From positions 38,441 through 102,440 of the forward strand of contig JANPIH010000119.1 in NCBI GenBank assembly GCA_031424895.1: a DNA stretch of 64,000 nucleotides. The letters run 5' to 3'. The translations under genes were made by a program, and so were the position numbers. Positions 1 to 64,000 of the stretch are shown here, piece by piece. Positions within the stretch are counted from its first letter, which is position 1. Each line of letters opens with the position of its first letter. The notes under the pieces are model-generated. The model had not been told where the DNA came from. It did not search any database and saw only the letters and a list, made by a program, of their open reading frames with translations. This DNA is from Rhodospirillales bacterium (GTDB lineage: Bacteria > Pseudomonadota > Alphaproteobacteria > Acetobacterales > Acetobacteraceae).

Positions 1-315
1 CGGCCGGGATGGCTTCGATCACCGCCAGTGTGTCAGCGATGCGCTGCTTCATCGAGCCGAAATTCGCTTCAACGTCCGGCAGGGTCGGGACTTCGTGCCC
101 GGCCAGGCGCAGTGCGCCGCCGCGGGCCATGTCGCAGGCGATCTGGATCTGGCGCCAGAGCGGGAACATATCCGGCGCGAGGCGGTCGTTGGCCAGGACC
201 GACGGGTCGACCTTCTTCGCCTCGGCGAAAGCCGCCGCCTTGTCGATATTGGCGGACAAGGCGCCGAGCAGGGTCTTCATCATCGGCACGGCGGCCGCAT
301 ACATCGTCATGGCCA

Positions 316-316
<1 letters not shown>
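1..316 (-). CDS. DUF1993-family protein, N-terminal part (gene runs off the window start)
   Basis: Reverse translation from the ATG at 316-314 stays open to position 1: MAMTMYAAAVPMMKTLLGALSANIDKAAAFAEAKKVDPSVLANDRLAPDMFPLWRQIQIACDMARGGALRLAGHEV... I recall this pattern as DUF1993. The start shares one base with the argG stop (TAATG). It is absent from the ORF track because no stop lies inside the window. Confidence 0.55.
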
Positions 317-1545
<1,229 letters not shown>

Positions 1546-1744
1546 GCCCGCGGCCCTCTCCGGCTGCCTGTCGATGGCGCGAGGTAGCACCGGGCGGGGT
1601 TGTTGCGCCAGAGCGTGATCGTCGGAGGCGAAATCGCCGGAGACGTGAATCACGCGATCAAGCAAAAACCTGGAGCATGGGCCGCGCTTCTATCGGCGCG
1701 GATCATGCTCCAGGTGGGTGGAAGGCGGGCAGGGCTGCGGAGGG

Positions 1745-1948
1745 TCAGAGCGGGGGCATCTGGCCCGGCAGGCCGGGCACGCCCGGCATCGGAATTTCAG
1801 GCCCGGGCTGCGACGGCGCCGGGATTTCGGGGCCGGGCAGGACGGGCGATGGCATCTCGGGCACGGGGTTGGCCGGCATCTCGTCTGGCGCGCCGGGGGT
1901 GGGCGGGTCTTGCGGTACGGGAATGCCTGGGGGAATCGACGTGGACAT
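1745..1948 (-). CDS. small proline-rich protein (67 aa) with repeated P-E-[IM]-P motifs
   Basis: ATG preceded by GGCAAGGAGACC (a good Shine-Dalgarno). Third codon positions are G/C-biased like real genes here. No family recognised. Confidence 0.4.
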   Translation of the reverse strand: MSTSIPPGIPVPQDPPTPGAPDEMPANPVPEMPSPVLPGPEIPAPSQPGPEIPMPGVPGLPGQMPPL

Positions 1949-1987
1949 GATGCGGTCTCCTTGCCCTGCCTCAACCCGCCCGCGGGC

Positions 1988-3175
1988 TTAGCGGTTCCGC
2001 CGCAGCACCAGTGACAGCCAGGCGCCGAACAGCAGGATCGCCGCCGCGTCGAACAGGAAGGCGCCCTGGTAGCCCAGCCGCGCGATCAGCCCGCCCATCG
2101 CCAGCGCGCCGATGCTTTGGCCGAGGAACAGCATCAGCGCGAAGGTGGCCACGGCGGTGGCGCGGGCGTGGGGCAGCATCTCGGTGGCGCGGGCCTGGAG
2201 CACGCCGTGCAGCAGGTAGAACCCCATGCCGATCGTCAGTTGCGCCGCCACCAGCGCCGGCACGAAGGCGTCGCGCGCCGGGAACAGCACCGTGGCAGCC
2301 ACGCCGGCGGCCATCATCGCGCCGCCCAGCAACACCATGCGCGGCTCGCCCAGCCGCGGCACCAGCACGCGGGCCGCGCGGATATAGGCGAGCGCGCCGA
2401 GCCCGAAACACGCCAGCACCAGCCCGACGGCGGCATAGGACAGGCCGAACGCCTCGTGCATGTACGGCGCCAGGAACGGGAAGCTGCCCATCAGCACCGC
2501 GCCATCGACCACGGCGGCGAAGAGGACCAGGCGGGCCATCGGCGAGCGGGCCATCGACAGGTAGTTGGACGCCGAGAACGTCGCGCCGCCGCGCCGGTCC
2601 GCCAGGGTGGCCATCCGCCGCGCCAGCACCACCGTGATCGCCGCCGTGCCCGCGGCCAGCAGCAGGAACACCCCGCGCCAGCCGAGGAACTGGCCGAACA
2701 CGCCGCCCAGCGGCCCGGCCATCACCTGGCCCATCACGGTGCCGTTGAGGTAGCGGCTGAGCATCACCTGGCGCTCGCGGTAGTCCACCGCATCGGCCAC
2801 ATAGGCCATGCCCAGCGGCACCACGGCGGCCGAGGCCCCGCCGGCGGCGATGCGCGCCAGCGTCAGCCCCTCCAGCGAGCCGGCCAGCGCGCAGGCGATG
2901 TTGGCCAGCGTCAGCAGTGCCAACGCCGCCGCCGTCACCCGCAGCTTGCCGAAGCGGTCGCCGAGCGGGCCGAGGAAAATCTGGCACAGGCCATACGGCA
3001 GGGTGAAGGCCGCCACCACCACGGCCAGTGCCGGGATGGTGGTGCCGAAATCCGACGCGATCACATGCAGCAGCGGGTCGGTCATCCGCATGCCGGTGAC
3101 CGACAGGAAGCCGGCCGTCGCCAGCAGCGCCAGCGGCAGCACGACCGGGGCAGGTTGGGTCATGCTGCATTGCAC
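1988..3175 (-). CDS. MFS transporter
   Basis: 395 aa with a hydrophobic profile of about 12 TM helices. MFS motif-A-like GPLGDRFGKLRV. An alternative start is MTQPAP at 3163. Confidence 0.8.
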   Translation of the reverse strand: MQCSMTQPAPVVLPLALLATAGFLSVTGMRMTDPLLHVIASDFGTTIPALAVVVAAFTLPYGLCQIFLGPLGDRFGKLRVTAAALALLTLANIACALAGSLEGLTLARIAAGGASAAVVPLGMAYVADAVDYRERQVMLSRYLNGTVMGQVMAGPLGGVFGQFLGWRGVFLLLAAGTAAITVVLARRMATLADRRGGATFSASNYLSMARSPMARLVLFAAVVDGAVLMGSFPFLAPYMHEAFGLSYAAVGLVLACFGLGALAYIRAARVLVPRLGEPRMVLLGGAMMAAGVAATVLFPARDAFVPALVAAQLTIGMGFYLLHGVLQARATEMLPHARATAVATFALMLFLGQSIGALAMGGLIARLGYQGAFLFDAAAILLFGAWLSLVLRRNR

Positions 3176-3257
3176 ACCGCCGCGCCGCGCGCCGCAAGCC
3201 GTTGACCGCGCGGGGCCGCGGCGCGAGCATCAGGCGGACACGCGCGAGGATTCCGCC

Positions 3258-3863
3258 ATGCCCCAGCCCAGCCACATCTCCGCCCTCGGCGTGCCCGACC
3301 CCGGCACGCTGGACGACGACCTCAAGACCATCTGGGCCAAGTGCGTGGAAAAGCTCGGCTTCGTGCCGAACGTGTACTCCACCTACAGCAAGCGCCCGCA
3401 GCGGCTGCGCCACTTCATGGCGATGTACAACGAGATCATGTACGCGCCCTCCGGCCTTTCGAAGCTGGAACGGGAGATGATCGCCGTCGTCGTCTCCTCG
3501 GCCAATCGCTGCTACTACTGCCTGGTCGCCCATGGTGCTGCGGTGCGGGCCCTGTCCGGCGACGCGGAACTGGGCGAGATGATGGCGCTCAACTACCGCG
3601 TGGCGAAGCTCGATCCCCGCCAGCGCGCGATGCTCGACTTCGCCTGGAAGATGACCACCACCCCCAACCTGGTCGACGACGCCGACCGCGAGGCGCTGCG
3701 TGGCCACGGGCTGTCGGAGGAAGACATCTTCGACCTGGCCGAGACGACGGCGTTCTTCAACCTGTCCAACCGGATGGCCTCGGCGACCGACATGATGCCG
3801 AACGCGGAATATCACCGCGCCGACCGCGGCACCCCGTTCGTCCCGCCGCCGCGCAAGGGTTGA
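3258..3863 (+). CDS. peroxidase-related / carboxymuconolactone decarboxylase (AhpD-like) family protein
   Basis: Starts MPQPSHISALGVP... inside ORF 2808..3863. AhpD-type CxxC-H motif (CYYCLVAH). The start is in frame with the track ORF. Confidence 0.75.
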   Translation: MPQPSHISALGVPDPGTLDDDLKTIWAKCVEKLGFVPNVYSTYSKRPQRLRHFMAMYNEIMYAPSGLSKLEREMIAVVVSSANRCYYCLVAHGAAVRALSGDAELGEMMALNYRVAKLDPRQRAMLDFAWKMTTTPNLVDDADREALRGHGLSEEDIFDLAETTAFFNLSNRMASATDMMPNAEYHRADRGTPFVPPPRKG

Positions 3864-3875
3864 TCGCCAATTGGA

Positions 3876-4030
3876 GAAGGAAAGGCCAGGGCTTTGCCGT
3901 CGCGGCGCGAAGCCGCGCCGCGGAGGACCCACCAAAGGCCGAGGGCCTTTGGAAACCCATTATTTTTCAGAGTAATAAGGTCCAGGGGCTTGGCCCCTGG
4001 CGGGTTTGGGCAGAGCCCAGCCTTGCCTTA
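3876..4030. repeat. Family B GC-rich palindromic intergenic element, copy B1 (inverted relative to B3)
   Basis: Its reverse complement aligns almost base-for-base with 13684-13835. Termini are GGCCAGGGCTTTGCC ... GGGCAGAGCCCAGCCTTGCC, with an AT-rich central loop (CATTATTTTTCAGAGTAATAAGG). Confidence 0.85.
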
Positions 4031-4039
4031 TCTTTGCGC

Positions 4040-4963
4040 TTACTTCAACACTCTCCGCAGCCACGCGCAGGCTTCGCGCATGGCTTCGGTCGCGGCGTCC
4101 ACTTGGCCGGCCCAGAACAGGAAGCCGTGGTTCATGCCTTCCCAGCGCGACAGTTCGGTTGGCACGTGGGCTTCCAGCAGACGTTCGGCATAGCGCACGC
4201 CTTCGTCGCGCAGCGGGTCGTATTCGGCCACCTGGATCAGCGCGGGCGGCAGGGTGGACAGGTTGGCGGCAACCAGCGGGGCGGCGTGCGGGTTGGTCGC
4301 GGCCGATGCGTCGGCGTAGTGGGCCCAGAACCATTCCATGGTGGCGCGGGTCAGGCCGTAGCCGTTGGCGTTCTCGGCGTAGGACGGCATGTCGGCCGAG
4401 CAGTGCGCCGTTGCCGGATAGATCAGCAACTGGCCTGCCAGCCTGGGGCCGCCCTCGTCGCGGATGCGCAGCGCGGTGACGGCGGCGAGGTTGCCGCCCG
4501 CGCTGTCCCCCGCCACCACGATGCGCGCGGGATCGCCGCCGAGTTCGCCGGCATGCGCCGCGACCCAGCGCGTGGCGGCCAGGCAGTCGTCGGGGGCGGC
4601 GGGGAAGCGGTGTTCGGGGGCGAGGCGGTAGTCCACCGACACCACCAGCACGCCCGCGCCGCCGCACAGGTTGCGGCACATGCCGTCATGGGTGTCCAGG
4701 CTGCACAGCACGAAGCCGCTGCCGTGGAAGAACACGACGACCGGGAACGGTCCGGTGCCTTCCGGCGTGTAGATGCGCAGCTTCAGCGCCCCGCCCGGCC
4801 CGTCGATCGCGCGTTCGGCGACATGGGCGATCGGGGCTGCGGGCGGCAGCACTTTGACCAGCGCCTCGTAGCGGGCGCGGGCCACGGGCACCGGCAGGGT
4901 GTGGGTGCCGGGCAGGTGCGCGGCGCGGTCGAGAATGGCCTGGATCTGCGGGTCGATGGGCAT
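4040..4963 (-). CDS. alpha/beta-hydrolase esterase/lipase (hormone-sensitive-lipase-like family)
   Basis: Starts MPIDPQIQAILDRAAH... after GGAGGCAGCC. HGSGF oxyanion motif and GDSAGG nucleophile elbow. Confidence 0.85.
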   Translation of the reverse strand: MPIDPQIQAILDRAAHLPGTHTLPVPVARARYEALVKVLPPAAPIAHVAERAIDGPGGALKLRIYTPEGTGPFPVVVFFHGSGFVLCSLDTHDGMCRNLCGGAGVLVVSVDYRLAPEHRFPAAPDDCLAATRWVAAHAGELGGDPARIVVAGDSAGGNLAAVTALRIRDEGGPRLAGQLLIYPATAHCSADMPSYAENANGYGLTRATMEWFWAHYADASAATNPHAAPLVAANLSTLPPALIQVAEYDPLRDEGVRYAERLLEAHVPTELSRWEGMNHGFLFWAGQVDAATEAMREACAWLRRVLK

Positions 4964-4974
4964 GGCTGCCTCCT

Positions 4975-5769
4975 TCACCAAATCGTGTAGCCGCCGTCGA
5001 TCAGCAGCGCGCTGCCGGTCATGTAGCGGGACGCGTCGCTGGCCAGGTAGAGCGCCAGCGGGCCGAGATCCTCCGGCTGGCCGGCATCGCCCATCGGAAC
5101 GCTGGCGCGGATACTGTCGATCATCGCGGGGTTCTCGCGCGCCCAGCGTCGGTTCGGCTCGGTCATGAAGAACCCGGGCAGGATGGCGTTCACCGTGATG
5201 CGGTGTGGCGCCCAGTCCGACGCCACCGCGCGGGTGAAATGGATCACCGCCGCCTTCGCCGTCTCGTAGTGGCGCCCGCCGATGCCGCGGTTGGCGATGA
5301 TGCCGCTCATCGAGGCGATGTTGATGACGCGCCCGCCCGCCGCCTCGCCCGCTTTCGAACGCGCCACCATCGCGCCGCCGATCAGCTTGGTGCAGACGAA
5401 GGTGCTGGTCAGGTTCAGGTCGATCATCGCCTGCCAGTCCGCGAGGGACTGGTCCTCGACCGGCACGTTGATGCGCCGGCCGCCGATGTTGTTGATCAGG
5501 ATGTCGATCGGCCCCAGCGCCAGCGCCGCCGCGCAGGCGCGCTCGCACCCCTCCGGCGTGCCGGCATCGCCTTCGATGGTCCAGCACTGCCGGCCGCGGG
5601 CGCGGATGTCGGCGGCGGTGGCGGCCAGGCTGTCCGCGTCGCGCCCGACCATCACCACATCCGCCCCGGCATCGGCCAGCGCCAGCGCCATCTCGCGGCC
5701 CAGCCCGCGGCTGCCCCCGGTGATGAACAGGCGCCTGCCGTCGAGGCGGAAGCGGTCGAGCACGGACAT
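4975..5769 (-). CDS. short-chain dehydrogenase/reductase (SDR)
   Basis: Starts MSVLDRFRLDGRRLFITGGSRGLG. TGGSRGLG cofactor motif and YETAK (YxxxK). Shine-Dalgarno CAGGAGGA lies upstream. Confidence 0.85.
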   Translation of the reverse strand: MSVLDRFRLDGRRLFITGGSRGLGREMALALADAGADVVMVGRDADSLAATAADIRARGRQCWTIEGDAGTPEGCERACAAALALGPIDILINNIGGRRINVPVEDQSLADWQAMIDLNLTSTFVCTKLIGGAMVARSKAGEAAGGRVINIASMSGIIANRGIGGRHYETAKAAVIHFTRAVASDWAPHRITVNAILPGFFMTEPNRRWARENPAMIDSIRASVPMGDAGQPEDLGPLALYLASDASRYMTGSALLIDGGYTIW

Positions 5770-5821
5770 GGTGAAATCCTCCTGCCCGGCACTGGACCAT
5801 CGCGGCGCAGGCGAGGCAATC

Positions 5822-5998
5822 GGCAAGCAAGGCTGGGCTTCGCCCAGACCCGCCTGGTCCGACGCGCGCCTTCGCGCGACGGGCCAAGCCCCTGGACCTT
5901 ATCCTATTGAAAAATATATGGGATCAAAGGGCCGCCGGCCCTTTGCGGGTCCCCGGCGGCGCGACTTCGCGTCGCGACGGCAGAGCCCTGGCCTTGTC
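5822..5998. repeat. Family B element, copy B2 (longest form, both internal hairpins present)
   Basis: GGCAAGCAAGGCTGGGCTTCGCCCAGACCCGCC ... CGCGCGCCTTCGCGCGACG ... CAAAGGGCCGCCGGCCCTTTG ... GGCGCGACTTCGCGTCGCGACGGCAGAGCCCTGGCCTTG. Confidence 0.85.
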
Positions 5999-6087
5999 TG
6001 CTTTGATGGGTTGAGAGTTCCAGGGATTGGTATAAATGGGCAGCCCTTCTGGAACCGAAGCTGGCTCGAGAGCGAAGGGAGCAAGGA

Positions 6088-6888
6088 ATGACCGACAACT
6101 TCGTTGCCATCGAGCGCGGCCTCGGCCCCAATGGCCGCATTGCGCTGGTGCGCTTCGACCGCGGCATTCGCGCCAACCCGCTCTCCACCGAGGCGATGCG
6201 CCAACTCCGCCGCGCCGCCGAGAGCTTCGAGGACGACATGGAAACCTCCGTCGTCATCCTTACCGGCAACGGCCACGCCTTCAGCGCCGGCGCCGACCTC
6301 AAGGACGCCCGCCCCGCCGGCCAATCGATTGCCGAGCGCATCCACCGCCAGCGCAACGGCCCCAAGATGTGCGCCGCCTGGGAACGCATGGAACAGGTGA
6401 CGATCGCCGCCATCGAGGGCTTCGCCATCGGCGGCGGCGCGGCGCTGGCCGTCTCGCTCGACTTCCGCTTCTGCGGCCGCTCCGCCCATTTCCGCATCCC
6501 GGAAGTGGAGCTGGGCATGAACATGTCCTGGGGCTCCATCCCGCGCATGATCGCCCTGATGGGCCCCGCCCGCACCAAGCAAGCCGTCATCCTGGCCAGC
6601 GACCGCATCCCCGCCGAGGACGCGCTGGCCTGGGGCCTGGTGGAGAACGTCGTGGACGACGGCCAGGCGCTCGACGCCGCCATGGCATTCGCCGGCCGCA
6701 TCGCCGAACAACCGCCGCTGCCGGTGCGCATGAGCAAAACCACCGTCAACCGGATCGCCTTCGCGCTGTCCGAATCGATCAGCCATATGGACCCGGATCA
6801 GAACGTGCTGTCGTCGCTCACCGAGGACTACGCGGAGGGGACGGCGGCGTTTCGGGAGAAGAGGAAGCCTAGATTCAAGGGGAGGTAA
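6088..6888 (+). CDS. enoyl-CoA hydratase/isomerase (crotonase) family protein
   Basis: 266 aa with the GNGHAFSAGADLKD crotonase motif. Shine-Dalgarno GGAGCAAGGA precedes the ATG. Confidence 0.85.
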   Translation: MTDNFVAIERGLGPNGRIALVRFDRGIRANPLSTEAMRQLRRAAESFEDDMETSVVILTGNGHAFSAGADLKDARPAGQSIAERIHRQRNGPKMCAAWERMEQVTIAAIEGFAIGGGAALAVSLDFRFCGRSAHFRIPEVELGMNMSWGSIPRMIALMGPARTKQAVILASDRIPAEDALAWGLVENVVDDGQALDAAMAFAGRIAEQPPLPVRMSKTTVNRIAFALSESISHMDPDQNVLSSLTEDYAEGTAAFREKRKPRFKGR

Positions 6889-7018
6889 GCACGTTCTTTT
6901 TTGAAAAAAAGAACCAAAAAACTTTTCCCACTTTGCACCGCGTTCAAACAATCGACTCCGATGCAAAGTGATAAATTGTCTTTTTGCTTCTTTTTCTTCA
7001 GAAAAAGAAGACTCTTTC
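6889..7018. repeat. Family A AT-rich nested-palindrome element, copy A1 (arms H1+H2)
   Basis: H1 GTTCTTTTTTGAAAAAAAGAAC at 6893-6914. H2 CTTCTTTTTCTTCAGAAAAAGAAG at 6987-7010. Central stem CACTTTGCA/TGCAAAGTG. It fills the whole gap between two convergent stop codons (6886-6888 and 7019-7021). Confidence 0.9.
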
Positions 7019-7555
7019 TTACGTCCCTGCCTCCAGCAAAAGCAGCAACCCTTCCAGCACCTCCTCCGGCGGTGGCGGGCAGCCGCGCACCACGAAGTCC
7101 ACCGGCAGCGTGGTGTCCACGCCGCCGGCCACGGCGTAGCTGCCTTTGAACACGCCGCCGTCGATGGCGCAGTCGCCGATGGCGATCACGAACTTGGGGT
7201 CCGGCGCCGCCTCCCACGCCGCCAGCAGCGGCGCTTGCAGTGCGCGCGTTACCGGCCCGGTCACCAGCAGCACTTCCGCCTGGCGCGGGCTGTCGACGAA
7301 GCGCAGGCCGAAGCGGGCGAGGTCGTAGACCACGCTGTCCAGCATCCGCAGCTCCAGCTCGCAGCCGCCGCAGCTGCCGGGGTTGAGGGCGTGCAGCGAC
7401 AGCCCGCGGCCCAGCCGGCGGATGCCGGCCGCCTCCAGCCGCGCCGCGAGGTCCCGGGCAGCTTCGGTGTCCACCGGGGCCAGCGGCCGCGCCGCCGGGC
7501 GGGCGCGCAGGTTGCGCCAGACCCGGCGCAGCGGCGAGGGCGCGTCGTCGGTCAC
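7019..7555 (-). CDS. NuoB/HycG-like small subunit of an Ehr/Hyf-like complex
   Basis: GTG start overlaps the upstream stop (GTGA at 7552-7555). All four cluster cysteines are retained: SCGGCE, GDCAIDGG, GCPPPPEE. Confidence 0.85.
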   Translation of the reverse strand: MTDDAPSPLRRVWRNLRARPAARPLAPVDTEAARDLAARLEAAGIRRLGRGLSLHALNPGSCGGCELELRMLDSVVYDLARFGLRFVDSPRQAEVLLVTGPVTRALQAPLLAAWEAAPDPKFVIAIGDCAIDGGVFKGSYAVAGGVDTTLPVDFVVRGCPPPPEEVLEGLLLLLEAGT

Positions 7556-9039
7556 TGATCCATCCCCGCGTGTGAAATGCCGAAGGAGGCGCGCAGCAAG
7601 GGCCAGTCCGCGAGGTCCGCGCCGCGGGCTGCACCTTCCAGCATCGGCAGGTGCAGCCAGCCGGGATCGCGCTGGAAGGCCTGGGCGATCTGCCCGCCCT
7701 CCAGGCGCAGCCAGGTCCAGATGCCGCCGCGCGGCCCCTCGGCCCAGCCGAAGCCCTCGCCGCTGACCATCGGCAGGGTGGCGACGATCTCGCCGGCCGG
7801 CAGCTCCGTCAGCGCGGTCCGGACCATGCGCGCCGAATCGCGCAACTCGGCCAGCCACACCAGCAGCCGCGCCGCCGCATCGCCGCCCACATCCCTTGGC
7901 GCATTCCTTGGTGCCTCGCGCACCGGCGCCACGTTGAGGTCGTGGTAGGGCCGATAGCCCGGACTGCGCCGCAGGTCCCCGGCCGCCCCGCAGGCCCGCC
8001 CGGACGGCCCGCCCGCCGAGAGCGCCATTGCCAGCTTGGGCGGCACCACGCCCAGGCCTTCCAGCCGGCGCAGCAGCGGGGCGCATAGCCGGCCCAGTTC
8101 GGCGAGGTCGCGCGCCACGGCGGCGGCGGCGGCGCGCATCGCCTCCACGCCCTCCGGCGCGATGTCGGTGGCCAGCCCGCCGGGCACCACCACGTCCATC
8201 ATCAGGCGGTGGCCGAACGCCCGCGTGCCGGCCCGCAGCAGCGCCTCCCGATGTGCCTGGCAGTGTGCTGCCACCAGCGGCGCGCCGGCGGCAGCGGCCA
8301 GGGCGGCGATGTCGGCCAGGTGCATCGCGATGCGCTCCGCCTCCGCACTCGCCGCGCGCAGGGCTAGCGCGCGCGGCGGCGGCAGCGTGTCGCTGGCGGC
8401 CTCGGCGGCGCGGGCGAAGGCGATGGCGTGCGCCACCGGCGCGTCCCCGGCCAGCCGGGCGGCGAAGCGGCTGGCGGCGCGGGGCGACTTGCCGCGCATC
8501 AGGGCCGGGATGCCCTTGTGCAGCCAGCCCAGCCGCGCCTGCACCCGCGCGATGCGTCCGCCGCGCACGAACAGACGGAACTGCCCGGCCTCGGCGATGC
8601 CGCCGGCCATAGGGCCAATCGGCACCTGGTCCATCCCTTCCACCGCGGCTTCCGGCGGCACCCCGGCGTGCGGCGGCGGGCGGGTGACGAGCGGGGTCGC
8701 GACCTCCCAGGCGCCATGGTCCAGCCAGGGCCGGTGGTCCAGCGCGCCGTCGGCCGCATGGCCCCACAGGTCGCGCAGTGCCCGCTCGAACAGGATTGCC
8801 CCGGGCCGCTGCGGCGACAGCGCCGGATAGCGCCCGTCGGCGACCGGGACCGAGACCGCCAGCATCCCCTCGGCATCGCGCCACAGCGCATGCACCGACA
8901 GTGCATCGCCCCACAGCGCCACGAGGGACAGCCCCGCCTCCGCCCCCAGCGCCGACCATTGCCCGGGCGAGACCGGGTGGCGCGGCCAGGGCCGGCACGG
9001 AAGGCCGCCCTGCGCGCGCAGGCTTGCCGCGAGGCCCAT
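7552..9039 (-). CDS. fused NuoC-NuoD/HycE-like large subunit lacking the NiFe-ligand cysteines
   Basis: Starts MGLAASLRAQ... NuoC-like segment FERALRDLWG. GPMAGGIAEAGQFRLF and GWLHKGIPALMRG match group-4 large-subunit motifs. The CxxC position reads ARLAGDAPVAHA, and the C-terminus is ...SFGISHAGMDQ with no Cys. Confidence 0.85.
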   Translation of the reverse strand: MGLAASLRAQGGLPCRPWPRHPVSPGQWSALGAEAGLSLVALWGDALSVHALWRDAEGMLAVSVPVADGRYPALSPQRPGAILFERALRDLWGHAADGALDHRPWLDHGAWEVATPLVTRPPPHAGVPPEAAVEGMDQVPIGPMAGGIAEAGQFRLFVRGGRIARVQARLGWLHKGIPALMRGKSPRAASRFAARLAGDAPVAHAIAFARAAEAASDTLPPPRALALRAASAEAERIAMHLADIAALAAAAGAPLVAAHCQAHREALLRAGTRAFGHRLMMDVVVPGGLATDIAPEGVEAMRAAAAAVARDLAELGRLCAPLLRRLEGLGVVPPKLAMALSAGGPSGRACGAAGDLRRSPGYRPYHDLNVAPVREAPRNAPRDVGGDAAARLLVWLAELRDSARMVRTALTELPAGEIVATLPMVSGEGFGWAEGPRGGIWTWLRLEGGQIAQAFQRDPGWLHLPMLEGAARGADLADWPLLRASFGISHAGMDQ

Positions 9040-10235
9040 CACAGCGCCGCCGCCAATAGGGCGAACCAGCGCGCCACACCCGGCACCACGCCTGCCGCCA
9101 CGCAAAGTGCCAGCACCAGCGCCGCGGGAATGTCCGCCAGCCCGGGTTTCCACGGCGCCTGCCACGCCGCCCATGCCGCGCGCGCCAGCCCGCCGGCCCC
9201 GGCCACCATCAGCCCTGCCAGCCCCAGCGCCAGCACCGCTGACACCTCAGCGGCCTCCACCAGCAGCGCCAGCCCTGCGCCGAACGCCGCGAACGGCGGC
9301 AGCAGCGCCAGCCCCGCCAGCGCCGCCGCGCGCACCCGCATGCTGCCCGCCATCGCCAGCGGACCCAGCAGCACCGACCCGCTCAGGAGCAGCAGCCCCG
9401 CCGCCATCGCCTCCGGCCCGCCCAGACCGAACCCGACTGTCGCCAGCCCCGTCCGGAACAACACCGCGTCCCTGGCCGGTTGCGCGCCATCGCGCCACAG
9501 CGACGCGGCGGCCCATCCGAGGCTGGCCAGCCCCAGCACCAGCAGCGCCGGCCCGGGCGCGACCATTTCGGGGTGTGCCATCGCGACCACTCGCCCGCGC
9601 AGCAGCACCAGCAGCGCCGCCGCCCCGAGCGCCGGCAATAGCATGTCGGCATGGCCGCGCCCGGCTACGCTCGCCCAGCCATGCAGCGGCGCCAACCCCG
9701 CCAGCGGCGCCAGCCCGGCGAGCAACAGGATCCAGCCGAGCGTCAGCACCCCGGGCGGCAGATCGGTCGCGGCCCCCAGCAGGAGGGCGCCGAACAACGC
9801 CAGTGCCAGCGCCGGCAGCACGGCGCGCAACGCCCGGCTTGTCGCAGCACCCCCGCCGGCACCCACCTGCAGCAGCGCCAGCACCGCGGCCTCCAGCCCG
9901 ACCCAGCCGAGCACCGGCGCATCGGCCAGCACGGCCAGTTGCAACCCGGCCAGCACGCCGAGCATCTGCCCCGCGCGAACGCCGGTCCAGGCACGCCCGA
10001 GCCATGCCCCCAGCAGCCCCGCCAGCGCGACCATGATGCCGATATGCGCCGCCAGCGCATCCACGCGCAGCCCCGCCACAGCACCCGGCCGCCATGGCAG
10101 CGTCGCGGCCAGCGCCAGCGTTACTCCCGCCGTGCCCAGCGCGCCCCATCGCACGAAATCGTCGCGCCGCACGAAGGACAGCGCCACGGCCCCCGCCGCC
10201 GGCACCGCGACCACCGCCCAGGCCAAGGCGCTCAC
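9039..10235 (-). CDS. NuoM/N- or HyfF-like antiporter-type membrane subunit (short form)
   Basis: GTG start overlaps the upstream stop (GTGA at 10232-10235). Strongly hydrophobic 398 aa. Its stop overlaps the large-subunit ATG by 1 nt (TGATG). Confidence 0.7.
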   Translation of the reverse strand: MSALAWAVVAVPAAGAVALSFVRRDDFVRWGALGTAGVTLALAATLPWRPGAVAGLRVDALAAHIGIMVALAGLLGAWLGRAWTGVRAGQMLGVLAGLQLAVLADAPVLGWVGLEAAVLALLQVGAGGGAATSRALRAVLPALALALFGALLLGAATDLPPGVLTLGWILLLAGLAPLAGLAPLHGWASVAGRGHADMLLPALGAAALLVLLRGRVVAMAHPEMVAPGPALLVLGLASLGWAAASLWRDGAQPARDAVLFRTGLATVGFGLGGPEAMAAGLLLLSGSVLLGPLAMAGSMRVRAAALAGLALLPPFAAFGAGLALLVEAAEVSAVLALGLAGLMVAGAGGLARAAWAAWQAPWKPGLADIPAALVLALCVAAGVVPGVARWFALLAAAL

Positions 10236-10849
10236 GACGTCTTTCCCGATGCTGTCGCGCGCGCTGTCATCAGGCGACGTATCGGCAGCACCATCGCCGC
10301 CGCCGGCAGCGCCAGCGTCGCCAGCGCGACCGCCGCCATGGCGGGGAACACCGGCACCGAGACCAGCGCCAGCACCAGCCCGTTCTCGATCATCAGCACG
10401 CCCGCCACCTGCCCGGCCGCGTCCCGCCGCAGCGCCGCCGCCAGCCAGCCCGCCAGCACCACCGCCGACGCCATTGCCAATCCGGGTCCCGCAACCGGCG
10501 CCACCACCACCAGCGCCAGCCCGGCCACCCCGACTCCGGCGGCAGCCAGCCCAACGGACAGGCCCGATCCATCTTCCTCCAGAACCGGCGCCAGGGCGCG
10601 CAACCCGCGCGGCAGCGCCACGGCCTTGACCGCAAGCGCCAGCGCCGCGACCGCCACGCCTTGCCAACTGCCTTGCAGCCAGGCCTGGGCGAGTGCGGCC
10701 AGCGCCAGGCACGCCGCCTGCGCCGCCACCAGCGCCCCGATCGGGCCGACGCGCCGCGCGATCAGCAGCGCCAGCGCCAGCACCAGCATCCCGGCCCCGG
10801 CAAGCGGCAGGGCGGCGCGCGCCGCCTCGTCGAGCCATACCGCGCTCAT
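10232..10849 (-). CDS. HyfE-like small membrane subunit
   Basis: Starts MSAVWLDEAARAALPLAGAGMLVLALALL... 205 aa, multi-TM. ATGA overlap with the upstream gene at 10846-10849. Confidence 0.65.
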   Translation of the reverse strand: MSAVWLDEAARAALPLAGAGMLVLALALLIARRVGPIGALVAAQAACLALAALAQAWLQGSWQGVAVAALALAVKAVALPRGLRALAPVLEEDGSGLSVGLAAAGVGVAGLALVVVAPVAGPGLAMASAVVLAGWLAAALRRDAAGQVAGVLMIENGLVLALVSVPVFPAMAAVALATLALPAAAMVLPIRRLMTARATASGKTS

Positions 10850-11772
10850 GCCGCCCCGCGCAGGGCTTGGCCGGCGAACAGCACGCCGACGCCGAGTGCT
10901 GCCAGCAGCGCCGCCAGCGCCATCAGGGCCGGCACCTGCCCCGCCCGTGGCGCCGGCACCAGGGTGCGCAGCAGCGCCACCGCCGCCGCCAGCAGAACCA
11001 TCTTGGCGCCCCAGACCGGCAGGAAGATCAGCCAGTCGCCGATCGTCGTCGCCGGGTCGTGGCGTGGCGGTGGCAGCCCGGGCGGCAGCACCAGGGCGGC
11101 CAGCAATGCAAGCCACACCAGCCGCCGCAGTGCCTCCGCCGCCGCATCCAGCGCGAGATGCCGGCCGGACAGCTCGCCCGGCGCACCGCCGCCATCCGCC
11201 GCCGCGACCAGCAGCAGCGCCAGGCCCAGCGGCAGCAGTGCGGGCAACAGGCCGGGCGCCTCGTCGAACGGCACCTCCAGCACGGCCGGCAAGGCGGTGT
11301 CCCCGGCCGCCAGCGCGAAGGCGAACACCACGCCCAGCAGCGCCGGTGCGGCCAGCGTGGCGCGCGACAGCATGGCGGCGGCGCCGTGGCCTGCGGCGGC
11401 GGTGCCGGAATCCATCGCCCCCAGCACCGCCAGCGCGAGTGCCAGCCCGAGAAGCCCCACGATCACCAGCAGGTCGGCGGCCGGCGCCAGCGCCATGTGC
11501 GGGGTGAAGCTCGGCACCAGCGCGGCCGCCACCGCCAGCACCGCCAGCCGTGCCGCCGGCACCGCCCGCGAGACCGCCGAGACACCTTCACCCATCACCG
11601 GCATCTGCCCCAGGGCGCGCGCCGCGTCCCGCCACGGTTGCAGCACGGAGGGGCCGGCGCGGCCCTGCATGCGGGCCTCGAACCACGCAACCACCCCGGC
11701 CAGCAGCGGTGCCGCGGCCAGCACCAGGGCCAAATGGAGGATCTGGGCGAGGCCGGGCAGCAGCGCGCTCAC
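10846..11772 (-). CDS. NuoH/HyfC(HycD)-like membrane subunit
   Basis: GTG start, VSALLPGLAQILHLALVLAAAPLLAGVVAWFEARMQGRAGPSVLQPWRD, colinear with the HycD N-terminus (..RRGPGVLQ.YRD). GTGA overlap at 11769-11772. Confidence 0.75.
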   Translation of the reverse strand: MSALLPGLAQILHLALVLAAAPLLAGVVAWFEARMQGRAGPSVLQPWRDAARALGQMPVMGEGVSAVSRAVPAARLAVLAVAAALVPSFTPHMALAPAADLLVIVGLLGLALALAVLGAMDSGTAAAGHGAAAMLSRATLAAPALLGVVFAFALAAGDTALPAVLEVPFDEAPGLLPALLPLGLALLLVAAADGGGAPGELSGRHLALDAAAEALRRLVWLALLAALVLPPGLPPPRHDPATTIGDWLIFLPVWGAKMVLLAAAVALLRTLVPAPRAGQVPALMALAALLAALGVGVLFAGQALRGAA

Positions 11773-13580
11773 CACAGCCCGGCTCCATGCAGCGCCAGCA
11801 TCACGACGAGCTTCAGCCCGAGCAGCAGGGGTGCGACGCGGGCTGCGAAGCCCCGGCCGGGCCACGCCGCAAGGCGCTTGAGTGGCCATGAAGGTAGCCG
11901 CAGCCGTGGCAGCCTGTGGCCCAGCGTTCGCGCAAAACCTGCCGCGCCCAACTGCGTCGCCGGGTCGCCGAACGGCAGCCAGGAGGGGGACGGCGACTGC
12001 CCGCCCTCCCACGCCGGGGCCACCCGATGCCCCGCCGGCGCCCGCGCCCGCACCCCCAGCGCCACCACCGCCCCGGCCAGCGCCACCAGCAGTGCCAGGC
12101 CCAGCGGCGCATAGCCCTGCACCGACAGCCAGCCGCCCGGTGCCGCCGCCCCGGCCAGCATCGCCACCGCCGGACCCGCCAGCGCCAGCACGATCCCCGG
12201 CACCAGCCCGCTCAGCGCCAGCACGGCGGAGAAGGCCAGCATCGCCCAGCGCCAGGCCGGCCCGACCTCCTCGGCCGCTGCAGCACGGGGGGAGCGTGGT
12301 CGGCCGAGGAAGGCCACGCCCAGCCCGCGCAGGACCGCGAAGCCCAGCAGCGCCGCCGCCAGCCCCGCCGCCGCGACCACCGCCAGCCCCAGCGCCCACC
12401 ATTCCGCCCCGCCGCCGCGCGGCAGGGTGGTGGCGGCGCGCACCAGCAGCCACAGCCCGGCGAACCCCGCGCCCGGCGGCAGCATCGCCACTGCGAGACA
12501 AGCCGCCGCGGCGGCGGCGAAGGTGAAGCGCATGCGGTGCACCAGCCCGCCCAGCCGCGCGAGCGCCTGCGAGCCGGCGCCGTGTTCCACCGCCCCCGCG
12601 GCCAGCGCGGCCAGCGCCTGCGCCCAGCCGAGCACGGCCATCAGGAACAGCGCCGCGCCCAGCGCCAGCGCCGCCGCCGGCCCGTCATCCACGCCGCGTG
12701 CCGCCACCGCCATGCCGAGGCCCAGCGCCACCAGCCCGCTGCGCGCCACCGCCACCCCGGCCATCGCGCCACGCATGTCCCGCGCCCGTGCCGCCGCAAG
12801 CCCGCCCAGCATCGCCGCCGATCCGCCTGCCATCAGCAGCGGCAGCGCCCAGCCCGGCGCCAGCGGCCCGGCGAGGTCCAGCATGCCGCGCGCCAGGAGA
12901 TACAGTCCCAGCGTCGCCAGCAGTGTGCCCGCCAGCCCGCCGCCCTGCGTGCGCAGTGCGTGCGGCCAGCGATGCAGCGGCGCCAGGGCCGCCAGCGCGC
13001 CGCCCGCCACCAGCACCAGCGCCGGTGCCATCCCCGCGCCGCCCGCCGCCACCTGGGCACGCACCGCGGCGAAGCCCGGATCACCCGCCGGCAAGGCCAG
13101 CCCGATCACCAGCGCCGGCACCGCCACCCCGGCAAGCCAGGCCGGCCGCATGCCCCCGATCGCCAGGCAGGACGCCGCAACACCCAGCGCCAGCATCCCC
13201 GCCTCGGCCGCCAGCACCGCCAGCACCAGGCTGCCCAGCAGCGCGAGCAGCCCCGGCCCGGCGCCGCGCGCCAGCCCCGCCATGCCCACCGGCAGCAGCA
13301 CGACAAGGAAGAACGAGGCCAACCCGTCCAGCGCCAGCACCGGCCGCACCCCGGCCACGGCGAACGGCAACGCCAGCCGCGCCGGCACCGCCCCCAGCAC
13401 CAGATGCGCCAGCGCCGCCACCGTCCCCGCCCCGGCAAGCGCAAGCCCCGCCGCGCGCAGCTTCATGCGCGGCACGAGCGCGGCCAGAAGGGCGAGCACC
13501 ATCAGCACCGCCCCCCCGGCCGCCAGGCCCGGCAACAGGGCGGCACTCACAAGGGCGGAACTGGCCGAGGCGGCGCTCAC
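11769..13580 (-). CDS. NuoL/HyfB-like antiporter-type membrane subunit
   Basis: ~603 aa polytopic protein and first gene of the cluster. The GTG start at 13580 was chosen in frame; the start is uncertain because the ORF is open up to 13742, inside repeat B3. Confidence 0.7.
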   Translation of the reverse strand: MSAASASSALVSAALLPGLAAGGAVLMVLALLAALVPRMKLRAAGLALAGAGTVAALAHLVLGAVPARLALPFAVAGVRPVLALDGLASFFLVVLLPVGMAGLARGAGPGLLALLGSLVLAVLAAEAGMLALGVAASCLAIGGMRPAWLAGVAVPALVIGLALPAGDPGFAAVRAQVAAGGAGMAPALVLVAGGALAALAPLHRWPHALRTQGGGLAGTLLATLGLYLLARGMLDLAGPLAPGWALPLLMAGGSAAMLGGLAAARARDMRGAMAGVAVARSGLVALGLGMAVAARGVDDGPAAALALGAALFLMAVLGWAQALAALAAGAVEHGAGSQALARLGGLVHRMRFTFAAAAAACLAVAMLPPGAGFAGLWLLVRAATTLPRGGGAEWWALGLAVVAAAGLAAALLGFAVLRGLGVAFLGRPRSPRAAAAEEVGPAWRWAMLAFSAVLALSGLVPGIVLALAGPAVAMLAGAAAPGGWLSVQGYAPLGLALLVALAGAVVALGVRARAPAGHRVAPAWEGGQSPSPSWLPFGDPATQLGAAGFARTLGHRLPRLRLPSWPLKRLAAWPGRGFAARVAPLLLGLKLVVMLALHGAGLW

Positions 13581-13683
13581 GGGCCACCTTGGAAGGAGGG
13601 TTCGAACGGCACACCCCGACCCTAGCCGAAGCGGCCCCTGCGCCGGAAGCCGCCCCGGAGGGTGATGCGCTGAAGGATCCAAG

Positions 13684-13835
13684 AAAGGGAAGGCTGGGCT
13701 CTGCCCAGACCCGCCAGGGGCCGAGCCCCTGGACCTCAACATATTCTAATTATTGGGGTTCCAAGGGCCGCCGGCCCTTGGTGGGTCATCCGTGGCGCGG
13801 CTTCGCGCCGCGACGGCAAAGCCCTGGCCTTGCCT
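13684..13835. repeat. Family B element, copy B3
   Basis: GGGAAGGCTGGGCTCTGCCCAGACCCGCCAGGGGCCGAGCCCCTGGACC ... AT-rich loop ... CCAAGGGCCGCCGGCCCTTGG ... CGCGACGGCAAAGCCCTGGCCTTGCC. Confidence 0.85.
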
Positions 13836-13926
13836 ATTTCTGCCCTTTTTTCGCGCCTATGCCTGGGTGACGCCGGGCCGCGCGCCCGCTAAAGGTCCGG
13901 GTTCGCGACGAATGAGGGACGAGGCG

Positions 13927-15354
13927 ATGGACGAACGGTTTCTGCTGGTGGTGTTCGACGGCCTGCGCCCCGACCTGGTGCGGCCCGACACCACCCCCAA
14001 CCTGATGCGCTTCGCCGCCATGGGCATCCGCTTCACGCGTGCCCGCTCCGTCTTTCCCAGCGAGACCCGCGTCTGCTCCGCCACCGTCACCACCGGCTGC
14101 CAGCCGCGCCGGCACGGGCTGGTCGCCAACCGGCTCGCCCATCCGAACGACGCCCATGTTGCCGGCCCGGCCGGGCGCACCGTCGATACAAGCCAGATGG
14201 CCAACCTGCTGGCCATGGAACAGGAGATGGGCGCGCCGCTGCTGGAGATGCCCGGCCTGGGCGCCCGCCTGGCCGCCGCCGGGCGCGACTTCGCGGTGCT
14301 GTCCAGCGGCAGCACCGGGCAGAGCCACGTGCTGAACCCCGACGCGGTTGCCCTGAACCAGCTGACGCTTTCGGTCCATGGCGCGCAGGCCTGCTCGCCC
14401 AAGGGGGCCGCGCTGCTCGCTACGCTCGACCCGCCGCCCGCCGATGGGGCCGGGCGCGCCGAGTGGATCGCCGAGGTGTTCCGCACCCGGTTCCTGCCCG
14501 ATCCGCCCGCCGCGACCCTGCTGTGGCTGTGCGAGCCGGACACCTCCGGCCACTACCAGGGGCTCGGCAGTGCCGCGAACCTCGCCGCCCTGAAGCGCGC
14601 CGACGCCGCCTTCGGCCGCATCCTGGATGATTGGCAGGCAGGGCCGATGAAGGAGCGGCTGCACATCATGGCCGCCTCCGACCACGGCCACGCCACCATT
14701 ACCGGCACCATCCAAGCCGCCCCGCTGTTCGCCGCAGAGCCTGCCTTCGCCCCTTGCCGCCTGATCCCCGGGGCCAGCGGCGGCGTGGTGGTGCCCGGCG
14801 GGGATGCCGCCCTGATCGCCGAGGTCGCCGCCTGGCTCATCCGCCAGGACTGGATCGGCCAGGTCTTTGCCGCCGACGGGGCCGACCTGCCCCCCGGCGT
14901 GCTGCCGCGCAGCGCCGTGCTGGTGGACCACATCCGCGCCGCCGAGGTGCTGTTCACCCTGCGCGCCGGCGCCGGGCCCGCCCCCTCCGGCCTGCCAGGC
15001 GTGACGCTCAACGACGGCGCGCTGCCGATCGGCGGCGGCACCCATGGCGGGCTGACGGCCGCCGAGATGTCGATCGTCATGATGATCGCCGGCCCCCGCG
15101 CCCGCGGCGGCGTGCTGAGCGAATGGCCGGCGGGCCTGGCCGACATCGCGCCGACGGTGCTCTCCCTGCTCGGCATCCCCGGCGGCGAGGCGATGGACGG
15201 GCGGGTGCTGGCCGAGGCGTTCGAGTCGCCGGGCATCCCTGTCGCCGCCCCGGCGCTGGAAACCTGGGAGCCCGCCGACGGCGCCTATGGCCAGCGCCTG
15301 GCCCGCACCCGCTTCGGCCGCCATACCTATATCGACTTCGGCGAGCGCCGGTAG
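13927..15354 (+). CDS. alkaline-phosphatase-superfamily nucleotide pyrophosphatase/phosphodiesterase-like protein
   Basis: Starts MDERFLLVVFDGLRPDLVRPDTTPNL... (FDGLRPD metal-site motif). An alternative ATG lies at 13912. Confidence 0.75.
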   Translation: MDERFLLVVFDGLRPDLVRPDTTPNLMRFAAMGIRFTRARSVFPSETRVCSATVTTGCQPRRHGLVANRLAHPNDAHVAGPAGRTVDTSQMANLLAMEQEMGAPLLEMPGLGARLAAAGRDFAVLSSGSTGQSHVLNPDAVALNQLTLSVHGAQACSPKGAALLATLDPPPADGAGRAEWIAEVFRTRFLPDPPAATLLWLCEPDTSGHYQGLGSAANLAALKRADAAFGRILDDWQAGPMKERLHIMAASDHGHATITGTIQAAPLFAAEPAFAPCRLIPGASGGVVVPGGDAALIAEVAAWLIRQDWIGQVFAADGADLPPGVLPRSAVLVDHIRAAEVLFTLRAGAGPAPSGLPGVTLNDGALPIGGGTHGGLTAAEMSIVMMIAGPRARGGVLSEWPAGLADIAPTVLSLLGIPGGEAMDGRVLAEAFESPGIPVAAPALETWEPADGAYGQRLARTRFGRHTYIDFGERR

Positions 15355-15404
15355 CCACCGACGACCGTGGGCATCCAGGCGGTGCGACCCCACGTAACAC
15401 CGCC

Positions 15405-16289
15405 ATGATGACCCTCCGCTCCCTCCGCCGTATCGGCGCGTGCTGGCTTCCCCTGCTCGGCCTGCTCGCCGCCATCCCCGGCTGCGCGCCGCTGGACCTG
15501 CTGAACCGCACCGTCGACCAGGAGGGCGGCCTGGCGATCCGCCGCGACATCGCCTATGGCCCGCATCCGCGCCAGGCGATGGATGTCTGGCGCCCGGCGG
15601 CGGCCGACACCGCGCTGCCGGTGGTGGTGTTCTTCTATGGCGGCTCCTGGCAGAGCGGCAGCCGCACCGAATATCCCTTCGTTGCCGCCGACCTTGCCCG
15701 GCGCGGCCATGTGGTGGTGGTGCCCGACTATCGCCTGCACCCCGAGGCGAGCTTCCCCGCCTTTCTGGAGGATGGCGCCGCCGCCGTCGCCGCTGCCCGC
15801 CGCCGCGCCGCGGAGTGGGGCGGCGATCCGCGCCGGCTGGTGCTGATGGGCCATTCCGCCGGCGCCCACATCGCCGCCATGCTGGCGCTGGACCCGCGCT
15901 GGCTCGCCGCCGCCGGGGACAGCAGCGACAGCGTTGCCGGGCTGGTGGGTCTTGCCGGGCCGTACGACTTCCTGCCGATCACCGGGCGCGGCGTGCGCGC
16001 CGTGTTCGCCCCCGCCGCCGACCTGCGGCAGACCCAGCCGATCACCTTCGCCAGCGCAGCCGCCCCGCCCGCCCTGCTGCTGCACGGCGGCGACGACACC
16101 ACCGTGCTGCCGCGCAACAGCCGCGCCCTGGCCGCGCGCATCACCGAGGCCGGCGGGCGGGCGGACCTGCGCATCTATGACGGCGTCGGCCATATCGGCA
16201 TCGTGCTCGGCTTCGCCCGCGCCTTCCGCGGCTGGTCTCCGGCGCTGGAGGACAGCGTGGGCTTCATCGCCACCCTTCCGGCGCGCTAG
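15405..16289 (+). CDS. alpha/beta-hydrolase lipoprotein (esterase-like)
   Basis: Starts MMTLRSLRRIGACWLPLLGLLAAIPGC (lipobox). Also has FFYGGSW and the GHSAG nucleophile elbow. Confidence 0.8.
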   Translation: MMTLRSLRRIGACWLPLLGLLAAIPGCAPLDLLNRTVDQEGGLAIRRDIAYGPHPRQAMDVWRPAAADTALPVVVFFYGGSWQSGSRTEYPFVAADLARRGHVVVVPDYRLHPEASFPAFLEDGAAAVAAARRRAAEWGGDPRRLVLMGHSAGAHIAAMLALDPRWLAAAGDSSDSVAGLVGLAGPYDFLPITGRGVRAVFAPAADLRQTQPITFASAAAPPALLLHGGDDTTVLPRNSRALAARITEAGGRADLRIYDGVGHIGIVLGFARAFRGWSPALEDSVGFIATLPAR

Positions 16290-16322
16290 AGTATCGGCTC
16301 GTCTTCCGGTGACCCCCCGCGC

Positions 16323-17351
16323 GTGAGCCCGCCCCCCACCTTGTTGCCCCCCACCCTGTTGCCCCCCACCCTGTTGACGGGCGCCACCGGCTTCGTCGGC
16401 TCGGCCGTGGCGCGCGCGCTACTGGCCCGCGGGCATCGGGTGCGCGCCCTGGTGCGGCCCGGCGGCGACCGGCGCAACCTCGCCGGGCTCGACCTGGAGC
16501 TGGTCGAGGGCGACCTGTCCGACCCCGCCTCGCTGGCCCGCGCCGTCGCCGGCTGCCGCTTCGTGCTGCATGTGGCGGCCGACTACCGCATCTGGGTGCC
16601 GGACCCGGCGGCAATGCTGCGCGCCAACGTGGACGGCACGGTGGCCCTGCTGCGCGCCGCCCATGCCGCCGGGGCGGAGCGCATCGTGCATTGCAGTTCG
16701 GTCGCCGCCCTGGGCCTGACGCAAGACGGCAGCGCCGCCGACGAGACCACGCCGGTTTCGGAGGACAGCGTCGTCGGCACCTACAAGAAGTCGAAATACC
16801 GCGCCGAGCAGGCGGTGCTGCGCCTGGTTCGCGAGGAGGGCGTTCCGGCCGTTATTGTCAACCCGGCCGCCCCGATCGGCCCGCGCGACATCAAGCCCAC
16901 CCCCACCGGCCGCATGATCGCCGACGCCGCCGCCGGGCGCATGCCGGCCTATATCGACACCGGCCTGTGCGTGGTGCACGTGGACGACGTCGCCGAGGGC
17001 CACCTGCTTGCCCTCGAACACGGCCGGATCGGCGAGCGCTATATCCTGGGCGCCGAAAATCTTTCGCTGTTCGACATCCTGCGGATGGTGGCCGAGGAAG
17101 CCGGCCGGCGGCCGCCTTCCATCCGCCTTCCCGCCCCCCTGCTCTGGCCGGTGGCGCTGGCCTGCGAGGGTTTGGCCCGCTTCGGCTTCGAGCCCCTGGT
17201 CACCCGCGATCATTTGCGCATGGCACGCAAGAAGATGTTCTTCTCGTCGGCCAAGGCCGCGCGGGAGCTTGGCTATGCCCCCCGTCCGGTGCGCGAGGCG
17301 ATCGCCGATGCCGTTGCCTGGTTCCGCGCCCATGGCAGGGTGCCGGCGTGA
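16323..17351 (+). CDS. hpnA: hopanoid-associated sugar epimerase (NAD-dependent epimerase/dehydratase)
   Basis: [28 protein letters not shown] Rossmann motif. Sits first in an hpn cluster. The true start could be any TTG/CTG within the 15-bp repeat. Confidence 0.85.
16332..16376 (+). repeat. 15-bp tandem repeat x3 (CCCCCCACC[TC]TGTTG) encoding PPTLL x3 at the 5' end of hpnA
   Basis: Three contiguous in-frame units read directly from the sequence. The last TTG is followed by the canonical [10 protein letters not shown]-terminus. Confidence 0.9.
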
Positions 17352-18457
17352 TCGCCGCCCTGGTGCTGCTGGCCTGGGCCTGGCTGCTCGCGTTGCACGG
17401 GCGGTTCTGGCAGTCCGGCCCTGCGCTCGCCCCCATGCGCCCCGCCTATGCCCCGCCGGTTGCCATCGTGGTGCCGGCCCGCGACGAGGCCGCCGTCATC
17501 GCGCGCAGCCTTTGTTCCCTGCTGGAGCAGGACTATCCCGGGCCATTGCACATCGTGCTGGTGGATGACGGCTCCGCGGACGGCACGGCCCGCATTGCCC
17601 GCGCACTCCCTGGCGCAGAACGGCTCACCATCATCCCCGGCCGTCCCCGCCCCGCCGGGTGGGTGGGGAAGCTCTGGGCGGTCCACCAGGGCGTCGCCGC
17701 CACCGACGAGCCCCTCGTCCTGCTGACCGACGCGGACATCGTGCACGACCCCGCCCACCTCGCCACCCTGGTCGCCCAGCAGGAGCGCACCGGCTGCGAC
17801 CTGGTCAGCGAGATGGTGCGGCTGAACACCGAGAGCCTGGCCGAGCGCGCGCTGATCCCCGCCTTCGTCTATTTCTTCCAGCTGCTCTACCCCTTCGCCC
17901 GCGTGAACGACCCACTGAATGCCACCGCCGCTGCAGCCGGTGGCACCGTGCTGGTCAGCCGCGCGGCGCTGGCCCGCATCGGCGGCATCCCCGCCATCGC
18001 CGACCGGCTGATCGACGATTGCGCGCTGGCGGCGAAGGTGAAGCAGGGCGGGCGTATCTGGCTCGGCCACAGCGACCTCGCCCGCTCCATCCGGCCCTAT
18101 CCCGGCGCCGGCAGCATTTGGGCCATGGTCGCCCGCTCGGCCTATGTTCAGCTGCGCCATTCGCCGATGCTGCTGTCGGGCACGCTGCTCGGCCTTGCCC
18201 TGGTGTTCCTTGCCCCGCCGGCCCTCGCCCTGTTCGCCGATGGCAACCAGCGCCTTGCCGGCCTGCTCGCCTGGGCCGCCATGGCCGCCAGCTTCCTGCC
18301 CACCCTGCGCCGCCATGGCCGCGCCCGGCGCTGGGCGCCGCTCCTGCCGCTCATCGCCTTGTTCTACATGGCTGCCACGCTGGGGGCTGCCTGGAGCCAC
18401 CATTTCGGCCGCGGCGTCGCCTGGAAGGGCCGCGCCTATGAGGCCGGTCGCGCATGA
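17348..18457 (+). CDS. hpnB: hopanoid-biosynthesis-associated glycosyltransferase (GT2)
   Basis: GTG start overlaps the hpnA stop (GTGA). Motifs VPARDE...[11 protein letters not shown] and TDADI. Membrane C-terminus. Confidence 0.85.
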
Positions 18458-19293
18458 ACGACAACGTGCCCGAGAATGTGGAAGCGTGGTCCGGGAAGTC
18501 GCGCGGCGACGAGAACTTCCCCGTTGGTTCCGCGCTGATCAGCGCCCGGCTGCGCCCGCATGTTCACGCCTATTACGCCTTTGCCCGCAACGCCGACGAC
18601 ATCGCCGACAGCCCCGACCTTGCCGCACCCGACAAGGTCCGCCGCCTCGATGTGATGGAGGACGTGCTGCTGGGAGCCCGCAACACCGGCAGCCCCAGCG
18701 CGCTTGGGCTGCGCGCCAGCCTTGCCGAGACCGGCATCGATCCGCGCCACGCCACCGACCTGCTGGTCGCCTTCCGCCAGGATGCCACCAAGCTCCGCTA
18801 CGCGAACTGGGCCGAACTGCTCGACTACTGCCGCTTCTCCGCCATGCCGGTCGGCCGCCACGTGCTGTGCCTGCACGGCGAATCCGAAGACACCTTCCCC
18901 GCGTCGGATGCGCTTTGCGCCTCGCTCCAGGTGCTCAACCACCTCCAGGACCTGCAGAAGGACCTGTTGGCGCTCGACCGTTGTTACCTTCCGCAAACCC
19001 TGCTCGACCGCCATGGCACCGGCATCGACGACCTTTCCCGCCCCACCGCCACCGCGGGCATGCGCGCGGTCATCGACGCGCTGCTCGACGAATGCGACGT
19101 GCTGAACCGCACCGCGCGCGCCCTGCCCGACCGCGTGCGCGACCGCCGCCTGCGCCTGGAGGTCGCCGTCATCGTCGGCCTCGCCGAACGCCTTGCCGCC
19201 CGCCTGCGCCGCCGCGACCCGCTCGCCCGCCGCGTTCGGCTTACCCGGCGGAATGCCGTGGGGGCGCTGCTCGCGGCGCTGCGCCACTGGTGA
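18454..19293 (+). CDS. hpnC: squalene synthase HpnC (hydroxysqualene synthase)
   Basis: ATGA overlap with hpnB. ENFPVGS...YAFARNADDIAD trans-isoprenyl diphosphate synthase motif. Confidence 0.9.
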   Translation: MNDNVPENVEAWSGKSRGDENFPVGSALISARLRPHVHAYYAFARNADDIADSPDLAAPDKVRRLDVMEDVLLGARNTGSPSALGLRASLAETGIDPRHATDLLVAFRQDATKLRYANWAELLDYCRFSAMPVGRHVLCLHGESEDTFPASDALCASLQVLNHLQDLQKDLLALDRCYLPQTLLDRHGTGIDDLSRPTATAGMRAVIDALLDECDVLNRTARALPDRVRDRRLRLEVAVIVGLAERLAARLRRRDPLARRVRLTRRNAVGALLAALRHW

Positions 19294-20123
19294 GCACCGA
19301 CGCCGAAACAGTCGAGGCCATCGTCCGCGCCGCCGGCACCAGCTTTCACCGCGGCATGGCGATCCTGCCGCCGCCGCGGCGCCGGGCGATGTACGCCATC
19401 TACGCCTTCTGCCGCATCGTCGACGACATCGCCGACGAGGACTCCCCCTTCGAAGCCCGCAAGCCCCGCCTGGAGGAATGGCGCGCCCATATCGCCGCCC
19501 TCTACCGGGGCGAGACGCACGACGCCGTCACCCGCGAACTCCGGCGGGCCATCGAGGCCTATGCCCTGAAACGCGCGGATTTCGACGCCGTGATCGACGG
19601 CATGGCGATGGACGCCGAGGCCCCCGTCGTCGCACCCGACGAAGCCACGCTGGACCTCTATTGCGACCGCGTCGCCGCCGCCGTCGGCCGCCTTTCCGTC
19701 CGCGCCTTCGGCGATGCCTCGCCCGCCGCCGACCACGTGGCCCACCACCTCGGGCGCGCCTTGCAACTCACCAACATTCTCCGCGATATCCACGAGGACG
19801 CGCAGCGCCAGCGCCTGTATCTGCCGCGCGAGCTGCTCGCCGCCCATGCCATCCCGCGCGACCCGCTTGCGGCGCTCGTCCACCCCGCGCTGCCGCAGGT
19901 TTGCGCAACCCTCGCCGCCCGCGCCCGCCAGCATTTCGAAAGCGCATCGGCGGGGATGGCCCGGTGCGACCGCCGCGCCATGAAACCCGCCCGCCTGATG
20001 GGCGCCACCTATGCCGCCATTCTCGCACGGCTCGAAGCGCGCGGCTGGCATCGGCTTGACCAACCCGTGAAACTCTCGAAATGGGCCAAGCTGCGCATCG
20101 CGTTGCGGCATCTGCTGAGGTAG
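19290..20123 (+). CDS. hpnD: presqualene diphosphate synthase HpnD
   Basis: GTG start overlaps the hpnC stop (GTGA). SFHRGMAILPPPRRRAMYAIYAFCRIVDDIADE. Confidence 0.9.
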   Translation: MSTDAETVEAIVRAAGTSFHRGMAILPPPRRRAMYAIYAFCRIVDDIADEDSPFEARKPRLEEWRAHIAALYRGETHDAVTRELRRAIEAYALKRADFDAVIDGMAMDAEAPVVAPDEATLDLYCDRVAAAVGRLSVRAFGDASPAADHVAHHLGRALQLTNILRDIHEDAQRQRLYLPRELLAAHAIPRDPLAALVHPALPQVCATLAARARQHFESASAGMARCDRRAMKPARLMGATYAAILARLEARGWHRLDQPVKLSKWAKLRIALRHLLR

Positions 20124-20262
20124 AAGGAAAGCATGTTCTTTTTTGAAAAAAAGAACCAAAAAACTTTCGTCCCTTTGCACCGTGTCCGACCGGGAGCCGC
20201 GGTGCAAAGTGGAAAAAGTCTTTTTGCTTCTTTTTCTTCAGAAAAAGAAGATTCTTTCTTGC
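20124..20262. repeat. Family A element, copy A2 (H1+H2), between hpnD and hpnE
   Basis: H1 at 20135-20156 and H2 at 20227-20250. Central stem CTTTGCACCG/CGGTGCAAAG. Begins immediately after the hpnD TAG (20121-20123). Confidence 0.9.
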
Positions 20263-20269
20263 TGTTCCC

Positions 20270-21526
20270 ATGACCCGCATTCACATCATCGGCGCCGGCC
20301 TCGCCGGGCTTTCCGCCGCCGTGGCGATCACCCAGGCGGGCCATGTCGTCACCCTGTACGAATCCGGCCCCGCCGCCGGCGGGCGCTGCCGCTCCTATTT
20401 CGATCGCGAGCTGGGGGCCCGCATCGACAACGGCAACCACCTGCTGCTGTCCGGCAACCGCGCGGCACTGGCCTATCTCGACACCATCGGCGCCGTCGGC
20501 ACGCTGACCGGCCCGGCCGAGCCGCTGTTTCCCTTCATGGACCTGGGCACCGGGGAGCGCTGGATCGTCGCCCCCAATGCCGGGCGCATCCCGTGGTGGG
20601 TGTTCTCGCGGTCGCGCGGCGTGAAGGGCGCGCGCCTGGCCGACTACCTCGCGCTGCTGCGTCTGAAGCGCGCCCGGCCCCACCATACCGTGTCCGAAAC
20701 ACTTGCGGGCGCCGGCACCCTTTACCGCCGCCTGCTCGAACCGCTCGCCATCGCGGCGCTGAACACCATGCCCGATGTCGCCCTGGCGCGCCTGCTGGCC
20801 GCCGTGGTCGACGAAACCCTGGCCCAGGGCGGCGCCGCCTGCCGCCCCCTCGTGCCACGCGAGGGCCTGTCGGAATCCTTCGTCGACCCCGCGCTGGCCT
20901 GGCTCGCCGCGCGCGGCGCCGCGCTGCACACCAACCGCCGCGTTGCCGCCCTGCACGTTGACGGCGGCCGCGTCCACCGCCTGCACACCACCGACGGGCC
21001 GACCGACATCGGCCCCGGCGAAGCGGTCATCCTCGCCGTTCCGCCCTGGGTTGCCACCACCCTGCTCCCCGGCCTGACGGCGCCCGACGCCTTCGAGTCG
21101 ATCGTCAACCTCCACTTCCGCGCCCAGGCGGACCCCGGCCCCGGCGGCTTCGTGGGCCTGGTCGGCGGCACCGCCGAATGGGTGTTCGTCAAGACCGGCC
21201 CCACTCCTGATACTTCAATCGTCTCCACCACCACCAGCGCCGCCAACCGGCATGCCGACGTCTCCGCCGACCATCTCGCTACCGTGTGCTGGGAAGAGGT
21301 CTGCGCGGCCCTCACGTTGTCCGGCCCCCGCCCGCCCTGGCGCCTGGTGCGCGAGAAACGCGCCACCTTCGCCGCCACCGCGGAGCAGGAACGCCGCCGC
21401 CCCGGGCCGCGCACCCGCCTGTCCAACCTCGCCCTGGCCGGCGACTGGACGGCCACCGGCCTGCCCGCCACCATCGAGGGTGCCATCCGCTCCGGCACCA
21501 CGGCTGCTGCGGTGTTGTTGCGGTAG
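20270..21526 (+). CDS. hpnE: hydroxysqualene dehydroxylase HpnE (FAD-dependent amine-oxidase fold)
   Basis: Starts MTRIHIIGAGLAGLSAAVAI (dinucleotide-binding motif). 418 aa, positioned between hpnD and shc. Confidence 0.9.
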   Translation: MTRIHIIGAGLAGLSAAVAITQAGHVVTLYESGPAAGGRCRSYFDRELGARIDNGNHLLLSGNRAALAYLDTIGAVGTLTGPAEPLFPFMDLGTGERWIVAPNAGRIPWWVFSRSRGVKGARLADYLALLRLKRARPHHTVSETLAGAGTLYRRLLEPLAIAALNTMPDVALARLLAAVVDETLAQGGAACRPLVPREGLSESFVDPALAWLAARGAALHTNRRVAALHVDGGRVHRLHTTDGPTDIGPGEAVILAVPPWVATTLLPGLTAPDAFESIVNLHFRAQADPGPGGFVGLVGGTAEWVFVKTGPTPDTSIVSTTTSAANRHADVSADHLATVCWEEVCAALTLSGPRPPWRLVREKRATFAATAEQERRRPGPRTRLSNLALAGDWTATGLPATIEGAIRSGTTAAAVLLR

Positions 21527-21664
21527 GAAGGATCTTCTTTTTCTGAAGAAAAAGAAGCAAAAAGACTTTTGTTCATTTGCTCCGCGCGGGAGTGTTTCAC
21601 ACTGAGCAAATGAATAAAAGTTTTTTGGTTCTTTTTTTCAAAAAAGAACATGCTTTCTTCCTTC
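21527..21664. repeat. Family A element, copy A3 (H2+H1, inverted orientation), between hpnE and shc
   Basis: H2 (rc form CTTCTTTTTCTGAAGAAAAAGAAG) at 21534-21557. H1 (rc form) at 21628-21649. Central stem TTCATTTGCTC/GAGCAAATGAA. Begins right after the hpnE TAG (21524-21526). Confidence 0.9.
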
Positions 21665-21705
21665 CCCTTCCCTTCATCCCGCCATTGTCCTAATCACCAG
21701 CCATC

Positions 21706-23628
21706 ATGGACCACACCCTCCTGGACGACTCCGTCGCCCGCGCCCAGGCACGCCTTCTGCGTGAACAGAAGCCCGACGGCCATTTCGTCTTCGAGCTCGA
21801 AGCCGATGCCACCATCCCGGCCGAGTTCGTCCTGCTCACCCATTTCCTGGACCGCCCCGACCTGGCACTGGAGCAGGCGATCGCCAGCTACCTCCGCCGC
21901 ATCCAGGGCGACCACGGCGGCTGGCCGCTGTTCCACGGCGGCAGGTTGGACCTCTCGGCTTCGGTGAAGGCTTATTTCGCGCTGAAGATGATCGGCGACG
22001 ACCCGGCCGCTCCGCACATGGCCCACGCCCGCGACGCCATCCTCGCCGCCGGCGGGGCGGAGTGCTGCAACGTGTTCACTCGCGCGCAACTGGCCCTGTT
22101 CGGCGAGGTGCCATGGCGCGCCGTGCCGGTGATGCCGGTGGAGATCATGCTGCTGCCGCGCTGGTTCCCCTTCCACCTCGACCGCGTCAGCTATTGGTCG
22201 CGCACGGTCATTGTGCCGCTGCTCGTGCTGATGGCCCTGCGCCCGACGGCCCGCAACCCGCGCGCCATCCATGTCCCGGAACTGTTCCGCACGCCGCCGG
22301 AACAGGTGGCGGGCTGGATCCGCGGCCCGTTCCGCTCTGCCTGGGGCCATGCCTTCAAGCATCTCGACCGCGTGCTGCGAAGCGTGGAGCCGCTGTTTCC
22401 CGCCGCCGCCCGCCGCCGGGCCATCGACCGTGCCGTGGCCTTCGTCGTCCCCCGCCTCAACGGCGAGGACGGCCTTGGCGGCATCTACCCCGCCATGGCC
22501 AACGCCTTGATGATGTTCGACACGCTTGGCTATCCGGCCGACCACCCCGATGTCGCCATCTGCTGGCAGGCGCTGCGCAAGCTGCTGGTCATCCGGCCCA
22601 TGGAGAACGGAACATCCGAGGCCTATTGCCAACCCTGCCTCTCCCCGGTCTGGGACACCAGTCTGGCCGGCCACGCGCTGGCCGAGGCGGAAGGCAACGC
22701 CGCCCCCCCGGTCGCCGCCGCCAACGCCTGGCTGTGCGGCAAGCAGGTGAACGACCTGCTCGGCGACTGGGCCGCCGCCCGCCCGGGCGTGCCCCCCGGC
22801 GGCTGGGCCTTTCAGTATGAGAACGCCCACTACCCGGATGTGGACGACACCGCCGTCGTTGGCATGCTGCTCCACCGAGAGAACGCCGGTGCCCACGCCG
22901 AAGCGATCGACCGCGCGCGCCGATGGATCATCGGCATGCAGAGCAAAGGCGGCGGCTGGGGCGCCTTCGACGCCGACAACACCCACCACTACCTCAACCA
23001 CATCCCCTTCGCCGACCACGGCGCCCTGCTCGACCCGCCGACCGCCGACGTTACCGCCCGCTGCGTGTCGTTCCTGGCCCAGATCGGCGAGAAGCTCGAC
23101 AGCCCGCCCATCGCCCGCGCCGTCGCGTGGCTGAAAGCGGACCAGGAGCCGGGCGGCGCCTGGTTCGGCCGCTGGGGCACCAACTACATCTACGGCACCT
23201 GGTCCGTCCTCTGCGCGCTGAACGCCGCCCGCATCCCCCACGACGAGCCCGCCTTCCGCCGCGCGGTCCAGTTCCTTCTTTCCGTCCAGCGCGACGACGG
23301 CGGCTGGGGCGAGGACAACGAAAGCTACGCCGAAGCCCCTCACGGGCGGCACACCGTCTCCACCCCGTCGCAGACCGCCTGGGCCGTCCTCGCCCTCATG
23401 GCCGCTGGCGAGGCCCGGCACCAGGCTGTCGCGCGCGGCATCGACTACCTCTGCGCCACCCAAACCCCCGACGGCGGCTGGGACGAAGCCGCCTACACTG
23501 CCGTCGGCTTCCCGCGCGTGTTCTACCTGCGCTACCACGGCTACCGGCTGTTCTTCCCCCTGCTGGCCCTGGCCCGCTACCGCAACCTTCAGCGCAGCAA
23601 TGACCGCCGCGTTGCCTGGGGGTTCTGA
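21706..23628 (+). CDS. shc: squalene-hopene cyclase
   Basis: 640 aa with the DVDDTAVV catalytic motif and multiple QW-type repeats (GGWG...). Confidence 0.95.
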   Translation: MDHTLLDDSVARAQARLLREQKPDGHFVFELEADATIPAEFVLLTHFLDRPDLALEQAIASYLRRIQGDHGGWPLFHGGRLDLSASVKAYFALKMIGDDPAAPHMAHARDAILAAGGAECCNVFTRAQLALFGEVPWRAVPVMPVEIMLLPRWFPFHLDRVSYWSRTVIVPLLVLMALRPTARNPRAIHVPELFRTPPEQVAGWIRGPFRSAWGHAFKHLDRVLRSVEPLFPAAARRRAIDRAVAFVVPRLNGEDGLGGIYPAMANALMMFDTLGYPADHPDVAICWQALRKLLVIRPMENGTSEAYCQPCLSPVWDTSLAGHALAEAEGNAAPPVAAANAWLCGKQVNDLLGDWAAARPGVPPGGWAFQYENAHYPDVDDTAVVGMLLHRENAGAHAEAIDRARRWIIGMQSKGGGWGAFDADNTHHYLNHIPFADHGALLDPPTADVTARCVSFLAQIGEKLDSPPIARAVAWLKADQEPGGAWFGRWGTNYIYGTWSVLCALNAARIPHDEPAFRRAVQFLLSVQRDDGGWGEDNESYAEAPHGRHTVSTPSQTAWAVLALMAAGEARHQAVARGIDYLCATQTPDGGWDEAAYTAVGFPRVFYLRYHGYRLFFPLLALARYRNLQRSNDRRVAWGF

Positions 23629-23681
23629 ATCCCGTGCACCGCGGCCGGACGTACGCTATCCTGTACGCCACGGAGGGCCCG

Positions 23682-23975
23682 ATGACCCATGTGACCTACA
23701 CCGAGCTGCGCCAGAATCTCGCCCGCTACCTCGATGAGGCCGTGGACAGCCGTGCGCCCATCGTCGTCACCCGGCAGGGCGGCAAGGAGCCGGTGGTGCT
23801 GATGGCCCTGTCCGAGTTCGAAGGCTGGCAGGAAACCGTGCATCTGCTGAGCGATCCGGCCGAAGCCGCCATCCTGCTGGAGTCGATCCGGCAGGTGGAA
23901 GCCGGCCAGGTCGAGCGCCACGACATGGATGAGTTGCACGCGCTTGCCGCCTCCCGGCCCAAGGCCGCGGAGTGA
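23682..23975 (+). CDS. yefM: type II antitoxin, Phd/YefM family
   Basis: MTHVTYTELRQNLARYLDEAVDSRAPIVVTRQGGKEPVVLMALSEFEGWQETVHLL, a typical YefM N-terminal fold sequence. Confidence 0.85.
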   Translation: MTHVTYTELRQNLARYLDEAVDSRAPIVVTRQGGKEPVVLMALSEFEGWQETVHLLSDPAEAAILLESIRQVEAGQVERHDMDELHALAASRPKAAE

Positions 23976-23988
23976 CCGCCCCCCACAC

Positions 23989-24258
23989 GTGAACGTCTCG
24001 TTCAGCCCGGTTGCCTGGGCGCAGTTCCTCGCCTGGCTGTCCGACGACCTCGATGTAGTCCGTCGCATCGTTGCACTCATTGAAGACGCCAGACGCCACC
24101 CCTTCACCGGCCTGGGCAAACCCGAGCCGTTGAAAGGCCCGCTCGCCGGCTATTGGTCGCGCCGCATTACCGCCGAGCACCGCCTGGTCTATCGCGTCCG
24201 GGGCACCGGAGAGGCGCAGGAAATCGCCATCGCCCATTGCCGTCTCCACTACCGATGA
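23989..24258 (+). CDS. yoeB: type II toxin, YoeB/Txe family mRNA interferase
   Basis: GTG start. ...HPFTGLGKPEPLKGPLAGYWSRRITAEHRLVYRV...AHCRLHY is colinear with E. coli YoeB (GKGKPEPLK...WSRRITEEHRLVY...CRYHY). Confidence 0.85.
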   Translation: MNVSFSPVAWAQFLAWLSDDLDVVRRIVALIEDARRHPFTGLGKPEPLKGPLAGYWSRRITAEHRLVYRVRGTGEAQEIAIAHCRLHYR

Positions 24259-24902
24259 CCGTCGCCCTGGTCACGGGTCTCCAGGCGGAGGCCCGCCTTG
24301 CCCACCATCTGGGCATGGCCGAGGCCGGCGGCGGCACCCAAGCCGGCGCCGAGGTCGCCGCCGAACGCCTCGTGGCCCGCGGCGCGACGGCATTGGTCAG
24401 TTTCGGCTTCGCCGGCGGCCTCGACCCCGCCCTTCTTCCCGGCGCCATCGTCATCCCCGCCGAGGTGGTGGAAAGCGGCCCGTCCGCCCCAAGCCGGGCC
24501 TGGCGCACCGACCCAGCCCTAGCCGCCCGCTTCGGCCATCTCATGCCGCTGCGCGCCTTGTCCGCCGCCACCATCCTCGCCACCCTGGACGCCAAGCGCG
24601 ACGCCCGCGCCGCCACCGGTGCCGCCATTGTCGACCTCGAAAGCGGTGCCGTCGCCCGCGTCGCTGCCCGCCATGGCCTGCCTTTCGCCGTCGTCCGCGC
24701 CGTTTGCGACCCCGCCGGCTTTGCCCTCCCGCCGCTTGCCCTCACCGCACTCGACGCCACCGGCCGCATCTGCGCCCGGCGCATCCTAGCCTCCCTCCTG
24801 CGCCACCCCGGCCAGATTCCCGCCCTCCTCGCCCTTGCCCGCCATGCCGCCAGCGCCCGCGCCGCCCTGTCGCACTTGACTTCGAAACCGCACGATCCAT
24901 AG
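24255..24902 (+). CDS. hpnG: hopanoid-associated phosphorylase/nucleosidase (PNP/UDP family)
   Basis: Starts MTVALVTGLQAEARLA...LVSFGFAGGLDPAL. The ATG overlaps the yoeB stop (ATGA at 24255-24258). Confidence 0.8.
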   Translation: MTVALVTGLQAEARLAHHLGMAEAGGGTQAGAEVAAERLVARGATALVSFGFAGGLDPALLPGAIVIPAEVVESGPSAPSRAWRTDPALAARFGHLMPLRALSAATILATLDAKRDARAATGAAIVDLESGAVARVAARHGLPFAVVRAVCDPAGFALPPLALTALDATGRICARRILASLLRHPGQIPALLALARHAASARAALSHLTSKPHDP

Positions 24903-24935
24903 CTTCCCGCCACCAACGAACGGGAGACGGCGACC

Positions 24936-26207
24936 ATGTTGAAGCGCATCGGCCGGCGCATGCTGGCGGTCACGATAGCGGCGGGCACCATCGCGGCGGC
25001 CACCCTGCTCGGTGCCGCGGCTACCCAGGCGCAGGCCGGCGAGGTCACATTCTGGACCTGGCGCCAGGAAGACCGCGCCGCCTACGCCGAGCTGTTCGCC
25101 GACTTCATGAAGGCCAACCCCGGCATCACCGTGAAGTTCGAATCCTTCGCCGTGGAGCAATACGCCACCATCCTCTCCACGGCGCTCGCCGCCGGCAAGG
25201 GCGGGGATGTCATCCACACCCGTGCCTATGGCGGCTTGGAACAGTTCGCCCGCGCGGGCTACCTCCTCCCGCTCGACCCCGCCACGGTTCCCGAGCTCGC
25301 CAACCTGCCCGACGATGCCCGCGCCAGCCTTACGCTGCGTAGCGACGGCAAGGTCTATTCCTACGCCTTCGCCAGCCAGACCCTTGGCCTGTTCATCAAC
25401 AACGAGGTCTTCAAGCGCGCGGGTGCCACGCCGCCGACCACCTGGGCTGAGCTGATCACCGTGTCCAAGGCGCTGAAGGACAAGGGCATCATCCCGCTGG
25501 CCAACGGCACCGCGACGGCGTGGATGTGCGAGGTGTTCACCTCCGTGTTCACCAACCCCCTGCTCGGCCCGGGCTTCGCCGGCGAGATCCTGGCTGGCCG
25601 CGCCACCTTCGAAGACCCGCGCTACGTTGCGGCCCTGGGCCGGCTGTTGGAACTGCGCGACTTCATGCCGCCCGGCTTCAGCGGCATCGACTACCCCACC
25701 GCGCAGCAGCTCTTTCTCTCCGGCCGCGCCGCCATGTTCGCCGGTGGCAGCTTCGAGATCGCCAACTTCCGCAAGCAGAACCCGAAGCTGGACATGAGCT
25801 TCATCGCCCCCCCGGCGCCGGCCGCCGGCGCGCCGCGCCTGGTCAGCAAGTTTTTCGACGGCGGCTATGCGGTGAACGCGAAGTCCGCCAACCAGGCCGA
25901 CGCCATCAAGCTCGTGCGCTTCATGGGCACCAAGCCCTTCGGCGACAAGTTCGCGGCCCTGCTGGGCAACATCTCCCCCATCCAGGGCGTGGTATTGACC
26001 GACCCGATGCTGGCCGAGGTCGCGAAGCTCAACGAAACCTCCGCCCCCTACCTGATGGCCGTCCACTTCCGCTACGAAACCCCCACCGGCTCCGAACTGC
26101 TGCAATCCGGCATCCAGAAGATGATGGCCGGCAGCATGACCCCGGCCGAAGTCGGCGCCTCGCTCACTCAGGGCATCGGGCGCTACTTCAAGCCGTTCCA
26201 GAAGTAA
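24936..26207 (+). CDS. ABC transporter substrate-binding protein (family 1, sugar-type)
   Basis: 423 aa with a signal peptide (MLKRIGRRMLAVTIAAGTIAAATLLGAAATQAQA). Composition is typical of extracellular solute-binding proteins. Confidence 0.8.
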   Translation: MLKRIGRRMLAVTIAAGTIAAATLLGAAATQAQAGEVTFWTWRQEDRAAYAELFADFMKANPGITVKFESFAVEQYATILSTALAAGKGGDVIHTRAYGGLEQFARAGYLLPLDPATVPELANLPDDARASLTLRSDGKVYSYAFASQTLGLFINNEVFKRAGATPPTTWAELITVSKALKDKGIIPLANGTATAWMCEVFTSVFTNPLLGPGFAGEILAGRATFEDPRYVAALGRLLELRDFMPPGFSGIDYPTAQQLFLSGRAAMFAGGSFEIANFRKQNPKLDMSFIAPPAPAAGAPRLVSKFFDGGYAVNAKSANQADAIKLVRFMGTKPFGDKFAALLGNISPIQGVVLTDPMLAEVAKLNETSAPYLMAVHFRYETPTGSELLQSGIQKMMAGSMTPAEVGASLTQGIGRYFKPFQK

Positions 26208-26208
26208 G

Positions 26209-26346
26209 ATCAGGGGCTTCGCCCCCGGACCCCCAGCTGGGCCGTTGCGCGCCTTCGCGCGACGTGGCCGAGCCCCCTGGACCCTCGTGAATGGGGGTCC
26301 GGGGCCTCAGGCCCCGGCGGGTAAAGGGCAGAGCCCTGGCCTTCCT
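26209..26346. repeat. Family B element, diverged copy B4, between the SBP and permease genes
   Basis: Shares CGCGCCTTCGCGCGACG, GCCGAGCCCCCTGGACC and GGGCAGAGCCCTGGCCTTCC with B2/B3/B5. The left arm is diverged. Confidence 0.7.
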
Positions 26347-27254
26347 TGATGAAGCATCTCCGCCTCAATCTCTGGATTCTGTTCCTCCTGGCCCCGGCGC
26401 TCGCCATCATGGCGACCTTCGTCGCCTGGCCCTTGCTCTCTGCCCTGCGCTACGCCTTCTACAGCTTCAACGGCGTCGCCCCCGGCGCCTTCGTGGGCCT
26501 TGCCAACTTCCACGACGTGCTGTTCGCCGAGCCCTTTGCCGGCTGGACCTGGCGGGCGCTGAAGAACAACATCATCGTCTTCGCCGCGCTGATGGTGGTG
26601 CAGAACGGCCTAGCCTACCTCATCGCCTTCGCCCTGCTGAAGGCCCTGCCTGGCCACCGCGTGCATCAGGTGATCGTATTCCTGCCCGTGGTGCTCTCGG
26701 CCGTCATCGTCGGCTTCCTGTGGAAGCTGTTCCTCCACCCGCTGTTCGGCCTGGTGAACGCCGCGCTGGCCCTCGCGGGCCTTCCCGGCCGCCCCTGGCT
26801 CGGCGATGAATCCACCGCCCTGGGCAGCCTCATCTTCACCAACGCCTGGCACTGGATCGGCTTCCCCGCCCTGATCTTCCTTGCCGGCATGCAGCGCATC
26901 CAGAAGGAAACGCTGGAAGCCGCCCGCATCGACGGCGCCAACGACCGCGTGCTGCTGACGAAGATCATCTGGCCCCTGGTTGCCCCGGCCACCACGATCA
27001 TCTTCACGCTGACCTTCATCGGCAGCTTCAACTGGTTCGAACTGCCCTACGTCATGAGCGGCCTGAACGGCTCCCCAGGCGGGGCCACCGACGTGCTGGG
27101 CCTGTATTTCTATCGGACCGCCTTCGGCAACACGACCTCCGGCCTGCAGGATTTCGGCCGCGGCAGCGCGCTCGCGGTGCTGATGTTCCTGTTCATCGCC
27201 ACCACATCGGCCATCGCGCTGCGCTATCTGCGGCGGAGGGAAATACAGCTTTAG
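26346..27254 (+). CDS. sugar ABC transporter permease (MalF/UgpA type)
   Basis: 302 aa with 6 TM helices. EAA loop KETLEAARIDGANDRVLLTKIIWP. TTG at 26346 and ATG at 26349. Confidence 0.85.
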   Translation: MMKHLRLNLWILFLLAPALAIMATFVAWPLLSALRYAFYSFNGVAPGAFVGLANFHDVLFAEPFAGWTWRALKNNIIVFAALMVVQNGLAYLIAFALLKALPGHRVHQVIVFLPVVLSAVIVGFLWKLFLHPLFGLVNAALALAGLPGRPWLGDESTALGSLIFTNAWHWIGFPALIFLAGMQRIQKETLEAARIDGANDRVLLTKIIWPLVAPATTIIFTLTFIGSFNWFELPYVMSGLNGSPGGATDVLGLYFYRTAFGNTTSGLQDFGRGSALAVLMFLFIATTSAIALRYLRRREIQL

Positions 27255-27398
27255 GCAAGAATCTTCTATTTCTGAAGAAAAAGAAGCAAAAAGACTTTTC
27301 ATTCATTTGCCAATGGCACTGCCGTGCCAAGTTGGCCCGGGCGCAAGGAATGAAGTTTTTTTGCTTCTTTTTGCTCACAAAAAGAAGATTCTTTCCTT
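27255..27398. repeat. Family A element, copy A4 (H2+H3)
   Basis: H2 variant CTTCTATTTCTGAAGAAAAAGAAG at 27263-27286. H3 variant CTTCTTTTTGCTCACAAAAAGAAG at 27364-27387. Starts right after the permease TAG (27252-27254). Confidence 0.85.
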
Positions 27399-28681
27399 CG
27401 CATCACCACTGGCACCAGCACCAGCCAAGCCATGCGTGCCTGATATCGGTCATGCGGTCGCGACAGTGCCCCGCTGGCCGCCGCATTCGCCAGCACCCCC
27501 ACCAGCACCAGCACCGCGAGCTTCTGCCCCCGCGCCGCCAGCACCAGCGTTGCGATCCCGCCCGCCACTAGCACCGCCGCGTGCCAGGGATTGAGAGGCT
27601 CCGCCACCGCGCGCAGGGTTTCCCGCATCTGCCGGCCGGCCCGGAACCGAGCCATTTCGGCGGCCGGGAGGTAGGCCTGCAAGCTTCCGGTGATCGACCC
27701 CTCCAGCCAGTCGTTGCCCAGCGTATCCCCCAGCCGCACCCGCCACAGCTGCTCCCAGACATTCGCCAGCCCGCTGCGCAGCACCCACAGCGGCTCCTGC
27801 ACCAGGGTCGCGCGCACGATTGCCGATGCCTCGGGCGCCAGCGCCATCGGCCCGCCCGTTGACCACACGGGCCCCCAGTCCTTCCACAGGAACAGGTCGC
27901 TGTCGTCCGGGAACCGCCCCTGCCAGTCGCACAGCTTCCAGCCTGCCGCCGGGCATTCCCGCGCCAGCACGGCCTGCGCCGGCCCGTCCGTTACCAGCCG
28001 CGCCAGGGCAAACACGCTGCCGTAAGGCGAAATCCCGAACCGCCCATGCCCCACCGCATTGGTCGCCAGCAGCACCGCCAGCGCCACCCCCAGCGGCGCC
28101 AGCACGATCCGCCGCCCCCCCAGCAACAAGGCCACCACCCCCACCGCCAGCGCCAGCGGCAGATAGGAGAGATGGCTCGCGATCGCGAAACTCCCGAGCG
28201 CCCGCAACCACGCCTGCACCGGCCAGCCCAGCCGTGCATACCCCAGCAGGAACAGGCACAGCACCACCATCGACGCCAGAATGTCCGGCATCAGCAGCGA
28301 GGCGAACCACGGCGCCGCCGACAACGCCGCCAATCCCGCGCACAGCGCCAGATGAAACCGCCAGCCCGGCACCGCGAACGCCCCGCGCACCAGCCACAAC
28401 AGATGCGACAGCACCAGAACCTGCGCCGTCAACGGCAGCCACAGCGTCAGCCGCAGATGCAACAGCGCCAGCACCGGCCCGAACACGAACGGCTTGTCCC
28501 ACACCATCTGTGGCGCGCCGCCCTGCACCAGGAAGGCATGCGTGTCGCTGAATACGATCGGAAACCCGTTCACCAGCGCGGGCCACGACAGCAGCGCCGC
28601 ACCGGCGAGGATGGCGAGGATCGAAGTCAGGAAAGAATCTTCTTTTTCTGTAGAAAAAGAAGCAAAAAGACTTTTGTTCAT
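27299..28681 (-). CDS. polytopic membrane protein of unknown function (both termini lie inside Family A elements)
   Basis: Long hydrophobic ORF with G/C-biased third positions between A5 and A4. The only in-frame start (MNKSLFASFSTEKEDSFL...) and the last ~35 codons are repeat-derived. Confidence 0.6.
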   Translation of the reverse strand: MNKSLFASFSTEKEDSFLTSILAILAGAALLSWPALVNGFPIVFSDTHAFLVQGGAPQMVWDKPFVFGPVLALLHLRLTLWLPLTAQVLVLSHLLWLVRGAFAVPGWRFHLALCAGLAALSAAPWFASLLMPDILASMVVLCLFLLGYARLGWPVQAWLRALGSFAIASHLSYLPLALAVGVVALLLGGRRIVLAPLGVALAVLLATNAVGHGRFGISPYGSVFALARLVTDGPAQAVLARECPAAGWKLCDWQGRFPDDSDLFLWKDWGPVWSTGGPMALAPEASAIVRATLVQEPLWVLRSGLANVWEQLWRVRLGDTLGNDWLEGSITGSLQAYLPAAEMARFRAGRQMRETLRAVAEPLNPWHAAVLVAGGIATLVLAARGQKLAVLVLVGVLANAAASGALSRPHDRYQARMAWLVLVPVVMRRKESSFCEQKEAKKLHSLRPGQLGTAVPLANE

Positions 28682-28754
28682 TTGCGCCGTGTCCAGGCCT
28701 GCAGAAGAATGAAAGTTTTTGGTTCTTTTTTCTCTAAAAAGAGGGCATTCTTTC
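28629..28754. repeat. Family A element, copy A5 (H2 + degenerate H1)
   Basis: H2 CTTCTTTTTCTGTAGAAAAAGAAG at 28639-28662. Degenerate H1 GTTCTTTTTTCTCTAAAAAGAGGG at 28722-28745. The right flank ATTCTTTCC is contiguous with the nitroreductase TAG (28755-28757). Confidence 0.85.
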
Positions 28755-29432
28755 CTACAAGAAACTGGCAATCTCGCCGAATCTCTTCTTCACCCCGCCC
28801 GCCACCGGCACCTCGCACCCTTCGGCCGGATACCCCACCACCAGCAGGATGCTCGGTTTCTCATGCGCCGGCCGGGCGCAGAGTTCGTTCAGGAAGTTCA
28901 TCGGCGCCGGCGTATGCGTCAGCGTCGCCAGCCCCGCGTTGTGCAATGCGGCGATCAGGAACCCGGTGGCGATGCCCACGCTCTCGGGCACGTAATAGTG
29001 CTTCACCTGGCTGCCATCGGCCGCGATGCCATGCCGTTGCGCGAAGATGGCAATGAGCAGCGGCGCGGTTTCCAGGAACGGCTTGCTGGCATTGGTGCCC
29101 AGCGGCGCCAGCGCGTCGAGCCATTGCTCCGGTGCCTTGCCGCCGTGGTAGAAGGCGTATTCCTCCCGCTCGGCCAGTTCGCGCAGCCGCCGTTTGCGCG
29201 CCGGGTCGGCGATCACCGCGAAATGCCACGGCTGCTGGTTCGCCCCCGACGGTGCCCGCCCTGCGGTCTGGATCGCCGCCTCCACCACCGCCATCGGCAC
29301 GGCCCGGTCGGCAAAATCGCGCACACTGCGCCGGCGCGCCATCACCGCCAGGAACGCCTCCGCGCGCGCCACCATCTCCTCCGGCGGGCGCTCGGCGAAG
29401 TCCAGCGCCTGCATTGCCGCCGCGTCCTGCAT
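28755..29432 (-). CDS. nitroreductase family protein
   Basis: RRSVRDF motif, [10 protein letters not shown], colinear with oxygen-insensitive nitroreductase / iodotyrosine-deiodinase-like proteins. The start (29432 or 29414) is uncertain. Confidence 0.8.
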
Positions 29433-29549
29433 CTCTCCACCCTTCCCGACCCGGTCGGCATGGAGCAGCACCCCGCCCACCGGCGCAAGCAACCCGTTGC
29501 AAACCGCACCGGCGACACGACCTATTGTCTATCTAGGCGGGGATTGACG

Positions 29550-29960
29550 ATGCGGACATACCTCACGGCCTATGGCGCGACCGCGCTGGTGTTCCTGGTG
29601 CTGGACGCGATCTGGCTGACCACGATGGTCGACCGCGTCTATCGCCCCGGCATCGGGCACCTGATGGCCGACCGTCCCAACCTGCCCGCCGCGGTGTCGT
29701 TCTACTTCCTGTATGTGCTCGGCGTGGTGTTCTTCGCGGTGTTGCCCGCTTTGCGCGCGCAGGACTGGACGATGGCGCTCGGCCTTGGCGCGTTGCTCGG
29801 CCTGTTCGCCTACGGCACCTACGATTTGACCAACTTGGCCACGCTCAAGGGCTGGTCGGTGCGCGTTTCGCTGATCGACATGGCCTGGGGCGGCGTCGTT
29901 ACCGCCTGCGCCGCCACCGCCGGCATGCTGGCCGCCAGCTGGATGTCGCGCGGGGCATAG
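29550..29960 (+). CDS. DUF2177-family membrane protein
   Basis: MRTYLTAYGATALVFLVLDAIWLTTMV...GTYDLTNLATLKGW...DMAWGGVVT. I recall this pattern as DUF2177. Confidence 0.7.
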   Translation: MRTYLTAYGATALVFLVLDAIWLTTMVDRVYRPGIGHLMADRPNLPAAVSFYFLYVLGVVFFAVLPALRAQDWTMALGLGALLGLFAYGTYDLTNLATLKGWSVRVSLIDMAWGGVVTACAATAGMLAASWMSRGA

Positions 29961-31747
29961 CGCACCCGCAGCGCGGCGGCCACGGACCGCACCACGCTGT
30001 TCCAATCCCCTGGCGTGGGCTGGCGGAACAGGCGCACTGATGCATACCAGGGCGAATCCGCCCGCGCGAGTTGCCAGCGCCAGTCCGGCGCGTGCGGCAG
30101 CATCACCCAGGCGGGCCGGCCCAGCGCCCCGGCCAGGTGCGCCACCGCGGTATCCACCGTCACCACGAGGTCCAGCGCGCTGACCAGCGCCGCGGTCGCC
30201 GCGAAATCCGGCAGTTCGGGGCCGAGGCCGGGAATGCCCAGCGGCGCCAGCTCCCTATGCCGCGGCCCCAGCTGCAGCCCCACCAGGCGCAGCCGCGGCA
30301 CCGCGGCGGCAATGCGCTGGATCGGCCGCAGCAACCGCGCGGCCGAGCCGGGCGGCAGGGAGCGGTGGCGGTCGTTGGCATGGGCCTGGTTGCCGGCCCA
30401 GACCAGCCCGATCCGCGCCCCCATCCCGATCTCCCGCCGCCACGCCGCGACGCGGACCGGATCGGCGGCCAGATAGCCCTCGGCGTGCGGAACGGTCTCC
30501 ACCCCCAGCAGATGCGGCAGGCTCATCTGGTCCACCCACAGATCGTGCGGCGGAAGCCCGTCGGCGCGCGCCACCACATCGACGCCCTCGATGCGCGACA
30601 GCAGCGGCACCAGCGCTGCGGCGCAGGCCAGTGTCACCCGCGCGCCGCGCGCCACCAGGGCCGGCAGGTAGCGGGCGAACTGGATCGTGTCGCCCATGCC
30701 CTGCCCGGCATGGACCAGCAGGTGTTGCCCCAAGAGCGGGCCGCCGGTCCATTCCGGGCGGGTGAGTGCTGCGAAGTCGGCGGCGAAGCGCGGGTGGCGC
30801 TTGCGCCATTCGGCATCCGCGAAGCCGCCCTCCAGGTCGCCGGCCAGCAGGCGCGCGACGGCGCGGTTCCACCAGCCGGGCGCGAAGCCGGGATCGGTGG
30901 CGATGGCGCCGTTGCACGCGGCGATGGCCTCCAGAAGCCGCCCCTCGGCGGTCAGCACCGCGCCCAGGCTGGCATGCGCCTCCGCCAGGTGCGGCGCACG
31001 GGCGATCGCCTGGCGCAGCAGCTGCGCGGCCGTGCCGGTGTCGCCGCAATCGGCACGGGCATTGGCCATGGCAAGCAGTACGGCGGCGGCATCGGGTGCC
31101 AGCGCGGCGGCCTGCTCCAATGCTGCCACAGCCTCGGTCGCGCGACCCAGGGCACGCAGGGCGACGCCCCGGGCCAGCCAGGCATCGGCCATATGTGGGG
31201 TGCGGACCAACGCCGCCTCCGCCTCCACCAGTGCCGCCTCCGGCTGGCCGGCCTGGACGAGGTGGCAGGCCAGGGCGGCGCGGGCCTGCGGATTGTCGGG
31301 CGCGAGGCCGACGGCTTGCCGCCCGGCCGTCAACGCCGCGCGCACGTCGCCGGCGCGCGAGAGAAGCTGGGCCAGGGCAAGCATGATCGCGGTGTCGCGC
31401 GGGCGTTCCTCCTGCACCGCGCGCAGCAGGGCGATCGCTTCGGTCAGCTCGCCGGTTTCGGTGCAGGCGCGGGCCAGGGCGAGGCGGGTATCGGCATGGC
31501 CGGGGCGCAGCAGGGCGGCCTGGCGCAGCGGGACGCCGGCCTCATCGGCCCGGCCGGATTCGACCAGCAGCACGCCGAGCAGGTGATGTGCCTGGGCCAT
31601 ATGCGGTGCCGCCTCCACCACCTCGCGATAGATGGCCTCCGCCGCTTCACGGTTGCCGGCGCGGTGCAGCGCAAGCCCCTCGGCCAGGCGCGCGAGCATG
31701 CCGGGCAGGGGAAAGGCTTCGGTCGCGTGGGTCTCGGGATCGGGCAT
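29819..31747 (-). CDS. TPR-repeat protein fused to a GT9 (heptosyltransferase-like) glycosyltransferase domain
   Basis: The N-terminal ~300 aa are TPR-like A/L-rich repeats. The C-terminal part has GMGDTIQFARY...VDTAVAHLAGALGRPAWVML, typical of GT9. Confidence 0.75.
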   Translation of the reverse strand: MPDPETHATEAFPLPGMLARLAEGLALHRAGNREAAEAIYREVVEAAPHMAQAHHLLGVLLVESGRADEAGVPLRQAALLRPGHADTRLALARACTETGELTEAIALLRAVQEERPRDTAIMLALAQLLSRAGDVRAALTAGRQAVGLAPDNPQARAALACHLVQAGQPEAALVEAEAALVRTPHMADAWLARGVALRALGRATEAVAALEQAAALAPDAAAVLLAMANARADCGDTGTAAQLLRQAIARAPHLAEAHASLGAVLTAEGRLLEAIAACNGAIATDPGFAPGWWNRAVARLLAGDLEGGFADAEWRKRHPRFAADFAALTRPEWTGGPLLGQHLLVHAGQGMGDTIQFARYLPALVARGARVTLACAAALVPLLSRIEGVDVVARADGLPPHDLWVDQMSLPHLLGVETVPHAEGYLAADPVRVAAWRREIGMGARIGLVWAGNQAHANDRHRSLPPGSAARLLRPIQRIAAAVPRLRLVGLQLGPRHRELAPLGIPGLGPELPDFAATAALVSALDLVVTVDTAVAHLAGALGRPAWVMLPHAPDWRWQLARADSPWYASVRLFRQPTPGDWNSVVRSVAAALRVRYAPRDIQLAASMPAVAAQAVTTPPQAMSISETRTDQPLSVAKLVKS

Positions 31748-31811
31748 GCGGGGCTCTCCGGAGACCCAGCCTGCCCGGCAAAGGTGAAGAGACCGCTACT
31801 GCGTGCCCCCC

Positions 31812-32273
31812 CTACTGCGGTCCCCAGCGGGCGGCGGCGAGGTCGTCGGTCTCTCGCGCGTCGACCCATTCCGCGCGGCCGTCGGCGAAGCTTTCCTTCT
31901 TCCAGAACGGGGCGCGGGTTTTCAGCCAGTCGATCAGGAAGGCGGTGGCCTCCAGCGCGTCGTGCCGGTGGGCGGAGGCGGCGAGCACCAGCACGATGGT
32001 CTCGCCCGGCGCCATGGGGCCGACGCGGTGGATGAGGGTGCAGCCGAGCAGCTTCCAGCGCCCGGCGGCATCTGCGGCGATGGCGGAAAGCGCCCGCTCG
32101 GTCATGCCGGGGTAGTGCTCCAGCGTCATCGCGGTGATGCGCCTGCCCTTGGCGGTTTCGCGCACCGTGCCGATGAAGCTGCCGATGCCGCCGATGTCGG
32201 TGCGCCCGGCGGTCAGCGCCGCGATCTCGGCGCCGACATCGATCGCCTCCGTCTGGACGCGGATCGTGGCCAT
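31812..32273 (-). CDS. moaE: molybdopterin synthase catalytic subunit
   Basis: 153 aa, ...GSFIGTVRE...LEHYPGMTE...HRHDALEA...IDWLKTRAPFWKKE. Confidence 0.9.
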   Translation of the reverse strand: MATIRVQTEAIDVGAEIAALTAGRTDIGGIGSFIGTVRETAKGRRITAMTLEHYPGMTERALSAIAADAAGRWKLLGCTLIHRVGPMAPGETIVLVLAASAHRHDALEATAFLIDWLKTRAPFWKKESFADGRAEWVDARETDDLAAARWGPQ

Positions 32274-32274
32274 C

Positions 32275-32544
32275 TCAGCCGCCCGTCACCGGCGGGAAGA
32301 AGGCGACCTCGTCGCCGGGGCGCACCGGGGCGTCCAGTGCCGCGAACTCCTGGTTCACGGCGCAGCGCACCGGGGCGGTGGTGCCGAAGGCGGCTTCGTA
32401 GCCGGGGCCGCGGGCGCGCAGCCAGGCCACCAGGGCGGCGACGGTCGCGGTGCCCGGCGGCAGCGCCACCTCCTCCTCGCCGAGGCCGATGCGTTCGCGC
32501 AGCCAGGCGAAATAGAGCAGGCGGATCGGGGCGGGCTCGGCCAT
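32275..32544 (-). CDS. moaD: molybdopterin synthase sulfur-carrier subunit
   Basis: 89 aa ending in FFPPVTGG (C-terminal Gly-Gly). Lies immediately upstream of moaE. Confidence 0.9.
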   Translation of the reverse strand: MAEPAPIRLLYFAWLRERIGLGEEEVALPPGTATVAALVAWLRARGPGYEAAFGTTAPVRCAVNQEFAALDAPVRPGDEVAFFPPVTGG

Positions 32545-32550
32545 CGGTGG

Positions 32551-33147
32551 CTATCTCGGGGGGGCGATGGTCTGCGTGGTGCCGTCCGGGCCGATCAGGG
32601 TGAGGGTGCCGTTGGCGTTGGGCATGACGATGCCGGTGCGGCCGGTGGGCAGGGTGTACGTCTCCACGCCGTTGCCGCCGATGTTGGTCACCGCGGGTCC
32701 GGAGGGGGTTTGCAGCACGCGGCCGGTGCTGGCGGCGGGGGTGGTCGCCGAAGCGGGGGGCGAGATCGGGCGCGGGGCGGCGACGGAGGCGGGCGGCACG
32801 GAAGCGGGGGGCAGGGTAACGGTGGGCACCGGGGCGCTGCTGGCGCGCGGGGGAGCGGCGTCGATCGGCGGGAGCGAGCCGATGTCACGCTGCATGTCGG
32901 ACATGGTGCGCGCCGGCGGCAGCGGGCCGGGCCAGACATTGCCGGGCTCGGCTTCCAGCGCCTCGGCGGTTTCAGCGACGCCCATGGCGCGGCGCGCATT
33001 GGGGCTGTCGGCCACCGGGCGGTTGCCGTTGGCGTTGAACGACAGCGTGCGGCCGAGAAAGCCGCCCACCCCGTCGGCGGGGCTGCCGACATGGGTGGCG
33101 CAGCCGGCGAGCAGGGCGGGAATGAGAAGCAGGGCGATGCGCCGCAT
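32551..33147 (-). CDS. proline-rich lipoprotein of unknown function
   Basis: MRRIALLLIPALLAGC lipobox after an AAGGAAG Shine-Dalgarno. The rest is low complexity. Confidence 0.6.
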   Translation of the reverse strand: MRRIALLLIPALLAGCATHVGSPADGVGGFLGRTLSFNANGNRPVADSPNARRAMGVAETAEALEAEPGNVWPGPLPPARTMSDMQRDIGSLPPIDAAPPRASSAPVPTVTLPPASVPPASVAAPRPISPPASATTPAASTGRVLQTPSGPAVTNIGGNGVETYTLPTGRTGIVMPNANGTLTLIGPDGTTQTIAPPR

Positions 33148-33242
33148 GGGCTCTTCCTTGTGAGGCGGTCCGGCGCGGAGTGGCCCGGTTGGGCGCTCCG
33201 TTCGAGAGATGGGAAGCAATGTGCCCGTCCGCCAGCCCCGGC

Positions 33243-33749
33243 TCAAGCGCCGGATCGCGGATGCTGCAGTGCGGCGACGATCCAGGCGGCGATGGCGGCG
33301 GGGTCGGCGAGGGGCAGGCAAGGGCGGTCGCAGTCCGGCAGCGGGGCGTCAGTGGCAACGGCTGCGATATCGGTGCGGCCGGGCCAGATCGGCGGCTTGC
33401 CCAGGGCGGGGCGGTGGACCTCGATCTTGGGGTGGGGGGAGGCCTTGAAGCCTTCGACCAGAACAAGGTCCACCGGGGCGAGGCGGGCGACGAGGGCGAC
33501 GAGGTCGGGCTCCGCGCCTTCGTTCTCGTGCATCAGCGCCCAGCGGCGACCCGCGGCGATCAGCACCTCGCGCGCGCCGGCCTGGCGGTGGCGCCATGAA
33601 TCCTTGCCGGGCTGGTCGAGGTCGAATTCGTGGTGGGCGTGCTTGATGGTGGAGAGCGACAGGCCACGGGCGGTCAGGAGGGGGATGAGGGCGGTGAGCA
33701 GGGTGGTTTTGCCGCTGCCGGACCAGCCGGTGATGCCGAGGAGCTGCAT
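33243..33749 (-). CDS. mobB: molybdopterin-guanine dinucleotide biosynthesis adapter protein
   Basis: MQLLGITGWSGSGKTTLLTALIP (P-loop) followed by ...IKHAHHEFDLDQPGKDS. Confidence 0.9.
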   Translation of the reverse strand: MQLLGITGWSGSGKTTLLTALIPLLTARGLSLSTIKHAHHEFDLDQPGKDSWRHRQAGAREVLIAAGRRWALMHENEGAEPDLVALVARLAPVDLVLVEGFKASPHPKIEVHRPALGKPPIWPGRTDIAAVATDAPLPDCDRPCLPLADPAAIAAWIVAALQHPRSGA

Positions 33750-33752
33750 ACG

Positions 33753-34388
33753 CTATTCGCGGGCCGGGGCAGGGACGGGGGCAGGCGCGGGGGCAGGCGC
33801 GGGCGCGGGCTGGGGATGGGGCTGGGAGGCGTGGCGCAGGCCGGTGACGAGGTAGTCCCAGCCGGTTACCAGGGTGAGGGCGGCGGCGGCGAACAGCATC
33901 GCTTCGCCGATCAGCGTGACCGGCAGCCAGGGGATGCCGAGCAGCATGGCCGACGGGTTGCCGGCCAGCAGCGTGCCCAGCGCGCCCATCTGGAAGCCGG
34001 TTTTCCACTTGGCCAGTGCGGTGACCGGCAGGCCGATGCGCATGCCGGCGAGGTATTCGCGCAGGCCGCTGACCAGGATCTCGCGCAGCATGATGACGAT
34101 GGCGGGATACAGGCCGGCGGCGCTCAGGCGGTCGGAGCCGACCAGCATCATCAGTGCGGCACCGACCAGCAGCTTGTCGGCGATCGGGTCGAGCATGCGG
34201 CCGTGGTCGGACGTCTGGCCGTAGTCGCGGGCCAGCTTGCCGTCGAAATAGTCGGTGATGGCGGCGATCGCGAAGACGACGCAGGCGGCGAAGTCGGTTT
34301 CCGGCGAACGGATCGAGGCCAGCACCACCATCACGGGGATGGCGGCGATGCGCGACAGCGTCAGCACGTTGGGCAGGTCGGTCATCAT
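33753..34388 (-). CDS. pgsA: CDP-diacylglycerol--glycerol-3-phosphate 3-phosphatidyltransferase
   Basis: CDP-alcohol phosphatidyltransferase motif DYFDGKLARDYGQTSDHGRMLDPIADK. The C-terminus carries a QPHPQPAPAPAPAPAPVPAP low-complexity tail. A GTG alternative start lies at 34397. Confidence 0.85.
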   Translation of the reverse strand: MMTDLPNVLTLSRIAAIPVMVVLASIRSPETDFAACVVFAIAAITDYFDGKLARDYGQTSDHGRMLDPIADKLLVGAALMMLVGSDRLSAAGLYPAIVIMLREILVSGLREYLAGMRIGLPVTALAKWKTGFQMGALGTLLAGNPSAMLLGIPWLPVTLIGEAMLFAAAALTLVTGWDYLVTGLRHASQPHPQPAPAPAPAPAPVPAPARE

Positions 34389-34483
34389 GCGCGGCACAGC
34401 GTAGAGGGTTTTGCGCCCGCGGTCAGCCCGTGCATTGCGGCGGGAAATTGACGTTTCGGCGTCGCTGGCCTAGCCGGGCTTTC

Positions 34484-35377
34484 ATGAGCACCACGCCCGC
34501 CGGCATCTGGCCGATCCTGTATGCATTCTTCAACCGCGACCTGACACTGGACCGCGCGGCGATGCGGTTGCAGGTGCGGGCGGTTTTGGCCGGGGGCGCG
34601 CCGGGGATGGTGGTGATGGGGCTGGCGACCGAGGTGGGCAAGCTTTCGCCCGAGGAGCGGCGCCGGGTGATCGAGTGGGCGGCGGAGGACCTGGGCGGGC
34701 GGATTCCGCTGGCGGTCACGATATTCGGGGCGACGCCCGAGGAACAGATCGCGGCGGTGCGGCATGCGGCGGGGTGCGGGGCGGCGTGGGTGGTGTTGCA
34801 GCCGCCAAGGGTTCCGGGGATGTCGGAGGCCGAGCTGATGGCATTCTTTGGGCGGGTGATCGATGCCTCGCCGGTGCCGGCGGGGATCCAGAACGCGCCG
34901 GAGCTGATCGGGGTCGGGCTGGGGCCGGAGGCGATCGGGACGCTGGCGCGGCGGCATGGGAACTTCACCGTGCTGAAGGGGGAGGGGCCGGCGACGCTGA
35001 TCGCCCGAGTGGTGGAGGAGACGGAGGGGCAGCTTGCGGTGTTCAACGGGCGCGGCGGGCTGGAGCTGCCGGATAATCTGCGGGCCGGGTGCGCGGGGCT
35101 GATCCCGGCGCCGGATTGTTTCGAGGCGCAGATCGCGATCTACCAGGCGATGCGGCTTGGGGACGAGGCGGAGGCGGAGCGCCTGTATCGGGAGATCCTG
35201 CCGGCGATCGTGTTCGTGATGCAATCGGTGGATCACCTGATCTGCTACGGCAAGCGGCTGACGGCGGCGCGGCTTGGGCTGGAGGTGTTCGACCGGGGGC
35301 CGGGGTTGGCGCCGAACCGGTTTGGGCTGGCGGCGGTAGCGCGGTTCGCGGCGGCGCTGGGGGGGATGAAGGTTTGA
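34484..35377 (+). CDS. dihydrodipicolinate synthase (DapA) family protein
   Basis: Starts MSTTPAGIWPILYAFFNRDLTLDRAAM... ~297 aa with DapA/NAL-like TIM-barrel colinearity. The specific substrate is not assignable. Confidence 0.65.
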   Translation: MSTTPAGIWPILYAFFNRDLTLDRAAMRLQVRAVLAGGAPGMVVMGLATEVGKLSPEERRRVIEWAAEDLGGRIPLAVTIFGATPEEQIAAVRHAAGCGAAWVVLQPPRVPGMSEAELMAFFGRVIDASPVPAGIQNAPELIGVGLGPEAIGTLARRHGNFTVLKGEGPATLIARVVEETEGQLAVFNGRGGLELPDNLRAGCAGLIPAPDCFEAQIAIYQAMRLGDEAEAERLYREILPAIVFVMQSVDHLICYGKRLTAARLGLEVFDRGPGLAPNRFGLAAVARFAAALGGMKV

Positions 35378-35428
35378 TACCAACCGCCCGAAATGCCGGA
35401 AGGGTCGGCCGTTCCAGGGGTTGGTATT
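35376..35428. terminator. hairpin between convergent genes (GATACCAACC ... GGTTGGTAT)
   Basis: A 9-10 bp inverted repeat spans the gap between the stop at 35375-35377 and the stop at 35427-29. There is no clean U-tract. Confidence 0.35.
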
Positions 35429-36395
35429 ACCTCATCACCACGCCCACGTAGGTCCGGTCATCCGTTGCCTTGGTCGAGCGGAAGCGGCCGGTCTTGGCGG
35501 GGTCTGTGGCTTCGACCTCGGTGCGGGCCGCCTCCCACGCCGCCAGGGTGGGCGTGGCGCCGGGGGCGAAGTAGCCGTCGGTGAACAGTTCCAGCGTGTC
35601 GATGGTGCGGGCCTCCACAGTGGTGATGCGCATCAGGGTGCGCGGCACCGGGAAGCCGTCGAGGCAGGCGTAGCCGAGGATCGAATCCGGCGCGTTCTGG
35701 TAGTCGCCCTGGGCGCCGACGATACCGCGCGTGAGCAGGTGGACGATGTCGGCGCGGGGCACGTGCGGCAGGGTGGCGAGGCATTCCGCCTCGGCGGCGG
35801 CGGCGATGGCGGCGAGGTCCGCAGGGGCGAAATGCGGGGCAAGCGCCGCCGGGTCCTGGCCGATGCCTTTCCAGGTGACCTGGCGGGCGACGGCGTCGCG
35901 CAGGGCTGGGTCGGCGTGCGGGAGGAAGTGCCACGCGTGGCTGCGCAGGGTGGCGGTGATGCGGTCGAGGTCCTTGTTCATCTGGAGCACCTGCCGGCCG
36001 TTGAGGCGGATGCCGCTGTCGCCGACCAGCACGAGGTGAAGCTGCGTGCCGTCTTGAACCGCCAGCGCCAGGGTGCAGCACAGGCGCGCGCCCCAGCTGG
36101 CCTCGGCGGCGGCCAGCGTGCCGTGGCGCAGATAGGCCTCGTGCAGCGTTGCGGTCAGGGTGGGGACGATGGATTCCACCGGCGGCGGCGCGGCCAGCAG
36201 CAGGCGTTCCAGCGTGGCGGCAACCAGGCGCGCGGCATGGCGGCCAGACAACTCGCCGCCATAGCGCGTGCCGGTGCGGTCGGAGACGCCGTCAATCACC
36301 GCATAGGCGCGGCCAGGGAGAACGACGAAAGCGTCCTCGTTGGCGTCGGGGCGGGCGGGGTCGCGGGAGGCGGTGAAGGCTTCGAGGTGGATCAA
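35427..36395 (-). CDS. PP2C-like protein phosphatase domain protein
   Basis: NEDAFVVLPGRAYAVIDGVSDRTG and LVGDSG resemble PP2C/SpoIIE motifs. The TTG start abuts repeat A6, so the start is uncertain. Confidence 0.5.
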   Translation of the reverse strand: MIHLEAFTASRDPARPDANEDAFVVLPGRAYAVIDGVSDRTGTRYGGELSGRHAARLVAATLERLLLAAPPPVESIVPTLTATLHEAYLRHGTLAAAEASWGARLCCTLALAVQDGTQLHLVLVGDSGIRLNGRQVLQMNKDLDRITATLRSHAWHFLPHADPALRDAVARQVTWKGIGQDPAALAPHFAPADLAAIAAAAEAECLATLPHVPRADIVHLLTRGIVGAQGDYQNAPDSILGYACLDGFPVPRTLMRITTVEARTIDTLELFTDGYFAPGATPTLAAWEAARTEVEATDPAKTGRFRSTKATDDRTYVGVVMR

Positions 36396-36528
36396 GGAGA
36401 AGTCTTCTTTTTGTGAACAAAAAGAAGCAAAAAAACTTTATCCATTTACGCCTCGCTTGACGGGTTGAACGCGTAGCAAATGGGGGAAAGTTTTTTGGTT
36501 CTTTTTTTCAAAAAAGAACATTCTTCCT
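36396..36528. repeat. Family A element, copy A6 (H3+H1)
   Basis: H3 CTTCTTTTTGTGAACAAAAAGAAG at 36404-36427. H1 (rc form) at 36498-36519. Central stem CCATTTACGC/GCGTAGCAAATGG (imperfect). Confidence 0.9.
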
Positions 36529-36535
36529 CATGCCA

Positions 36536-37702
36536 TCAGGCAAAGCGGGTGGAAGCGTTGGACAGCCCGAGCAGGTGTTGGCCGGCGGTTTCGAAGTGGA
36601 TCATGCGGCCCTGCACCTGTTGGGTGATGGTGATCATGTCGCGGTAGCGGCGTTCGAAGCCCTGGGCGGCGAAGATGGCGGTGGCGCCCGCCTCTCGCCA
36701 GCAGAAATCGGCGACCTCGCGGGCCTGGTGGATGGCGAAGGTGGAGGCCATGCGGATGGCCATGCGGTGGTCGAGCGAGAGGGGGGCAGCCTCGGCGGCT
36801 TCCCACGCGTCGTCCAGGGCTGCGAGCAAGCCGGCGCGGGCGGCGCGCCAGCGGGCTTCGGCGATGGCCAGGTCGCGCTGCACCGCCTGGGAGTCGCGGA
36901 GCGCCCGGCCGGCGAGGGTGGGGATCTTGTCGCGCGCCATGTCCACGAAGCGGTCGAGCAGGCCGCGGGCGGTGCCGAGCGCCACGGCGGCGAAGCCCGA
37001 GGAATACATGTGGTTGGTGACGAAGCGGTAGAGCGGGCCGGTCTCGCTGCGCTCGGCATCGATGTCGCGCGCCAGGCTGTAGGCGTCGAGCACGAAGCGG
37101 TTGGCGATGGCGAAGGTGTCGCTGCCGGTGCCGCGCAGGCCGATCACCTCCCAGTCGGGCGTCACGGCCATGGCGTCGCGCGGGACCAGCAGGGTGCGTT
37201 CGACGGGGCGACCGTCCGGATGGATGCGCGCGGTGCCGTCGCGTTCCTGGATGTGGGCGTGGCAGCCGATCCAGGTGGCGTGGTGGCCGCCGGAAACGAA
37301 GGTCCAGCGCCCGTTGAGGACATATCCGCCGTCGGTGGCGCGGGCGGTGGCACCCTGGTTCTGCCCCCAGGCGAGCACGGCGCGCGGTTCGGCGAATACG
37401 GCGCGCGCCGTTTCGGCAGGCACGTAGGCGGCGGCGAAGGCGCAACCTCCCGCTTGGCTGAGGCACCAGGCGGTGGAGGCGTCGGCGCTGGCGATGGCGA
37501 TCAGCATGCGGGCATGGTCGGCGGGCGGGCATTCGTCGCCGCCCACGCTGCGCGGCAGCAAGGTGCGGAACAGGCGCTGGGCGTGCAGGGCGTTCAGCGC
37601 CGTGGGCGTGATGCGGCGCGTGGCCTCGATCGCCTCGGCCTCGGCGGCGAGCACCGGCAGAATGGCGCGGGCGCGGGCTTCAGGGGTGGGATGGTCCTGC
37701 AT
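36536..37702 (-). CDS. acyl-CoA dehydrogenase family protein (type-2 / flavin monooxygenase-like)
   Basis: Starts MQDHPTPEARARAILPVLAAEAEAIE... The pattern ...WTFVSGGHHATW...GLRGTGSD is typical of ACAD-fold proteins. A TTG alternative start lies at 37738. Confidence 0.75.
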   Translation of the reverse strand: MQDHPTPEARARAILPVLAAEAEAIEATRRITPTALNALHAQRLFRTLLPRSVGGDECPPADHARMLIAIASADASTAWCLSQAGGCAFAAAYVPAETARAVFAEPRAVLAWGQNQGATARATDGGYVLNGRWTFVSGGHHATWIGCHAHIQERDGTARIHPDGRPVERTLLVPRDAMAVTPDWEVIGLRGTGSDTFAIANRFVLDAYSLARDIDAERSETGPLYRFVTNHMYSSGFAAVALGTARGLLDRFVDMARDKIPTLAGRALRDSQAVQRDLAIAEARWRAARAGLLAALDDAWEAAEAAPLSLDHRMAIRMASTFAIHQAREVADFCWREAGATAIFAAQGFERRYRDMITITQQVQGRMIHFETAGQHLLGLSNASTRFA

Positions 37703-37746
37703 GGCCGGGACTGTCACGCGAAGGGGTGGAAGGGTCAAGCGGACAG

Positions 37747-37888
37747 GAAAGGAAGCGGTTCTTTTTTGAAAAAAAGAACCAAAAAACTTTCATTCCTTGC
37801 GCGGTGGCAAATGATCGGGCGCGGTGCAAAGGATAAAAGTCTTTTTGCTTCTTTTTCTACAGAAAAAGAAGATTCTTTCTTTCTTTCC
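37747..37888. repeat. Family A element, copy A7 (H1+H2), in a divergent promoter region
   Basis: H1 at 37758-37779. H2 variant CTTCTTTTTCTACAGAAAAAGAAG at 37848-37871. Flanks GGAAAGGAAG ... CTTTCTTTCTTTCC. Confidence 0.9.
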
Positions 37889-37952
37889 CGGGCAGGGTTG
37901 AGCGCCGGCCGCCTTTGCGTCAGCATCGCGCAAAACAACGGAGGACGCGCCC

Positions 37953-39059
37953 ATGAAGATCGACCATGTGTCGTTGACCATCTTCACCTGGGACAACATC
38001 CCGCGCACCAGCTACCACGCCGGCAGCTGGACGCAGCCAGTGAGCAATTTGGGCCTGCTGCGCATTCGCACCGACGCGGGGCATGAGGGGCATGCGTTCC
38101 TGGGCTCGGCGAGCAACCCGGGCAGCATGGACGGGCCGCAGCTGATCCGCTGGATCAAGCCGATCCTGATGGGGGCGAACCCGCTGGAGCGCGAGCGCAT
38201 CCACCAGCGCATGCTGAAGCTGAACCGCAACGTGAGTTGGCGGGTGATCGGGGCGACGGACACCGCACTATGGGATCTCGCCGGCAAGATCGCCGGGCTG
38301 CCGGTGCATGCGCTGATGGGCACGCACCGGACGGAGATCGGCGCCTATGCCAGTTCGCAGTTGTTGCCGGACGCGCAGGCCTATGTGGCGCAGGCGCAGC
38401 AGCACAAGCAGGAGGGCTGGGCCGGCTACAAGATCCATCCGCCGACCGACCCCGATACCGACATCAAGGTGTGCGCGGCGGTGCGCGCGGCGGTGGGCGA
38501 TGCCTATCCGGTAATGCTCGACAGCACCTGGAGCTACGACTACCCGGGCGCGCTGAAGGTGGGGCTGGCGATCCAGGAGATGGGGTTCAAGTGGTACGAG
38601 GACCCGCTGGCCGACGAGGATATTCTTTCGTATGTGAAGCTGCGGCAGAAGCTGAATATCCCTATCATGGCCACCGAGTATCCGATGGGCGGGCTCGACA
38701 CCTATCCGATCTGGATCCAGCAGCAGGCGACCGACTACCTGCGCGGCGACATTCCGGCCAAGGGCGGGCTGACGACGATGCTCAAGACGGCGCATTTGGC
38801 CGAGGCGTTCCATATGAACTACGAGGTGCACCATAGCGGCAACTCGCTGAACAACCTCGCCAACCTGCATTTGTGCATGGCGATTCCGAACACCACCTGG
38901 TTCGAGGTGCTGCTGCCGGACGGGGCGCATCGCTATGGGCTGGAGGAGGAGTTCCGGCCCGACGCCAACGGCATGCTCCAGGCGCCGACCGGGCCGGGGC
39001 TGGGGGCGGCGATCGATTTCGCGATGATCAAGGCGAAGACGGAGGCGGTGCTGGAGTAG
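37953..39059 (+). CDS. enolase-superfamily enzyme (mandelate racemase/muconate lactonizing family)
   Basis: 368 aa. KIHPP...D...K metal/acid-base region and ATEYP...E pattern consistent with MR/MLE members. Confidence 0.75.
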   Translation: MKIDHVSLTIFTWDNIPRTSYHAGSWTQPVSNLGLLRIRTDAGHEGHAFLGSASNPGSMDGPQLIRWIKPILMGANPLERERIHQRMLKLNRNVSWRVIGATDTALWDLAGKIAGLPVHALMGTHRTEIGAYASSQLLPDAQAYVAQAQQHKQEGWAGYKIHPPTDPDTDIKVCAAVRAAVGDAYPVMLDSTWSYDYPGALKVGLAIQEMGFKWYEDPLADEDILSYVKLRQKLNIPIMATEYPMGGLDTYPIWIQQQATDYLRGDIPAKGGLTTMLKTAHLAEAFHMNYEVHHSGNSLNNLANLHLCMAIPNTTWFEVLLPDGAHRYGLEEEFRPDANGMLQAPTGPGLGAAIDFAMIKAKTEAVLE

Positions 39060-39453
39060 GTGGCGGCCTGTTGTCGAGTTCGGCCAGCAGTGCTCTGACG
39101 ATTGCGTGCAGGCGCGGCAGATCCTCATGGGCGACCCGTCAAACTGTCGCGTAGTCGATCGCAGCATAGCCATGCACCAGCACGTTGCGCATACCGATCG
39201 CGCCTGCCCGGCCTGGAATGCGCACAGCGAGGGCAGGATCAACGCGGCCCAGTTGGTTCAGTGCCTCGCCAATGACGGCAAGCTCGCGTTCAACGGCCGA
39301 CCGCAGGGTTCGCTCGGCCAGGAATTCGGCCAGTGTTCTGCCGCGCAGGCTGCCAGTGACGGCTTCGGCGCATTCATGCACATCCCAAAGGAACGCGCGT
39401 GCATCACGCTGCATGCACAGACTCGCGAGACGATTCGATTGAAGCGCGGACAT
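39028..39453 (-). pseudogene. HepT (DUF86) toxin gene interrupted by an in-frame TGA at the conserved Trp
   Basis: The ORF 39139..39453 contains the RNxxxHxY motif (MRNVLVHGY) and ends ...IDYATV-TGA. Reading on in the same frame gives RVAHEDLPRLHAIVRALLAEL... to a TGA at 39028-39030, which matches the usual HepT C-terminus (..vW.iv...LP.L). Confidence 0.55.
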
Positions 39454-39715
39454 ATGGATTTCGCACGGCGCCTTCCATCACGAGATCGACCTCTCTCCCC
39501 AGGAGTTCGGCCAACGCAGCGCGAAGGGCCAGGAAATCGTCGAAGGCCGGCGGATGGTGCACCGGGTCGTATTCCACGATGAAGTCGATATCCGACCGCG
39601 CCGGGTCGAAGTCGTCCCCGCGGGCAGCCGAGCCGAACACGTCCAGCCGGCGCACATGGAAGCGGCGGCACAGCACGGCGATGTCGTCGCGCCGGGATGC
39701 GAGGCTGGGGATCAT
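39404..39715 (-). CDS. MNT-type nucleotidyltransferase antitoxin (HepT partner)
   Basis: RLDVFGSAARGDDFDPARSDIDFIV (GSxxRG...DxD minimal nucleotidyltransferase motif). Overlaps the downstream HepT ORF. Confidence 0.8.
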   Translation of the reverse strand: MIPSLASRRDDIAVLCRRFHVRRLDVFGSAARGDDFDPARSDIDFIVEYDPVHHPPAFDDFLALRAALAELLGREVDLVMEGAVRNPYVRASIESSRESVHAA

Positions 39716-39800
39716 CGCCCGGTGCTCCTCGGGACAGGGTGGCCGATGGGCTCACTATAGGCGCGAGGCCCGCGTTCCTCCATGGCGCCGACGGCCCCGT

Positions 39801-40271
39801 TCACCACTCTCCGTTGTTCAGCGCCAGCAGCTCGGCCAGCAGGACGCGGCGGTGGCGGGGGAGCGGGTCCGGCAGCAGGGTGGCTTCGGCGATGCGGTCG
39901 AGGCGGAAATGGCGGAAGTCGCGGCGCAGCTCGCACCAGGCGCTGAGCGTTTGGGCATAGGGCAGCAGCCCGACCGCCACCGGCCAGACCACGCGTTCCG
40001 TGCCGCGCCCCTGCTTGTCGGCATAGACCAGGCGCAGCTTGCGGTTCCCGGTCAGCGCGGTGGCGATCGTGCTCTCGATCGTCTTCGCAGCGCCTGGATG
40101 CGGCTCGGCCTGGGGCTTCGTGCGACGCAGCGCCGCCTCGATGCGCGCGGTGACGGCATCGGCGGCGTCGATCAGCCCCAGCTCCTCCTGCTGTGCCGCG
40201 AGGCGCAGCCCGAGCAGCACGGCATCGATCTCGTCGTTGGCCAGCGTGATCGAGAGCTTGCTGGCGGCCAC
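39801..40271 (-). CDS. WYL-domain protein, apparently a YafY-type regulator lacking its N-terminal HTH
   Basis: LRLVYADKQGRGTERVVWPVAVGLLPYAQTLSAWCELRRDFRHFRLDRI is a typical WYL domain. The reading frame can only start 6 nt after the pgm stop, leaving no room for a wHTH. Confidence 0.6.
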   Translation of the reverse strand: MAASKLSITLANDEIDAVLLGLRLAAQQEELGLIDAADAVTARIEAALRRTKPQAEPHPGAAKTIESTIATALTGNRKLRLVYADKQGRGTERVVWPVAVGLLPYAQTLSAWCELRRDFRHFRLDRIAEATLLPDPLPRHRRVLLAELLALNNGEW

Positions 40272-40276
40272 GGAAC

Positions 40277-41686
40277 TCAGTGCCCGGCGTTGTCGCCCGA
40301 GAAGTCGGGCGCTTCCAGCCCGCTGGCTTCCAACTGTGCCACCAGGGCGGTCTTCAACCGCTCCAGCCCGGCGTCGGTGCTGGCTTCGCAGCGCGCCACC
40401 AGCACCGCCTGGGTGTTGCTGGCGCGCAGCAGCCACCAGCCGTCGGGCGTGTTCACGCGCACGCCGTCGATGTCGCTCATGGTGGCGCCGGATGCGCGCA
40501 GGCGGGCGGCCACCTCGGTGATCACCTCGAACTTGCGGTGGTCGTCGCAGTTGAAGCGCAGTTCGGGGGTGTTAACCACCTGGGGCAGGGCGGTGCGGAT
40601 GGCCGACATCTTCTGCGTGCCGCGCGCCATGATGCCGAGCAGCCGCACGGCGGCGTACAGCGCGTCGTCGAAGCCGTACCAGTGGTCGTTGAAGAAGATG
40701 TGCCCGCTCATCTCGCCAGCCAGCGGGCAGCCGGTTTCGGCCATGCGCGCCTTGATCAGCGAGTGGCCGGTGCGCCACATCTCGGGCGTGCCGCCGGCCT
40801 TCGCGATTTCGTCGAACAGCACCTGGCTGGCCTTCACGTCGGCGATGATCGTGGCGCCGGGGTATTGCTTCAGCACGTCCCGCGCGAGCACCACCAGCAA
40901 CTGGTCGCCGAACATCATCACGCCGGTGTCGTCGACCACGCCGATGCGGTCGGCGTCGCCGTCGAAGGCGATGCCGATGTCGGCGCCCTGGCGCGCGACC
41001 TCGGCGACCAGGGCCTCAAGGTTCTTGGGCACGGTCGGGTCGGGGTGGTGGTTGGGGAATTTTCCATCCACTTCGGCGAACAGGACGGTGTGCTGGCCGG
41101 GGAGTTTCTCCACGAGGCGCAGCAGCACGTCGCCGGCTGCCCCGTTGCCGTTGTCCCACACCACCTTGAGCTTGCAGTCGCCGCCGTCCCAGTCCTTCGC
41201 CACGCGGGCGATGTACTCCTCCGAAATGTCGGTGCTGCGGTCGGAACCGGTGGTTTGCGCCACCACATCGCCGGCGGCGGCCATGGTGCCGATCTGGCGG
41301 ATCTGCTGGCCGAAGAACGGCTTGCCGGCCAGCATCATCTTGAAGCCGTTGTAGTCGGGCGGGTTGTGGCTGCCGGTGAGCATGATGGCGCCGCCGGTCT
41401 TCATCATGGTGGCGGCATAGTACAGCATCGGCGTGGGGCCAAGGCCGATCCGCACCACCTCCATGCCGCTGGCCTTCAGCCCGGCGACAAGCTCGGTTTC
41501 CAGCGCCGGGGAGGACAGGCGGCCATCGTAGCCCACGGCCACCACCGTACCGCCGGCGCGGCTGACGATGCTGCCGAAGCAGCGGCCGATGGCGAACGCG
41601 TCCGTGCCGTGCAGGGTTTTGCCGACGATGCCGCGGATGTCGTACTCGCGCAGCACCGTTGGGTCGAAGTTGTGGGCGAATGCCAT
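40277..41686 (-). CDS. phosphomannomutase/phosphoglucomutase
   Basis: 469 aa with the TGSHNPPDYNGFK phosphoserine loop, the FDGDADR metal loop and GEMSGH. Confidence 0.95.
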   Translation of the reverse strand: MAFAHNFDPTVLREYDIRGIVGKTLHGTDAFAIGRCFGSIVSRAGGTVVAVGYDGRLSSPALETELVAGLKASGMEVVRIGLGPTPMLYYAATMMKTGGAIMLTGSHNPPDYNGFKMMLAGKPFFGQQIRQIGTMAAAGDVVAQTTGSDRSTDISEEYIARVAKDWDGGDCKLKVVWDNGNGAAGDVLLRLVEKLPGQHTVLFAEVDGKFPNHHPDPTVPKNLEALVAEVARQGADIGIAFDGDADRIGVVDDTGVMMFGDQLLVVLARDVLKQYPGATIIADVKASQVLFDEIAKAGGTPEMWRTGHSLIKARMAETGCPLAGEMSGHIFFNDHWYGFDDALYAAVRLLGIMARGTQKMSAIRTALPQVVNTPELRFNCDDHRKFEVITEVAARLRASGATMSDIDGVRVNTPDGWWLLRASNTQAVLVARCEASTDAGLERLKTALVAQLEASGLEAPDFSGDNAGH

Positions 41687-41715
41687 CGTCGGTCGCTCTT
41701 TCCGGAAGGGGTCAA

Positions 41716-41817
41716 GGCAAGGAAGGCCTTCTTTTTGTGAACAAAAAGAAGCAAAAAAACTTTATGACTTAGGAAGAAAAGTTTTTTGGTTCTTTTTTTC
41801 AAAAAAGAACTGCTTAA
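41716..41817. repeat. Family A element, copy A8 (H3+H1), minimal form without the central stem-loop
   Basis: H3 at 41728-41751 and H1 (rc form) at 41789-41810. Only ~37 nt lie between the palindromes. The right end abuts the galU TAA (41818-41820). Confidence 0.85.
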
Positions 41818-42696
41818 TTAGAGACCGGCGCAGTAGGTCTTGAGGAAGCCTTTCACCGCGTCCGCCATCTCGGGGCGCTTGAGGGCGAAGGCGATCTGCG
41901 CCTCCAGGAATCCGATCTTGTCGCCGCAGTCGAAGCGGCGGCCTTCGTAGCGCAGGCCGTGGAACGGCACCTGGCCGATCAGCTTGGCCATGCCGTCGGT
42001 CAGTTGCACCTCGTTGCCCGCGCCGCGTTCCATGCGTGCGAGGTGCTCGATCACCTGCGGCAGCAGCACGTAGCGGCCAATGATCGACAGGTTCGACGGC
42101 GCGTCCTCCGGCTTCGGCTTTTCCACCAGGCCGCGCACCTCGGCCATGCGGCCGTCATCGGCGCCAATGTCCAGGATGCCGTAGCGGTTGGTCTGGTCGC
42201 GCGGCACTTCCGTCACGGCCACCACGCAGCCGCCGGTTTCGTAGTAGGCGTCGGCCAGCTGCTTGGTGCACGGCGTTTCGGACAGCACGAGGTCGTCGGG
42301 CAACAGGATGGCGAAGGGGTCGTCGCCGATGAAGGCGCGCGCGCACCAGATGGCATGGCCAAGGCCCAGCGGCTCCTGCTGGCGGACCGTCACCATGGCG
42401 CCGGGCTCCATCTGCCAGGCGCGCAGCTCGTCCAGTTCCTTCTGCTTGCCGCGGCTGCGCAGGGTGGCCTCCAGCTCGAACGCGATGTCGAAATGCTCGA
42501 CGATGGCGGTCTTGCCGCGGCCGGTGACCAGGCAGAACTGCTCGATCCCCGCCGCGCGGGCTTCCTCGATCGCGTACTGGATCAATGGCTTGTCCACCAC
42601 CGGCAGCATTTCCTTGGCGGTTGCCTTGGTGGCGGGCAGGAAGCGCGTGCCGAGGCCGGCGACGGGAAGCACGGCCTTGCGGAGCGGCTTGATCAC
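41818..42696 (-). CDS. galU: UTP--glucose-1-phosphate uridylyltransferase
   Basis: GTG start after an AAGGAA Shine-Dalgarno. KAVLPVAGLGTRFLPATKATAKEMLPVVDKP signature. Confidence 0.9.
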   Translation of the reverse strand: MIKPLRKAVLPVAGLGTRFLPATKATAKEMLPVVDKPLIQYAIEEARAAGIEQFCLVTGRGKTAIVEHFDIAFELEATLRSRGKQKELDELRAWQMEPGAMVTVRQQEPLGLGHAIWCARAFIGDDPFAILLPDDLVLSETPCTKQLADAYYETGGCVVAVTEVPRDQTNRYGILDIGADDGRMAEVRGLVEKPKPEDAPSNLSIIGRYVLLPQVIEHLARMERGAGNEVQLTDGMAKLIGQVPFHGLRYEGRRFDCGDKIGFLEAQIAFALKRPEMADAVKGFLKTYCAGL

Positions 42697-42854
42697 GGTC
42701 GATTCCTTTTTCGATGCAATTCCGTGGAGTGGATGCCACGCCCTATTGGCGGGATTATGGCACCGGCTCAAGTCCGGGCGGCGGGGCGGCGGCATCGGGG
42801 CCGTGTCACAAGCGCGGCATCGGGGGGCGTGCGTGCGTTTACCGGAACGATGCG

Positions 42855-43187
42855 ATGCTATCGTGCGCCGTGCCGGGTGGCCCGGTGACGCACCCGGGCT
42901 CGGCAAAGGATTGGGGGCCGACGCTGCTGGCGATGGGCTTCCGCGCACATGCCCGCGACGGATACCGGGCCGTGAACGGGCAGTTCAATACGTGCAGCGC
43001 CGAGGCCTACGCGCCGGTGCTGGCCGACATCGTGGTGATGCAGGGGACGAGCGCCTCGGAACATGAGCATATGGCGGGGTTCAACGGCACGGCCTGGGTT
43101 TCGGATTTCGTGCAGCGCGACCTGTGGCCGGGCCCCAGCTACCGCAAGGAGAAGCCCGCCCATGCGATCTATCGCTGGCCTCACTAG
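42855..43187 (+). CDS. small hypothetical protein (weak CHAP/NlpC-P60-like pattern)
   Basis: G/C-biased third positions. ...GQFNTCSAEAY...ADIVVMQGTSASEHEHMAGFNGTAWVSDF... The start is uncertain (42855 or 42933). Confidence 0.4.
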   Translation: MLSCAVPGGPVTHPGSAKDWGPTLLAMGFRAHARDGYRAVNGQFNTCSAEAYAPVLADIVVMQGTSASEHEHMAGFNGTAWVSDFVQRDLWPGPSYRKEKPAHAIYRWPH

Positions 43188-43722
43188 CCTCCTGCTGGCA
43201 CTGCTCGCCTGGAGCGCCGCCGGCGCGCAGAATTTGCCGGACGTGCGCGACCCGTTCTTCGGGGTGCGGATCGCCGCGGCAGAGATGAAGCTGGAGCGGG
43301 CGGAGGCGGCGTTCCTGAAGCATTGCGACATCGGGCGGCCGTCGATCGAGCAGATGTCCTGGGTCTTCGCGGACGTGCGCACGCCGCAAGGGCGGTTCGT
43401 TGCGCTGGGCGGGCTGGCGCGGCGGGTGCGCCATGGGCGGGCGGAACCGTGGATCCAGAACTGGAAAGGCGAACTGGTAGTGGTCGAAGGCACGCGCTGC
43501 ACGCTGGTCGACCCGCCGCGCGAGGCGCTGACCAACCCCGACCACGCCACGGTGCCGCTGTCGGACGAAGCCGTGGCAGGGCTGGCCGCGGATTCCGTCG
43601 CGCGGCTGACTCGGCAATTCGGCTCGCGCACGGCATTGGTTGCAGCCCTGCGGGCGCAAGGCGTGTACCCGACAGCCGGGCCGGAAGCACTGCGCTCGGC
43701 GCTGGAGCGGGCGGTGCCTTAG
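43162..43722 (+). CDS. secreted hypothetical protein
   Basis: MRSIAGLTSLLLALLAWSAAGAQN signal peptide. Overlaps the preceding ORF by 26 nt. Confidence 0.5.
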   Translation: MRSIAGLTSLLLALLAWSAAGAQNLPDVRDPFFGVRIAAAEMKLERAEAAFLKHCDIGRPSIEQMSWVFADVRTPQGRFVALGGLARRVRHGRAEPWIQNWKGELVVVEGTRCTLVDPPREALTNPDHATVPLSDEAVAGLAADSVARLTRQFGSRTALVAALRAQGVYPTAGPEALRSALERAVP

Positions 43723-43727
43723 GCGAA

Positions 43728-43880
43728 GGCAAGGAAGGCTGGGCTCTGCCCAGACCCGCCAGGTCCGGCGCGCGCCTTCGCGCGACGGCCAAGCCCCTGG
43801 ACCTTATCCTTCTAAAGGTAATGGGGATCAAAGGGCCCTCGGCCCTTTGCGGGTCCTGGGAAGAGCCCTGGCCTTGCCTT
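43728..43880. repeat. Family B element, copy B5
   Basis: GGCAAGGAAGGCTGGGCTCTGCCCAGACCCGCC...CGCGCGCCTTCGCGCGACG...CAAAGGGCCCTCGGCCCTTTG...GGGAAGAGCCCTGGCCTTGCC. It lacks the right-hand internal hairpin seen in B2. Confidence 0.85.
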
Positions 43881-43889
43881 TGGCAGCTT

Positions 43890-44306
43890 CTATCCCGACA
43901 GCACATCCCTTGCTTGGTTGATCCTAGCCGCCAGCCAGTCGGACCCGCCGCGGTCGGGGTGGGCGGTGGACATCAGGCGGCGGTGGGCGGCGCGGATGTC
44001 GGCTTGGCTGGCGCCGGGGCGCAGGCCGAGGATTTGGTAGGCTTCCTCGTGCGACATGCCGCCGCGCGGGGGCGGCTGCCAGAAGCGCGGGCGGGGGCCG
44101 GCGCCGGGGTTCATGCGGGCGCGCGTGTTGCGTTCGGCGAGCCAGCTCCACAGCATCGGGCCGAGGAACACCAGGGCGGAGAGCGCGATGGCGCCGCGCC
44201 CGGTGAGGAACAGCATCGCGGCCAGCAGCACGCCGCCGATCGCCGCCGCCCAGATCAGCGCCGACTTGGCCGAGGCCACCTTCGCGCGGCTGAACATGCC
44301 CAGCAC
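43890..44306 (-). CDS. membrane-anchored J-domain protein
   Basis: C-terminal J domain EEAYQILGLRPGASQADIRAAHRRLMSTAHPDRGGS, with hydrophobic segments at the N-terminus. The GTG start lies just downstream of repeat A9. Confidence 0.75.
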   Translation of the reverse strand: MLGMFSRAKVASAKSALIWAAAIGGVLLAAMLFLTGRGAIALSALVFLGPMLWSWLAERNTRARMNPGAGPRPRFWQPPPRGGMSHEEAYQILGLRPGASQADIRAAHRRLMSTAHPDRGGSDWLAARINQARDVLSG

Positions 44307-44365
44307 GGCGAGCAGGGTGGCGAGCGAGGCGAGGCCGAGGAGGAGGGCGATCTTGGGGGGCTGGG

Positions 44366-44606
44366 ATAAGGAAGATTCTTCTTTTTGTGAACAAAAATAA
44401 GCAAAAAAACTTTATCCGCTGGGGTGGGGGCAAATGGATCGGGGGTGCGTGGCGTGGCCGGAAGGAAGCGTCGATTGCTTCGCCAGGGCTCGCAATGACG
44501 GGGTTGGTATGGCGTGTCCCCTCCGGCTCCCCACGCTTCGCAGGGGGAGGCAACAATAAAATGAATGAAGTTTTTTTGCTTCCTTTTGTTCACAAAAAGA
44601 AGGCTC
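44366..44606. repeat. Family A element, copy A9 (H3+H3) with a ~140 nt GC-rich insert in the centre
   Basis: H3 variant CTTCTTTTTGTGAACAAAAATAAG at 44378-44401. H3 (rc) CTTCCTTTTGTTCACAAAAAGAAG at 44579-44602. The right end abuts the maeB TAA (44607-44609). Confidence 0.8.
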
Positions 44607-46898
44607 TTACTTTACCCTATGTGCGTGGGCTTCCACCGCGGCGATGGCACTGACGTTGACGATGCCGCGCGCGGTGACGCTGGGTGTCAGGACATGGATC
44701 GGCTTGCTCATGCCCAGCAGCAGCGGGCCGACCGGCAGCGCGTCGGCGGCGGCTTTCAGCAGGTTGAAGGCGATGTTGGCGGCGTCGAGATTTGGCATGA
44801 TCAGCAGGTTGGCGGTGCCGGTCAGCCGGCTGTCGGGCACGGCGCGGTTGCGGATGGCTTCGACCAGGGCGGCATCGGCCTGCAGCTCGCCGTCCACTTC
44901 CAGGTCCGGCGCACGCGTGCGGATCAGCGCCAGCGCCTCTCGCATCTTGCGGGCCGAGGGCGCGTTGGAGCCGCCGTAGCTGGAGTGGGACAGCAGGGCG
45001 GCCTTGGGCGCGAGGCCGAAGCTGCGCACCCCGTCGGCGGCCAGCAGGGTCATCTCGGCGATCTGCTCCGCCGTGGGGTCGGTGACCACGTAGGTGTCGG
45101 CGATGAACAGCGCGCCGGCGGGCAGGATCAGGCACGACAGCGCGTAGAAGCGGCTGACTTCCGGGCGACGCGGGATGATCGGGACGATGTATTGCATGTG
45201 CCGCCACCAGTCCCCGGTGCCGCCGCAGATGGCGGCATCGGCAAGCCCGGCCTGGAGCAGCATCGCGGCGGCAACCGTCGAGCGGGTGCGCAGGCGCCTG
45301 GCGGCGGCGTCAGGGGGCGCGCCGCGGCGGCCGACCAGGCGCTGGTATTCACCCAGCAGCGGGCCGAACACCGCCTCGTCGCGCGCCGGGTCGACGATGC
45401 GCACACTGTCGTCGAGGTCCATCCGCAGCCCCATCGCGGCCACGCGGGCGGCGATCACGTCGCGGCGGCCGATCAGGATGGGCTCGGCGATGCCGTCGTC
45501 CACCAGCGTCTGCACGGCGCGCAGGGTGCGTTCGTCCTCGCCCTCGGCATAGACGATGCGCGCAAGGTGGGGGCGGGCGGGGTGCGCCTTCGCCGCCTCG
45601 AACACCGGGCGCATCAGCTGGCCGGAGCGGAACACGAAGCGTTCGAGTTCGGCGGTATAGGCGGCGAAGTCGGCGATCGGGCGGCGCGCGACGCCGCTGG
45701 CCATCGCGGCACGGGCGACCGCGGGGGCGATCTGGAGAATGAGGCGCGGGTCGAACGGCTTGGGGATGATGTAGTCGCGCCCGAACACCGGCGCCGCCCC
45801 GCCATAGGCGGCTGCGACCACCTCGCTGGCCTCGATGCGCGCCAGCACGGCGATCGCTTCCACGGCGGCGAGCTTCATCGCCTCGTTGATCTCCCTCGCC
45901 CCGCAATCCAGCGCGCCGCGGAAGATGAACGGGAAGCACAGCACGTTGTTGACCTGGTTGGCATAGTCGCTGCGCCCGGTGGCCACGATCGCGTCGGGGC
46001 GGACATGGCGCACCGCCTCTGGCAGGATTTCCGGCTCGGGATTGGCCAGGGCCAGGATCAGCGGGTTGGGGGCGAGCTTGTGCAGCCACTCGGCCTTGAG
46101 CACGCGCGGTGCCGACAGGCCCATGAAGATGTCCGCGCCATCGAGCACCTGATCGAGCGTGCGCGCATCGGTGCGCCGCGCGTAGGGGCGCATGCGGTCG
46201 TCCAGCCCGTCGCGGTCGGCGTGGACCACGCCCTTGATGTCCGTCAGCGTCACGTGGTCGGCCTTCAGGCCCATCGCCACCAGCAGGTCGACGCAGGCCA
46301 GCGCCGCGGCCCCCGCGCCGGAGGTGACCAGCTTCACCTCCGCGAGGGTCTTGCCCTGGACCAGCAGCGCGTTGCGCACCGCGGCGGCCACCGTGATGGC
46401 GGTGCAGTGCTGGTCGTCGTGGAACACCGGGATGCCCATGCGCCCGCGCAGCTTCTCCTCGATGTAGAAGCACTCCGGCGCCTTGATGTCTTCCAGGTTG
46501 ATGGCGCCGAAGGTGGGCTCCAGGGCTGCGACCACGTCGCAGAAGCGGTCGGGGTCCTGCTCGTCCACCTCGATGTCGAACACGTCGATGCCGGCGAACT
46601 TCTTGAACAATACGGCCTTGCCCTCCATCACCGGCTTGCTGGCCAGCGCCCCGATGTTGCCCAGGCCCAGCACGGCGGTGCCGTTGGAGATGACGGCGAC
46701 CAGGTTGGCGCGCGCGGTGTACAGATAGGCGTCGTCGGGGTTCTCCACGATCGCCTCGCAGGCAGCGGCCACGCCCGGCGAATAGGCCAGCGCCAGGTCG
46801 CGCTGCGTTGCCATCCGCTTGGTCGCCTCGATCGCCAGCTTCCCCGGGCGCGGAAGGCGGTGATAGTCCAGCGCTGCGCGGCGGAAGTCGTCGTCCAT
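44607..46898 (-). CDS. maeB: NADP-dependent malic enzyme (malic enzyme + phosphate-acetyltransferase-like domain)
   Basis: Starts [27 protein letters not shown]... ~763 aa and colinear with MaeB. ORF 44607..47081 was trimmed because its 5' part is repeat A10 sequence. Confidence 0.9.
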
Positions 46899-47035
46899 GA
46901 ACGGGTCCTGAGCTTGCGCCGACAATTGGTGCGGCTTCCCCTGTATGGCACGCCGCCGAAGCCTGCGCGACTTGCAGTGCGGGCGGGGCGGGGCAAGAAT
47001 GTGGAGCGCCTGAACGGCGTTGCGGAGGAAGAGGG

Positions 47036-47178
47036 AGGGAAGTATGTTCTTTTTTGGAAAAAAGAACCAAAAAACTTTCATTCCATGGCACTGCGCCCGA
47101 TCTGTTGAATACCGTTCTAATGGATAAAAAGTCTTTTTGCTTCTTTTTATTCAGAAAAAGAAGATTCTTGCTTTCTTG
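47036..47178. repeat. Family A element, copy A10 (H1+H2), in a divergent promoter region
   Basis: H1 variant GTTCTTTTTTGGAAAAAAGAAC at 47046-47067. H2 variant CTTCTTTTTATTCAGAAAAAGAAG at 47140-47163. Confidence 0.9.
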
Positions 47179-47192
47179 AAGGAGCCCACACG

Positions 47193-48317
47193 ATGCTGCA
47201 ACCGCCCCCCGCCCGCCCCGGCATGCGCGAGGACGAGGTCGATACGCCCGCGTTGATCATTGATCTCGATGCCTTCGAGTACAACCTCGACACCATGGCC
47301 CGCGCGTTGGAGGGCACCAAGGTGAAGCTGCGCGCCCACGCCAAGACGCACAAGTCGCCGATCGTGGCGTTGCAGCAGATCCGCCGCGGCGCCGTGGGGC
47401 AATGCGTGCAGAAGGTGGCCGAGGCGGAGGCGTTGGCCTGGGGTGGCGTGACCGACATCCTGATCAGCAACGAGGTGGTGGGTGCGAGCAAGCTCGCCCG
47501 TGCCGCCGCACTGGCGCGCATCGCCCGCATCTCGATCTGTGCCGACGACCCCGCGCATGTGGCCGCCATCTCGGCCGCGGCGCGCGATGCGGGCGTGGTG
47601 CTGAACGTGCTGGTGGAGATCAACGTCGGTGGCAACCGCTGCGGCGTGGAGCCGGGCTCGCCGGCGGTGGCGCTGGCGCGGATGATCGCCGACGACCCGC
47701 ACCTTACCTTCGGCGGCCTGCAGGCCTATCACGGCCGCGCGCAGCATTTCCGCACCATCGCCGAACGCCGCACCGCCATCGCCGAGACCGTGGCCGATAC
47801 GCGGCGCACCGTGGAGATGCTGGCGCAGCAAGGCCTGCCCTGCCCGATCGTCGGCGGCGCCGGAACCGGCACCTTCGAGATCGAGGCCGCGTCCGGCGTG
47901 TTCACCGAACTCCAGGCCGGCAGCTACTGCTTCATGGACGTCGACTACGCCCGAAACCTCGACGAAGGGGGCGGATTCGTCAGCCAGTTCCGCCACTCGC
48001 TGTTCGTGCTCGGCACGGTGATGAGCGCACCACGCCCAGGCATCGCAGTGACGGACGTGGGCCACAAAGCCATCGCCATCGAATCCGGCATGCCCGGCGT
48101 GTGGCAGCAACCGGCGATGAAGTTCGTCAGCGCGTCTGACGAACACGGCAAGATCGAGTTCCCGCCCGAGATGCGCGGCCCCGGGATCGGCGCCAAGCTG
48201 CGCCTGGTGCCGAGCCACTGCGACCCGACGGTGGACCGGCACGACTGGTACGTGGGCGTGCGCGGCGGGCGGGTGGAATGCCTGTGGCCCGTCGCCGCAC
48301 GTGGCGGGGCGTACTGA
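47193..48317 (+). CDS. D-threonine aldolase / DSD1-like PLP enzyme (alanine-racemase N-terminal fold)
   Basis: 374 aa. LRAHAKTHK PLP-lysine motif. C-terminal ...PSHCDPTV... Confidence 0.8.
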   Translation: MLQPPPARPGMREDEVDTPALIIDLDAFEYNLDTMARALEGTKVKLRAHAKTHKSPIVALQQIRRGAVGQCVQKVAEAEALAWGGVTDILISNEVVGASKLARAAALARIARISICADDPAHVAAISAAARDAGVVLNVLVEINVGGNRCGVEPGSPAVALARMIADDPHLTFGGLQAYHGRAQHFRTIAERRTAIAETVADTRRTVEMLAQQGLPCPIVGGAGTGTFEIEAASGVFTELQAGSYCFMDVDYARNLDEGGGFVSQFRHSLFVLGTVMSAPRPGIAVTDVGHKAIAIESGMPGVWQQPAMKFVSASDEHGKIEFPPEMRGPGIGAKLRLVPSHCDPTVDRHDWYVGVRGGRVECLWPVAARGGAY

Positions 48318-48713
48318 CGCGCGGAATGCTGAAGGCAGCGTACGCCTGTCGTTCTTGATGGCAGGGGCGAAGCAGGAAAGGGGCCACAGAGAGCAAGGGA
48401 AGGAATGCTTCCCCGAAACGGCCGGCGGCAAGCAAGGTAAGACTCGACAAAGAGGCAGAGAGGAGCAAGGAACTGCGGTCCCGTTATTTTCTCCACATCT
48501 TTGTAATTGTTTCCTTCATTGCCACTGCCGCGGCCCGGCGAGAGGAAGATGGGCATCTCTGTGCTCTCTGTGGCTCTCCGTGGTCTCTGTGACCGCTTCC
48601 CTTGCTTAACTCGCGCCGACGGACAGGGCGAAGTACATCAGTCACAGAAACGTGTCTTGAAAGGTTCGGCCCGCACTAGATACGTTACTAATATATAACA
48701 AAATGGAGCGGCC

Positions 48714-50333
48714 ATGTCCAGCCACGGCACCAATCCAACCTCCACGATGCCGATCCGCGAAGGTGCGGAGCGCACCAACGACCAGGCGCTGAAGGTCGGT
48801 CGGTTCGGGCACATGTTTCCCTCCTCCCTGGCCCGCCCCAAGCAGGTCGACGACGCGGCGCTGAAGACCCTGGCCGACGCGATGATCGACGACCGGCCGC
48901 CCGGCGAGGACAACAACCGCAACATTCCCGCAGGCTACACCTATCTCGGCCAGTTCATCGACCACGACATCACGCTGGACCTCACCAGCACCACCGAGGC
49001 CCGGCGCGACCCGCTGGGCGAGCAGAACTTCCGCACGCCGCAGCTGGAGCTGGACAGCCTCTATGCCACCGGCCCCGGCGGCGACGCCTCGCCGCACCTG
49101 TTCGACCGGCTGAACGCCGGCCGCATGCTGCTCGGCCGCTGCGGCGGGGGCGGGCCGGGGGACCCCGGCGTGAAAGCCGGGCTGCCCTTCGACCTGGCGC
49201 GCAACGCGCAGGGCATCGCGCTGATCGGCGACGCGCGCAACGACGAGAACCTGTTGGTGTCGCAGACCCACCTCGCCTTCCTGAAGTTCCACAACGCCGT
49301 GCTGGCGCAGCATGGCGGCGGCAATTTCAGCGAAACGCGCAAGCTGGTGCGCTGGCACTACCAGTGGATCGTGCTGCACGATTTCGTGGCCAAGCTGATC
49401 GACAACAACGACCTGCACGACGTGCTGCGGAACGGCCGGCGCCACTACCTGCCGGAGACGCAGAGCGCCTATCAGGAAGCCTATATCCCGGTGGAGTTCT
49501 CGGGGGCCGCCTATCGCCTCGGCCACTCGATGGTGCGAGAAACCTATAGCCACAACCGCGCCTTCCGGCCGGAGCGCACGGCGCGCCAGCAGGCCGGTTT
49601 CCGCGAACTGTTCCACTTCACCGGCAAGTCCGGCGGCATCCTGGGCGAGGCGGCACCCCCCTTCGACAAACCGGCGAACGGGGAAATGGCGGCGAAGCTG
49701 CGCTTGCTGCTGCCGTTCGTGCTGCCCAGCCTGCCGGGCGACTGGATCATCGACTGGCACCGCTTCTTCGACCTGGGCAAGCCGCCCGCGCCGCCGCCGC
49801 AGGCCAACCCGCAGGATGACGGGTTCCGGCTGAACTTCTCCCGCCTGATCGATCCCTACCTGGTGCCCGCGCTGCACGCGCTGCCGGGCGGCGGCGGCAG
49901 CCTGCCGCTGCGCAACCTCCAGCGTGGCTACAAGCTCCAGCTGCCCTCCGGCCAGGCGGTGGCGCGCCACATGAAGGTGCCGGTGCTGGATGGCGCGCAG
50001 ATCGCCGCCAGCGGCAACGACGGCGCGGCGGCGAAGGCGATCGGCCTGCACGAGGACTCGCCGCTGTGGTTCTACATCCTCAAGGAGGCGCAGCTGATGG
50101 GCAACGCAGGCAACCGCCTCGGCCCGGTCGGCAGCCGAATCCTGGCCGAGGTGTTCGTGGGCCTGCTGCAGACCGATCCGGAAGCCTTCCTGCACCCGAA
50201 GCAGAACCCTGGCTGGAAGCCCAGCCTGCCGTCGGCGCACCCGGGCACCTTCACCATGGCCGACATGCTGCGCTATATCGCAGCGGCCGAGCCGGATTTC
50301 CTGAACCCGATCGGCGCGGCAACCAGCTTCTGA
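48714..50333 (+). CDS. animal-haem-peroxidase family (peroxidase-cyclooxygenase superfamily) protein
   Basis: 539 aa. Distal-His motif GQFIDHDIT, GDARNDEN, and proximal-His motif EFSGAAYRLGHSMV. GGAG Shine-Dalgarno before the ATG. No signal peptide seen. Confidence 0.8.
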   Translation: MSSHGTNPTSTMPIREGAERTNDQALKVGRFGHMFPSSLARPKQVDDAALKTLADAMIDDRPPGEDNNRNIPAGYTYLGQFIDHDITLDLTSTTEARRDPLGEQNFRTPQLELDSLYATGPGGDASPHLFDRLNAGRMLLGRCGGGGPGDPGVKAGLPFDLARNAQGIALIGDARNDENLLVSQTHLAFLKFHNAVLAQHGGGNFSETRKLVRWHYQWIVLHDFVAKLIDNNDLHDVLRNGRRHYLPETQSAYQEAYIPVEFSGAAYRLGHSMVRETYSHNRAFRPERTARQQAGFRELFHFTGKSGGILGEAAPPFDKPANGEMAAKLRLLLPFVLPSLPGDWIIDWHRFFDLGKPPAPPPQANPQDDGFRLNFSRLIDPYLVPALHALPGGGGSLPLRNLQRGYKLQLPSGQAVARHMKVPVLDGAQIAASGNDGAAAKAIGLHEDSPLWFYILKEAQLMGNAGNRLGPVGSRILAEVFVGLLQTDPEAFLHPKQNPGWKPSLPSAHPGTFTMADMLRYIAAAEPDFLNPIGAATSF

Positions 50334-50442
50334 CCCGTTGTCGTCCATCCCGTTGTCTGTGGCGTTTGCACGGTCAGCCGGGCATGGGACGTGCTGTGTT
50401 GTCCGGCGGCAGCGCGCAAAACAAAAAATCATACCGGCCGCC

Positions 50443-50467
50443 GTCGACCGATTCTTCATCGGTCGAC
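50443..50467. terminator. hairpin GTCGACCGA-ttcttca-TCGGTCGAC
   Basis: Perfect 9-bp stem. On the minus strand a T-rich run (GATTTTTTGTTTTG) follows ~14 nt downstream. It lies between the peroxidase gene and the phosphatase-gene remnant. Confidence 0.35.
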
Positions 50468-50485
50468 ATCAAAGGCGGTTGGTAT

Positions 50486-50604
50486 GACACACGGCACGCG
50501 CCAGCCGGTGGTCTCGCGTTCCGCGCGTGGCAAACCGGGGTCGCCACCGACAGATGCAGTGCGTTGGCCGCCGTGATGCCGATGGTGTGGGCGCGCGGCG
50601 GCGC
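50486..50604 (-). pseudogene. remnant of the 3' end of a histidine-phosphatase (PGAM-family) gene
   Basis: By eye it is roughly three-quarters identical, with indels, to 52196-52315, the 3' end of the intact gene at 52177..52797. The remnant translates in shifted frames to ..ITAANALHLSV.. and ..RETTGWRVPCV.. versus ..ITATNALHLSV.. and ..REATGWRVVCV.. in the intact gene. Confidence 0.65.
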
Positions 50605-51990
50605 CTATTGAGGGTCCGGCCGGGAGCCGGCGCGGCCGCGGGCGGAGTGGCGCGGCAGGCGCAGGCCCAGCGCCGTGCCCGGCCATGCCACGGTGCCGCG
50701 GCGAATGCCGTTCAGGGCCCGTAGCAGGTCGCGCATGGCGCGTTCGCGCAGCATCAGCCAGGCCAGGCAGCCGCCGAACACGCCGATGATCCACCACCAC
50801 GCAGCCTCGACCGCAAGCCAGACGAGGCTGCGCAGAAGGCCGATGCCGGCCACCTCCTGCAGGCCAAGGGCCATGTCGGCGCGCTTGGCGACATTGATCA
50901 GGAACACGGCCCACAGGGCGAGCAGGATCGCGGGCACGGTGGCCGCGAAGGTGGCGCGGACGGCCGGCAGGCGGGCGCGCAGCGCCAGGGTCACAAGCGG
51001 GGTGATGGTGCAGATGAGGAAGATGGCCTTGTAGCGCCAGCTCTGGCTGGTGAGGAAACACCCGACGACAACGGCGGCGCCGGCGGCGAGGAAGCGGCAC
51101 TCCAGCAGCGTGAGATGGCGGTCCGCGCCCTCGCGGGCCAGCAGTTTCGCGGTGCGCAGCGCGATGGTGGCCGTCACCGCCAGGAAGGCGGCCAGGGTGC
51201 AGGCCACCAGCCATGGCGGGGCCTGCTGCAGGCCGAGGATGATCCGCAGCCCCTGCCAGCTGTTGCCCAGGCCAAACATCTCCAGCGGGCGGCCGCGCGG
51301 CACCCAGCCGAGGATGAGCATGAATTCCGGCGTCCAGGCATGGATATGGGCGGCGGCCGCCAGCGCGAAGACGGCGGCGAGCATCATCATCCAGGGGAGC
51401 GGCTCGCGCGCGGCGAGCAGCAGCAGGAACACCGGATAGATCTTGAGCGCCGCCAGCCCCGCGACGGCGACGTAGCCGGCCTTGCGCACGGCGATGCTGC
51501 GCTGAAGGGCGTGGATGAACAGGATCGCGACGGTAAAGACAGCAAGGTCGAAATTCGCCTGGTAAAGCCCGAACAGCACGGCGTTGGAGCCGAGGGCGAG
51601 GGCGAGGGCGATGGCCGCCGCGGGGGAGGAGGGGCGCGGAAGCAGCAGGACGGCGGCGCCGAACAGCAGGCCAATGGTGATGCCCACCGCGCCAGTATGC
51701 GTGGTGTCGATGCCAATCGCGGAGAAGGCCAGCCAGCCGGGGGGGTAGGACATCGACAGGCTGAGCCGCGTGTCGCACGGATTGGTCCGGTACACGTCGA
51801 AGCCATACTGGTGGCATTCGAGCCAGGAGAGGGGGGAGAACACGTCGTAGAACGGCTCCTGCCCCCAGGAGACACCGAGCATCCAGAAGGTGCGCGCGGC
51901 AAAGTCCGGGGCGGCCAGGTGCAGCACCAGCAGCGAGACGAAAATCAGCAGTGCCGTTGCGCGCGACAGCCCCAGCAATGCGTATCGCAT
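50605..51990 (-). CDS. polytopic membrane protein of unknown function (possibly GT-C-like)
   Basis: Starts MRYALLGLSRATALLIFVSLLVLHL... after GGAG. ~461 aa with at least 10 hydrophobic segments. Its upstream region (52012-52176) is AT-rich. Confidence 0.6.
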   Translation of the reverse strand: MRYALLGLSRATALLIFVSLLVLHLAAPDFAARTFWMLGVSWGQEPFYDVFSPLSWLECHQYGFDVYRTNPCDTRLSLSMSYPPGWLAFSAIGIDTTHTGAVGITIGLLFGAAVLLLPRPSSPAAAIALALALGSNAVLFGLYQANFDLAVFTVAILFIHALQRSIAVRKAGYVAVAGLAALKIYPVFLLLLAAREPLPWMMMLAAVFALAAAAHIHAWTPEFMLILGWVPRGRPLEMFGLGNSWQGLRIILGLQQAPPWLVACTLAAFLAVTATIALRTAKLLAREGADRHLTLLECRFLAAGAAVVVGCFLTSQSWRYKAIFLICTITPLVTLALRARLPAVRATFAATVPAILLALWAVFLINVAKRADMALGLQEVAGIGLLRSLVWLAVEAAWWWIIGVFGGCLAWLMLRERAMRDLLRALNGIRRGTVAWPGTALGLRLPRHSARGRAGSRPDPQ

Positions 51991-52176
51991 GCGGTCAAAT
52001 CTCCATCCCAACAGGTATCCTGCGAGTTAATGTATCGTGAATAACCGCAGGCTACTCGAGAGCGGATGGGTAGTATCTTCATTTTCCCGGCAACTGGCTC
52101 CGCATCACCGAAACATGTGTTCAATCGGAATTTACTGCTGCGCGTTGTGTGTGATTGTCGCGAAAGCGCGAATTGT

Positions 52177-52797
52177 TCAGTAACCTGGCAATTCGTTAAC
52201 ACACACAACACGCCAACCGGTGGCCTCGCGTTCCAGGCGTGTCAGGCCGAGATTGGCAACCGAAAGGTGCAGCGCGTTGGTGGCGGTGATGCCGATGGCG
52301 TGGGCAACGGCGGCGCGGATGGTGCCGCCGTGGCTGACGATCACGACATTGTCGCCGCGGTGGCGGCCAGCGAGGTCTTCCAGGGCGGCGCCGGTGCGCT
52401 GGATGACATCCTGCATGCTTTCGCCGCCGGGCGGGCGTTCGGTGCCCGACAGCGGCCAGAACGGGTGGGCGGGTTCGGCCAGTTTGGCCGGCAGGTCGGC
52501 ATGCACGGTGCCGTGCCAGTCGCCCATCGATTGTTCGATCAGGCCGGGGACCACCGTCAGGTCCTGCGCGGGATAGCCGGCGCGGAAGATCGCCTGGGCG
52601 GTGCGCCGCGTGCGCGATAGCGGCGTGCAGCCCCAAAAGGCCGGGCGCGGCAGGCGGCGGGCCAGGGCTTCGTACATCGGCGCCTGGTCCAGCAGCGTGG
52701 TTTCGCATAACGGCACGTCGGTGCTGCCATACAGGCGGGCGCGGGCGGATTCTTCCACCAGGGCGTGGCGGATCAGCCAGAAGGCGGTGGGGGGCAT
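52177..52797 (-). CDS. histidine phosphatase (phosphoglycerate-mutase family) protein
   Basis: MPPTAFWLIRHALVEE (RHG-type motif as RHA) and VIVSHGGTIRA. The start lies 2 nt after the stop of the upstream permease gene. Confidence 0.8.
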   Translation of the reverse strand: MPPTAFWLIRHALVEESARARLYGSTDVPLCETTLLDQAPMYEALARRLPRPAFWGCTPLSRTRRTAQAIFRAGYPAQDLTVVPGLIEQSMGDWHGTVHADLPAKLAEPAHPFWPLSGTERPPGGESMQDVIQRTGAALEDLAGRHRGDNVVIVSHGGTIRAAVAHAIGITATNALHLSVANLGLTRLEREATGWRVVCVNELPGY

Positions 52798-52799
52798 GG

Positions 52800-53594
52800 C
52801 TATTCTCCGATCGAAAGCAGGGCGCCGCTGGTGCGCGCGGCGCGGAACTGGCGGGCAAACAGCAGGATGGACGCGGCCGTCCAGGCGAGGTTCAGCCCGG
52901 CGGCCCAGGCCAGGTGGTCCCAATGGATCGTGCCGGTGTCGAGCACGGCGCGCATGCCTTCGAACACGTGCGCCGCCGGCAGGGCGAGCGCCACCGGCTG
53001 CAGCAGAGCGGGCAGGATGCTCACCGGGTAGAACACCGCGGCAAACGGCGTGATGCCGAACAGCACGCTCCACGCCAGCGCCTCCGCCCCCGCGCCATGG
53101 CGCAGGATCAGCGAGATGACGCCGAGCGCGATCCACCAGCCCATCACCATCAGGTTCAGTGCGAACAGCACCAGGATCGGCCCCATGGCGAACAGGTTGA
53201 ACGCATACAGCGCCCAGGCCAGCAGCACCGCCGGCAGCACGCCGATCGCCATGCGGATCGCGCTCATCGCCAGCAAGGCCGCCACCAGCTCCCACGGGCG
53301 CAGCGGCGAGACGAAGACGTGGCCGAGATTGCGTGACCAGATCTCCTCCAGGAAGGAAATCGCCATGCCCATCTGGCTGCGCAACGCCACCTCCCACAGC
53401 AACACGCCGCCCAGCAGCAGGGAAGCGGCGATCTGGCCCTCCACGCCGATGCGGCTGGCAATGAAGGCGGCGGTGAAACCCCAGATGAACATCTGCAGTG
53501 TCGGCCAATAGGCCAGCTCCAACAGGCGCGGCCAGGAGCGGCGATACAGGGCAAGATGGCGATACATCAGGCCCCAGATGCGGCGCAATGTCAA
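52800..53594 (-). CDS. ABC-2 type transporter permease
   Basis: 264 aa with 6 TM helices, starting MTLRRIWGLMYRHLALYRRSWPRLL. The TTG start abuts repeat A11. Confidence 0.8.
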   Translation of the reverse strand: MTLRRIWGLMYRHLALYRRSWPRLLELAYWPTLQMFIWGFTAAFIASRIGVEGQIAASLLLGGVLLWEVALRSQMGMAISFLEEIWSRNLGHVFVSPLRPWELVAALLAMSAIRMAIGVLPAVLLAWALYAFNLFAMGPILVLFALNLMVMGWWIALGVISLILRHGAGAEALAWSVLFGITPFAAVFYPVSILPALLQPVALALPAAHVFEGMRAVLDTGTIHWDHLAWAAGLNLAWTAASILLFARQFRAARTSGALLSIGE

Positions 53595-53718
53595 AGGAAG
53601 CGTTCTTTTTTGAAAAAAAGAACCAAAAAACTTTCATTCCATTGCACCGAGACTCGGCGACCAGCAAATGGATGAAGTTTTTTTGCTTCTTTTTGTTCAC
53701 AAAAAGAAGATTCTTGCT
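53595..53718. repeat. Family A element, copy A11 (H1+H3), between the ABC ATPase and its permease
   Basis: H1 at 53602-53623 and H3 (rc form) at 53686-53709. Central stem CCATTGC/GCAAATGG. It fills the gap between the ATPase TGA (53719-53721) and the permease start (53594). Confidence 0.9.
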
Positions 53719-54459
53719 TCACTTCGTCCCCTCCCGCCGGTTGCGTGCGATGTCGAGGAACACTTGTTCCAGGTCGTCGCGGTTGTATCGCGCGAGCAGG
53801 TCCGCGGGGCTGCCCTGGTCGACGATGCGGCCGGTTTTCATCATCAGCACGTGCGAGCACAGGCGTTCCACCTCGGCCATGTTGTGGCTGGCGAGCAGGA
53901 TGGTGCAGCCGGTGGCGGCGCGGTAGCGTTCCAGCCAGCTGCGGACCATGTCGCCGGTATCGGGGTCCAGGCTGGCGGTGGGTTCGTCGAGCAGCAGCAA
54001 TTCGGGGCGGTTGATCAGCGACTTGGCCAGCGCCACGCGGGTTTTCTGCCCGGCGGAGAGCTGGCCGGCGGGGCGGGCGAGCAGGTCGGCGAGGTCGAGT
54101 TCGGCGGCGAGTTCGCGGATGCGCGCTTCCACCCCGGGCACGCCGTAGAGGTGGCCATAGACGCGCAGGTTCTCGGCGACCGACAGGCGGGCGGGCAGCG
54201 AGACGTAGGGGGATGAGAAGTTCATCCGCGCCAGGGCGGCGAAGCGGTCGCGCGCCATGTCGTGGCCGAGCACGTGGATGGTGCCGGCGGTGGGGATCAG
54301 CAGGCCCATCAACATGGCGATGGTGGTGGTTTTGCCCGCGCCGTTGCCGCCGAGCAGGCCGATGGTCTGCCCGCGCGCCGCTGAGAAGGACAGCGCATCG
54401 ACCGCGAGGGTCTCGCCGTAGCGCTTGGTGAGGCCGCTTACGCGGATCGCATCGGTCAT
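53719..54459 (-). CDS. ABC transporter ATP-binding protein
   Basis: Walker A GGNGAGKTT, signature LSAGQ, Walker B LLLLDEP, H-loop ASHN. Confidence 0.9.
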   Translation of the reverse strand: MTDAIRVSGLTKRYGETLAVDALSFSAARGQTIGLLGGNGAGKTTTIAMLMGLLIPTAGTIHVLGHDMARDRFAALARMNFSSPYVSLPARLSVAENLRVYGHLYGVPGVEARIRELAAELDLADLLARPAGQLSAGQKTRVALAKSLINRPELLLLDEPTASLDPDTGDMVRSWLERYRAATGCTILLASHNMAEVERLCSHVLMMKTGRIVDQGSPADLLARYNRDDLEQVFLDIARNRREGTK

Positions 54460-54526
54460 GGCGGGTATGTACGGTGCGCCAGGGATCGCGCCAAGGGGGC
54501 GCAAGGGATCGCGCCAAGAGGTGCGG

Positions 54527-55684
54527 TCAGGTTGGGTGGGCGAGCGGGCCGGTGACGAGGGGGACGGCGTGGGTGCGCGCCCAGTCCAGCGCCGCGGTGC
54601 TGGCCACGCCGGCGAGCACGGTGCGGCGCGGGTCCAGGCCGAGGAAGGCGGGGGTGGTGGCGGCCAGGGCGGGGTCCCAGGCGAGCTGGAGGTGGTCGAA
54701 GCCGGTGGCCTCGGCGGGGAAGGCCCCGGCGATGGTGGCGGTGAGGCCGGACAGCAGCAGGCGGAAGCCGCGCGCCTGGGCGAAGCCGCGGGCGAACAGG
54801 AAGGCGGGCGGGTCGGCCAGCACATCCTCCGGCCGCAGCGCCAGCACCACCTGGCCGCGCAGCCGCGCCGGCAGGGCGGCGTCGAAGCGCAGGAAGGCCG
54901 GGGAGAGGATGGAGGCGATGTTGAGCGGCAGGGCGAATGGCCCGGCGCCGCCCAGTTCCTGCGGGGCGGACAGCAGGGCCATCATGCGCAGGTCGAGGAT
55001 GCGGGTCAGGCGGCGGAACAGCCAGGGGGCGGCCTTGAGGTCGCGGTCGGGGGCGAGGGTTTCAGCGAGTTCGGACAGGCAGAACTGCCGGCTGTCCCAG
55101 GCGCGGCGCAGGCCCTGGCCGGGGATCAGGATGCAAACGGCGCGGCGGCGGGCGAAGCGGGAGAGGTCGGCGCGCGACAGCGCCTGCTCCAGGGCGGCCA
55201 GCGCGGGGGGGTCGAGCGGCAGGCGCGGGGTGGTGGGGGCCGGCGGTGGCGGTGGGCGCAGGCTGGCGGCGGCGGCGGCGAGCAGAAGGTCGGCTTCCTC
55301 CGGCAGGCCCAGATGGCGGGCCAGCGTGTCGCCCTGCGGGAATGCGCCGGAGAACAGCGTGTCCAGCCGGGCCAGGCTGTCGGCCAGAAGGGTGGGGGCG
55401 GGGCCGCGCCAGACCATGGCGGCGTCGTGGTTGGGCAGCACGAACAGGCGAGCGCGGTCGGCGGCCAGCAGCGGTTCCAGGGCTTCCACCGCCAGGCGCA
55501 GGTGGTGCGGCTGGGCCAGGGTGCGCGGCAGGGCGGACAGGCGCAGCAGCAGCGCCTGGCGGGCGATGCCGGTGGCGACCGTCTCGCGCACCAGGGCATC
55601 GAGCGCGCGGGCGGCTTCGGATTGGGGCGGGGCGAGGCGAGGCGGAAGTGCCGCGGTGATGTGCGCAGCGGCGAGGGCGTTCAT
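54527..55684 (-). CDS. hypothetical protein with a degenerate EAL-like C-terminal region (paralogue 2)
   Basis: The ATG overlaps the upstream stop (ATGA at 55681-55684). ..LPLNIASILSPAFLRFDAAL..VVLALRPEDVL..GFRLLLSGLT..FDHLQLAWD.. follows the EAL-domain layout but lacks the EAL and DDFG catalytic residues. Confidence 0.6.
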   Translation of the reverse strand: MNALAAAHITAALPPRLAPPQSEAARALDALVRETVATGIARQALLLRLSALPRTLAQPHHLRLAVEALEPLLAADRARLFVLPNHDAAMVWRGPAPTLLADSLARLDTLFSGAFPQGDTLARHLGLPEEADLLLAAAAASLRPPPPPAPTTPRLPLDPPALAALEQALSRADLSRFARRRAVCILIPGQGLRRAWDSRQFCLSELAETLAPDRDLKAAPWLFRRLTRILDLRMMALLSAPQELGGAGPFALPLNIASILSPAFLRFDAALPARLRGQVVLALRPEDVLADPPAFLFARGFAQARGFRLLLSGLTATIAGAFPAEATGFDHLQLAWDPALAATTPAFLGLDPRRTVLAGVASTAALDWARTHAVPLVTGPLAHPT

Positions 55685-57228
55685 GCGACGGCGCGGGCCA
55701 TCGTGGCGGCGGGCATGACGCGCGGGGGAATGGCACGGTCGAGCAGGTCGGGCCGGATGCAGCCGGCGCGGCCAGCCGTGGTGGCGGCGGTGCCCCGCCC
55801 GGTGCAGGCACGCAGGCCGCATGGGTGGTTGTCCAGCCGCGTCGGCTGCCGCCCTACCTCAGGCGCGGCGCCAGGGCCGGGGCAGGCGAGCAGGCGGGTG
55901 GCGGCCAGCATCGCTTCCACATGGGTGCCCTGGAACAGCTGGATGCCCGACGACCGGCCCCAGCGCAGCGCGGCCTCGCTGTCGGCGCCGGTCATCAGGA
56001 AGCGGGCAGGGCCGATGCGGGCGATGGCGGCGGCGACCTCGTTTTGGCGCGGGGCCGGCAGGCGGGGCAAGGCGGTGCTCCAGGGCAGGACGATCATGTC
56101 CGCCCCCAGCGCTTCCGGGCGGGCGAGCACGAGGGCGTGGTGGGTGAGCCCGTCGAGCACCAGGGGCATCGCGGCGGCGGCCAGGCGGGTGCGCGCGGCG
56201 GCCCAGGCGGCGGGATCGGCCGCGGCCTCGGCCATGGCGACCGCGATGGCGGGCGGGGCCTCGCCATGCGGCAGGGCGGCGAATTCGGCGAAAGCGGGGC
56301 TGGCGATCAGCGCCAGCGGCAGGCGCAGCAGCAGCGGCGGCACGCCTCGGCGCGGGGCGGCATCGAGCGGGAAGCCGCTGCCCCAGGCCGCCTGGAGGGC
56401 CGCCAGCAGCGAGCGGCCGAGCGCCTCGGCGAGGTGCTGGCGCAGCCAGGGATCGGCGGGAAGGGAGCCGCCCGGGTGCCCCCCGGTAAGTTGGGTGGCG
56501 AGGTGGGCGGCGAGCAGGCCGGGCTCGATCGCTGGCGCACGGTGGACCGGCAGGATCGCGGCAGTGGGCGGCGCGCCGCGCGGCGGCAGGCGGGCGGTGG
56601 TTTGCACGCGCAGCAACGGGGCGATGCCGCCCGCCGGCATCGGGGCAAGGCCGCCGGGGGCGAGCGGCGGGAAGCCGGGCGACAGGCGGCCGGCGAAGGG
56701 ATTGCGCGGGCGGTCAGCCGGTTCCTCGTCCTCGTCGGCAAGGGTGGGTTCGTCCAGCAACGCGCGCAGCTGGTCGTGCCCGTCGGCCAGCTTCACCAGC
56801 GTGGTGACCGGGCCGCCGGCCTCGTCGCCGTCGAGGTGGAGCAGGCGGGCGAGCAGCGCCGGCAGCGCCTGGGGCATGTCGGCCGCGGGCGGTTCGGCGG
56901 CGCCCTGTGCCATGGCGTGGGCGACCATGGCGTGGGCAAGCAGCACGAGGTCGCCGCTGGCGAGCTGGAGCACCTGGCCGCCATGGCGCTGGGCGCAATC
57001 CTCCAGCAGGGCGCGGGCGACGCGGCGGTGGTAGGGGCGCGGGCCGGGCGGCGGCAGGCGGGAGAGGCGGACGACGACGGCGAAGCGGCCTTGGGGGGCG
57101 CGGGCCTCCCGGTCCAAGGCGTCGGCCAGCAGCAGGTCCCCGGCGCGGGCGCGGCGGTGTGGCCGATGGGAGCCGGGTTCGCGGGAACCGGGTTCGCCGG
57201 TGGTCCCGGCCGTCGACGCCATGGTCAT
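55681..57228 (-). CDS. hypothetical protein with a degenerate EAL-like C-terminal region (paralogue 1)
   Basis: Colinear with 54527..55684 (RFAVVVRLSRLP vs RQALLLRLSALP; ADPWLRQHLAEAL vs AAPWLFRRLTRIL; LRLPLALIASPAFAEF vs FALPLNIASILSPAFLRF). G/C-biased third positions. Confidence 0.6.
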   Translation of the reverse strand: MTMASTAGTTGEPGSREPGSHRPHRRARAGDLLLADALDREARAPQGRFAVVVRLSRLPPPGPRPYHRRVARALLEDCAQRHGGQVLQLASGDLVLLAHAMVAHAMAQGAAEPPAADMPQALPALLARLLHLDGDEAGGPVTTLVKLADGHDQLRALLDEPTLADEDEEPADRPRNPFAGRLSPGFPPLAPGGLAPMPAGGIAPLLRVQTTARLPPRGAPPTAAILPVHRAPAIEPGLLAAHLATQLTGGHPGGSLPADPWLRQHLAEALGRSLLAALQAAWGSGFPLDAAPRRGVPPLLLRLPLALIASPAFAEFAALPHGEAPPAIAVAMAEAAADPAAWAAARTRLAAAAMPLVLDGLTHHALVLARPEALGADMIVLPWSTALPRLPAPRQNEVAAAIARIGPARFLMTGADSEAALRWGRSSGIQLFQGTHVEAMLAATRLLACPGPGAAPEVGRQPTRLDNHPCGLRACTGRGTAATTAGRAGCIRPDLLDRAIPPRVMPAATMARAVA

Positions 57229-57323
57229 GCTCTCACCCTCATGGTGCGTGCCCTTGCGGGGCGTGGCGGGCCTGGTATTGGGCCCGGCTTGTGGCGATCC
57301 AGGTGGAAGGCTAAGGGGGTGGG

Positions 57324-58037
57324 ATGAACGAGAGGTTAGCGCCGGCCGCGCTGCCGCCCGGGCAGCGGATCTATGCCGTCGGCGACGTGCATGGCTGCCT
57401 GGACCGGCTGGAGGCGATGCACCGCGCCATCGCCGACGATCTGCGCGCCCGCCCCCATGCCGACCCGCTGGTGATCCACCTGGGCGACTATATCGACCGC
57501 GGGCCTGACAGCGCCGGGGTGATCGCGCGGCTGATCGCGCCCTTCCCCGTCGCGGGCGTGCGGGTGCTGAACCTGTTGGGCAACCACGAGGACCTGCTGC
57601 TGGGCGCGCTGGCCGGGCAGCGGACGGATGCGGAGGTGTGGATCGCCAATGGCGGCCATGCGGCGCTGTCCAGCTGGGGGGTGCCGCCGCGCACGGCCCC
57701 GAAGCGGTGGGAGGCGTTGCTGCCGCCGCCGCACCTGGCCTTCATCCGCGCGCTGGCGCTGATGCACCGCGCCGGGGGCTACCTGTTCGTGCATGCCGGG
57801 GTGCGGCCGGGCGTGGCGCTGGACAAGCAGGCGCGCCAGGACCTGCTGTGGATGCGCGAGCCGTTCCTGTCGAGCACAGCCACGCACGAGGCGGTGGTGG
57901 TGCACGGCCACACGCCGGAGGACGCGGAGCCGGTGGTGCGGGCGAACCGGATCGGGCTGGACACCGGGGCGGTGCTGGGCGGCAAGCTGACCTGCGGCGT
58001 GTTCGAGGCGGATCGGCTGCGGTTCCTCGGCACTTGA
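57324..58037 (+). CDS. metallophosphoesterase (PrpA/ApaH-like Ser/Thr phosphatase family)
   Basis: GDVHGC, GDYIDRGPDS, GNHE and VHGH motifs in the canonical order. Confidence 0.85.
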   Translation: MNERLAPAALPPGQRIYAVGDVHGCLDRLEAMHRAIADDLRARPHADPLVIHLGDYIDRGPDSAGVIARLIAPFPVAGVRVLNLLGNHEDLLLGALAGQRTDAEVWIANGGHAALSSWGVPPRTAPKRWEALLPPPHLAFIRALALMHRAGGYLFVHAGVRPGVALDKQARQDLLWMREPFLSSTATHEAVVVHGHTPEDAEPVVRANRIGLDTGAVLGGKLTCGVFEADRLRFLGT

Positions 58038-58089
58038 AGCAGCAGGCCCGCCGCTTGCCATGCGGGTGGGCGTCCGGTAGGGCGATGGC

Positions 58090-59103
58090 ATGAGCAGCAG
58101 CGTGGACGGGCCGGACGACCCCCTGGACATCGGCCGCGCGATCGACCGCCTGGTCCGCGCGCGGGTGCTGGTGGTCGGCGACGCGATGCTGGACCGCTAC
58201 ATCTTCGGCCGGGTTCAGCGCATGAGCCCGGAGGCGCCGGTGCCGGTGCTGGCGATGGCCAGCGAACTCGACGAACCCGGCGGTGCCGGCAACGTGGTGC
58301 ACAATCTGTGCGCGCTGGGCGCTGCCGTCGCGTTCGTCTCGGTGGTCGGCGACGATCCGGCCGGGGCGGAACTGACCGGGCTGATCGGCGGGCAGCCGGG
58401 GGTGGAGCCGTGGCTGCTGGTGCAGGGCGGGCGCGTTACCACCGTCAAAACCCGCTATGTCGCCGAGGGCAGCCGCCAGGGCGGGCAGCAATTGCTGCGC
58501 ACCGACCGGGAGGACACGCGGCCGATCCACCCCAAGCTGGCCGAACGGCTGCAGCGCATTGCGCGCGATGCGATGGCGGCGACCTCGGTGCTGGTGCTGT
58601 CGGATTATCGCAAGGGGGTGCTGGCGGGCAACGTGCCGGCACAGCTGATCGCCGCCGCGCATGCCGCCAACCGGCGCGTGGTGGTGGACATGCGCGCGAG
58701 CGACTTCGGCCGCTATGCCGGGGCGGATGTGCTGGTGCCGCACCGCACCGACCTCGACCCCGGCGCGGACGAGCCGCCGGATGGCGACGCGGCGATCGCG
58801 GCGGCGGCGCAGGCGATCCGCGCGGCGCACGGCATCGGCGCGGTGCTGGTCAAGCGCGGCGAGGAGGGGATGAGCCTGGTGGACGCGGACGGGGCGGTGC
58901 ATTTCCGCCTGGACCCGGCGCGGCTGGTCGACCTGTCGGGCGCCGGCGACGCAGCGGTGGCGACCATGGCGGCCGGGGTGGCGGCAGGGCTGCCGGTGCG
59001 GGTGGCGGCCCTGCTGGCCAACGCGGCGGCCGGAGTGGTGGGGGCGCGGCCCGGCACCGGAGTGGTGCGGTGCGAGGATTTGCGGGCGGTGTTGGTGGAG
59101 TAA
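58090..59103 (+). CDS. hldA: D-glycero-beta-D-manno-heptose-7-phosphate kinase (RfaE domain I, PfkB family)
   Basis: VLVVGDAMLDRYIFGRVQRMSPEAPVPVL is the typical RfaE/HldE kinase N-terminus. DLSGAGDA PfkB motif. Confidence 0.8.
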   Translation: MSSSVDGPDDPLDIGRAIDRLVRARVLVVGDAMLDRYIFGRVQRMSPEAPVPVLAMASELDEPGGAGNVVHNLCALGAAVAFVSVVGDDPAGAELTGLIGGQPGVEPWLLVQGGRVTTVKTRYVAEGSRQGGQQLLRTDREDTRPIHPKLAERLQRIARDAMAATSVLVLSDYRKGVLAGNVPAQLIAAAHAANRRVVVDMRASDFGRYAGADVLVPHRTDLDPGADEPPDGDAAIAAAAQAIRAAHGIGAVLVKRGEEGMSLVDADGAVHFRLDPARLVDLSGAGDAAVATMAAGVAAGLPVRVAALLANAAAGVVGARPGTGVVRCEDLRAVLVE

Positions 59104-59238
59104 GCAAGGCCTTCTTTTTGTGGACAAAAAGAAGCAAAAGAACTTTATTCATTGGACCGATGCCTGACGTTCTCGCGTACGCGAGAGAATAAAAGTTTTT
59201 TGGTTCTTTTTTTCAAAAAAGAACATCCTTCCCTTTCC
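59104..59238. repeat. Family A element, copy A12 (H3+H1)
   Basis: H3 variant CTTCTTTTTGTGGACAAAAAGAAG at 59111-59134. H1 (rc form) at 59203-59224. Central hairpin TTCTCGCGTACGCGAGAA. Starts right after the hldA TAA (59101-59103). Confidence 0.9.
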
Positions 59239-59257
59239 GGAACCCTGCCTGTCCCGG

Positions 59258-61153
59258 GTGCTTCCCCTCCCGACGTATGGGGAGACGGGCGATGGCGGTG
59301 CGCGGGTGATCCGGCAGGTGGCCTATGGCAAGGCGCTCCTGGCTGGGGCGCTGGGGGCCTTGGTGTGGGCGGCGCTGTCGCTGGGGTTGGCATCGCTGGG
59401 GCTGCCGGTGCCGGACATGGTGGGGCCGGTGGGGGCGGTCACGCTGCCGGGGGGATCGCACTGGGCGCGCTGGGGTGTGGGGCTGGCGCTGCACCTGGCG
59501 GTGGGCGCGGTGTGGGCGCTGTTCTACGCCCATTTCTTCTTCTCGCTGCTGCCGCTGCGCCCGGTGCTGCAGGGCATGGTGTTCGCGCTGGGGCCGCTGC
59601 TGCTGTCGCTGCTGGTGCTGCGGCCGCAGTTGCGGCTAATGTTGATGGAGGGCGTGGAGGCGGGGCGGCTGGTGCGCCCGGCGCTGTCGCCGTTCGACGA
59701 GAACGTGGCGGTGCCGCTGGCGCTGGCGGTCGGGCACCTGGTGTGGGGGGCGATACTGGGGGCGCTGTACACCCGGCCGGTGGGCTACCCGAGCCATCGG
59801 CCCCCTCATCTGGCCCCCCCTCATCTGGCCACGCCCGAGATCCTGGTGGCGCCCGATCCGCCGCCGCCCGATGACCGGTTCATGTTCGCCACCGGCATCG
59901 AGTGCAGCTACCCGACCATCGAACACGGGCGCTGGCGCATGGACCAGATGGCGGCGTGCGACCATTACCGGCGCTGGCGCGAGGACCTCGGCCTGGTGCG
60001 GGAGCTGGGGCTGCGCTACCTGCGCTATGGCCCGCCGCTGCACCTGATGTTCCGCGGGCCGGGGCAGTATGAATGGGGGTTCATGGATGCGGTGGCGGCC
60101 GAGATGCGGCGGCTGGGCATCGTGCCGATGATCGACCTGGTGCATTTCGGCGTGCCGGACTGGCTGGGCAATTTCCAGAACCCGGAGCTGGCGCCGGCGC
60201 TGGCGGAGTTCGCCGGCGCCTTCGCGCGGCGCTATCCGTGGGTGAAGCTGTACACGCCGGTGAACGAGATGTACGTGTGCACCAAGCTGTCGGCGCTGGA
60301 GGGCATGTGGAACGAACAGCGGCGCGACGAGCGCAGCTTCGTCACCGCCGTGCGCAACGTGGCCAAGGCGGGGGTGCTGATGGCCCAAGCGATCCGCGCG
60401 GTGCGGCCGGATGCGATCTTCATCAACAGCGAAAGCGGCGAGTTCTACCAGCCCTGCTGCCCGGAGCCGGAGGTGGTGCGCATCGCGACGTTCGAGAACG
60501 AGCGGCGGTTCCTGCCGCTGGACCTGCTGTATGGCCATCCGGTCAGCGACGGGATGCGCAAGTACCTGTCCGAGCACGGCATGCCGGACGACGAGTATGC
60601 CTGGTTCATGCAGCAGGATGTCAAAAGCCGGGCGATCCTGGGTGTTGACTACTACGTGTGGAACGAGAAGCTGATCGACACCCACGGCCGCGTGCAGACG
60701 CTGGGCGAGCTGTTCGGCTGGTATGTGGTGGCGCAGCAATACTACGAGCGCTACCGCCGGCCGCTGATGCACACCGAGACCAACCACCAGGATGCGCGCG
60801 AGGGGCCGCGCTGGCTGTGGCGGCAGTGGCACAACGTGCAGTTGCTGCGCGAGAGCGGCGTGCCGATCGTGGGCTTCACCTGGTATTCGCTGACCGACCA
60901 GGTGGACTGGGATGTCGGGCTGTCGGCGTCGCGCGGCAACGTGAATCCGGTGGGCCTGTTCGACCTCAACCGCGATCCGCGGCTGGTCGGGCAGTCGTAT
61001 CGGCACATGGCACGCATCTTCGGGCGCGACCTGGCGCGGGACCCGACGCTGGAGCAGGTGCTGGCCGATGCCGCGCAGGGGCGGATGGTGGCGCCGCCGG
61101 ACATGGGTGCCGTGGTGGGCGGCGAGCCCGATGCGGGGCGGGCCGGGGGATGA
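59258..61153 (+). CDS. membrane domain fused to a GH1-like glycoside hydrolase domain
   Basis: The N-terminal ~200 aa are hydrophobic. From the ATG at 59882 (MFATGIECSYP...) the sequence looks like a family-1 glycosyl hydrolase (TPVNEM acid/base region, HTETN nucleophile region). No stop separates the two parts. Confidence 0.65.
   Translation: MLPLPTYGETGDGGARVIRQVAYGKALLAGALGALVWAALSLGLASLGLPVPDMVGPVGAVTLPGGSHWARWGVGLALHLAVGAVWALFYAHFFFSLLPLRPVLQGMVFALGPLLLSLLVLRPQLRLMLMEGVEAGRLVRPALSPFDENVAVPLALAVGHLVWGAILGALYTRPVGYPSHRPPHLAPPHLATPEILVAPDPPPPDDRFMFATGIECSYPTIEHGRWRMDQMAACDHYRRWREDLGLVRELGLRYLRYGPPLHLMFRGPGQYEWGFMDAVAAEMRRLGIVPMIDLVHFGVPDWLGNFQNPELAPALAEFAGAFARRYPWVKLYTPVNEMYVCTKLSALEGMWNEQRRDERSFVTAVRNVAKAGVLMAQAIRAVRPDAIFINSESGEFYQPCCPEPEVVRIATFENERRFLPLDLLYGHPVSDGMRKYLSEHGMPDDEYAWFMQQDVKSRAILGVDYYVWNEKLIDTHGRVQTLGELFGWYVVAQQYYERYRRPLMHTETNHQDAREGPRWLWRQWHNVQLLRESGVPIVGFTWYSLTDQVDWDVGLSASRGNVNPVGLFDLNRDPRLVGQSYRHMARIFGRDLARDPTLEQVLADAAQGRMVAPPDMGAVVGGEPDAGRAGG
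59801..59830 (+). repeat. 15-bp tandem duplication (CCCCCTCATCTGGCC x2) encoding PPHLA-PPHLA in the linker
   Basis: Two identical contiguous in-frame units. Confidence 0.9.
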
Positions 61154-61217
61154 TCAGCCCCACGAGGCTTGAGCCTCGATGATCAGCCCCATGAGGCTTG
61201 AGCCTCGATGATCAGCA
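61151..61217 (+). repeat. 29-nt tandem repeat (TGATCAGCCCCA[CT]GAGGCTTGAGCCTCGA), 2.3 copies
   Basis: Units at 61151-61179 and 61180-61208, with a partial unit from 61209. Each unit contains the palindrome GAGGCT..AGCCTC and an ATGA junction. Confidence 0.9.
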
Positions 61218-61777
61218 TGGTGCGCGCCCACGGGCTCGATCCCGGGCCGACGCAGCGGCCGTTGGCGACAGGCGCGCTGGCGGGGCTTCTGGCGTCGTTG
61301 CCGGCGATTGCGGTGCTGGAGGAGTTTGGCTGGCTGGATGCGCTGGCGCATGCCATCGGGGGTGCAGCGCTCGGCAGCGTGGCGGTGGCGCTGGCGTGTG
61401 CTGCGGTGCTGACGGTGGCGGGGCTGCTGTATGGGCTGCTGTTCGGGCGCGGCGCGAACGACCCGCTGGGCGGGTGGCTGTTCGGCCTGGCGTTCGGGTT
61501 CCTGCTGTGGATGCTGCTGTCGGTGGTGTTGCTGCAATTTCTGCCGGCGACCGAAAGCGGGCGGCCGGTGTTCATCGGGCGGCCGGTGATGGGGCTGCTG
61601 CTGGGGGCGCTGGTGTGGGGGGCGGGGCTGGGTGCCGCCTTCCCGCCGCTGCACCGGAAGCTGCGGGCGGGGCTGGACGATAACGAGATGGAGGAGCGGC
61701 CCAGTGCGGCCAAGGTGGGGCCGGAGGCGGCGGCGATGCCGGAACTGGGGCGGAACCCGAAGAAAGCGGTAGGGTAG
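61208..61777 (+). CDS. membrane protein of unknown function
   Basis: 189 aa with 4-5 hydrophobic segments. It is weakly similar in character to the N-terminal domain of the preceding gene. Confidence 0.55.
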   Translation: MISMVRAHGLDPGPTQRPLATGALAGLLASLPAIAVLEEFGWLDALAHAIGGAALGSVAVALACAAVLTVAGLLYGLLFGRGANDPLGGWLFGLAFGFLLWMLLSVVLLQFLPATESGRPVFIGRPVMGLLLGALVWGAGLGAAFPPLHRKLRAGLDDNEMEERPSAAKVGPEAAAMPELGRNPKKAVG

Positions 61778-61910
61778 GAAGCAGTTCTTTTTTGGAAAAA
61801 AGAACCAAAAAACTTTCATGACTTCGCACCGTGGCTGGAACACCAGCCTCGGTGCAAATGGATAGAAAGTCTTTTTGCTTCTTTTTCTTCAGAAAAAGAA
61901 GATTCTCCCT
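61778..61910. repeat. Family A element, copy A13 (H1+H2), between convergent stop codons
   Basis: H1 variant at 61784-61805 and H2 at 61878-61901. Central stems GCACCG/CGGTGC and GGCTGG/CCAGCC. Flanked by the TAG at 61775-61777 and the TAG (rc) at 61913-61915. Confidence 0.9.
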
Positions 61911-61912
61911 GG

Positions 61913-63094
61913 CTATAGCCCCGCCGCCTCCAGCCGCAGAATCGCCCGCGCCATGGCCTGGGCGCGCGGCACCAGGCTGTCGATGCGCAGGAACTCCTCG
62001 GGCGAGTGCGCCTTGCCGCCAACGGGGCCCACGGCGCAGATGGTCGGCGCGCCGACGGCGGCGGTGAAGCCGCTATCCGCGCAGCCGCCGGTGAATTCGC
62101 CGTCGGTGGCAAAGCCGGTGTCGGCGGCGGACTGCACATACAGCTCGAACAGTTTCCTGGCCGTGGGAGTTTGGTTGAGCGGCAGGAACTCGCCCTTGAT
62201 GGTCAGCTCCGCCTTGGTGCCGGGCACGAAGCTGCGCGCGATGATCGCCTCGATCTTGCCCATGATCTCGTCGCGGTCGGCGGGGTGGATGTAGCGCAGG
62301 TCGATCTGGCCCTCGGCCCAGGGTGCCACGGTGTTGACGCTCTGCCCGCCGGAGACGAGGCCGACGTTCAGCGTGATGCCGCGGTCGAGGTCGGTCAGCG
62401 CGTGGATGGCGGTGATCTTGTGGGCCAGTTCGCCGATGGCGCTGATGCCCTCGGAAAAATTGCCGCCGGAATGGGCGGCCTTGCCAGTCATGCGAAACGC
62501 GCTGAACACGCCGCCCTTGCGCCCGGTGACGACGTTGCCGGAGACGCGGCCGGGCTCGGAGTTGAACACCACGCGGGCGCGCCGCGCCTCGGCCTCGATC
62601 ACCGGGCGGCCTTCGGGGGAGCCGATTTCCTCGTCGCCGGTGAACAGGCCGACCAGCGGGGCCGGGGCGCCGCCGAACTTGCGGAAGGCGGCCAGCACGA
62701 AGGCGTTCATCACCAGCCCGGCCTTCATGTCGGCCACGCCGGGGCCATAGGCGATGCCGTCCGTGATGGTGAAGGGGCGGCGCTGCGTCTCGCCGTCCGG
62801 GAAGACCGTGTCGCGATGGCCCATCAGCACGATGTTGGTGGGGGCGTTGGTAAGGCTGGCGGAGGCCGGCTCGGCGCCGACCAGCGCGCGGATGCAGTCG
62901 CCGTGCCGGGATTGGGCCACGCGCTCGGTGGGGATGTCCTGGCTGGCGAGCCAAGTCTCGATCGCCGCACCCACCGCATCGATGCCGGGCTTGTTGTAGC
63001 TGCCGCTGTCGATGTCCACGGTCTGGCGCAGCAGGTCGATCATGGCCTGCTGCTGGCTGGCGAGCCAGGCGGTGATGGCGGATTCAGTGCTCAT
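61913..63094 (-). CDS. M20-family metallopeptidase (carboxypeptidase G2-like)
   Basis: Starts MSTESAITAWLASQQQAMIDLLRQTVDIDSGS... Motifs HRDTVF, GVADMKAG and GDEEIGS. The ORF 5' extension to 63202 is repeat A14 sequence. Confidence 0.85.
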   Translation of the reverse strand: MSTESAITAWLASQQQAMIDLLRQTVDIDSGSYNKPGIDAVGAAIETWLASQDIPTERVAQSRHGDCIRALVGAEPASASLTNAPTNIVLMGHRDTVFPDGETQRRPFTITDGIAYGPGVADMKAGLVMNAFVLAAFRKFGGAPAPLVGLFTGDEEIGSPEGRPVIEAEARRARVVFNSEPGRVSGNVVTGRKGGVFSAFRMTGKAAHSGGNFSEGISAIGELAHKITAIHALTDLDRGITLNVGLVSGGQSVNTVAPWAEGQIDLRYIHPADRDEIMGKIEAIIARSFVPGTKAELTIKGEFLPLNQTPTARKLFELYVQSAADTGFATDGEFTGGCADSGFTAAVGAPTICAVGPVGGKAHSPEEFLRIDSLVPRAQAMARAILRLEAAGL

Positions 63095-63156
63095 GACAGG
63101 GCTCCTCGTGACGCGACGCGACTGTCGCATCCTCGGCGGAGTTCGGCCAGCCTGGA

Positions 63157-63292
63157 GGAAGGAAGAATGTTCTTTTTGAAAAAAGAACCAAAAACTTTTC
63201 ATTCATGGCACCGTGCGCGATCATCAAGACCCGGTGCCATGAATAAAAAGTCTTTTTGCTTCTTTTTCTTCAGAAAAAGAAGAATCTTATAT
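63157..63292. repeat. Family A element, copy A14 (H1+H2)
   Basis: H1 (short form GTTCTTTTTGAAAAAAGAAC) at 63169-63188 and H2 at 63259-63282. Central stem CATTCATGGCACCG/CGGTGCCATGAATAA. Confidence 0.9.
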
Positions 63293-63298
63293 GAACAC

Positions 63299-63532
63299 TC
63301 AGCCCGCTTGCACGAAAACTTCCGCGCCGCCGACGCGTACATGGGAGAAATGGCCGCGCGCGCCGGGGATGGCTGCTTCGGCTGTTTCGCGGCTGGGGTA
63401 GAGCGTGGCGCCGGCGGCACGGACCGCATAGGCGCGGACCGTGTCGACTTCGGCGGTTTCCAGTGCGTCCTCGAACGCGGGGTTGGCGGCCAGGGCGTAG
63501 GCGCTGTGGCGGACGAGGACGTACTGGGTCAT
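63299..63532 (-). CDS. small hypothetical protein (77 aa)
   Basis: Starts MTQYVLVRHSAYALAANPAFEDALE... G/C-biased third positions. No family recognised. Confidence 0.4.
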   Translation of the reverse strand: MTQYVLVRHSAYALAANPAFEDALETAEVDTVRAYAVRAAGATLYPSRETAEAAIPGARGHFSHVRVGGAEVFVQAG

Positions 63533-63548
63533 GGGTTGGCGCCTGGCG

Positions 63549-63878
63549 TCAGCTGTCCTCGTCGTCGGTCTTGGTGTCGACCTCCTCGGCGTCGTCGGTG
63601 TCCGTGTCCTCGGCGTCCTCGTCGTCGGAGGCGTCCAGCAGGGGAACGGCGTCGTCATCGGCGGCTTCGGCCTGGACGGCGGTGGGGGCGACGGCGGCCG
63701 GGCGGGCGGACCAGCGGGCGCCGGGGGTGCGCGGCACGGCCAGGGTGCGCGCGCGCGGCGGCGGCTGGTCGGTGCCGCAGGCGGGGCAGCGGGCGGGGGC
63801 GCGGCCAAGGTCGTAGAAGCGGACGGCGCAATGGGCGCAGACGCGCTTGGTGCCCAGTTCCGGGCGAGCGGTGTACAT
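63549..63878 (-). CDS. TIGR02300-type zinc-ribbon protein with an acidic tail (FYDLN family)
   Basis: MYTARPELGTKRVCAHCAVRFYDLGRAPARCPACG followed by a D/E-rich C-terminus. Confidence 0.75.
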   Translation of the reverse strand: MYTARPELGTKRVCAHCAVRFYDLGRAPARCPACGTDQPPPRARTLAVPRTPGARWSARPAAVAPTAVQAEAADDDAVPLLDASDDEDAEDTDTDDAEEVDTKTDDEDS

Positions 63879-64000
63879 GGTCAGGCGCCCGTGGTGGCGC
63901 AGTACAGCGCCGGCATCGTCCAGACAGGAATATTCATCGGTGTGGCCCCATGCGGCGCGCAGGCGATACGCCGCCAAATCGCCGAAGGATTTTCCGGTGA

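Follow-up and report, generated by a model that had tools for sequence, protein, structure and literature searches.

Two inverted hairpin palindromes around a spacer, with the whole unit folding as a long hairpin, characterise the REPIN and REP+RAYT systems (Bertels & Rainey; Nunvar et al.; Di Nocera et al. 2013, PMC3733652). The repeat that we describe here, family A, was called REPIN-like in the original prediction, and two inverted palindrome-bearing arms around a spacer are what we find. Like these systems, family A is extragenic and high in copy number, occurs also as singlet arms (79 of the 445 arms in ~1.3 Mb from about 50 assemblies are unpaired), makes no target duplication, is restricted to a lineage, and has a short conserved tag beside a family-variable palindrome (GTAG or CGTC in REPs, [SAAG]n in family A). 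It differs in that its palindromes consist almost wholly of A/T in a genome of 70% G+C, its tag is a repeated tetramer, neither GTAG nor CGTC, and it adds A/T-tract boxes and a third, central hairpin. RAYTs are reported to be rare in Alphaproteobacteria (PMC5581495), and CGTC REPs to be missing from Acetobacteraceae.

The ERIC (~127 bp) and RU elements (Delihas, PMC3184786, PMC2759123) resemble family A in being imperfect palindromes of ~130 nt, spread over a whole bacterial family, that lie in transcribed intergenic regions (operon interiors included), are highly conserved in sequence at non-orthologous sites and occasionally supply codons to neighbouring ORFs. They belong to another host clade, the ERIC consensus shows no resemblance to family A on inspection, and they have neither the nested perfect palindromes nor the terminal tags of family A. 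The conserved core of ERIC is central, whereas conservation in family A is in the arms and the centre is hypervariable. The Correia/NEMIS elements of Neisseria and other TIR-type MITEs are likewise small, non-autonomous and intergenic with long inverted termini, co-transcribed with genes, present or absent depending on the strain, and have a long hairpin that is a plausible RNase III substrate. Correia elements have a TA target duplication and an IHF site. Family A differs in that a TA duplication was tested and rejected, no other duplication is seen, and the termini are self-complementary hairpins.

Bidirectional Rho-independent terminators share with family A a G+C-rich hairpin between an A-tract and a T-tract, readable on both strands, as well as enrichment in convergent gaps, which the element often fills completely. 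Unlike them, family A is a dispersed, sequence-conserved mobile unit whose conserved palindromes lie outside the terminator core and whose hairpin is its least conserved part, and copies lie also within operons and in the promoter regions of some divergent genes. Integron attC sites and VCR-type repeats have similarly conserved ends and a variable structured centre, begin at or overlap the stop codon of the preceding gene, and would function through folded single strands. Family A, in contrast, has no RYYYAAC/GTTRRRY cores, its orientations are mixed, and it is dispersed among syntenic housekeeping genes instead of arrayed beside an integrase. Family A is probably an interspersed palindromic repeat of the REP/REPIN/ERIC kind, present in many copies, without coding capacity, and mobile now or until recently. 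It is new as a REPIN/ERIC-like mobile repeat without a match in Rfam or the searchable literature; the class itself is known.

The unit and its copies in the window

The family A unit is non-coding, hairpin-forming and ~135 bases long. It opens with a [SAAG]n purine tag and closes with a [CTTS]n tag. Inside the tags lie two perfect A/T palindromes of 22-24 nt, P1 on the left and P2 on the right, and between these an A-tract box (next to P1) and a T-tract box (next to P2) enclose a hairpin centre that varies between copies. Each arm (~45 nt) has [SAAG]2-3 as its terminal tag, then one of the palindromes and an A/T-tract box; left-type and right-type arms are roughly 80% identical.

The window, which is the whole 64-kb stretch of DNA analysed here, contains 14 units, equal to 28 arms, versus 0 expected by chance (Table 1). 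Their summed length of ~1.96 kb is 3.1% of the window, along which the G+C content is 63-80%. All except one of the AT-rich, G+C-poor islands found in the window are family A units. Searching both strands of the window with the patterns GTTCTTTTTTGAAAAAAAGAAC and CTTCTTTTTCTTCAGAAAAAGAAG, each with at most 3 mismatches, gives 20 and 25 strand-matches, and 0 in 100 dinucleotide-preserving shuffles. An nhmmer profile built from 11 copies returns exactly the 14 units, and an arm-only profile finds 28 arms in 14 pairs and no solo arms in the window. The original prediction had counted 14 copies amounting to ~1.9 kb, about 3% of the window; the element is present at all 14 of its positions, and the layout it described (flank tags, two A/T palindromes, tract boxes, central stem-loop) is correct on direct reading, as are the four central stems that it quoted (A1, A2, A3 and A14). 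The highest identity between centres of two copies inside the window is 73%, and no near-identical siblings are seen, therefore recent bursts are not evident.

Table 1. Family A copies in the window and the parts of copy 2. Names with L denote loci in relatives.
Feature	Position	Strand	nhmmer match	Remarks
Copy 1	6881..7024	+	6881-7020	Between convergent genes; terminal tags contain both neighbour stops (TAA 6886-6888, TTA 7019-7021)
Copy 1 palindromes	P1 6893-6914, P2 6987-7010
Copy 2	20118..20269	+	20125-20260	Between hpnD and hpnE
Copy 2, left purine tag	20118..20134	+		GAGGTAGAAGGAAAGCAT, [SAAG]n type; contains hpnD stop TAG 20121-20123
Copy 2, palindrome P1	20135..20156	+		GTTCTTTTTTGAAAAAAAGAAC
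Copy 2, A-tract box	20157..20167	+		CAAAAAACTTT
Copy 2, central hairpin	20168..20214	+		Variable, G+C-containing
Copy 2, T-tract box	20215..20226	+		AAAGTCTTTTTG
Copy 2, palindrome P2	20227..20250	+		CTTCTTTTTCTTCAGAAAAAGAAG; last G plus next ATTC make a GANTC site
Copy 2, right pyrimidine tag	20251..20269	+		ATTCTTTCTTGCTGTTCCC; ends against hpnE ATG at 20270
Copy 3	21524..21668	-	21525-21660	Between hpnE and squalene-hopene cyclase gene
Copy 4	27252..27400	.	27254-27397	Right-type arm at either end (27263-27286 and 27364-27387); minus-strand ORF 27299-28771 extends into copy; site also filled in L122
Copy 5	28629..28757	-	28629-28753	Left palindrome P1 degenerate; adjoins stop codon of gene 28755-29492; site also filled in L122
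Copy 6	36394..36531	-	36394-36529	Orthologous copies in L120 and L121
Copy 7	37745..37890	+	37747-37881	Between divergent genes
Copy 8	41716..41820	-	41721-41814	Very short centre, unit ~100 nt
Copy 9	44366..44614	.	44368-44612	Right-type arm at either end; G+C-rich centre of 151 nt with internal GGAAGGAAG tag at 44460
Copy 10	47034..47176	+	47034-47173	Between divergent genes
Copy 11	53590..53721	+	53596-53719	Between two co-directional genes
Copy 12	59101..59236	-	59104-59234	Between PfkB-kinase and GH1 genes
Copy 13	61773..61912	+	61774-61910	Between convergent genes; occupies entire gap (stop codons 61775-61777 and 61913-61915)
Copy 14	63157..63294	+	63158-63289	P1 of 20 nt

Distribution and insertion

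Spread beyond the window had been anticipated, and the exact 36-nt pattern matches >115 stretches in one bacterial family, from about 50 assemblies as counted by contig accession prefix. Among named isolates, family A is confined to the Acetobacteraceae (Acidiphilium, Gluconacetobacter, Neokomagataea, Roseomonas, Pseudoroseomonas and Rhodovarius), and the MAGs that carry it are labelled Asaia, Rhodovastum or Acetobacteraceae. The pattern also matches 33 IMG/VR viral contigs, and some copies lie within predicted prophages, where one adjoins a terminase gene. In the window and 119 loci, the profile has 199 matches, 131 of them full length. A search of Rfam gives no match at gathering score, only sub-threshold generic hairpins, and we found no description of family A in the searchable literature; both agree with the earlier view that it is not a catalogued family.

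The whole unit, tags included, inserts into naive sites without target duplication. Filled and empty versions of a site, with flanking DNA 86-92% identical, are seen for copy 2 (empty in L122) and copy 7 (empty in the close relative L120), and further cases are L116:2186 compared with the window and copy 11 compared with L086. The tags are absent from the empty sites. At the two best filled/empty junctions, 1-6 target bases are lost, and three filled/empty cases have no common target motif. The units insert at gene ends or on them, and they even separate genes that are translationally coupled: where copy 2 is missing, hpnD and hpnE overlap (TGATG), and where copy 11 is missing, the neighbour genes, which by their appearance we take to be a putative ABC-transporter ATPase and permease, overlap by 1 nt. 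In ~1.3 Mb from about 50 assemblies no autonomous copy and no mobilising gene was found, and no arm pair encloses a transposase; what lies within the only long-spaced arm pairs is a gene for an efflux lipoprotein and cspA.

Arms, centres and folding

The arms are nearly invariant across genera and at shared sites. At seven shared sites, 470 of 486 arm positions are identical (97%) and 222 of 334 centre positions (66%), with flanking coding DNA 83-92% identical. Copy 6 and its orthologous copies have identical arms (69/69) and a centre ~78% identical, and in copy 3 and the same-site copy of L122 the arms are identical and the centres unrelated. One MAG group has an L-arm variant with three changes in every aligned copy. 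In P1 and P2 together, 98.2% of cells are paired, with double changes in 9 of 21 pairs; none of 500 shuffles reaches these values, and slid controls are far lower. Each arm palindrome retains its own symmetry via compensatory changes, and in P2 the exchanges of C-G for G-C restore pairing in the local hairpin only. The original prediction had pointed to differing but complementary sequences in the central stem; the clear compensatory changes fall in the two arm palindromes instead.

Whole-unit folds have z-scores from -5.1 to -7.6, for DNA and RNA, and either single strand can fold as one ~65 bp hairpin or as a three-hairpin cloverleaf. In 89 of 106 copies, the centre folds as a single hairpin. 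The proposed selection on the structure of the central stem is not supported as it stands. In its favour, the centres fold far better than shuffles (median z -2.2). Against it, sense and antisense RNA folds show no difference in the 53 copies in tandem context, the centres diverge faster than the flanks, and copies with more decayed arms tend to have lost the centre hairpin (rho 0.26, p 0.006). The palindromic symmetry looks DNA-level because sense and antisense RNA fold equally well. Given the strand-neutral folding, fast centre divergence and hairpin decay, central complementarity is equally explained by DNA-level palindrome maintenance or by template-switch mutation.

Gene context and competing explanations

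Family A favours gene 3' ends. It is present in 42% of the convergent gaps, 20% of the tandem ones and 8% of the divergent ones (p 1e-7). The median length of a convergent gap that holds a copy is 141 nt, about the element length alone, and many convergent stop codons are separated by family A sequence alone. Some copies lie inside operons, such as the hpnC-D-E-shc cluster.

For a mobile repeat of the REPIN/ERIC kind, the arms would be recognition modules for a trans-acting DNA enzyme, reading tag plus hairpin on single-stranded or cruciform DNA. We only tentatively suggest that this enzyme is HUH/RAYT-like or another making no duplication. Arm constancy would come from the enzyme's requirement plus gene conversion and turnover, and centre symmetry from DNA-level palindrome maintenance, not from RNA selection; perfect arm conservation at orthologous sites, as in copy 6, could alternatively mean a host-level arm function. 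Once inserted, the core of A-tract, G+C hairpin and T-tract may act as a leaky bidirectional terminator or 3' hairpin, for and against which we see the balance as even. Strong or general terminator function is contradicted by the insertions inside the hpnC-D-E-shc cluster and between the copy 11 pair.

The same core, read on either strand, together with occupancy that is highest in convergent and lowest in divergent gaps, elements that make up about the whole convergent spacer (copies 1 and 13) and arms conserved at orthologous sites, would also suit a host cis-regulatory module: a portable element selected at each of its sites as an intrinsic terminator for both directions or as a hairpin at mRNA 3' ends, with mobility incidental or ancient. 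We consider this unlikely, as copies split gene pairs that overlap at the empty site (hpnD/hpnE, hpnE/shc, the copy 11 genes), 7 divergent gaps are occupied, orientation in tandem context is unbiased (32 versus 21), the antisense strand folds as well as the mRNA-sense one, and a simple terminator scan has no overall excess (13 versus 10.8 expected). The hairpin centre, which a terminator needs, is the least conserved part, and the most conserved parts are palindromes outside the terminator core. Slightly less probable again is that family A is a classical MITE of the TIR type, derived by internal deletion from a DDE IS (IS630/Tc1, IS5 or similar) and moved by cut-and-paste by the transposase of that IS. 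Its long inverted termini, its small non-coding body, its variable presence among relatives and its prophage copies all fit, but target-site duplication is missing: direct repeats of at least 4 nt do not exceed the control, and only 10 of 121 copies have TA close to both termini, the ends being associated no more than by chance. TA instead tracks gene ends (45% of ends facing a gene end versus 10% facing a gene start). The TA-duplicating IS630/Tc1 origin raised by the original prediction is rejected on these grounds. There is also no parent IS with such ends in the ~1.3 Mb, and each terminus is a perfect hairpin under compensatory change, typical of hairpin-recognising systems and not of DDE TIRs.

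We find it improbable that the arms are a binding-site array for an abundant host protein that binds or modifies DNA, through which the elements would organise supercoiling or methylation at gene ends. The protein could be a CcrM-linked factor or, as with BIMEs, a nucleoid protein, gyrase or IHF. Near-invariant AT-rich palindromes in a 70% G+C genome, arms conserved in situ and enrichment between convergent genes, where positive supercoils meet, speak for such a role, as does GANTC with a free N at the right junction of 62 of 125 copies despite its threefold under-representation in the window (60 versus 175 expected). Yet half of the copies lack GANTC and the others have it at a single end, differing symmetric P1/P2 variants in one genome fit base-pairing better than recognition by a single protein, and there is plain insertion and loss between close relatives. 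Least credible of all is a reading of the units as genes, be it for small RNAs or as small ORFs (MFFFEKKNQKTF...) that follow an SD-like GGAAGG tag, or else as attC-type cassette boundaries of integrons. The GGAAGG tag is followed by ATG, GTG or TTG at P1 in 39 of 113 copies, some neighbours have spacings of 1.35 kb and 2.65 kb that resemble cassette arrays, and conserved ends with a variable structured centre resemble attC. Set against this, 65% of copies have no start codon, the frame between arms is random (arm-to-arm distance modulo 3, 46/37/30), 0 promoter-like signals were found at family A, Rfam yields the generic hairpins mentioned above, the core sites do not match RYYYAAC/GTTRRRY on direct reading, and copies are scattered in mixed orientation among syntenic housekeeping genes. 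Frame, orientation and context effectively refute the gene, small-RNA and attC readings.

A second family, G, is GC-rich and has the same terminal tags as family A. It is able to fill the same site: where the window has copy 12, L116 has a family A copy and L117 a family G element.

Anatomy and affinities of the family A repeat

Family A is a real repeat family, REPIN- and ERIC-like, and apparently undescribed in the openly searchable literature, the G. diazotrophicus genome paper included, where we find no description of it. The original prediction placed 14 units in the window. An nhmmer profile made from 11 copies picks out these 14 and no others, where 0 are expected. The arm profile finds 28 arms, every one paired, and the window has 20 and 25 strand-matches to the two palindrome patterns, compared with 0 in 100 dinucleotide-preserving shuffles. 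The units add up to ~1.96 kb (3.1% of the window), sit in gaps between called genes, and stand out as sharply bounded AT-rich islands in DNA of 63-80% G+C. One further AT-rich island is unrelated to family A; upstream of it we note a tag-like GGCAAGCAAGG and several AAGG/GCAAGG motifs (see the table).

An oriented copy runs from a purine tag through the P1 palindrome, an A-tract box, a variable centre, a T-tract box and the P2 palindrome to a pyrimidine tag; on re-reading the copies, this layout and the central stems quoted earlier are correct. The two halves are inverted, related versions of a single arm (tag, palindrome and box), and in some copies (27254, 44368) both arms are of the P2 type. 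We aligned 114 full copies, drawn from the window and ~50 other assemblies: nearly every arm position is invariant or above 90% conserved, and the centres cannot be aligned. At the flank the consensus is [SAAG]2-3 and then GTTC or CTTC. Written as local hairpins, the 22-24 nt palindromes P1 and P2 have 98.2% of their cells paired, compared with 64-79% for slid controls, and 9 of the 21 arm-palindrome pairs show changes on both sides (73 cells); these values are reached by 0 of 500 shuffles. At the pair closing the P2 loop, 80 copies have CG, 23 have GC and 8 have UA. The swaps in P1 and P2 are compensatory for the local hairpin, not for a pairing of P1 with P2. Folded as single strands, DNA or RNA, whole units reach z of -5.1 to -7.6, with minimum-energy folds that are either one ~65 bp hairpin or a three-hairpin cloverleaf closed by the tags. 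The centre of window copy 9 is exceptionally long and G+C-rich, and within it a GGAAGGAAG tag stands ahead of a short palindrome (GCGTCGATTGCTTCGCC...); a second tagged element may have inserted here.

Coordinates and composition of the features discussed in the text
Feature	Position	Sequence or remark
Family A, purine tag	left end of oriented copy	[SAAG]2-3, then ~3 nt
Family A, P1 palindrome		GTTCTTTTTTGAAAAAAAGAAC
Family A, A-tract box	after P1	CAAAAAACTTT
Family A, centre		variable; median 50 nt, range 29-71 (106 copies measured); 151 nt in window copy 9
Family A, T-tract box	before P2	AAAGTCTTTTTG
Family A, P2 palindrome		CTTCTTTTTCTTCAGAAAAAGAAG
Family A, pyrimidine tag	right end of oriented copy	[CTTS]n
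Centre of copy 9	window 44420-44560	151 nt
Orthologue of copy 6	L121:700-940
Filled site in relative L116	L116:2186-2312
Empty window site corresponding to it	window 58037-58090
Family G, unit		[SAAG]n tag, CCAGGG(G)CnnnGCCC(C)TGG (or CTGGGCnnnGCCCAG), ACCC(C)GCC, mirror image, CCTT tag
Family G in the window	~3950-4040, 5823-6000, 13680-13870, 43729-43885
Family G elsewhere	L117:4876-5114, L046:6797-6977, L004:1870-1910	several Acetobacteraceae loci
Junction GANTC, examples	window 20250-20254, 7010-7014, 63282-63286
Unrelated AT-rich island	window 48481-48524	region 48388-48530
Tag-like motif upstream of that island	window 48427-48437	GGCAAGCAAGG
Family A in viral stretch L131	11079-12522 noted	three copies in 14 kb
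Logan contig L124	identical to window ~20232-21557	1326 nt
Gene with metagenomic relatives	window 36536-37738	two loci
GC-skew sign change	window ~29000-32000	cumulative minimum near 30-31 kb
Segment missing from relative L122	window 23628-24258	~630 nt; 114-aa ORF at 23634-23975
Gene block of high G+C	window 7019-13580 (-)	six overlapping genes; G+C 74-80%

The original prediction also read the diverging and still complementary central stems as selection on structure. The structural part stands: the centre is a single hairpin in 89 of 106 copies, and these hairpins beat shuffles (median z -2.2). Nothing, in contrast, points to selection at the RNA level on the transcribed strand. Across the 53 copies in tandem contexts, mRNA-sense folds have no advantage in stability over antisense folds (whole units p 0.06, with the difference running the wrong way; centres p 0.76), and there is no notable G-U asymmetry.

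Arms and centres behave differently at sites shared between genomes. At seven such sites, in genomes whose flanking coding DNA is 83-92% identical, 470 of 486 arm positions are identical (96.7%), as against 222 of 334 centre positions (66.5%); unrelated centres score ~55%. The arms thus evolve more slowly than coding sequence, and the centre outpaces the intergenic DNA beside it. For copy 6 the arms are identical at 69/69 positions to both relatives L120 and L121, with centres at 77-79%, and copy 3 and its counterpart in relative L122 have tags, arms and flanks in common and unrelated centres. Centre similarity is 0.61 within a genome and 0.55 between genomes, with a maximum of 73% in the window. 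In distant genomes about one fifth of the sites are filled in the other genome as well, which is about the background occupancy; orthology is therefore rejected for those sites and only pairs of close relatives are relied on. The identities suggest that the arms are under constraint or conversion. If the density of the window holds, conversion would have about a thousand identical 33-36 nt arm templates per genome to draw on. The palindromic centre could be prone to indels and to template-switch 'correction', or could be swapped by recombination between arms.

Among known systems, REPINs are the closest in architecture, and the proposed likeness is borne out in every structural respect compared: two inverted palindromes around a short spacer with the whole unit a long hairpin, strong over-representation with nearly all copies extragenic, and insertion without target-site duplication, as far as TA and lengths of 4 nt or more are concerned. 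Family A differs from REPINs in having neither GTAG nor CGTC as a foot tetranucleotide. CGTC REPs are reported missing from Acetobacteraceae, and RAYTs are reported rare in Alphaproteobacteria (PMC5581495). Family A would thus be a REPIN/ERIC-like system in a clade reported to be without CGTC REPs, one in which arm constraint and centre hypervariability are cleanly apart. It is like TIR-type MITEs in its inverted termini, small size and non-coding content, and unlike them in the missing target duplication that flanks those elements. ERIC is a ~127 bp imperfect palindrome found family-wide in transcribed intergenic regions, and family A appears alike in size, spread and intra-operon sites; compared by reading, the ERIC consensus appears to differ from it in composition. 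Across the full window, no Rfam family reaches its gathering score, and at E-value threshold there are only sub-threshold matches to generic long hairpins (for example miRNA precursors and plastid psbA 3'UTR).

Mobility and the tag of families A and G

Family A moves, or recently did, as a unit that includes its tags. We take the site contrasts from relatives with flanking DNA 86-92% identical. The site of copy 2 is empty in L122, where hpnD and hpnE overlap (GGCTGATGG). In the window, copy 2 stands in place of CGGCTG, the hpnE ATG is kept, and hpnD ends with two different codons and a TAG within the tag of the copy. At the copy 7 site, which in the window carries an insert of ~165 nt, the L120 sequence is GCTCAACC-G-TTGACCC, and one site is filled in L116 and empty in the window. 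Copy 11 parts two co-directional genes whose counterparts in L086, where the site is empty, overlap by a single base. The tags are missing from every empty site and so are part of the element. In one MAG group, a three-position left-arm variant (GTTCTTTCTTGAAAGAAAGAACCAAAGAAC) is present in every aligned copy, with two of the three changes compensatory within P1; its presence in all of them calls for turnover or conversion inside genomes. The more the arms diverge from the consensus, the more the central hairpin tends to be lost (rho 0.26, p 0.006), which is expected if some copies simply age.

How the element inserts bears on what moves it. The original prediction suggested a search for an IS630/Tc1-type transposase, which would duplicate TA at the target as in Correia elements. 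TA is found near both ends in 10 of 121 copies, the two ends are unassociated and TA follows gene ends, which rules this reading out. The longest direct repeat shared by the flanks averages 4.43 nt, compared with 4.39 in a mismatched control, and none of 4 nt or more exceeds the control. Family A thus makes no target-site duplication of TA or of 4 nt and longer; a different duplication, 2-3 nt long, may exist. Among 445 arms in ~1.3 Mb there is no autonomous family A and no full-length IS with such termini. Only two convergent arm pairs lie more than 260 nt apart, and these enclose an outer-membrane efflux lipoprotein gene and the cold-shock gene cspA; no pair encloses a RAYT-type gene in this ~1.3 Mb, which comprises the 64 kb window and pieces of 8-22 kb from other genomes. 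That there is an enzyme moving family A, we infer. An integron-cassette reading, raised by spacings of 1.35 kb between copies, does not fit either: there are 5 adjacent occupied gaps where ~3.4 are expected, no excess (the expectation is a rough estimate, with 14 of ~55 gaps occupied). Integron attC sites have RYYYAAC...GTTRRRY cores, uniform orientation and an intI array, whereas family A ends in GTTCTTT...AAAGAAC and CTTC...GAAG, with mixed orientations and flanking genes that are syntenic housekeeping genes.

A second repeat family carries the same type of tag. In L117, a relative with no family A, a GC-rich nested palindrome occupies the exact position between PfkB and GH1 that holds family A in the window and in L116. 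The site lies between the PfkB stop codon and GGAACCC, which comes straight after the right tag in all three. We name these GC-rich repeats family G. The sequence ...SAAGG precedes 22 of the 34 family G palindromes found, GSAAGSAAG occurs 8 times in the window where 2.0 are expected, and the copy at 13680 is missing from L122. Families A and G have unrelated palindromes and terminal tags identical in type, and two such families with one tag point to shared machinery. This parallels the GTAG/CGTC tag logic of the REP superfamilies (PMC3733652). We consider it a tentative possibility, rather less probable than not, that A and G together form an unrecognised superfamily of [SAAG]n-tagged nested-palindrome replicators in Acetobacteraceae. 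A single mobilisation or exchange machinery, perhaps a new HUH-type enzyme or a recombinase, would read the tag plus any adjacent hairpin, and the interior between tags might be exchangeable as a cassette, which would explain unrelated centres at otherwise conserved sites. A common terminal tag in a second family makes the search for the mobilising enzyme well-posed.

The right junction of family A has one more regularity. The last G of P2 and the next four bases form GANTC in 62 of 125 copies, compared with 3 of 125 at the left junction, and the free N is T in 22, A in 17, C in 16 and G in 7. GANTC is the recognition site of the alphaproteobacterial CcrM methyltransferase, and in the window it is threefold under-represented (60 against 175 expected). 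The junction site might couple the activity of the machinery to CcrM methylation.

Gene boundaries and effects on the host

Family A is biased to the 3' boundaries of genes. With genes called by third-position G+C, it occupies 36 of 86 convergent gaps (42%; median 50 nt when empty and 141 nt when filled), 83 of 411 tandem gaps (20%; 19 and 160 nt) and 7 of 90 divergent gaps (8%; 132 and 312 nt; chi-square p 1e-7). In tandem gaps the element lengthens the spacer, and in convergent gaps it is about the whole spacer, as in copies 1 and 13. A converging stop codon faces 81 of 238 element ends, most at 12-20 nt from the palindrome, that is, at the tag boundary. This tight spacing follows largely from very short native spacers and selection against hitting promoters. 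Orientation relative to transcription is unbiased (32 against 21).

Stop codon usage differs where a gene end abuts the element, with TAA at 35%, TAG at 32% and TGA at 34%, compared with 11%, 28% and 61% elsewhere (p 3e-13), and TA is found in the tag at 45% of ends facing a gene end and 10% of ends facing a gene start. Both figures imply that stops are often recruited from the A-rich tag (SAAG to TAAG) and do not reflect a TA target. At about ten loci an ORF terminates within the element. We present the case of the copy 6 orthologue in L121, where the tag stop TAA of L120 is GAA, so that the upstream ORF runs ~30 codons into the repeat (...MFFFEKKNQKTF...); this is a natural case of a repeat adding a C-terminal tail. 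For annotation, family A rewrites stop codons and creates C-terminal extensions and spurious small 'hypothetical proteins'. A small ORF behind an SD-like tag is rejected, its start codon and reading frame not being conserved, and a scan of seven copies for sigma-70-type promoters gives 0 sites.

On both strands the core is an A-tract, a G+C hairpin extended by CUUU/AAAG, and a U-run. By sequence it reads as a textbook bidirectional intrinsic terminator, in which a G+C hairpin is followed by a T-run on both strands. Nothing else lies between many convergent stops, and together with the terminator-like core this makes some termination or 3'-hairpin activity a reasonable guess, to which we give about an even chance. 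A strong, obligatory terminator is ruled out by the copies on both sides of hpnE, inside the conserved hpnC-D-E-shc hopanoid cluster, by the gene pair split by copy 11, and by the seven divergent gaps. P1 and P2, the most conserved parts, lie outside the terminator core. As RNA, the ~65-bp duplex would lend itself to RNase III cleavage, by analogy with Correia elements. Since the element separates genes that overlap in relatives, operon expression must be affected.

Distribution and other observations

Family A is not confined to the window, in keeping with the mobile family first envisaged. An exact 36-nt pattern (six free positions, one R), scanned over the GTDB species-representative collection, is found in more than 115 stretches among the matches listed. 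The named isolates among these matches are all Acetobacteraceae: Acidiphilium rubrum, three Gluconacetobacter species, Neokomagataea, Roseomonas, Pseudoroseomonas and Rhodovarius. MAGs among the matches listed have the labels Acetobacteraceae, Acetobacterales, Rhodospirillales, Asaia and Rhodovastum. Three MAGs labelled Janthinobacterium lividum (loci L036, L095 and L100) also have family A; at least one of the three has the left-arm variant otherwise seen in Acetobacteraceae MAGs, and for this reason we suspect mis-binning. A profile search of the window and 119 loci gives 199 hits, 131 of them full length. If the density of the window (one unit per 4.6 kb) is true genome-wide, there would be several hundred to about a thousand copies per 4-5 Mb, and family A would be a major part of how genomes are built in Acetobacteraceae, to which the industrial acetic acid bacteria belong. 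The near-invariant 33-36 nt arms are usable as primers or markers for typing Acetobacteraceae. The repeats should interest specialists in bacterial repeats and annotators of Acetobacteraceae, the more so if the shared-tag superfamily and its machinery are real.

The pattern also matches 33 IMG/VR viral stretches (L125-L157), which are predicted viral or prophage contigs. In one of them, L131, from an isolate genome, one of the three copies adjoins a large-terminase gene. Phages could carry family A from one genus to another. A PLSDB search, limited by the BLAST low-complexity filter, gives matches in two Pseudoroseomonas cervicalis replicons, at places that have no annotation.

A protein identical to the HpnE of the window is on record, the organism of the window being an uncultured relative; an exact-sequence look-up of the window GH1 protein gives no record. 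A metagenome scan for relatives of the gene that follows copy 6 finds two loci. The Logan contig identical to the window carries HpnE and ends ~30-40 nt past hpnE on each side, within both flanking repeats, so that family A appears to fragment short-read assemblies. Cumulative GC skew in the window has a minimum with a sign change, which could mark a replication origin or terminus, or be mere gene-strand composition. The segment with the 114-aa ORF is missing from L122, which is otherwise collinear. Finally, the L122 syntenic counterpart of the high-G+C gene block includes a Proton_antipo_M (Mrp/Nuo-type antiporter) subunit.

What the first reader, a model, noticed from the sequence alone, without database searches (positions are those of the whole stretch)
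7019..13580. Six-gene Ehr/Hyf-like complex whose hydrogenase-type large subunit has lost all NiFe ligands
The gene order on the minus strand is NuoL/HyfB-like, NuoH/HyfC-like, HyfE-like, NuoN/HyfF-like, fused NuoC-NuoD/HycE-like, then NuoB/HycG-like. Every junction is a 1-4 nt start/stop overlap (GTGA, ATGA, GTGA, TGATG, GTGA).

The small subunit keeps its four 4Fe-4S cysteines (SCGGCE, GDCA, GCPP). The large subunit reads A-G-D-A where group-4 hydrogenases carry the N-terminal CxxC (..RFAARLAGDAPVAHA..). It ends ..SFGISHAGMDQ instead of the C-terminal DPCxxC. It has only four scattered Cys in total.

The cluster contains no HycF/NuoI-type ferredoxin subunit, no hyp or hycI maturation genes and no formate dehydrogenase. 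This fits what has been called energy-converting-hydrogenase-related (Ehr) complexes, whose substrate and function are unknown.
Basis: partly seen in the sequence, partly recalled or inferred. Interest (0 to 1): 0.6.

Follow-up and report, generated by a model that had tools for sequence, protein, structure and literature searches.

The report
Pump-dead, nickel-free Hyq/Ehr membrane complex
This is a six-gene operon for a small relative of respiratory complex I and membrane hydrogenases (the already described Hyq/Ehr type) that has no nickel-iron site. In this freshwater bacterium it has also lost nearly all the charged residues such machines use to move protons, so it is a derived copy of a known but unsolved complex.

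Summary
Six translationally coupled genes lie on the minus strand at 13580..7019. They encode NuoL/HyfB-like, NuoH/HyfC-like, HyfE-like, NuoN/HyfF-like, fused NuoC-NuoD/HycE-like and NuoB/HycG-like proteins. All four [NiFe] cysteine positions of the large subunit are substituted. The small subunit keeps its four [4Fe-4S] cysteines.

The Ehr reading is supported, but the cluster can be named more exactly. It is a hyqBCEFGI operon, as published for Azorhizobium caulinodans in 2009 and 2012 as a cysteine-free "endo-hydrogenase". At least 581 species genomes hold a relative, and the order B-C-E-F-G-I appears in all 80 fetched loci wherever the contig reaches.

The window belongs to a derived Acetobacteraceae clade. 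This clade also lost the Hyq-specific Cys and His residues. It lost the lysine/glutamate/histidine axis of both antiporter-like subunits and about 18 residues of the HyqC coupling loop. The peripheral arm and the Fe-S ligands remain. dN/dS of 0.02-0.37, conserved 4-nt overlaps and lake metatranscriptome contigs argue that the operon is still used.

My best reading is a non-pumping, membrane-anchored single-cluster redox module, not a hydrogenase. Its substrate remains unknown.

The parts
11769..13580 (-). hyqB-like gene: NuoL/HyfB/MrpA-type antiporter-like subunit, 603 aa, GTG start
   Evidence: Hits are Pfam Proton_antipo_M and NCBIfam hydrogenase-4 subunit B. PDB hits are MrpA 7qru_A and HycC 7z0s_C. 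Residues conserved in canonical Hyq are replaced: TM7 Lys (K->L196), second Lys (K->T223), TM8 Glu (E->A279), the H/H/K triad (L313, L317, Q321) and TM12 Glu (E->L376). Only 9 of 23 conserved charged positions are kept.
10846..11772 (-). hyqC-like gene: NuoH/HycD/MbhM-type subunit, 308 aa
   Evidence: PDB hits are HycD 7z0s_D (2e-11) and MbhM 6cfw_M. The TM1 loop ARMQGRAGPSVLQPWRD is kept. The loop AENARIPVDNPATHLELTMVHEAMxLEYSGRH of canonical Hyq is shortened by about 18 residues, and 18 of 28 conserved charged positions are lost.
10232..10849 (-). hyqE-like gene: HyfE-type small membrane subunit, 205 aa
   Evidence: The gene is placed by position and by alignment to the HyqE genes of 58 related loci. 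The ENGL glutamate is kept, and 7 of 11 conserved charged positions are lost. It has no Pfam or NCBIfam hit.
9039..10235 (-). hyqF-like gene: NuoN/M/HyfF-type antiporter-like subunit, 398 aa (canonical about 480 aa)
   Evidence: NCBIfam gives hydrogenase-4 subunit F at 4e-10. The AlphaFold model has pLDDT 92.8, and its best PDB matches are Nqo14, NuoN/M and MrpD with TM 0.81-0.86. Eighteen of 22 conserved charged positions are lost, including the TM7 Lys (GTK->LAP), PDAHAEGP, the H/H/K triad and the TM12 Glu.
7552..9042 (-). hyqG-like gene: fused NuoC-NuoD/HycE-type large subunit, 496 aa, without NiFe ligands
   Evidence: Best PDB hit is HycE 7z0s_E at 1e-26 over residues 63-487. The AlphaFold model has pLDDT 91.1, with TM 0.86 to HycE and 0.83 to E. 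coli NuoCD. Motif changes are CGxC -> AGDA and DPCxxC -> GISHAG. The Hyq-specific Cys and the three His of the beta1-beta2 region are also absent. Of the conserved charged positions, 45 of 55 are kept.
7019..7555 (-). hyqI-like gene: NuoB/HycG-type small subunit, 178 aa, with four Cys for one [4Fe-4S] cluster
   Evidence: Best PDB hits are HycG 7z0s_G (1.5e-35) and MbhJ. SCGGCE, GDCA and GCPP are conserved in every locus that holds the gene, including all derived clades. This gene has the lowest dN/dS of the operon, 0.02-0.21.
13581..13752 (.). Upstream intergenic region shared with the divergent phosphodiesterase gene; the promoter was not identified
Evidence: No sigma-70 consensus is found here, and no sigma-54 -24/-12 consensus is found anywhere in the window. 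There is no hyqR-like ORF.
6889..7018 (.). AT-rich palindromic repeat directly after the hyqI stop codon, with a terminator-like hairpin at 6987-7010
   Evidence: The repeat family is noted in the earlier findings e1-3041931 and e1-3041933.

Best explanation
The six genes are a hyqBCEFGI operon. This is the alphaproteobacterial form of the 'energy-converting-hydrogenase-related' (Ehr) complexes: an L-shaped, six-subunit core of the complex I / group-4 hydrogenase architecture.

Shown:
- The large subunit cannot bind a NiFe centre by the canonical ligands.
- The small subunit keeps the four ligands of one [4Fe-4S] cluster.
- This copy descends in place from a canonical Hyq operon of Acetobacteraceae.
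- Its lineage has replaced almost every ionisable residue that complex I, Mrp, MBH and canonical Hyq use for coupling and ion transfer. These are the TM7 and TM8 lysines, the TM11 His/His/Lys triad and the TM12 glutamate of both antiporter-like subunits, the acidic loop of the NuoH-like subunit, and the His-rich beta1-beta2 loop of the large subunit.
- The folds, the peripheral arm, the operon structure and purifying selection are retained.

Inferred:
- The complex no longer pumps ions and is not a hydrogenase.
- The membrane arm now serves as a hydrophobic anchor and scaffold.
- What selection maintains is the HyqG-HyqI-HyqC junction with its single [4Fe-4S] cluster. It works as a non-electrogenic electron-transfer or redox-sensing module between a cytoplasmic partner and the membrane, possibly the quinone pool.
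- The partner and the substrate are unknown.
For: Identity:
- HMM and PDB matches exist for five of the six subunits; HyqE is placed by position and by alignment to the related loci.
- The fold models match the solved structures: HyqG to HycE with TM 0.86, and HyqF to NuoN/M/MrpD with TM 0.81-0.86.
- The order B-C-E-F-G-I recurs in all 80 related loci wherever the contig extends.
- The Xanthobacter flavus homologue reproduces the Cys pattern published for A. caulinodans HyqG and HyqI (against PMC3357923).

Descent:
- In the HyqG tree the window plus L001-L005 form a 100/100 clade on a 0.55 stem, nested inside Acetobacteraceae Hyq.
- The same phosphodiesterase/hpnA/squalene-synthase neighbours flank canonical-type loci L006 and L012 (L010 shares the phosphodiesterase only).

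Ligand and pump-residue loss. Conserved charged positions kept are 9/23 in HyqB, 10/28 in HyqC, 4/11 in HyqE and 4/22 in HyqF, against 45/55 in HyqG.

Still maintained:
- dN/dS for close pairs is 0.02-0.37 in all six genes.
- All five 4-nt overlaps are conserved in L001-L004, and four of five in L005.
- The four HyqI Cys are kept in every derived locus that holds the gene.
- Clade-specific motifs such as IAEAGQF, SFGLSHAGMDL and GLAPLHGW are conserved within the clade.
- Contigs of three lake metatranscriptomes, 90-94% identical, cover parts of hyqI, G, F, E, C and B.
Against: - No biochemical or genetic datum exists for this clade, so the electron-transfer or sensing role is inference from what is conserved.
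- Selection is relaxed. dN/dS is about 2-4 times that of canonical Hyq (0.02-0.16 in most pairs). For HyqB, E and F it is above the flanking genes.
- The operon is 8 GC points above the rest of the window, and the membrane subunits are 56-60% Ala+Gly+Leu. This is what drift under GC pressure would produce in a decaying gene set.
- In a 77% GC sequence, open frames persist by chance.
- Metatranscriptome contigs can contain DNA and come from relatives, not from this genome.
- The complex-I quinone ligands (Nqo4 His38 and Tyr87 equivalents) are absent, so quinone as the acceptor is unsupported.
- A. caulinodans genetics attributes H2 turnover to a (canonical) Hyq complex (PMC2650096, PMC3357923).
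Confidence: 0.55

Rival explanations
1. The operon is a relic on its way to loss. The ancestral Hyq function became dispensable in this freshwater Acetobacteraceae lineage. The genes are drifting under GC pressure and have no present function.
For: - dN/dS is 2-4 times higher than in canonical Hyq, and 0.6-0.7 for HyqB, E and F at larger distances.
- More than half of the family-conserved columns of the membrane subunits are lost.
- Operon GC is 0.772 against 0.694 for the rest of the window, and Ala+Gly+Leu reaches up to 60%.
- HyqF is shortened by about 80 residues.
- Related long-branch lineages (L013/L059, L058/L077, the Rhodopila group) show similar loss of these residues.
Against: - Close-pair dN/dS is 0.02-0.37 in all six genes.
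- There are no frameshifts or stops over 6.5 kb in six lineages that differ by up to 30-50% in protein sequence.
- All 4-nt start/stop overlaps are kept.
- The Fe-S cysteines are invariant.
- New clade-specific motifs are conserved.
- Transcript-derived contigs exist in lake samples.
- The high dN/dS at larger distance is inflated, because dS saturates at GC3 of about 0.9.
Confidence: 0.2
2. It is a working 'endo-hydrogenase' like the one claimed for A. caulinodans Hyq. It would oxidise or evolve H2 at an unconventional, cysteine-free site and couple this to the quinone pool.
For: The operon is orthologous to hyqBCEFGI by tree and synteny. In A. caulinodans, hyq deletion changes diazotrophic growth and H2 evolution (PMC2650096, PMC3357923).
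Against: - All four NiFe ligands are absent.
- The three Cys and the His-rich loop that canonical HyqG conserves are absent too.
- No hyp, hup or nif genes occur in the 64-kb window.
- There is no hyqR and no sigma-54 promoter consensus.
- The authors themselves call a NiFe site in HyqG 'uncertain, if not unlikely'.
- Later reviews regard Ehr as unlikely to be hydrogenases (PMC12342949).
Confidence: 0.05
3. It still translocates ions or transduces energy by a non-canonical route, for example through the retained TM5 acidic residues, the HyfE-type glutamate and water wires, or as a conformational coupler with another transporter.
For: - The TM5 Glu of HyqB (LAAEAG) and of HyqF (GLEAAV) and the ENGL Glu of HyqE are retained.
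- The antiporter-like fold is retained with high model confidence.
- All four membrane genes remain under purifying selection.
Against: Both lysines, the His/His/Lys triad and the TM12 acidic residue are gone in both antiporter-like subunits, and the NuoH-type acidic loop is deleted. In complex I and Mrp, by established mutagenesis (my knowledge, not tested here), single substitutions of these residues abolish pumping.
Confidence: 0.1

Closest known systems
Hyq 'endo-hydrogenase' (hyqRBCEFGI) of Azorhizobium caulinodans and other Alphaproteobacteria (Ng et al. 2009, PMC2650096; Sprecher et al. 2012, PMC3357923)
   Same: - The six structural genes come in the same order.
- HyqG is a fused NuoC::NuoD of about 500 aa that lacks both CxxC motifs.
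- HyqI has four Cys for one N2-like [4Fe-4S] cluster.
- There is no NuoI/HycF-type subunit.
- The window nests inside the alphaproteobacterial HyqG tree and shares its chromosomal position with canonical-type loci.
   Different: - There is no hyqR gene and no NifA/sigma-54 promoter signals.
- The S-G-D-S motif is A-G-D-A here.
- The three Cys reported as family-conserved (C258, C491, C497) are absent.
- The EPGHF loop and two further His are absent.
- The Lys/Glu/His axis of HyqB and HyqF and the HyqC loop are lost.
- HyqF is about 80 residues shorter.
- dN/dS is 2-4 times higher.
Ehr complexes (Ech-/energy-converting-hydrogenase-related; Geobacter sulfurreducens EhrA-1/A-2/B/C/D/L/S GSU0739-45, Coppi 2005; Marreiros et al. 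2013)
   Same: The subunit set is group-4-hydrogenase-like, with antiporter-like subunits and without the NiFe-binding cysteines. The function is unknown (PMC6349859, PMC12342949, PMC7894505).
   Different: Ehr is a broad, polyphyletic label. The Geobacter cluster has seven genes. I did not compare the window directly with it. Loss of the pump residues is not mentioned in the Ehr papers I could read.
E. coli formate hydrogenlyase / hydrogenase-4 (HycCDEG, HyfBCEFGI) and Pyrococcus MBH
   Same: These give the best sequence and structure matches for HyqG (HycE), HyqI (HycG, MbhJ), HyqC (HycD, MbhM) and HyqB (HycC). The small subunit has the hydrogenase-type CxxC spacing, not the complex-I CC motif.
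   Different: The window has no NiFe ligands, no HycF/HyfH/MbhN ferredoxin subunit, no HycB/FdhF partners, no maturation genes nearby, and no pump residues.
Respiratory complex I (NuoA-N)
   Same: The architecture is homologous: NuoB, NuoCD, NuoH and NuoL/M/N-like subunits. HyqG reaches TM 0.83 to E. coli NuoCD.
   Different: The operon has no NuoE/F/G, NuoI, NuoA or NuoJ. The quinone ligands equivalent to Nqo4 His38 and Tyr87 are Ala and Gly. The proton-channel residues are absent.

Membership tests
[NiFe]-hydrogenase, group 4 | N-terminal RxCGxCxxxH motif (two Ni/Fe-ligating Cys) | tested here: not met
   RLAGDAPVAH aligns with HycE RVCGICGFAH and MbhL RMCGICSFSH. Both Cys are Ala.
[NiFe]-hydrogenase, group 4 | C-terminal DPCxxC motif | tested here: not met
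   The protein ends ..SFGISHAGMDQ. The Cys positions are Ser and Gly.
[NiFe]-hydrogenase, group 4 | Small subunit with four Cys for the proximal [4Fe-4S] cluster | tested here: met
   SCGGCE, GDCA and GCPP align with the HycG and MbhJ ligands.
[NiFe]-hydrogenase, group 4 | hyp maturation genes and an endopeptidase in the genome | not testable with these tools
   None is present in the 64-kb window.
Ehr complexes | Group-4-hydrogenase-like large and small subunits with NuoH-like and antiporter-like subunits, and no NiFe cysteines | tested here: met
   The definition is as quoted in PMC6349859 and PMC12342949.
Hyq (hyqBCEFGI) | Six structural genes in the order B-C-E-F-G-I, with HyqG a fused NuoC::NuoD of about 500 aa | tested here: met
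   HyqG aligns to HycE 104-540, and its fold model matches HycE and NuoCD.
Hyq (hyqBCEFGI) | Common descent with the published Hyq operons | tested here: met
   The window is nested in Acetobacteraceae HyqG with 100/100 support. It has 42% identity to the X. flavus HyqG, which shows the Cys pattern published for A. caulinodans. It shares flanking genes with canonical loci. A. caulinodans itself was not among the fetched loci.
Hyq (hyqBCEFGI) | Three Cys reported as conserved in HyqG (A. caulinodans C258, C491, C497) | tested here: not met
   All three are absent in the window and its clade. They are also variable in some canonical loci (for example L060, L017, L042), so they do not define the wider family.
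Hyq (hyqBCEFGI) | hyqR regulator gene and a NifA-box / sigma-54 promoter (nif regulon) | tested here: not met
   The 172-bp upstream region has no ORF. No TGGCAC-N5-TTGC occurs in the window. No nif genes occur in the window.
Complex I / Mrp-type ion-translocating membrane arm | TM7 and TM8 Lys, TM11 His/Lys and TM12 Lys/Glu in the antiporter-like subunits; acidic E-channel and TM5-6 loop in the NuoH-like subunit | tested here: not met
   These residues are present in canonical Hyq and replaced by Leu, Thr, Ala, Gly or Gln here. The loop is shortened by about 18 aa.
Respiratory complex I | N-module (NuoEFG), NuoI, and the quinone-site His/Tyr of NuoD | tested here: not met
   No such genes lie in the operon or the window. 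The Nqo4 H38 and Y87 positions are Ala and Gly.

The most novel reading that the evidence does not exclude
The derived Acetobacteraceae clade is not decaying. It is a stable, repurposed state of a complex-I-type machine: the six-subunit scaffold is kept for its lone [4Fe-4S] cluster and the cavity at the HyqG/HyqI/HyqC junction. It would work as a non-electrogenic redox relay or membrane redox sensor, with the antiporter-like subunits reduced to inert anchors. That would make it a natural 'pump-dead' complex-I relative that still assembles and is selected for.
Probability: 0.3. Interest if true: 0.55.

Novelty: new variant of a known kind. Interest (0 to 1): 0.33.

Why it matters
Ehr/Hyq complexes are widespread: relatives occur in at least 581 species genomes, and Ehr complexes are also reported in Nitrospira, ammonia-oxidising archaea, Geobacter and candidate phyla. 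Their function has been open since 2005-2013. This window adds nothing new about the family as such.

The useful point is comparative. One lineage kept all six subunits and the Fe-S cluster under purifying selection while discarding the whole charged coupling and pumping network. If that state is functional, it shows which part of the machine carries a pump-independent function. It also offers a natural control for structural and mutational work on coupling in complex I, MBH and FHL. If it is merely decay, it documents how such an operon erodes under GC pressure without losing its reading frames.

Tried and rejected
- The first literature search on 'Ehr' returned only electronic-health-record papers.
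- Pfam and NCBIfam gave nothing for hyqC and hyqE, and the PDB sequence search gave nothing for hyqF. Those assignments rest on PDB hits (hyqC), family alignments, and the fold model (hyqF).
- No sigma-70 or sigma-54 consensus promoter was found, so regulation is unknown.
- Functional linkage to the neighbouring hopanoid and phosphodiesterase genes was considered. I set it aside as conserved synteny within Acetobacteraceae, because other canonical loci have unrelated neighbours.
- A true [NiFe]-hydrogenase, a canonical complex I and an Mrp antiporter were each rejected on tested defining residues.
- An assembly artefact was rejected. The source metagenome run holds 98% of the stretch's sampled words, in contigs with 0-6 mismatches each.
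- Searching the scan's earlier findings by sequence returned nothing.

Full report
**Observation**

The region 7019-13580 carries six minus-strand genes whose starts and stops overlap by 1-4 nt. The junctions read GTGA, ATGA, GTGA, GTGATG and GTGA. The window is about 70-78% GC and all six frames are open for long stretches. Gene calls therefore rest on homology and on third-position GC of 0.88-0.93 in the called frames.

HMM, PDB and fold matches identify the products as follows.
- A NuoL/HyfB/MrpA-like antiporter subunit.
- A NuoH/HycD/MbhM-like subunit.
- A HyfE-like small membrane protein, identified by position and family alignment.
- A NuoN/HyfF-like antiporter subunit. NCBIfam gives 4e-10. 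The AlphaFold model has pLDDT 92.8 and TM 0.81-0.86 to Nqo14, NuoN/M and MrpD.
- A fused NuoC-NuoD/HycE-like large subunit. The HycE hit 7z0s_E has E=1e-26. The model has pLDDT 91.1, TM 0.86 to HycE and 0.83 to E. coli NuoCD.
- A NuoB/HycG-like small subunit, with HycG at 1.5e-35.

**Ligands**

In the residue-level alignment to HycE and MbhL, RLAGDAPVAH lies opposite RVCGICGFAH and RMCGICSFSH. The C-terminus ..SFGISHAGMDQ lies opposite ..SLDPCYSCTDR. All four NiFe cysteines are therefore replaced.

The large subunit has four unrelated Cys. The small subunit has exactly four, in SCGGCE, GDCA and GCPP. They align with the [4Fe-4S] ligands of HycG and MbhJ and have the hydrogenase-type CxxC spacing.

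The complex-I quinone ligands (Nqo4 His38 and Tyr87 positions) are Ala and Gly.

The operon ends at a convergent enoyl-CoA hydratase gene and begins next to a divergent phosphodiesterase gene. No NuoI/HycF, hyp, hycI, FDH, nif, hup or nuo gene was found among the about 36 other gene frames of the 64-kb window that I scanned against Pfam.

**What it is**

The literature shows this gene set is already described.
- Degli Esposti (PMC4758237) lists 'ehr' (Marreiros 2013) and 'hyq' (Sprecher 2012) as group-4-like complexes without canonical Ni-Fe ligands.
- Ng et al. 2009 (PMC2650096) describe the A. caulinodans hyqRBCEFGI operon.
- Sprecher et al. 2012 (PMC3357923) give the details. There are six structural proteins. 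HyqG is a 504-aa NuoC::NuoD fusion lacking both CxxC motifs but with three conserved Cys (258, 491, 497). HyqI has four Cys. They infer a role as an H2:quinone oxidoreductase and admit that a NiFe site is 'uncertain, if not unlikely'.

These are almost all Alphaproteobacteria. The six genes occur in the order B-C-E-F-G-I in all 80 fetched loci wherever the contig reaches. The Xanthobacter flavus homologue reproduces the published Cys pattern: HyqG is 500 aa with Cys 257, 487 and 493, and HyqI has four Cys. Xanthobacter is one of the genera named in the 2012 paper.

So the cluster is a hyq operon, which is one kind of Ehr complex. As of 2023-2025, reviews still call Ehr function unknown and a hydrogenase role unlikely. 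In Geobacter the Ehr proteins are made and respond to formate.

**What is special about this copy**

The window groups with five freshwater-lake Acetobacteraceae MAGs (L001-L005). They form a 100/100-supported clade on a long stem (0.55 substitutions per site), nested within Acetobacteraceae HyqG. The same phosphodiesterase, hpnA-like epimerase and squalene-synthase genes flank canonical-type loci L006 and L012 (L010 shares the phosphodiesterase only). The window's operon is therefore a positional orthologue that diverged in place, not a distant paralogue.

Canonical Hyq conserves a set of residues across families.
- HyqG: the IIEPGHF loop with two further His, RLSGDSTVAH, and ..CNKSFNCSYSGVDL.
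- HyqB: a TM7 Lys, a second Lys (AMTKVALY), IENIG, an H...H...K triad, and GFASEWL.
- HyqF: [29 protein letters not shown], LH...HSLTK, and F.SEFL.
- HyqC: AEPA and the loop AENARIPVDNPATHLELTMVHEAMxLEYSGRH.

The window's clade has replaced nearly all of these.
- HyqG: IAEAGQF, RLAGDAPVAH, ..RASFGISHAGMDQ.
- HyqB: LLATLGLY, VARSG, GFAGLWL.
- HyqF: LAPLAGLAPLHGW with a 4-residue deletion, FGAGLAL.
- HyqC: the loop is shortened by about 18 residues.

Counting positions where at least 90% of canonical sequences share a charged residue, the window keeps:

| Subunit | Conserved charged positions kept |
|---|---|
| HyqB | 9 of 23 |
| HyqC | 10 of 28 |
| HyqE | 4 of 11 |
| HyqF | 4 of 22 |
| HyqG | 45 of 55 |
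| HyqI | 6 of 11 |

All four HyqI Cys are kept. Sister long-branch lineages (L013/L059, L058/L077, L008/L025/L035, L031/L056 and the Rhodopila group) show similar losses and also keep the Fe-S ligands wherever the gene is held.

**Is it still used?**

For close pairs within the clade, dN/dS is as follows:

| Gene | dN/dS, close pairs in the clade |
|---|---|
| hyqB | 0.16-0.28 |
| hyqC | 0.10-0.18 |
| hyqE | 0.12-0.30 |
| hyqF | 0.27-0.37 |
| hyqG | 0.19-0.24 |
| hyqI | 0.02-0.21 |

Most canonical pairs give 0.02-0.16. The flanking genes give 0.03 (L003-L004) and 0.14-0.35 (more distant pairs). Selection is thus relaxed about 2-4-fold but is clearly purifying.

Other evidence that the operon is maintained:
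- All five 4-nt overlaps are conserved in L001-L004, and four of five in L005.
- Clade-specific motifs are conserved within the clade.
- Three lake-water metatranscriptome runs contain contigs 90-94% identical to parts of hyqI, G, F, E, C and B. This is weak evidence of transcription in close relatives, because DNA carry-over cannot be excluded.

Evidence against full constraint:
- The operon is 77.2% GC against 69.4% for the rest of the window.
- The membrane subunits are 56-60% Ala+Gly+Leu, against 38-52% in canonical Acetobacteraceae copies. This is as expected if only generic hydrophobic helices are required.

**Mechanism**

In complex I, MBH, FHL and Mrp, redox chemistry at the large-subunit site is thought to be relayed in steps. 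It passes through the beta1-beta2 loop and the NuoH-type TM5-6 loop into an acidic channel. It then runs along a Lys/His/Glu axis through the antiporter-like subunits. This is established knowledge of these families and was not tested here.

Every one of these elements is present in canonical Hyq and absent in this copy. I therefore infer that this complex neither makes nor consumes H2, and that it does not pump ions by the canonical mechanism.

What is conserved is the following:
- the peripheral arm fold;
- the invariant R195, H204, E233, E235, D282 and PGG framework of the large subunit;
- the HyqC TM1 loop that contacts it;
- the single [4Fe-4S] site.

The most economical reading is a membrane-anchored, non-electrogenic one-cluster redox module, acting as relay or sensor, with an unknown partner. 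I put this at about 0.55. The rivals are a decaying relic (0.2), a non-canonical ion or energy coupler (0.1) and a true endo-hydrogenase (0.05).

Regulation differs from A. caulinodans. There is no hyqR gene. In X. flavus a small XRE-type ORF sits in that position. No sigma-54 consensus is present.

**Novelty and limits**

The finding as written, an Ehr-type complex without NiFe ligands, is a correct observation of a known and common thing. Earlier notes of this scan report the same in over 50 genomes, and one reports a similarly 'degenerate' copy. I reached the Hyq identification and the residue loss from my own calls before reading those notes.

The pump-dead derived clade is not mentioned in the Hyq and Ehr papers I could read. 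I therefore class it as a new variant of a known kind, of modest interest.

Not done:
- HydDB classification, because no such tool was available;
- a direct comparison with the A. caulinodans and Geobacter sequences, which were not among the fetched data.

Noticed in passing
window 7019-13580 against the rest of the window; L001-L005: The operon is about 8 GC points richer than its surroundings (0.772 against 0.694), and 5-10 points richer in L001-L005. Its four membrane proteins are 56-60% Ala+Gly+Leu. This looks like compositional drift under GC pressure in weakly constrained genes.
   Followed up: partly
window 13750-23628; L003-L006, L010, L012, L031, L033, L038, L051, L056: A type-I phosphodiesterase gene divergent from hyqB, then an hpnA-like epimerase, squalene/phytoene synthases and squalene-hopene cyclase (a hopanoid cluster), lie next to hyq in many Acetobacteraceae. 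This holds for both canonical and derived types. It is probably inherited synteny, not a functional link.
   Followed up: partly
window 6767-7033 and 13442-13975: The AT-rich palindromic repeat after the hyqI stop and the GC-rich repeat upstream of hyqB show summed contig depths of hundreds to about 10,000 in lake metatranscriptome and metagenome runs. These are multi-copy repeat families shared by many related organisms, and the depth is not a measure of expression.
   Followed up: no
L050 (Xanthobacter flavus) 4510-4833 and 14194-16167: A 107-aa XRE-type HTH ORF lies directly upstream of hyqB and is probably the hyqR equivalent. A GAF / sigma-54-activator / HTH_8 protein (NifA-like architecture) lies 2 kb downstream of hyqI.
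   Followed up: partly
L001, L015, L019, L037 (record titles against the tree): Lake MAGs labelled 'Asaia bogorensis' and 'Bosea thiooxidans' carry HyqG sequences that sit among Roseomonas/Acetobacteraceae. A 'Candidatus Sulfotelmatobacter' (Acidobacteriota) MAG carries one nested among Rhodospirillaceae. The causes could be mislabelling, mis-binning or horizontal transfer.
   Followed up: no
L013/L059, L058/L077, L008/L025/L035, L031/L056, L018/L033/L038/L051: Several other long-branch Acetobacteraceae lineages (including Rhodopila MAGs) have also lost the HyqB TM7 Lys and TM12 Glu, the EPGHF loop and the C-terminal Cys, while keeping the HyqI Fe-S cysteines. Their hyqE and hyqF genes are too diverged to detect with the window's proteins. 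It is unresolved whether this was one loss at the base of the 19-member clade or several parallel losses.
   Followed up: partly
window 31812-33752: Molybdopterin cofactor genes (MoaE, MobB) lie about 18 kb from the operon. No molybdoenzyme such as formate dehydrogenase was found among the window's frames that I scanned.
   Followed up: no

Follow-up and report, generated by a model that had tools for sequence, protein, structure and literature searches.

A probable family of REP/MITE-like mobile palindromes located at stop codons in Acetobacteraceae

The stretch of DNA analysed here (the window; 64 kb, 70.2% GC) contains 14 AT-rich elements, A1–A14, which we term family A. These are ~100–255 nt long, typically ~140 nt, and occur at a density of one element per ~4–5 kb. 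Each unit consists of two homologous ~60-nt modules, inverted with respect to one another around a sequence-variable hairpin that contains GC. A module comprises a purine-rich arm (AAGGAAGnAT; ~10 nt at the terminus), a 22–24-nt A/T palindrome (GTTCTTTTTTGAAAAAAAGAAC) and an A-tract (CAAAAA(G)ACTTT). Modules come in two types, L and R, and 28 of them can be aligned in the window. Searches with Pfam confirmed the identity of flanking genes hpnD (SQS_PSY), hpnE (amine oxidase), shc, the ABC ATPase gene and the ABC-2 permease gene. The copies and their flanks are as follows.

6881–7024, + strand: A1, L..R, between convergent genes; the enoyl-CoA hydratase TAA (6886–6888) lies 4 nt before the L palindrome, and the TAA of a NuoB-like gene (7019–7021, − strand) 8 nt past the R palindrome
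20124–20262, + strand: A2, L..R, between hpnD and hpnE; arm 20124–20134, L palindrome 20135–20156, variable GC hairpin ~20174–20211, R palindrome 20227–20250, arm 20251–20262
21527–21664, − strand: A3, R'..L', between hpnE and shc; the hpnE TAG (21524–21526) lies 7 nt before the start of the palindrome (21534), and the shc ATG (21706) 56 nt past the palindrome end (21649)
27252–27400, strand not assigned: A4, R'..R, between convergent genes; the permease TAG (27252–27254) is flush with the element, whereas the right-hand gene (27299–28573, − strand) has 33 codons within the element and no stop at its edge
28631–28755, − strand: A5, in which the L' palindrome is degenerate; the TAG of the nitroreductase gene (28755–28757, − strand) is flush with the element
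36394–36530, − strand: A6, from an acyl-CoA dehydrogenase gene (TGA 36536–36538, − strand, 16 nt from the L' palindrome) to a PP2C-like gene (TTG start 36395, 8 nt from the R' palindrome)
37745–37891, + strand: A7, in a divergent intergenic region
41719–41819, − strand: A8, with a short centre; the NTP-transferase TAA (41818–41820, − strand) lies 7 nt from the palindrome, and the PGM start (41686) is 41 nt off
44360–44614, strand not assigned: A9, an R'..R variant of 255 nt whose GC-rich centre is ~120 nt long; the TAA of the malic enzyme gene (44607–44609, − strand) lies 4 nt from the palindrome
47034–47185, + strand: A10, in a divergent intergenic region
53590–53727, + strand: A11, between the ABC ATPase gene (TGA 53719–53721) and the ABC-2 permease gene (TTG start 53592–53594), both on the − strand
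59105–59238, − strand: A12, from a PfkB kinase gene (TAA 59101–59103, 7 nt before the palindrome) to a GH1 gene (start at least 34 nt past the other end)
61773–61911, + strand: A13, between convergent stops TAG 61775–61777 (+ strand) and TAG 61913–61915 (− strand)
63153–63304, + strand: A14, with no credible adjacent stop; it is near a stop only by way of a doubtful ORF, and the next supported gene end (63549, a Pfam-supported FYDLN_acid gene) is 245 nt away

In ~2 Mb of related loci (labelled below with L numbers) we found 361 module matches, and the loci fetched hold 115 paired elements and 130 unpaired modules. The median distance between outer palindrome edges in paired elements is 116 nt. 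L-R, L-L and R-R pairs all occur, as do singlets, with L+R hetero-pairs making up ~89% of paired elements. Carriers include a close freshwater clade (L001–L006, L008 and L059), some Acidocella-like metagenome-assembled genomes, metagenomes from peat, moss and lakes, and plasmids of Pseudoroseomonas cervicalis and Acidiphilium multivorum. The element is absent from 66 other Acetobacteraceae-type hpnE loci, 1.24 Mb in all. Rfam gave no match in the window at gathering thresholds, and an E-value search returned only sub-threshold generic hairpins. Other direct repeat families of the window (D1, D3, D5 and more) proved to be low-complexity GC-rich coding sequence and were rejected as elements.

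The predicted folding energy of whole elements ranges from −37 to −61 kcal/mol, with z scores of −3.7 to −7.2. Within the palindrome, positions 14 and 37 pair as GC in 101 modules, as CG in 87 and almost never mismatch; positions 23 and 28 are TA in 145, CG in 36 and GC in 11. Inner-stem and arm positions covary between the two halves beyond the permutation expectation. In orthologous copies the modules are 95% identical, compared to 61% for the centres and 80–86% for the flanking genes. By this comparison, modules and hairpin potential have evidently been held constant while the centre drifts. Such conservation could stem from gene conversion among hundreds of copies, as opposed to selection on each copy.

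These patterns bear on whether family A acts as DNA. The perfect A/T palindromes and phased A-tracts that are preserved as the centre drifts might mark a host element, bound or bent by a nucleoid or topology protein, for which the position at gene ends is merely tolerated. The symmetry of the palindromes suits a dimeric binder, orientation relative to transcription is unbiased among co-directional copies in the window (4 L-first, 3 R-first), and copies occur in divergent regions too. However, the compensatory changes also fit hairpins of RNA or single-stranded DNA, and the stop-codon precision and small spanning ORFs described below, though compatible with this reading, are unexplained by it. 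We consider a DNA-level role of this kind unlikely.

Family A elements lie beside stop codons more often than chance would give. A preliminary description of the window placed 12 of the 14 copies next to a stop; most copies are indeed so placed, but we count 11 with a credible stop 4–16 nt from a terminal palindrome, a distance that places the stop inside the ~10-nt arm or at the arm's edge. The 14 elements are where it put them, and the junctions it quoted are exact: TAG-AAGGAAAG after hpnD (20121–20123), TAG-GAAGG after hpnE, TAA-GCAAGG after the PfkB kinase gene and ...TTTCC-TA at 28755. A1 and A13 occupy the gap between convergent stop codons, as had been stated. In the related loci (2 Mb), the stop starts 5–20 nt before the palindrome at 37 of 43 module-adjacent gene 3' ends, and the first T outside the palindrome is the start of the stop codon in 60 of 61 such flanks. 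Stop usage is skewed as well: TAA, TAG and TGA number 38, 19 and 15 beside elements, versus 82, 105 and 209 elsewhere (Fisher p ~1e-7). Elements occupy 2/7 divergent, 3/7 convergent and 9/41 co-directional intergenic regions of the window. A7 and A10 are the only divergent copies, as described earlier, although this does not amount to avoidance of such regions, since random placement would give as much.

To see how these positions arise, we compared orthologous sites with and without an element. The remaining junctions of the hopanoid operon are overlaps (GTGA, ATGA, GTGA), and A2 and A3 split the operon, as had been claimed. The hpnD/hpnE site is filled in L003–L006, L008 and L059 and empty in L001 (TGATG), L002 (ATGA) and L007; the empty states read TGATG, ATGA or TAGGCAATG. 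The hpnE/shc site is filled in L001, L002, L003 and L059 and empty, with a 13-nt spacer, in L004–L008. The HpnE C-terminus is shorter and variable in genomes with a filled hpnE/shc site, and we considered an insertion of A3 inside the coding end of hpnE, with the 'old stop codon' now downstream of A3. The junction at window position 15354 is filled in L059 only, where the element sits 0–1 nt past the stop despite an available spacer of ~50 nt. The A4 site is filled in L001 and empty in L006 and L059; the arm of A5 holds the start codon (TTG) of the downstream gene in L001, L006 and L059. In L211, there is an orthologous copy of A8, the A9 site is empty, and the PGM stop is changed from TGA to TAA at a filled site with protein length unchanged. 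A11 lies between ABC ATPase and permease genes, in agreement with the preliminary description, and that junction is filled in five lineages and empty in five others (ATGA or TTGA overlaps). Deep branches are star-like in a neighbour-joining tree of the ATPase gene, and the tree does not decide between a single insertion with losses and repeated insertions. Common ancestry of the filled ABC copies means that the five filled genomes are not independent.

Judged from these comparisons, the element evidently inserts precisely at or in the stop codon, usually leaving the upstream protein the same length, and its targets evidently include the ATGA, TTGA and TGATG overlaps of translationally coupled genes. 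A stop codon (mostly TAA or TAG) lies at the outer edge of the arm. The empty-site comparison, which the preliminary description had called for, maps insertions to or into stop codons and gives good support to its proposal that the stop-codon region is the insertion target. Because related genomes differ in the presence or absence of copies, family A evidently is, or was, mobile.

Inside coupled gene pairs, two copies in the window are spanned by small ORFs, which we call relay ORFs:

20133–20273, + strand: A2 relay ORF, 46 codons
53591–53722, − strand: A11 relay ORF, 43 codons

The A2 relay ATG borders the L palindrome and lies 9 nt past the hpnD TAG, and the relay's TGA overlaps the hpnE ATG (ATGA). 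Equivalents at hpnD/hpnE have 40 codons in L003–L006 and L059, and 39 in L008, where the TAA lies 4 nt before the hpnE ATG. The A11 relay starts with a GTG overlapping the ATPase TGA (GTGA) and ends with a TGA overlapping the permease TTG (TTGA). At this ABC junction the relay has 45, 45, 50 and 48 codons in L211, L221, L218 and L216, respectively; in all five genomes one end is GTGA and the other TTGA or ATGA, and the frame is kept despite changes in element length. The public gene call for L218 lists the relay as a 50-aa gene with 4-nt overlaps at both ends. Predicted relay peptides include VKDSSFCEQKEAKKL... and MFFFEKKNQKTF..., and the same signature is seen at independent loci in L137, L138 (two), L141 and L187.

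Relay-like ORFs were found in 4/16 co-directional cases in the sense direction versus 0/16 antisense. None is present at A3, A6, A8 or A12, so the relay is not a general property of the family. Nor are open frames through the element enriched in the sense direction (81% sense, 88% antisense, 78% other); ~80% of element/direction combinations carry at least one open frame, whatever the context. As open frames are this common, our claim is limited to specific junctions. The case for selection on the relay comes from frame-preserving length changes, three at the ABC site and one at hpnD/hpnE (roughly p = 0.01). At a split pair of overlapping genes, an ORF would begin at or beside the upstream stop, cross the element and end on the downstream start, handing ribosomes from gene to relay to gene and preserving translational coupling. 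Operon-internal elements would then be transcribed and read through instead of terminating transcription. One may go further and picture the element as built to invade coupled operons without polarity. Its arms and modules contain few stops in several frames and frequently offer a start codon beside a Shine–Dalgarno-like AAGGAAG; upon insertion into an ATGA or TTGA overlap, a relay overlapping both neighbours by 4 nt could arise, selection would keep it, and ribosome transit would suppress any hairpin-dependent termination. We put this fuller model forward tentatively, and regard it as somewhat doubtful.

The preliminary description proposed, as one alternative, that family A is a mobile terminator or attenuator with the layout of a bidirectional intrinsic terminator. 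On this reading, the last hairpin and U-rich arm would halt RNA polymerase in either direction and insulate neighbouring genes. Read outward, each end is indeed a 10–11-bp palindrome followed by a pyrimidine/U-rich arm (AUUCUUUCUU), and the whole element can form a long hairpin flanked by an A-tract and a U-tract. A lenient scan picks out the terminal palindromes (10 pairs, 3 G-C, tail ATTCTTTCTT), and many copies directly follow stops or lie between convergent genes, where terminators are expected. Bidirectional intrinsic terminators share this both-strand symmetry, the position between convergent genes and the series of A-rich tract, hairpin and U-rich tract. The order of parts that had been described is present only in a loose sense. 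The terminal stems beside the U-rich arms are rich in A and U, have only 3 G-C pairs and fold at −6.6 to −10 kcal/mol, close to shuffled controls (z −1.3 to −2.3), whereas the stable central GC hairpin (−27 kcal/mol) stands 10–14 nt from the U-run and has no adjacent U-tract. Scanned regions yielded 13 terminator hits versus 10.5 +/− 4.1 in shuffles, i.e. no excess, and weak terminal palindromes were all that the scan detected.

Location also speaks against a terminator. Unlike bidirectional intrinsic terminators, family A copies lie within operons, some of them spanned by ORFs, and in divergent promoter regions, the latter at the background rate. Copies are kept in hpnD/hpnE/shc and ATPase/permease in several genomes with the downstream genes intact, and conserved relay ORFs imply that ribosomes cross the element, which would melt hairpins. 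Intact downstream operon genes and relay ORFs would argue, indirectly, against efficient termination. A sigma-70 promoter scan of the elements revealed no promoter-like site for downstream genes. Given the weak terminal hairpins, the lack of a U-tract at the central one and the relay ORFs, the terminator reading is not favoured and seems improbable to us; partial attenuation or stabilisation of mRNA ends may occur.

The organisation of family A recalls several known repeat families. It shares with the GTAG- and CGTC-tagged REP, BIME and REPIN sequences of Proteobacteria (Di Nocera et al. 2013, PMC3733652) a short palindrome (22–24 nt, within the 20–40 nt of REP units), extragenic location and high copy number, the occurrence of singlets and inverted doublets with rod-like folds, a stop-hugging position, termini that supply stop codons and targeting by an insertion sequence. 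REPs located within 15 nt of a stop affect translation (cited in PMC12306157), and REPs too are targeted by specific insertion sequences. Like MITEs, family A elements are small, have terminal inverted repeats (the arms and modules) and lack a transposase. Between convergent genes, REPs lie <20 bp from both ORF ends, and between co-directional genes they hug the upstream stop at a variable distance from the downstream gene (PMC3733652). Unlike REP-type repeats, family A has ~60 nt per module, A/T-rich stems in a 70% GC genome, halves of two module types with a variable GC hairpin in the middle, and no GTAG/CGTC tag; Acetobacteraceae are listed among the families without CGTC repeats (PMC3733652).

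Classical REP/REPIN status would mean that the 22–24-nt palindromes are REPs, the doublet a REPIN, and that a REP-associated tyrosine transposase (RAYT) moves single-stranded hairpins without target duplication. The mixture of pair types fits this, as do the REP-identical position pattern, the ability of REP termini to supply stop codons (PMC3733652), the specific insertion sequence that targets the repeat and the apparent lack of a consistent target duplication. In tests for such a duplication, permutation gave no significant excess of 3-bp TNA duplications or TNA inverted ends (11 vs 9.2 and 14 vs 12 of 109, respectively), and TA at both ends had an odds ratio of 2.0 (p = 0.14). On the other hand, the palindrome has no conserved GTAG or CGTC tag: adjacent positions read nAT and AAGRAAG, with GTAG/GTAA only ~7–11 nt away in some gene-3' flanks. 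Hetero-pairing at 89% is unexpected for simple REPINs, the stems are A/T-rich where G/C-rich ones would be expected, and TGA...TGA at the ABC junction, found in five genomes and the only site with a clean pattern, resembles a 3-bp duplication. No transposase or RAYT was detected among 36 window proteins scanned with Pfam. Taken together, we think it rather unlikely that family A is a classical REP/REPIN system.

ERIC/IRU of enterobacteria and Correia elements (NEMIS) of Neisseria are imperfect palindromes (100–155 bp) whose inverted ends are long. They occur in transcribed regions, beside operons or within them, and their RNA forms long hairpins that affect the processing, stability or termination of mRNA. 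The frequent TAA...TTA ends of family A agree with the TA-type target of these elements. The most frequent pairing of ends is TAA with TAA, both read inward (22/96), which fits a TA duplication. However, the family A sequence is unrelated, each of its ends has its own perfect palindrome, and no consistent TA duplication was apparent. To our knowledge, no relay ORF overlapping its neighbours by 4 nt at each end has been described for ERIC or Correia elements. Rickettsia RPE and intragenic REPs (PMC3733652) likewise place a repeat in a predicted coding frame, as in the A4 tail (33 codons) and the relays (39–50), but the family A relay is a separate small ORF coupled to both neighbours and not an insertion within a protein. 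Integron attC sites, which have conserved ends and a variable centre after stops, were rejected since the genes flanking the elements here belong to the syntenic core (hopanoid, ABC and sugar metabolism) and are not cassettes.

The sole transposase found within the repeats raises the idea that family A is an internally deleted MITE of an IS1595-family insertion sequence. In L159 and L201–L205, a gene for a 240-aa DDE_Tnp_IS1595 transposase lies between two inverted modules, and the inverted repeat there continues through the A-tract. But the insertion sequence carries 19-nt inverted repeats of its own (GGGGCTGGCCTAGATAAGC), absent from the repeat elements; in L206 it sits asymmetrically within a complete element, with an 8–9-bp duplication AAAACTTT(T); in L207 it sits in the opposite module; and the flanking modules vary by site while the transposase is identical. 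An origin of family A from the L159 arrangement is accordingly very improbable, and IS1595 was rejected as autonomous parent on the basis of its own inverted repeats and its own duplication. These features, with the varied flanking modules, identify the IS1595-family element as a passenger that targets the A-tract.

Overall, family A is probably a high-copy mobile palindrome of Acetobacteraceae, REP/MITE-like and previously undescribed, whose insertions target stop codons and which, within operons, is read through. REP, ERIC and Correia elements suggest by analogy that its general role is most likely that of a transcribed structural element which modulates mRNA 3' ends, stability or attenuation, and possibly binds a protein. 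If this reading is correct, an unannotated repeat family accounts for a few percent of some Acetobacteraceae genomes, and it is present, again without annotation, in cultured Pseudoroseomonas and Acidiphilium replicons. It also serves an IS1595-family insertion sequence as a specific landing site. The orthologous sites provide clear comparative evidence for a bacterial repeat that targets stop codons, even within the 4-nt overlaps of coupled genes. One caution for annotation is that such repeats should not be labelled terminators, nor the ORFs that span them ordinary genes. The conserved relay ORFs provide a directly testable model of operon tolerance to such insertions; if it holds, repeats and operons would have a new mode of coexistence, and tiny, obligatorily translated ORFs a new source.

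The window has a G + C content of 70.2%, and its 14 sharply AT-rich islands (∼100–255 nt each) are all copies (A1–A14) of one repeat family, Family A. Alignment of the 28 half-elements shows that both halves of an element are homologous modules. Reading inward, each module comprises a purine-rich arm (consensus AAGGAAGnAT, conserved core AAGRAAG at positions –9 to –3); a perfect or near-perfect A/T palindrome of 22–24 nt, which is GTTCTTTTTTGAAAAAAAGAAC in L-type modules and CTTCTTTTTCTTCAGAAAAAGAAG (variant ...GTGAAC...) in R-type modules; an A-tract, CAAAAA(G)ACTTT; and an innermost segment, ATTCATTTGCACCG, which pairs with the partner module across a variable GC-containing centre. Elements made of one L and one R module account for about 89%; L-L, R-R and single modules are also found. 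Folded as single strands, elements reach –37 to –61 kcal/mol (z –3.7 to –7.2), with a rod form and a three-hairpin form nearly isoenergetic. Family A has no match in Rfam, and its palindromes did not occur in the literature searched. Since it failed the GTAG/CGTC tag test and no transposase was seen among the 36 window proteins scanned with Pfam, we kept it out of the GTAG/CGTC REPs; it appears best filed as a new REP/MITE-like family, of which the two-module architecture is an unusual feature.

A second repeat family, which is GC-rich (...GGCCGAGCCCCTGGACC...GGGCCGCCGGCCCTT...), lies in the window at 3875–4029, 5875–6002, 13685–13835 and 43787–43855, in other intergenic regions and in both orientations, with copies 75–94% identical. 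Most of the direct repeat families reported by a repeat finder (D1, D3, D5, D9 and others; 9000–13750 and 27450–28500) were rejected as repeat elements, being alanine/GC-rich low-complexity coding sequence in membrane-protein genes with 4-nt overlaps.

Substitutions within Family A indicate that structure is maintained. Variation in the palindromes is fully compensatory: at the outer pair, 101 modules have GC and 87 have CG, and pair 23–28 is TA in 145, CG in 36 and GC in 11. Inner-stem positions, and positions just outside the palindromes, co-vary between halves beyond permutation expectation. In ten orthologous comparisons, 36-nt module cores are 95% identical versus 61% for centres, and genes flanking orthologous elements are 80–86% identical. 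These values suggest that either purifying selection or homogenisation through gene conversion acts on the modules, and that the centre retains hairpin potential rather than sequence.

The preliminary description had placed the elements flush against stop codons, an observation that is real and needs small corrections. With genes called from GC3 periodicity and Pfam, which together confirm hpnD, hpnE, shc, the ABC ATPase, the ABC-2 permease and the PfkB kinase, the stop/element junctions are exactly as quoted, and the remaining hopanoid junctions are GTGA, ATGA and GTGA as claimed. In 11 of 14 copies, rather than the 12 reported, a credible stop lies 4–16 nt from a terminal palindrome and so falls inside the ∼10-nt arm or at its edge; the twelfth probably depended on a doubtful ORF. 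A1 and A13 have a credible stop at each end, and A14 has none adjacent. It is true that only two copies lie between divergent genes, but this is the chance expectation and not avoidance: in the window, 2 of 7 divergent intergenic regions contain an element, as do 3 of 7 convergent and 9 of 41 co-directional ones.

For a larger sample, we used hpnE loci from 80 genomes and 120 metagenome stretches containing a conserved element 32-mer; comparison loci, including plasmids, carry handles between L001 and L221. Stops begin 5–20 nt before the palindrome at 37 of 43 module-adjacent gene 3′ ends, and of 61 such flanks, 60 have a stop codon beginning at the first T outside the palindrome (TAA 33, TAG 14, TGA 13). 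Stop usage is also shifted: 38 TAA, 19 TAG and 15 TGA beside elements, versus 82, 105 and 209 in other genes on the same contigs (P about 1e-7).

Orthologous sites with and without the element locate the insertion. The hpnD–hpnE junction is empty in L001 (GGCTGATGG), L002 (GGATGACC) and L007 (TAGGCAATG), and filled in the window (A2), L003–L006, L008 and L059. In filled loci hpnD keeps its length, with its stop changed to TAG or TAA at the edge of the arm; the hpnE ATG lies directly against the other arm in L003–L006 and L059. The junction at window 15354/15405 is filled in L059 alone, 0–1 nt after the stop despite a ∼50-nt spacer. In L211, an element follows the PGM gene, whose TGA has become TAA with no change in protein length, and at the A4 site the upstream permease is unaltered. 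The junction between the ABC ATPase and permease genes (A11 in the window) is empty in five lineages (ATGA in four, TTGA in one) and filled in five. There are exceptions: HpnE C-termini are shortened and variable in filled genomes, and the malic enzyme beside A9 is 1–2 residues longer. Together, the larger sample, the shifted stop usage and the empty sites show that flushness with stops exceeds chance, and the earlier proposal of stop-codon targeting is supported, as the empty sites put insertion at the stop codon. This positional pattern has a published precedent in REP families: a copy flanked by convergent genes is <20 bp away from either ORF, one flanked by co-directional genes sits close to the stop of the upstream gene, and REP termini provide stop codons (PMC3733652).

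The right-hand gene at A4 has no stop at the element; A4 encodes the C-terminal 33 codons (27299–27400; ...RRKESSFCEQKEAKKLHSLRPGQLGTAVPLANE*) of this minus-strand membrane-protein gene (27299–28573). L001 has the same tail, whereas genomes lacking A4 show an overlap between this gene and the convergent permease gene. Beside A9, at 44290–44420 on the minus strand, a DnaJ-like gene has AAG where the element-free relative L211 has ATG, with no canonical in-frame start upstream before a stop inside the element; its conserved N-terminal hydrophobic segment may be lost, or a non-canonical start used. The start of the gene downstream of A5 is similarly doubtful (CTG where relatives have TTG). Right after shc, a ∼625-nt segment (23634–24258) with a PhdYeFM-type antitoxin gene (23634–23975) is absent from syntenic L001, L002, L006 and L059, and is thus a lineage-specific insertion.

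The element had also been read as a bidirectional intrinsic terminator. The only sites picked up by a lenient scan are the terminal palindromes in their outward reading (10 pairs, 3 of them G-C, tail ATTCTTTCTT), with no excess in total over shuffle expectation. The terminal hairpins (R, –10 kcal/mol; L, –6.6 to –7.2 kcal/mol) are near shuffled controls, and in A2 the central hairpin (–27 kcal/mol) is separated from any U-run by GGAAAAAGUC. Given that a promoter scan of the elements found no promoter-like site and that several genomes retain intact hpnE, shc and permease genes after orthologous copies, efficient termination seems unlikely at operon-internal copies, and for these the terminator reading is disfavoured. 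Possibly, the element attenuates transcription or stabilises mRNA 3′ ends.

At some junctions the element carries a conserved small ORF bridging its neighbours (relay ORF), a second unusual feature of Family A. In A11, a 43-codon ORF crosses the whole element: its GTG start overlaps the TGA of the ATPase gene (GTGA), and its TGA stop overlaps the TTG of the permease gene (TTGA). The relay at this junction has 45 codons in both L211 and L221 (TTGA), 50 in L218 (ATGA) and 48 in L216/L217 (ATGA), its frame kept despite differing centre and arm lengths (129, 135, 150 and 144 nt); a public gene call lists that of L218 as a 50-aa gene that overlaps each neighbour by 4 nt. In A2, an ATG at the L-palindrome edge opens an ORF ending in the hpnE ATGA (46 codons in the window, 40 in L003–L006 and L059), and the L008 relay (39 codons) ends 4 nt before the ATG. 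The same signature recurs beside long GC3-rich ORFs at independent loci L137 (GTGA...ATGA), L138 (TGATG...TGATG and ...TTGA), L141 and L187. However, open frames through the element are common in general, A3, A6, A8 and A12 have no relay ORF, and the filled ABC copies share ancestry, similar centres and orientation; the ATPase neighbour-joining tree is too star-like to tell repeated insertions from a single one followed by losses. The case for selection on the relay thus comes from four length changes that preserve the frame (roughly P = 0.01), together with its reappearance at unrelated loci. The literature searched contained no link between a MITE or REP and translational coupling of this kind.

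Comparison of element ends revealed no consistent target duplication. Ends are usually T-N-A at the arm edge, most commonly TAA read inward at both ends (22 of 96), which would fit A...T termini and a duplicated TA. The pattern at the ABC site is TGA...TGA, and there are seven TCA/TGA direct-type end pairs overall; these would fit a 3-bp TNA duplication. At gene 5′ flanks the motif is often TCA (TGA reading outward), overlapping the start as TTGA.

In L159 (298–1206) and L201–L205, two modules flank an IS1595-family insertion sequence with a 240-aa DDE_Tnp_IS1595 transposase; in L206 and L207 the insertion sequence lies inside elements. It was rejected as the Family A parent: it has its own 19-nt inverted repeats (GGGGCTGGCCTAGATAAGC) and, in L206, its own 8–9-bp duplication (AAAACTTT(T)), and an identical transposase is surrounded by different modules from site to site. 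These features make it a passenger that targets the A-tract. Insertions occur at at least seven genomic sites, always within a Family A element at a CAAAAAACTTT tract; five lack the element centre, as if integrated across the hairpin stem.

The closest hpnE match of the window (88%) is from a freshwater Acetobacteraceae metagenome-assembled genome. Modules occur in the close clade except L007, in L022, L053, L054, L056 and L058, and in metagenomes from peat, moss and lakes. A further 66 hpnE loci, those of Asaia, Gluconobacter and Rhodopila among them, have none. Syntenic regions of two close relatives, L213 (20.7 kb; ATPase 93% identical in amino acids) and L007 (11.9 kb; HpnE 76%), have no module where the window has several, so proliferation of Family A is lineage-specific. 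An Acidiphilium multivorum plasmid gives a partial match (26% of the query), and two Pseudoroseomonas cervicalis plasmids each carry modules once, unannotated, with stop-flush placement in the one inspected. This copy, in a cultured strain (L215:6001–6124; NZ_CP115852.1, 258695–258818), is a typical L..R element flush with the TAA of a FAD-binding oxidoreductase gene, with the GGAGG Shine-Dalgarno of a downstream YciI gene just outside its other arm, and it offers a possible experimental system.
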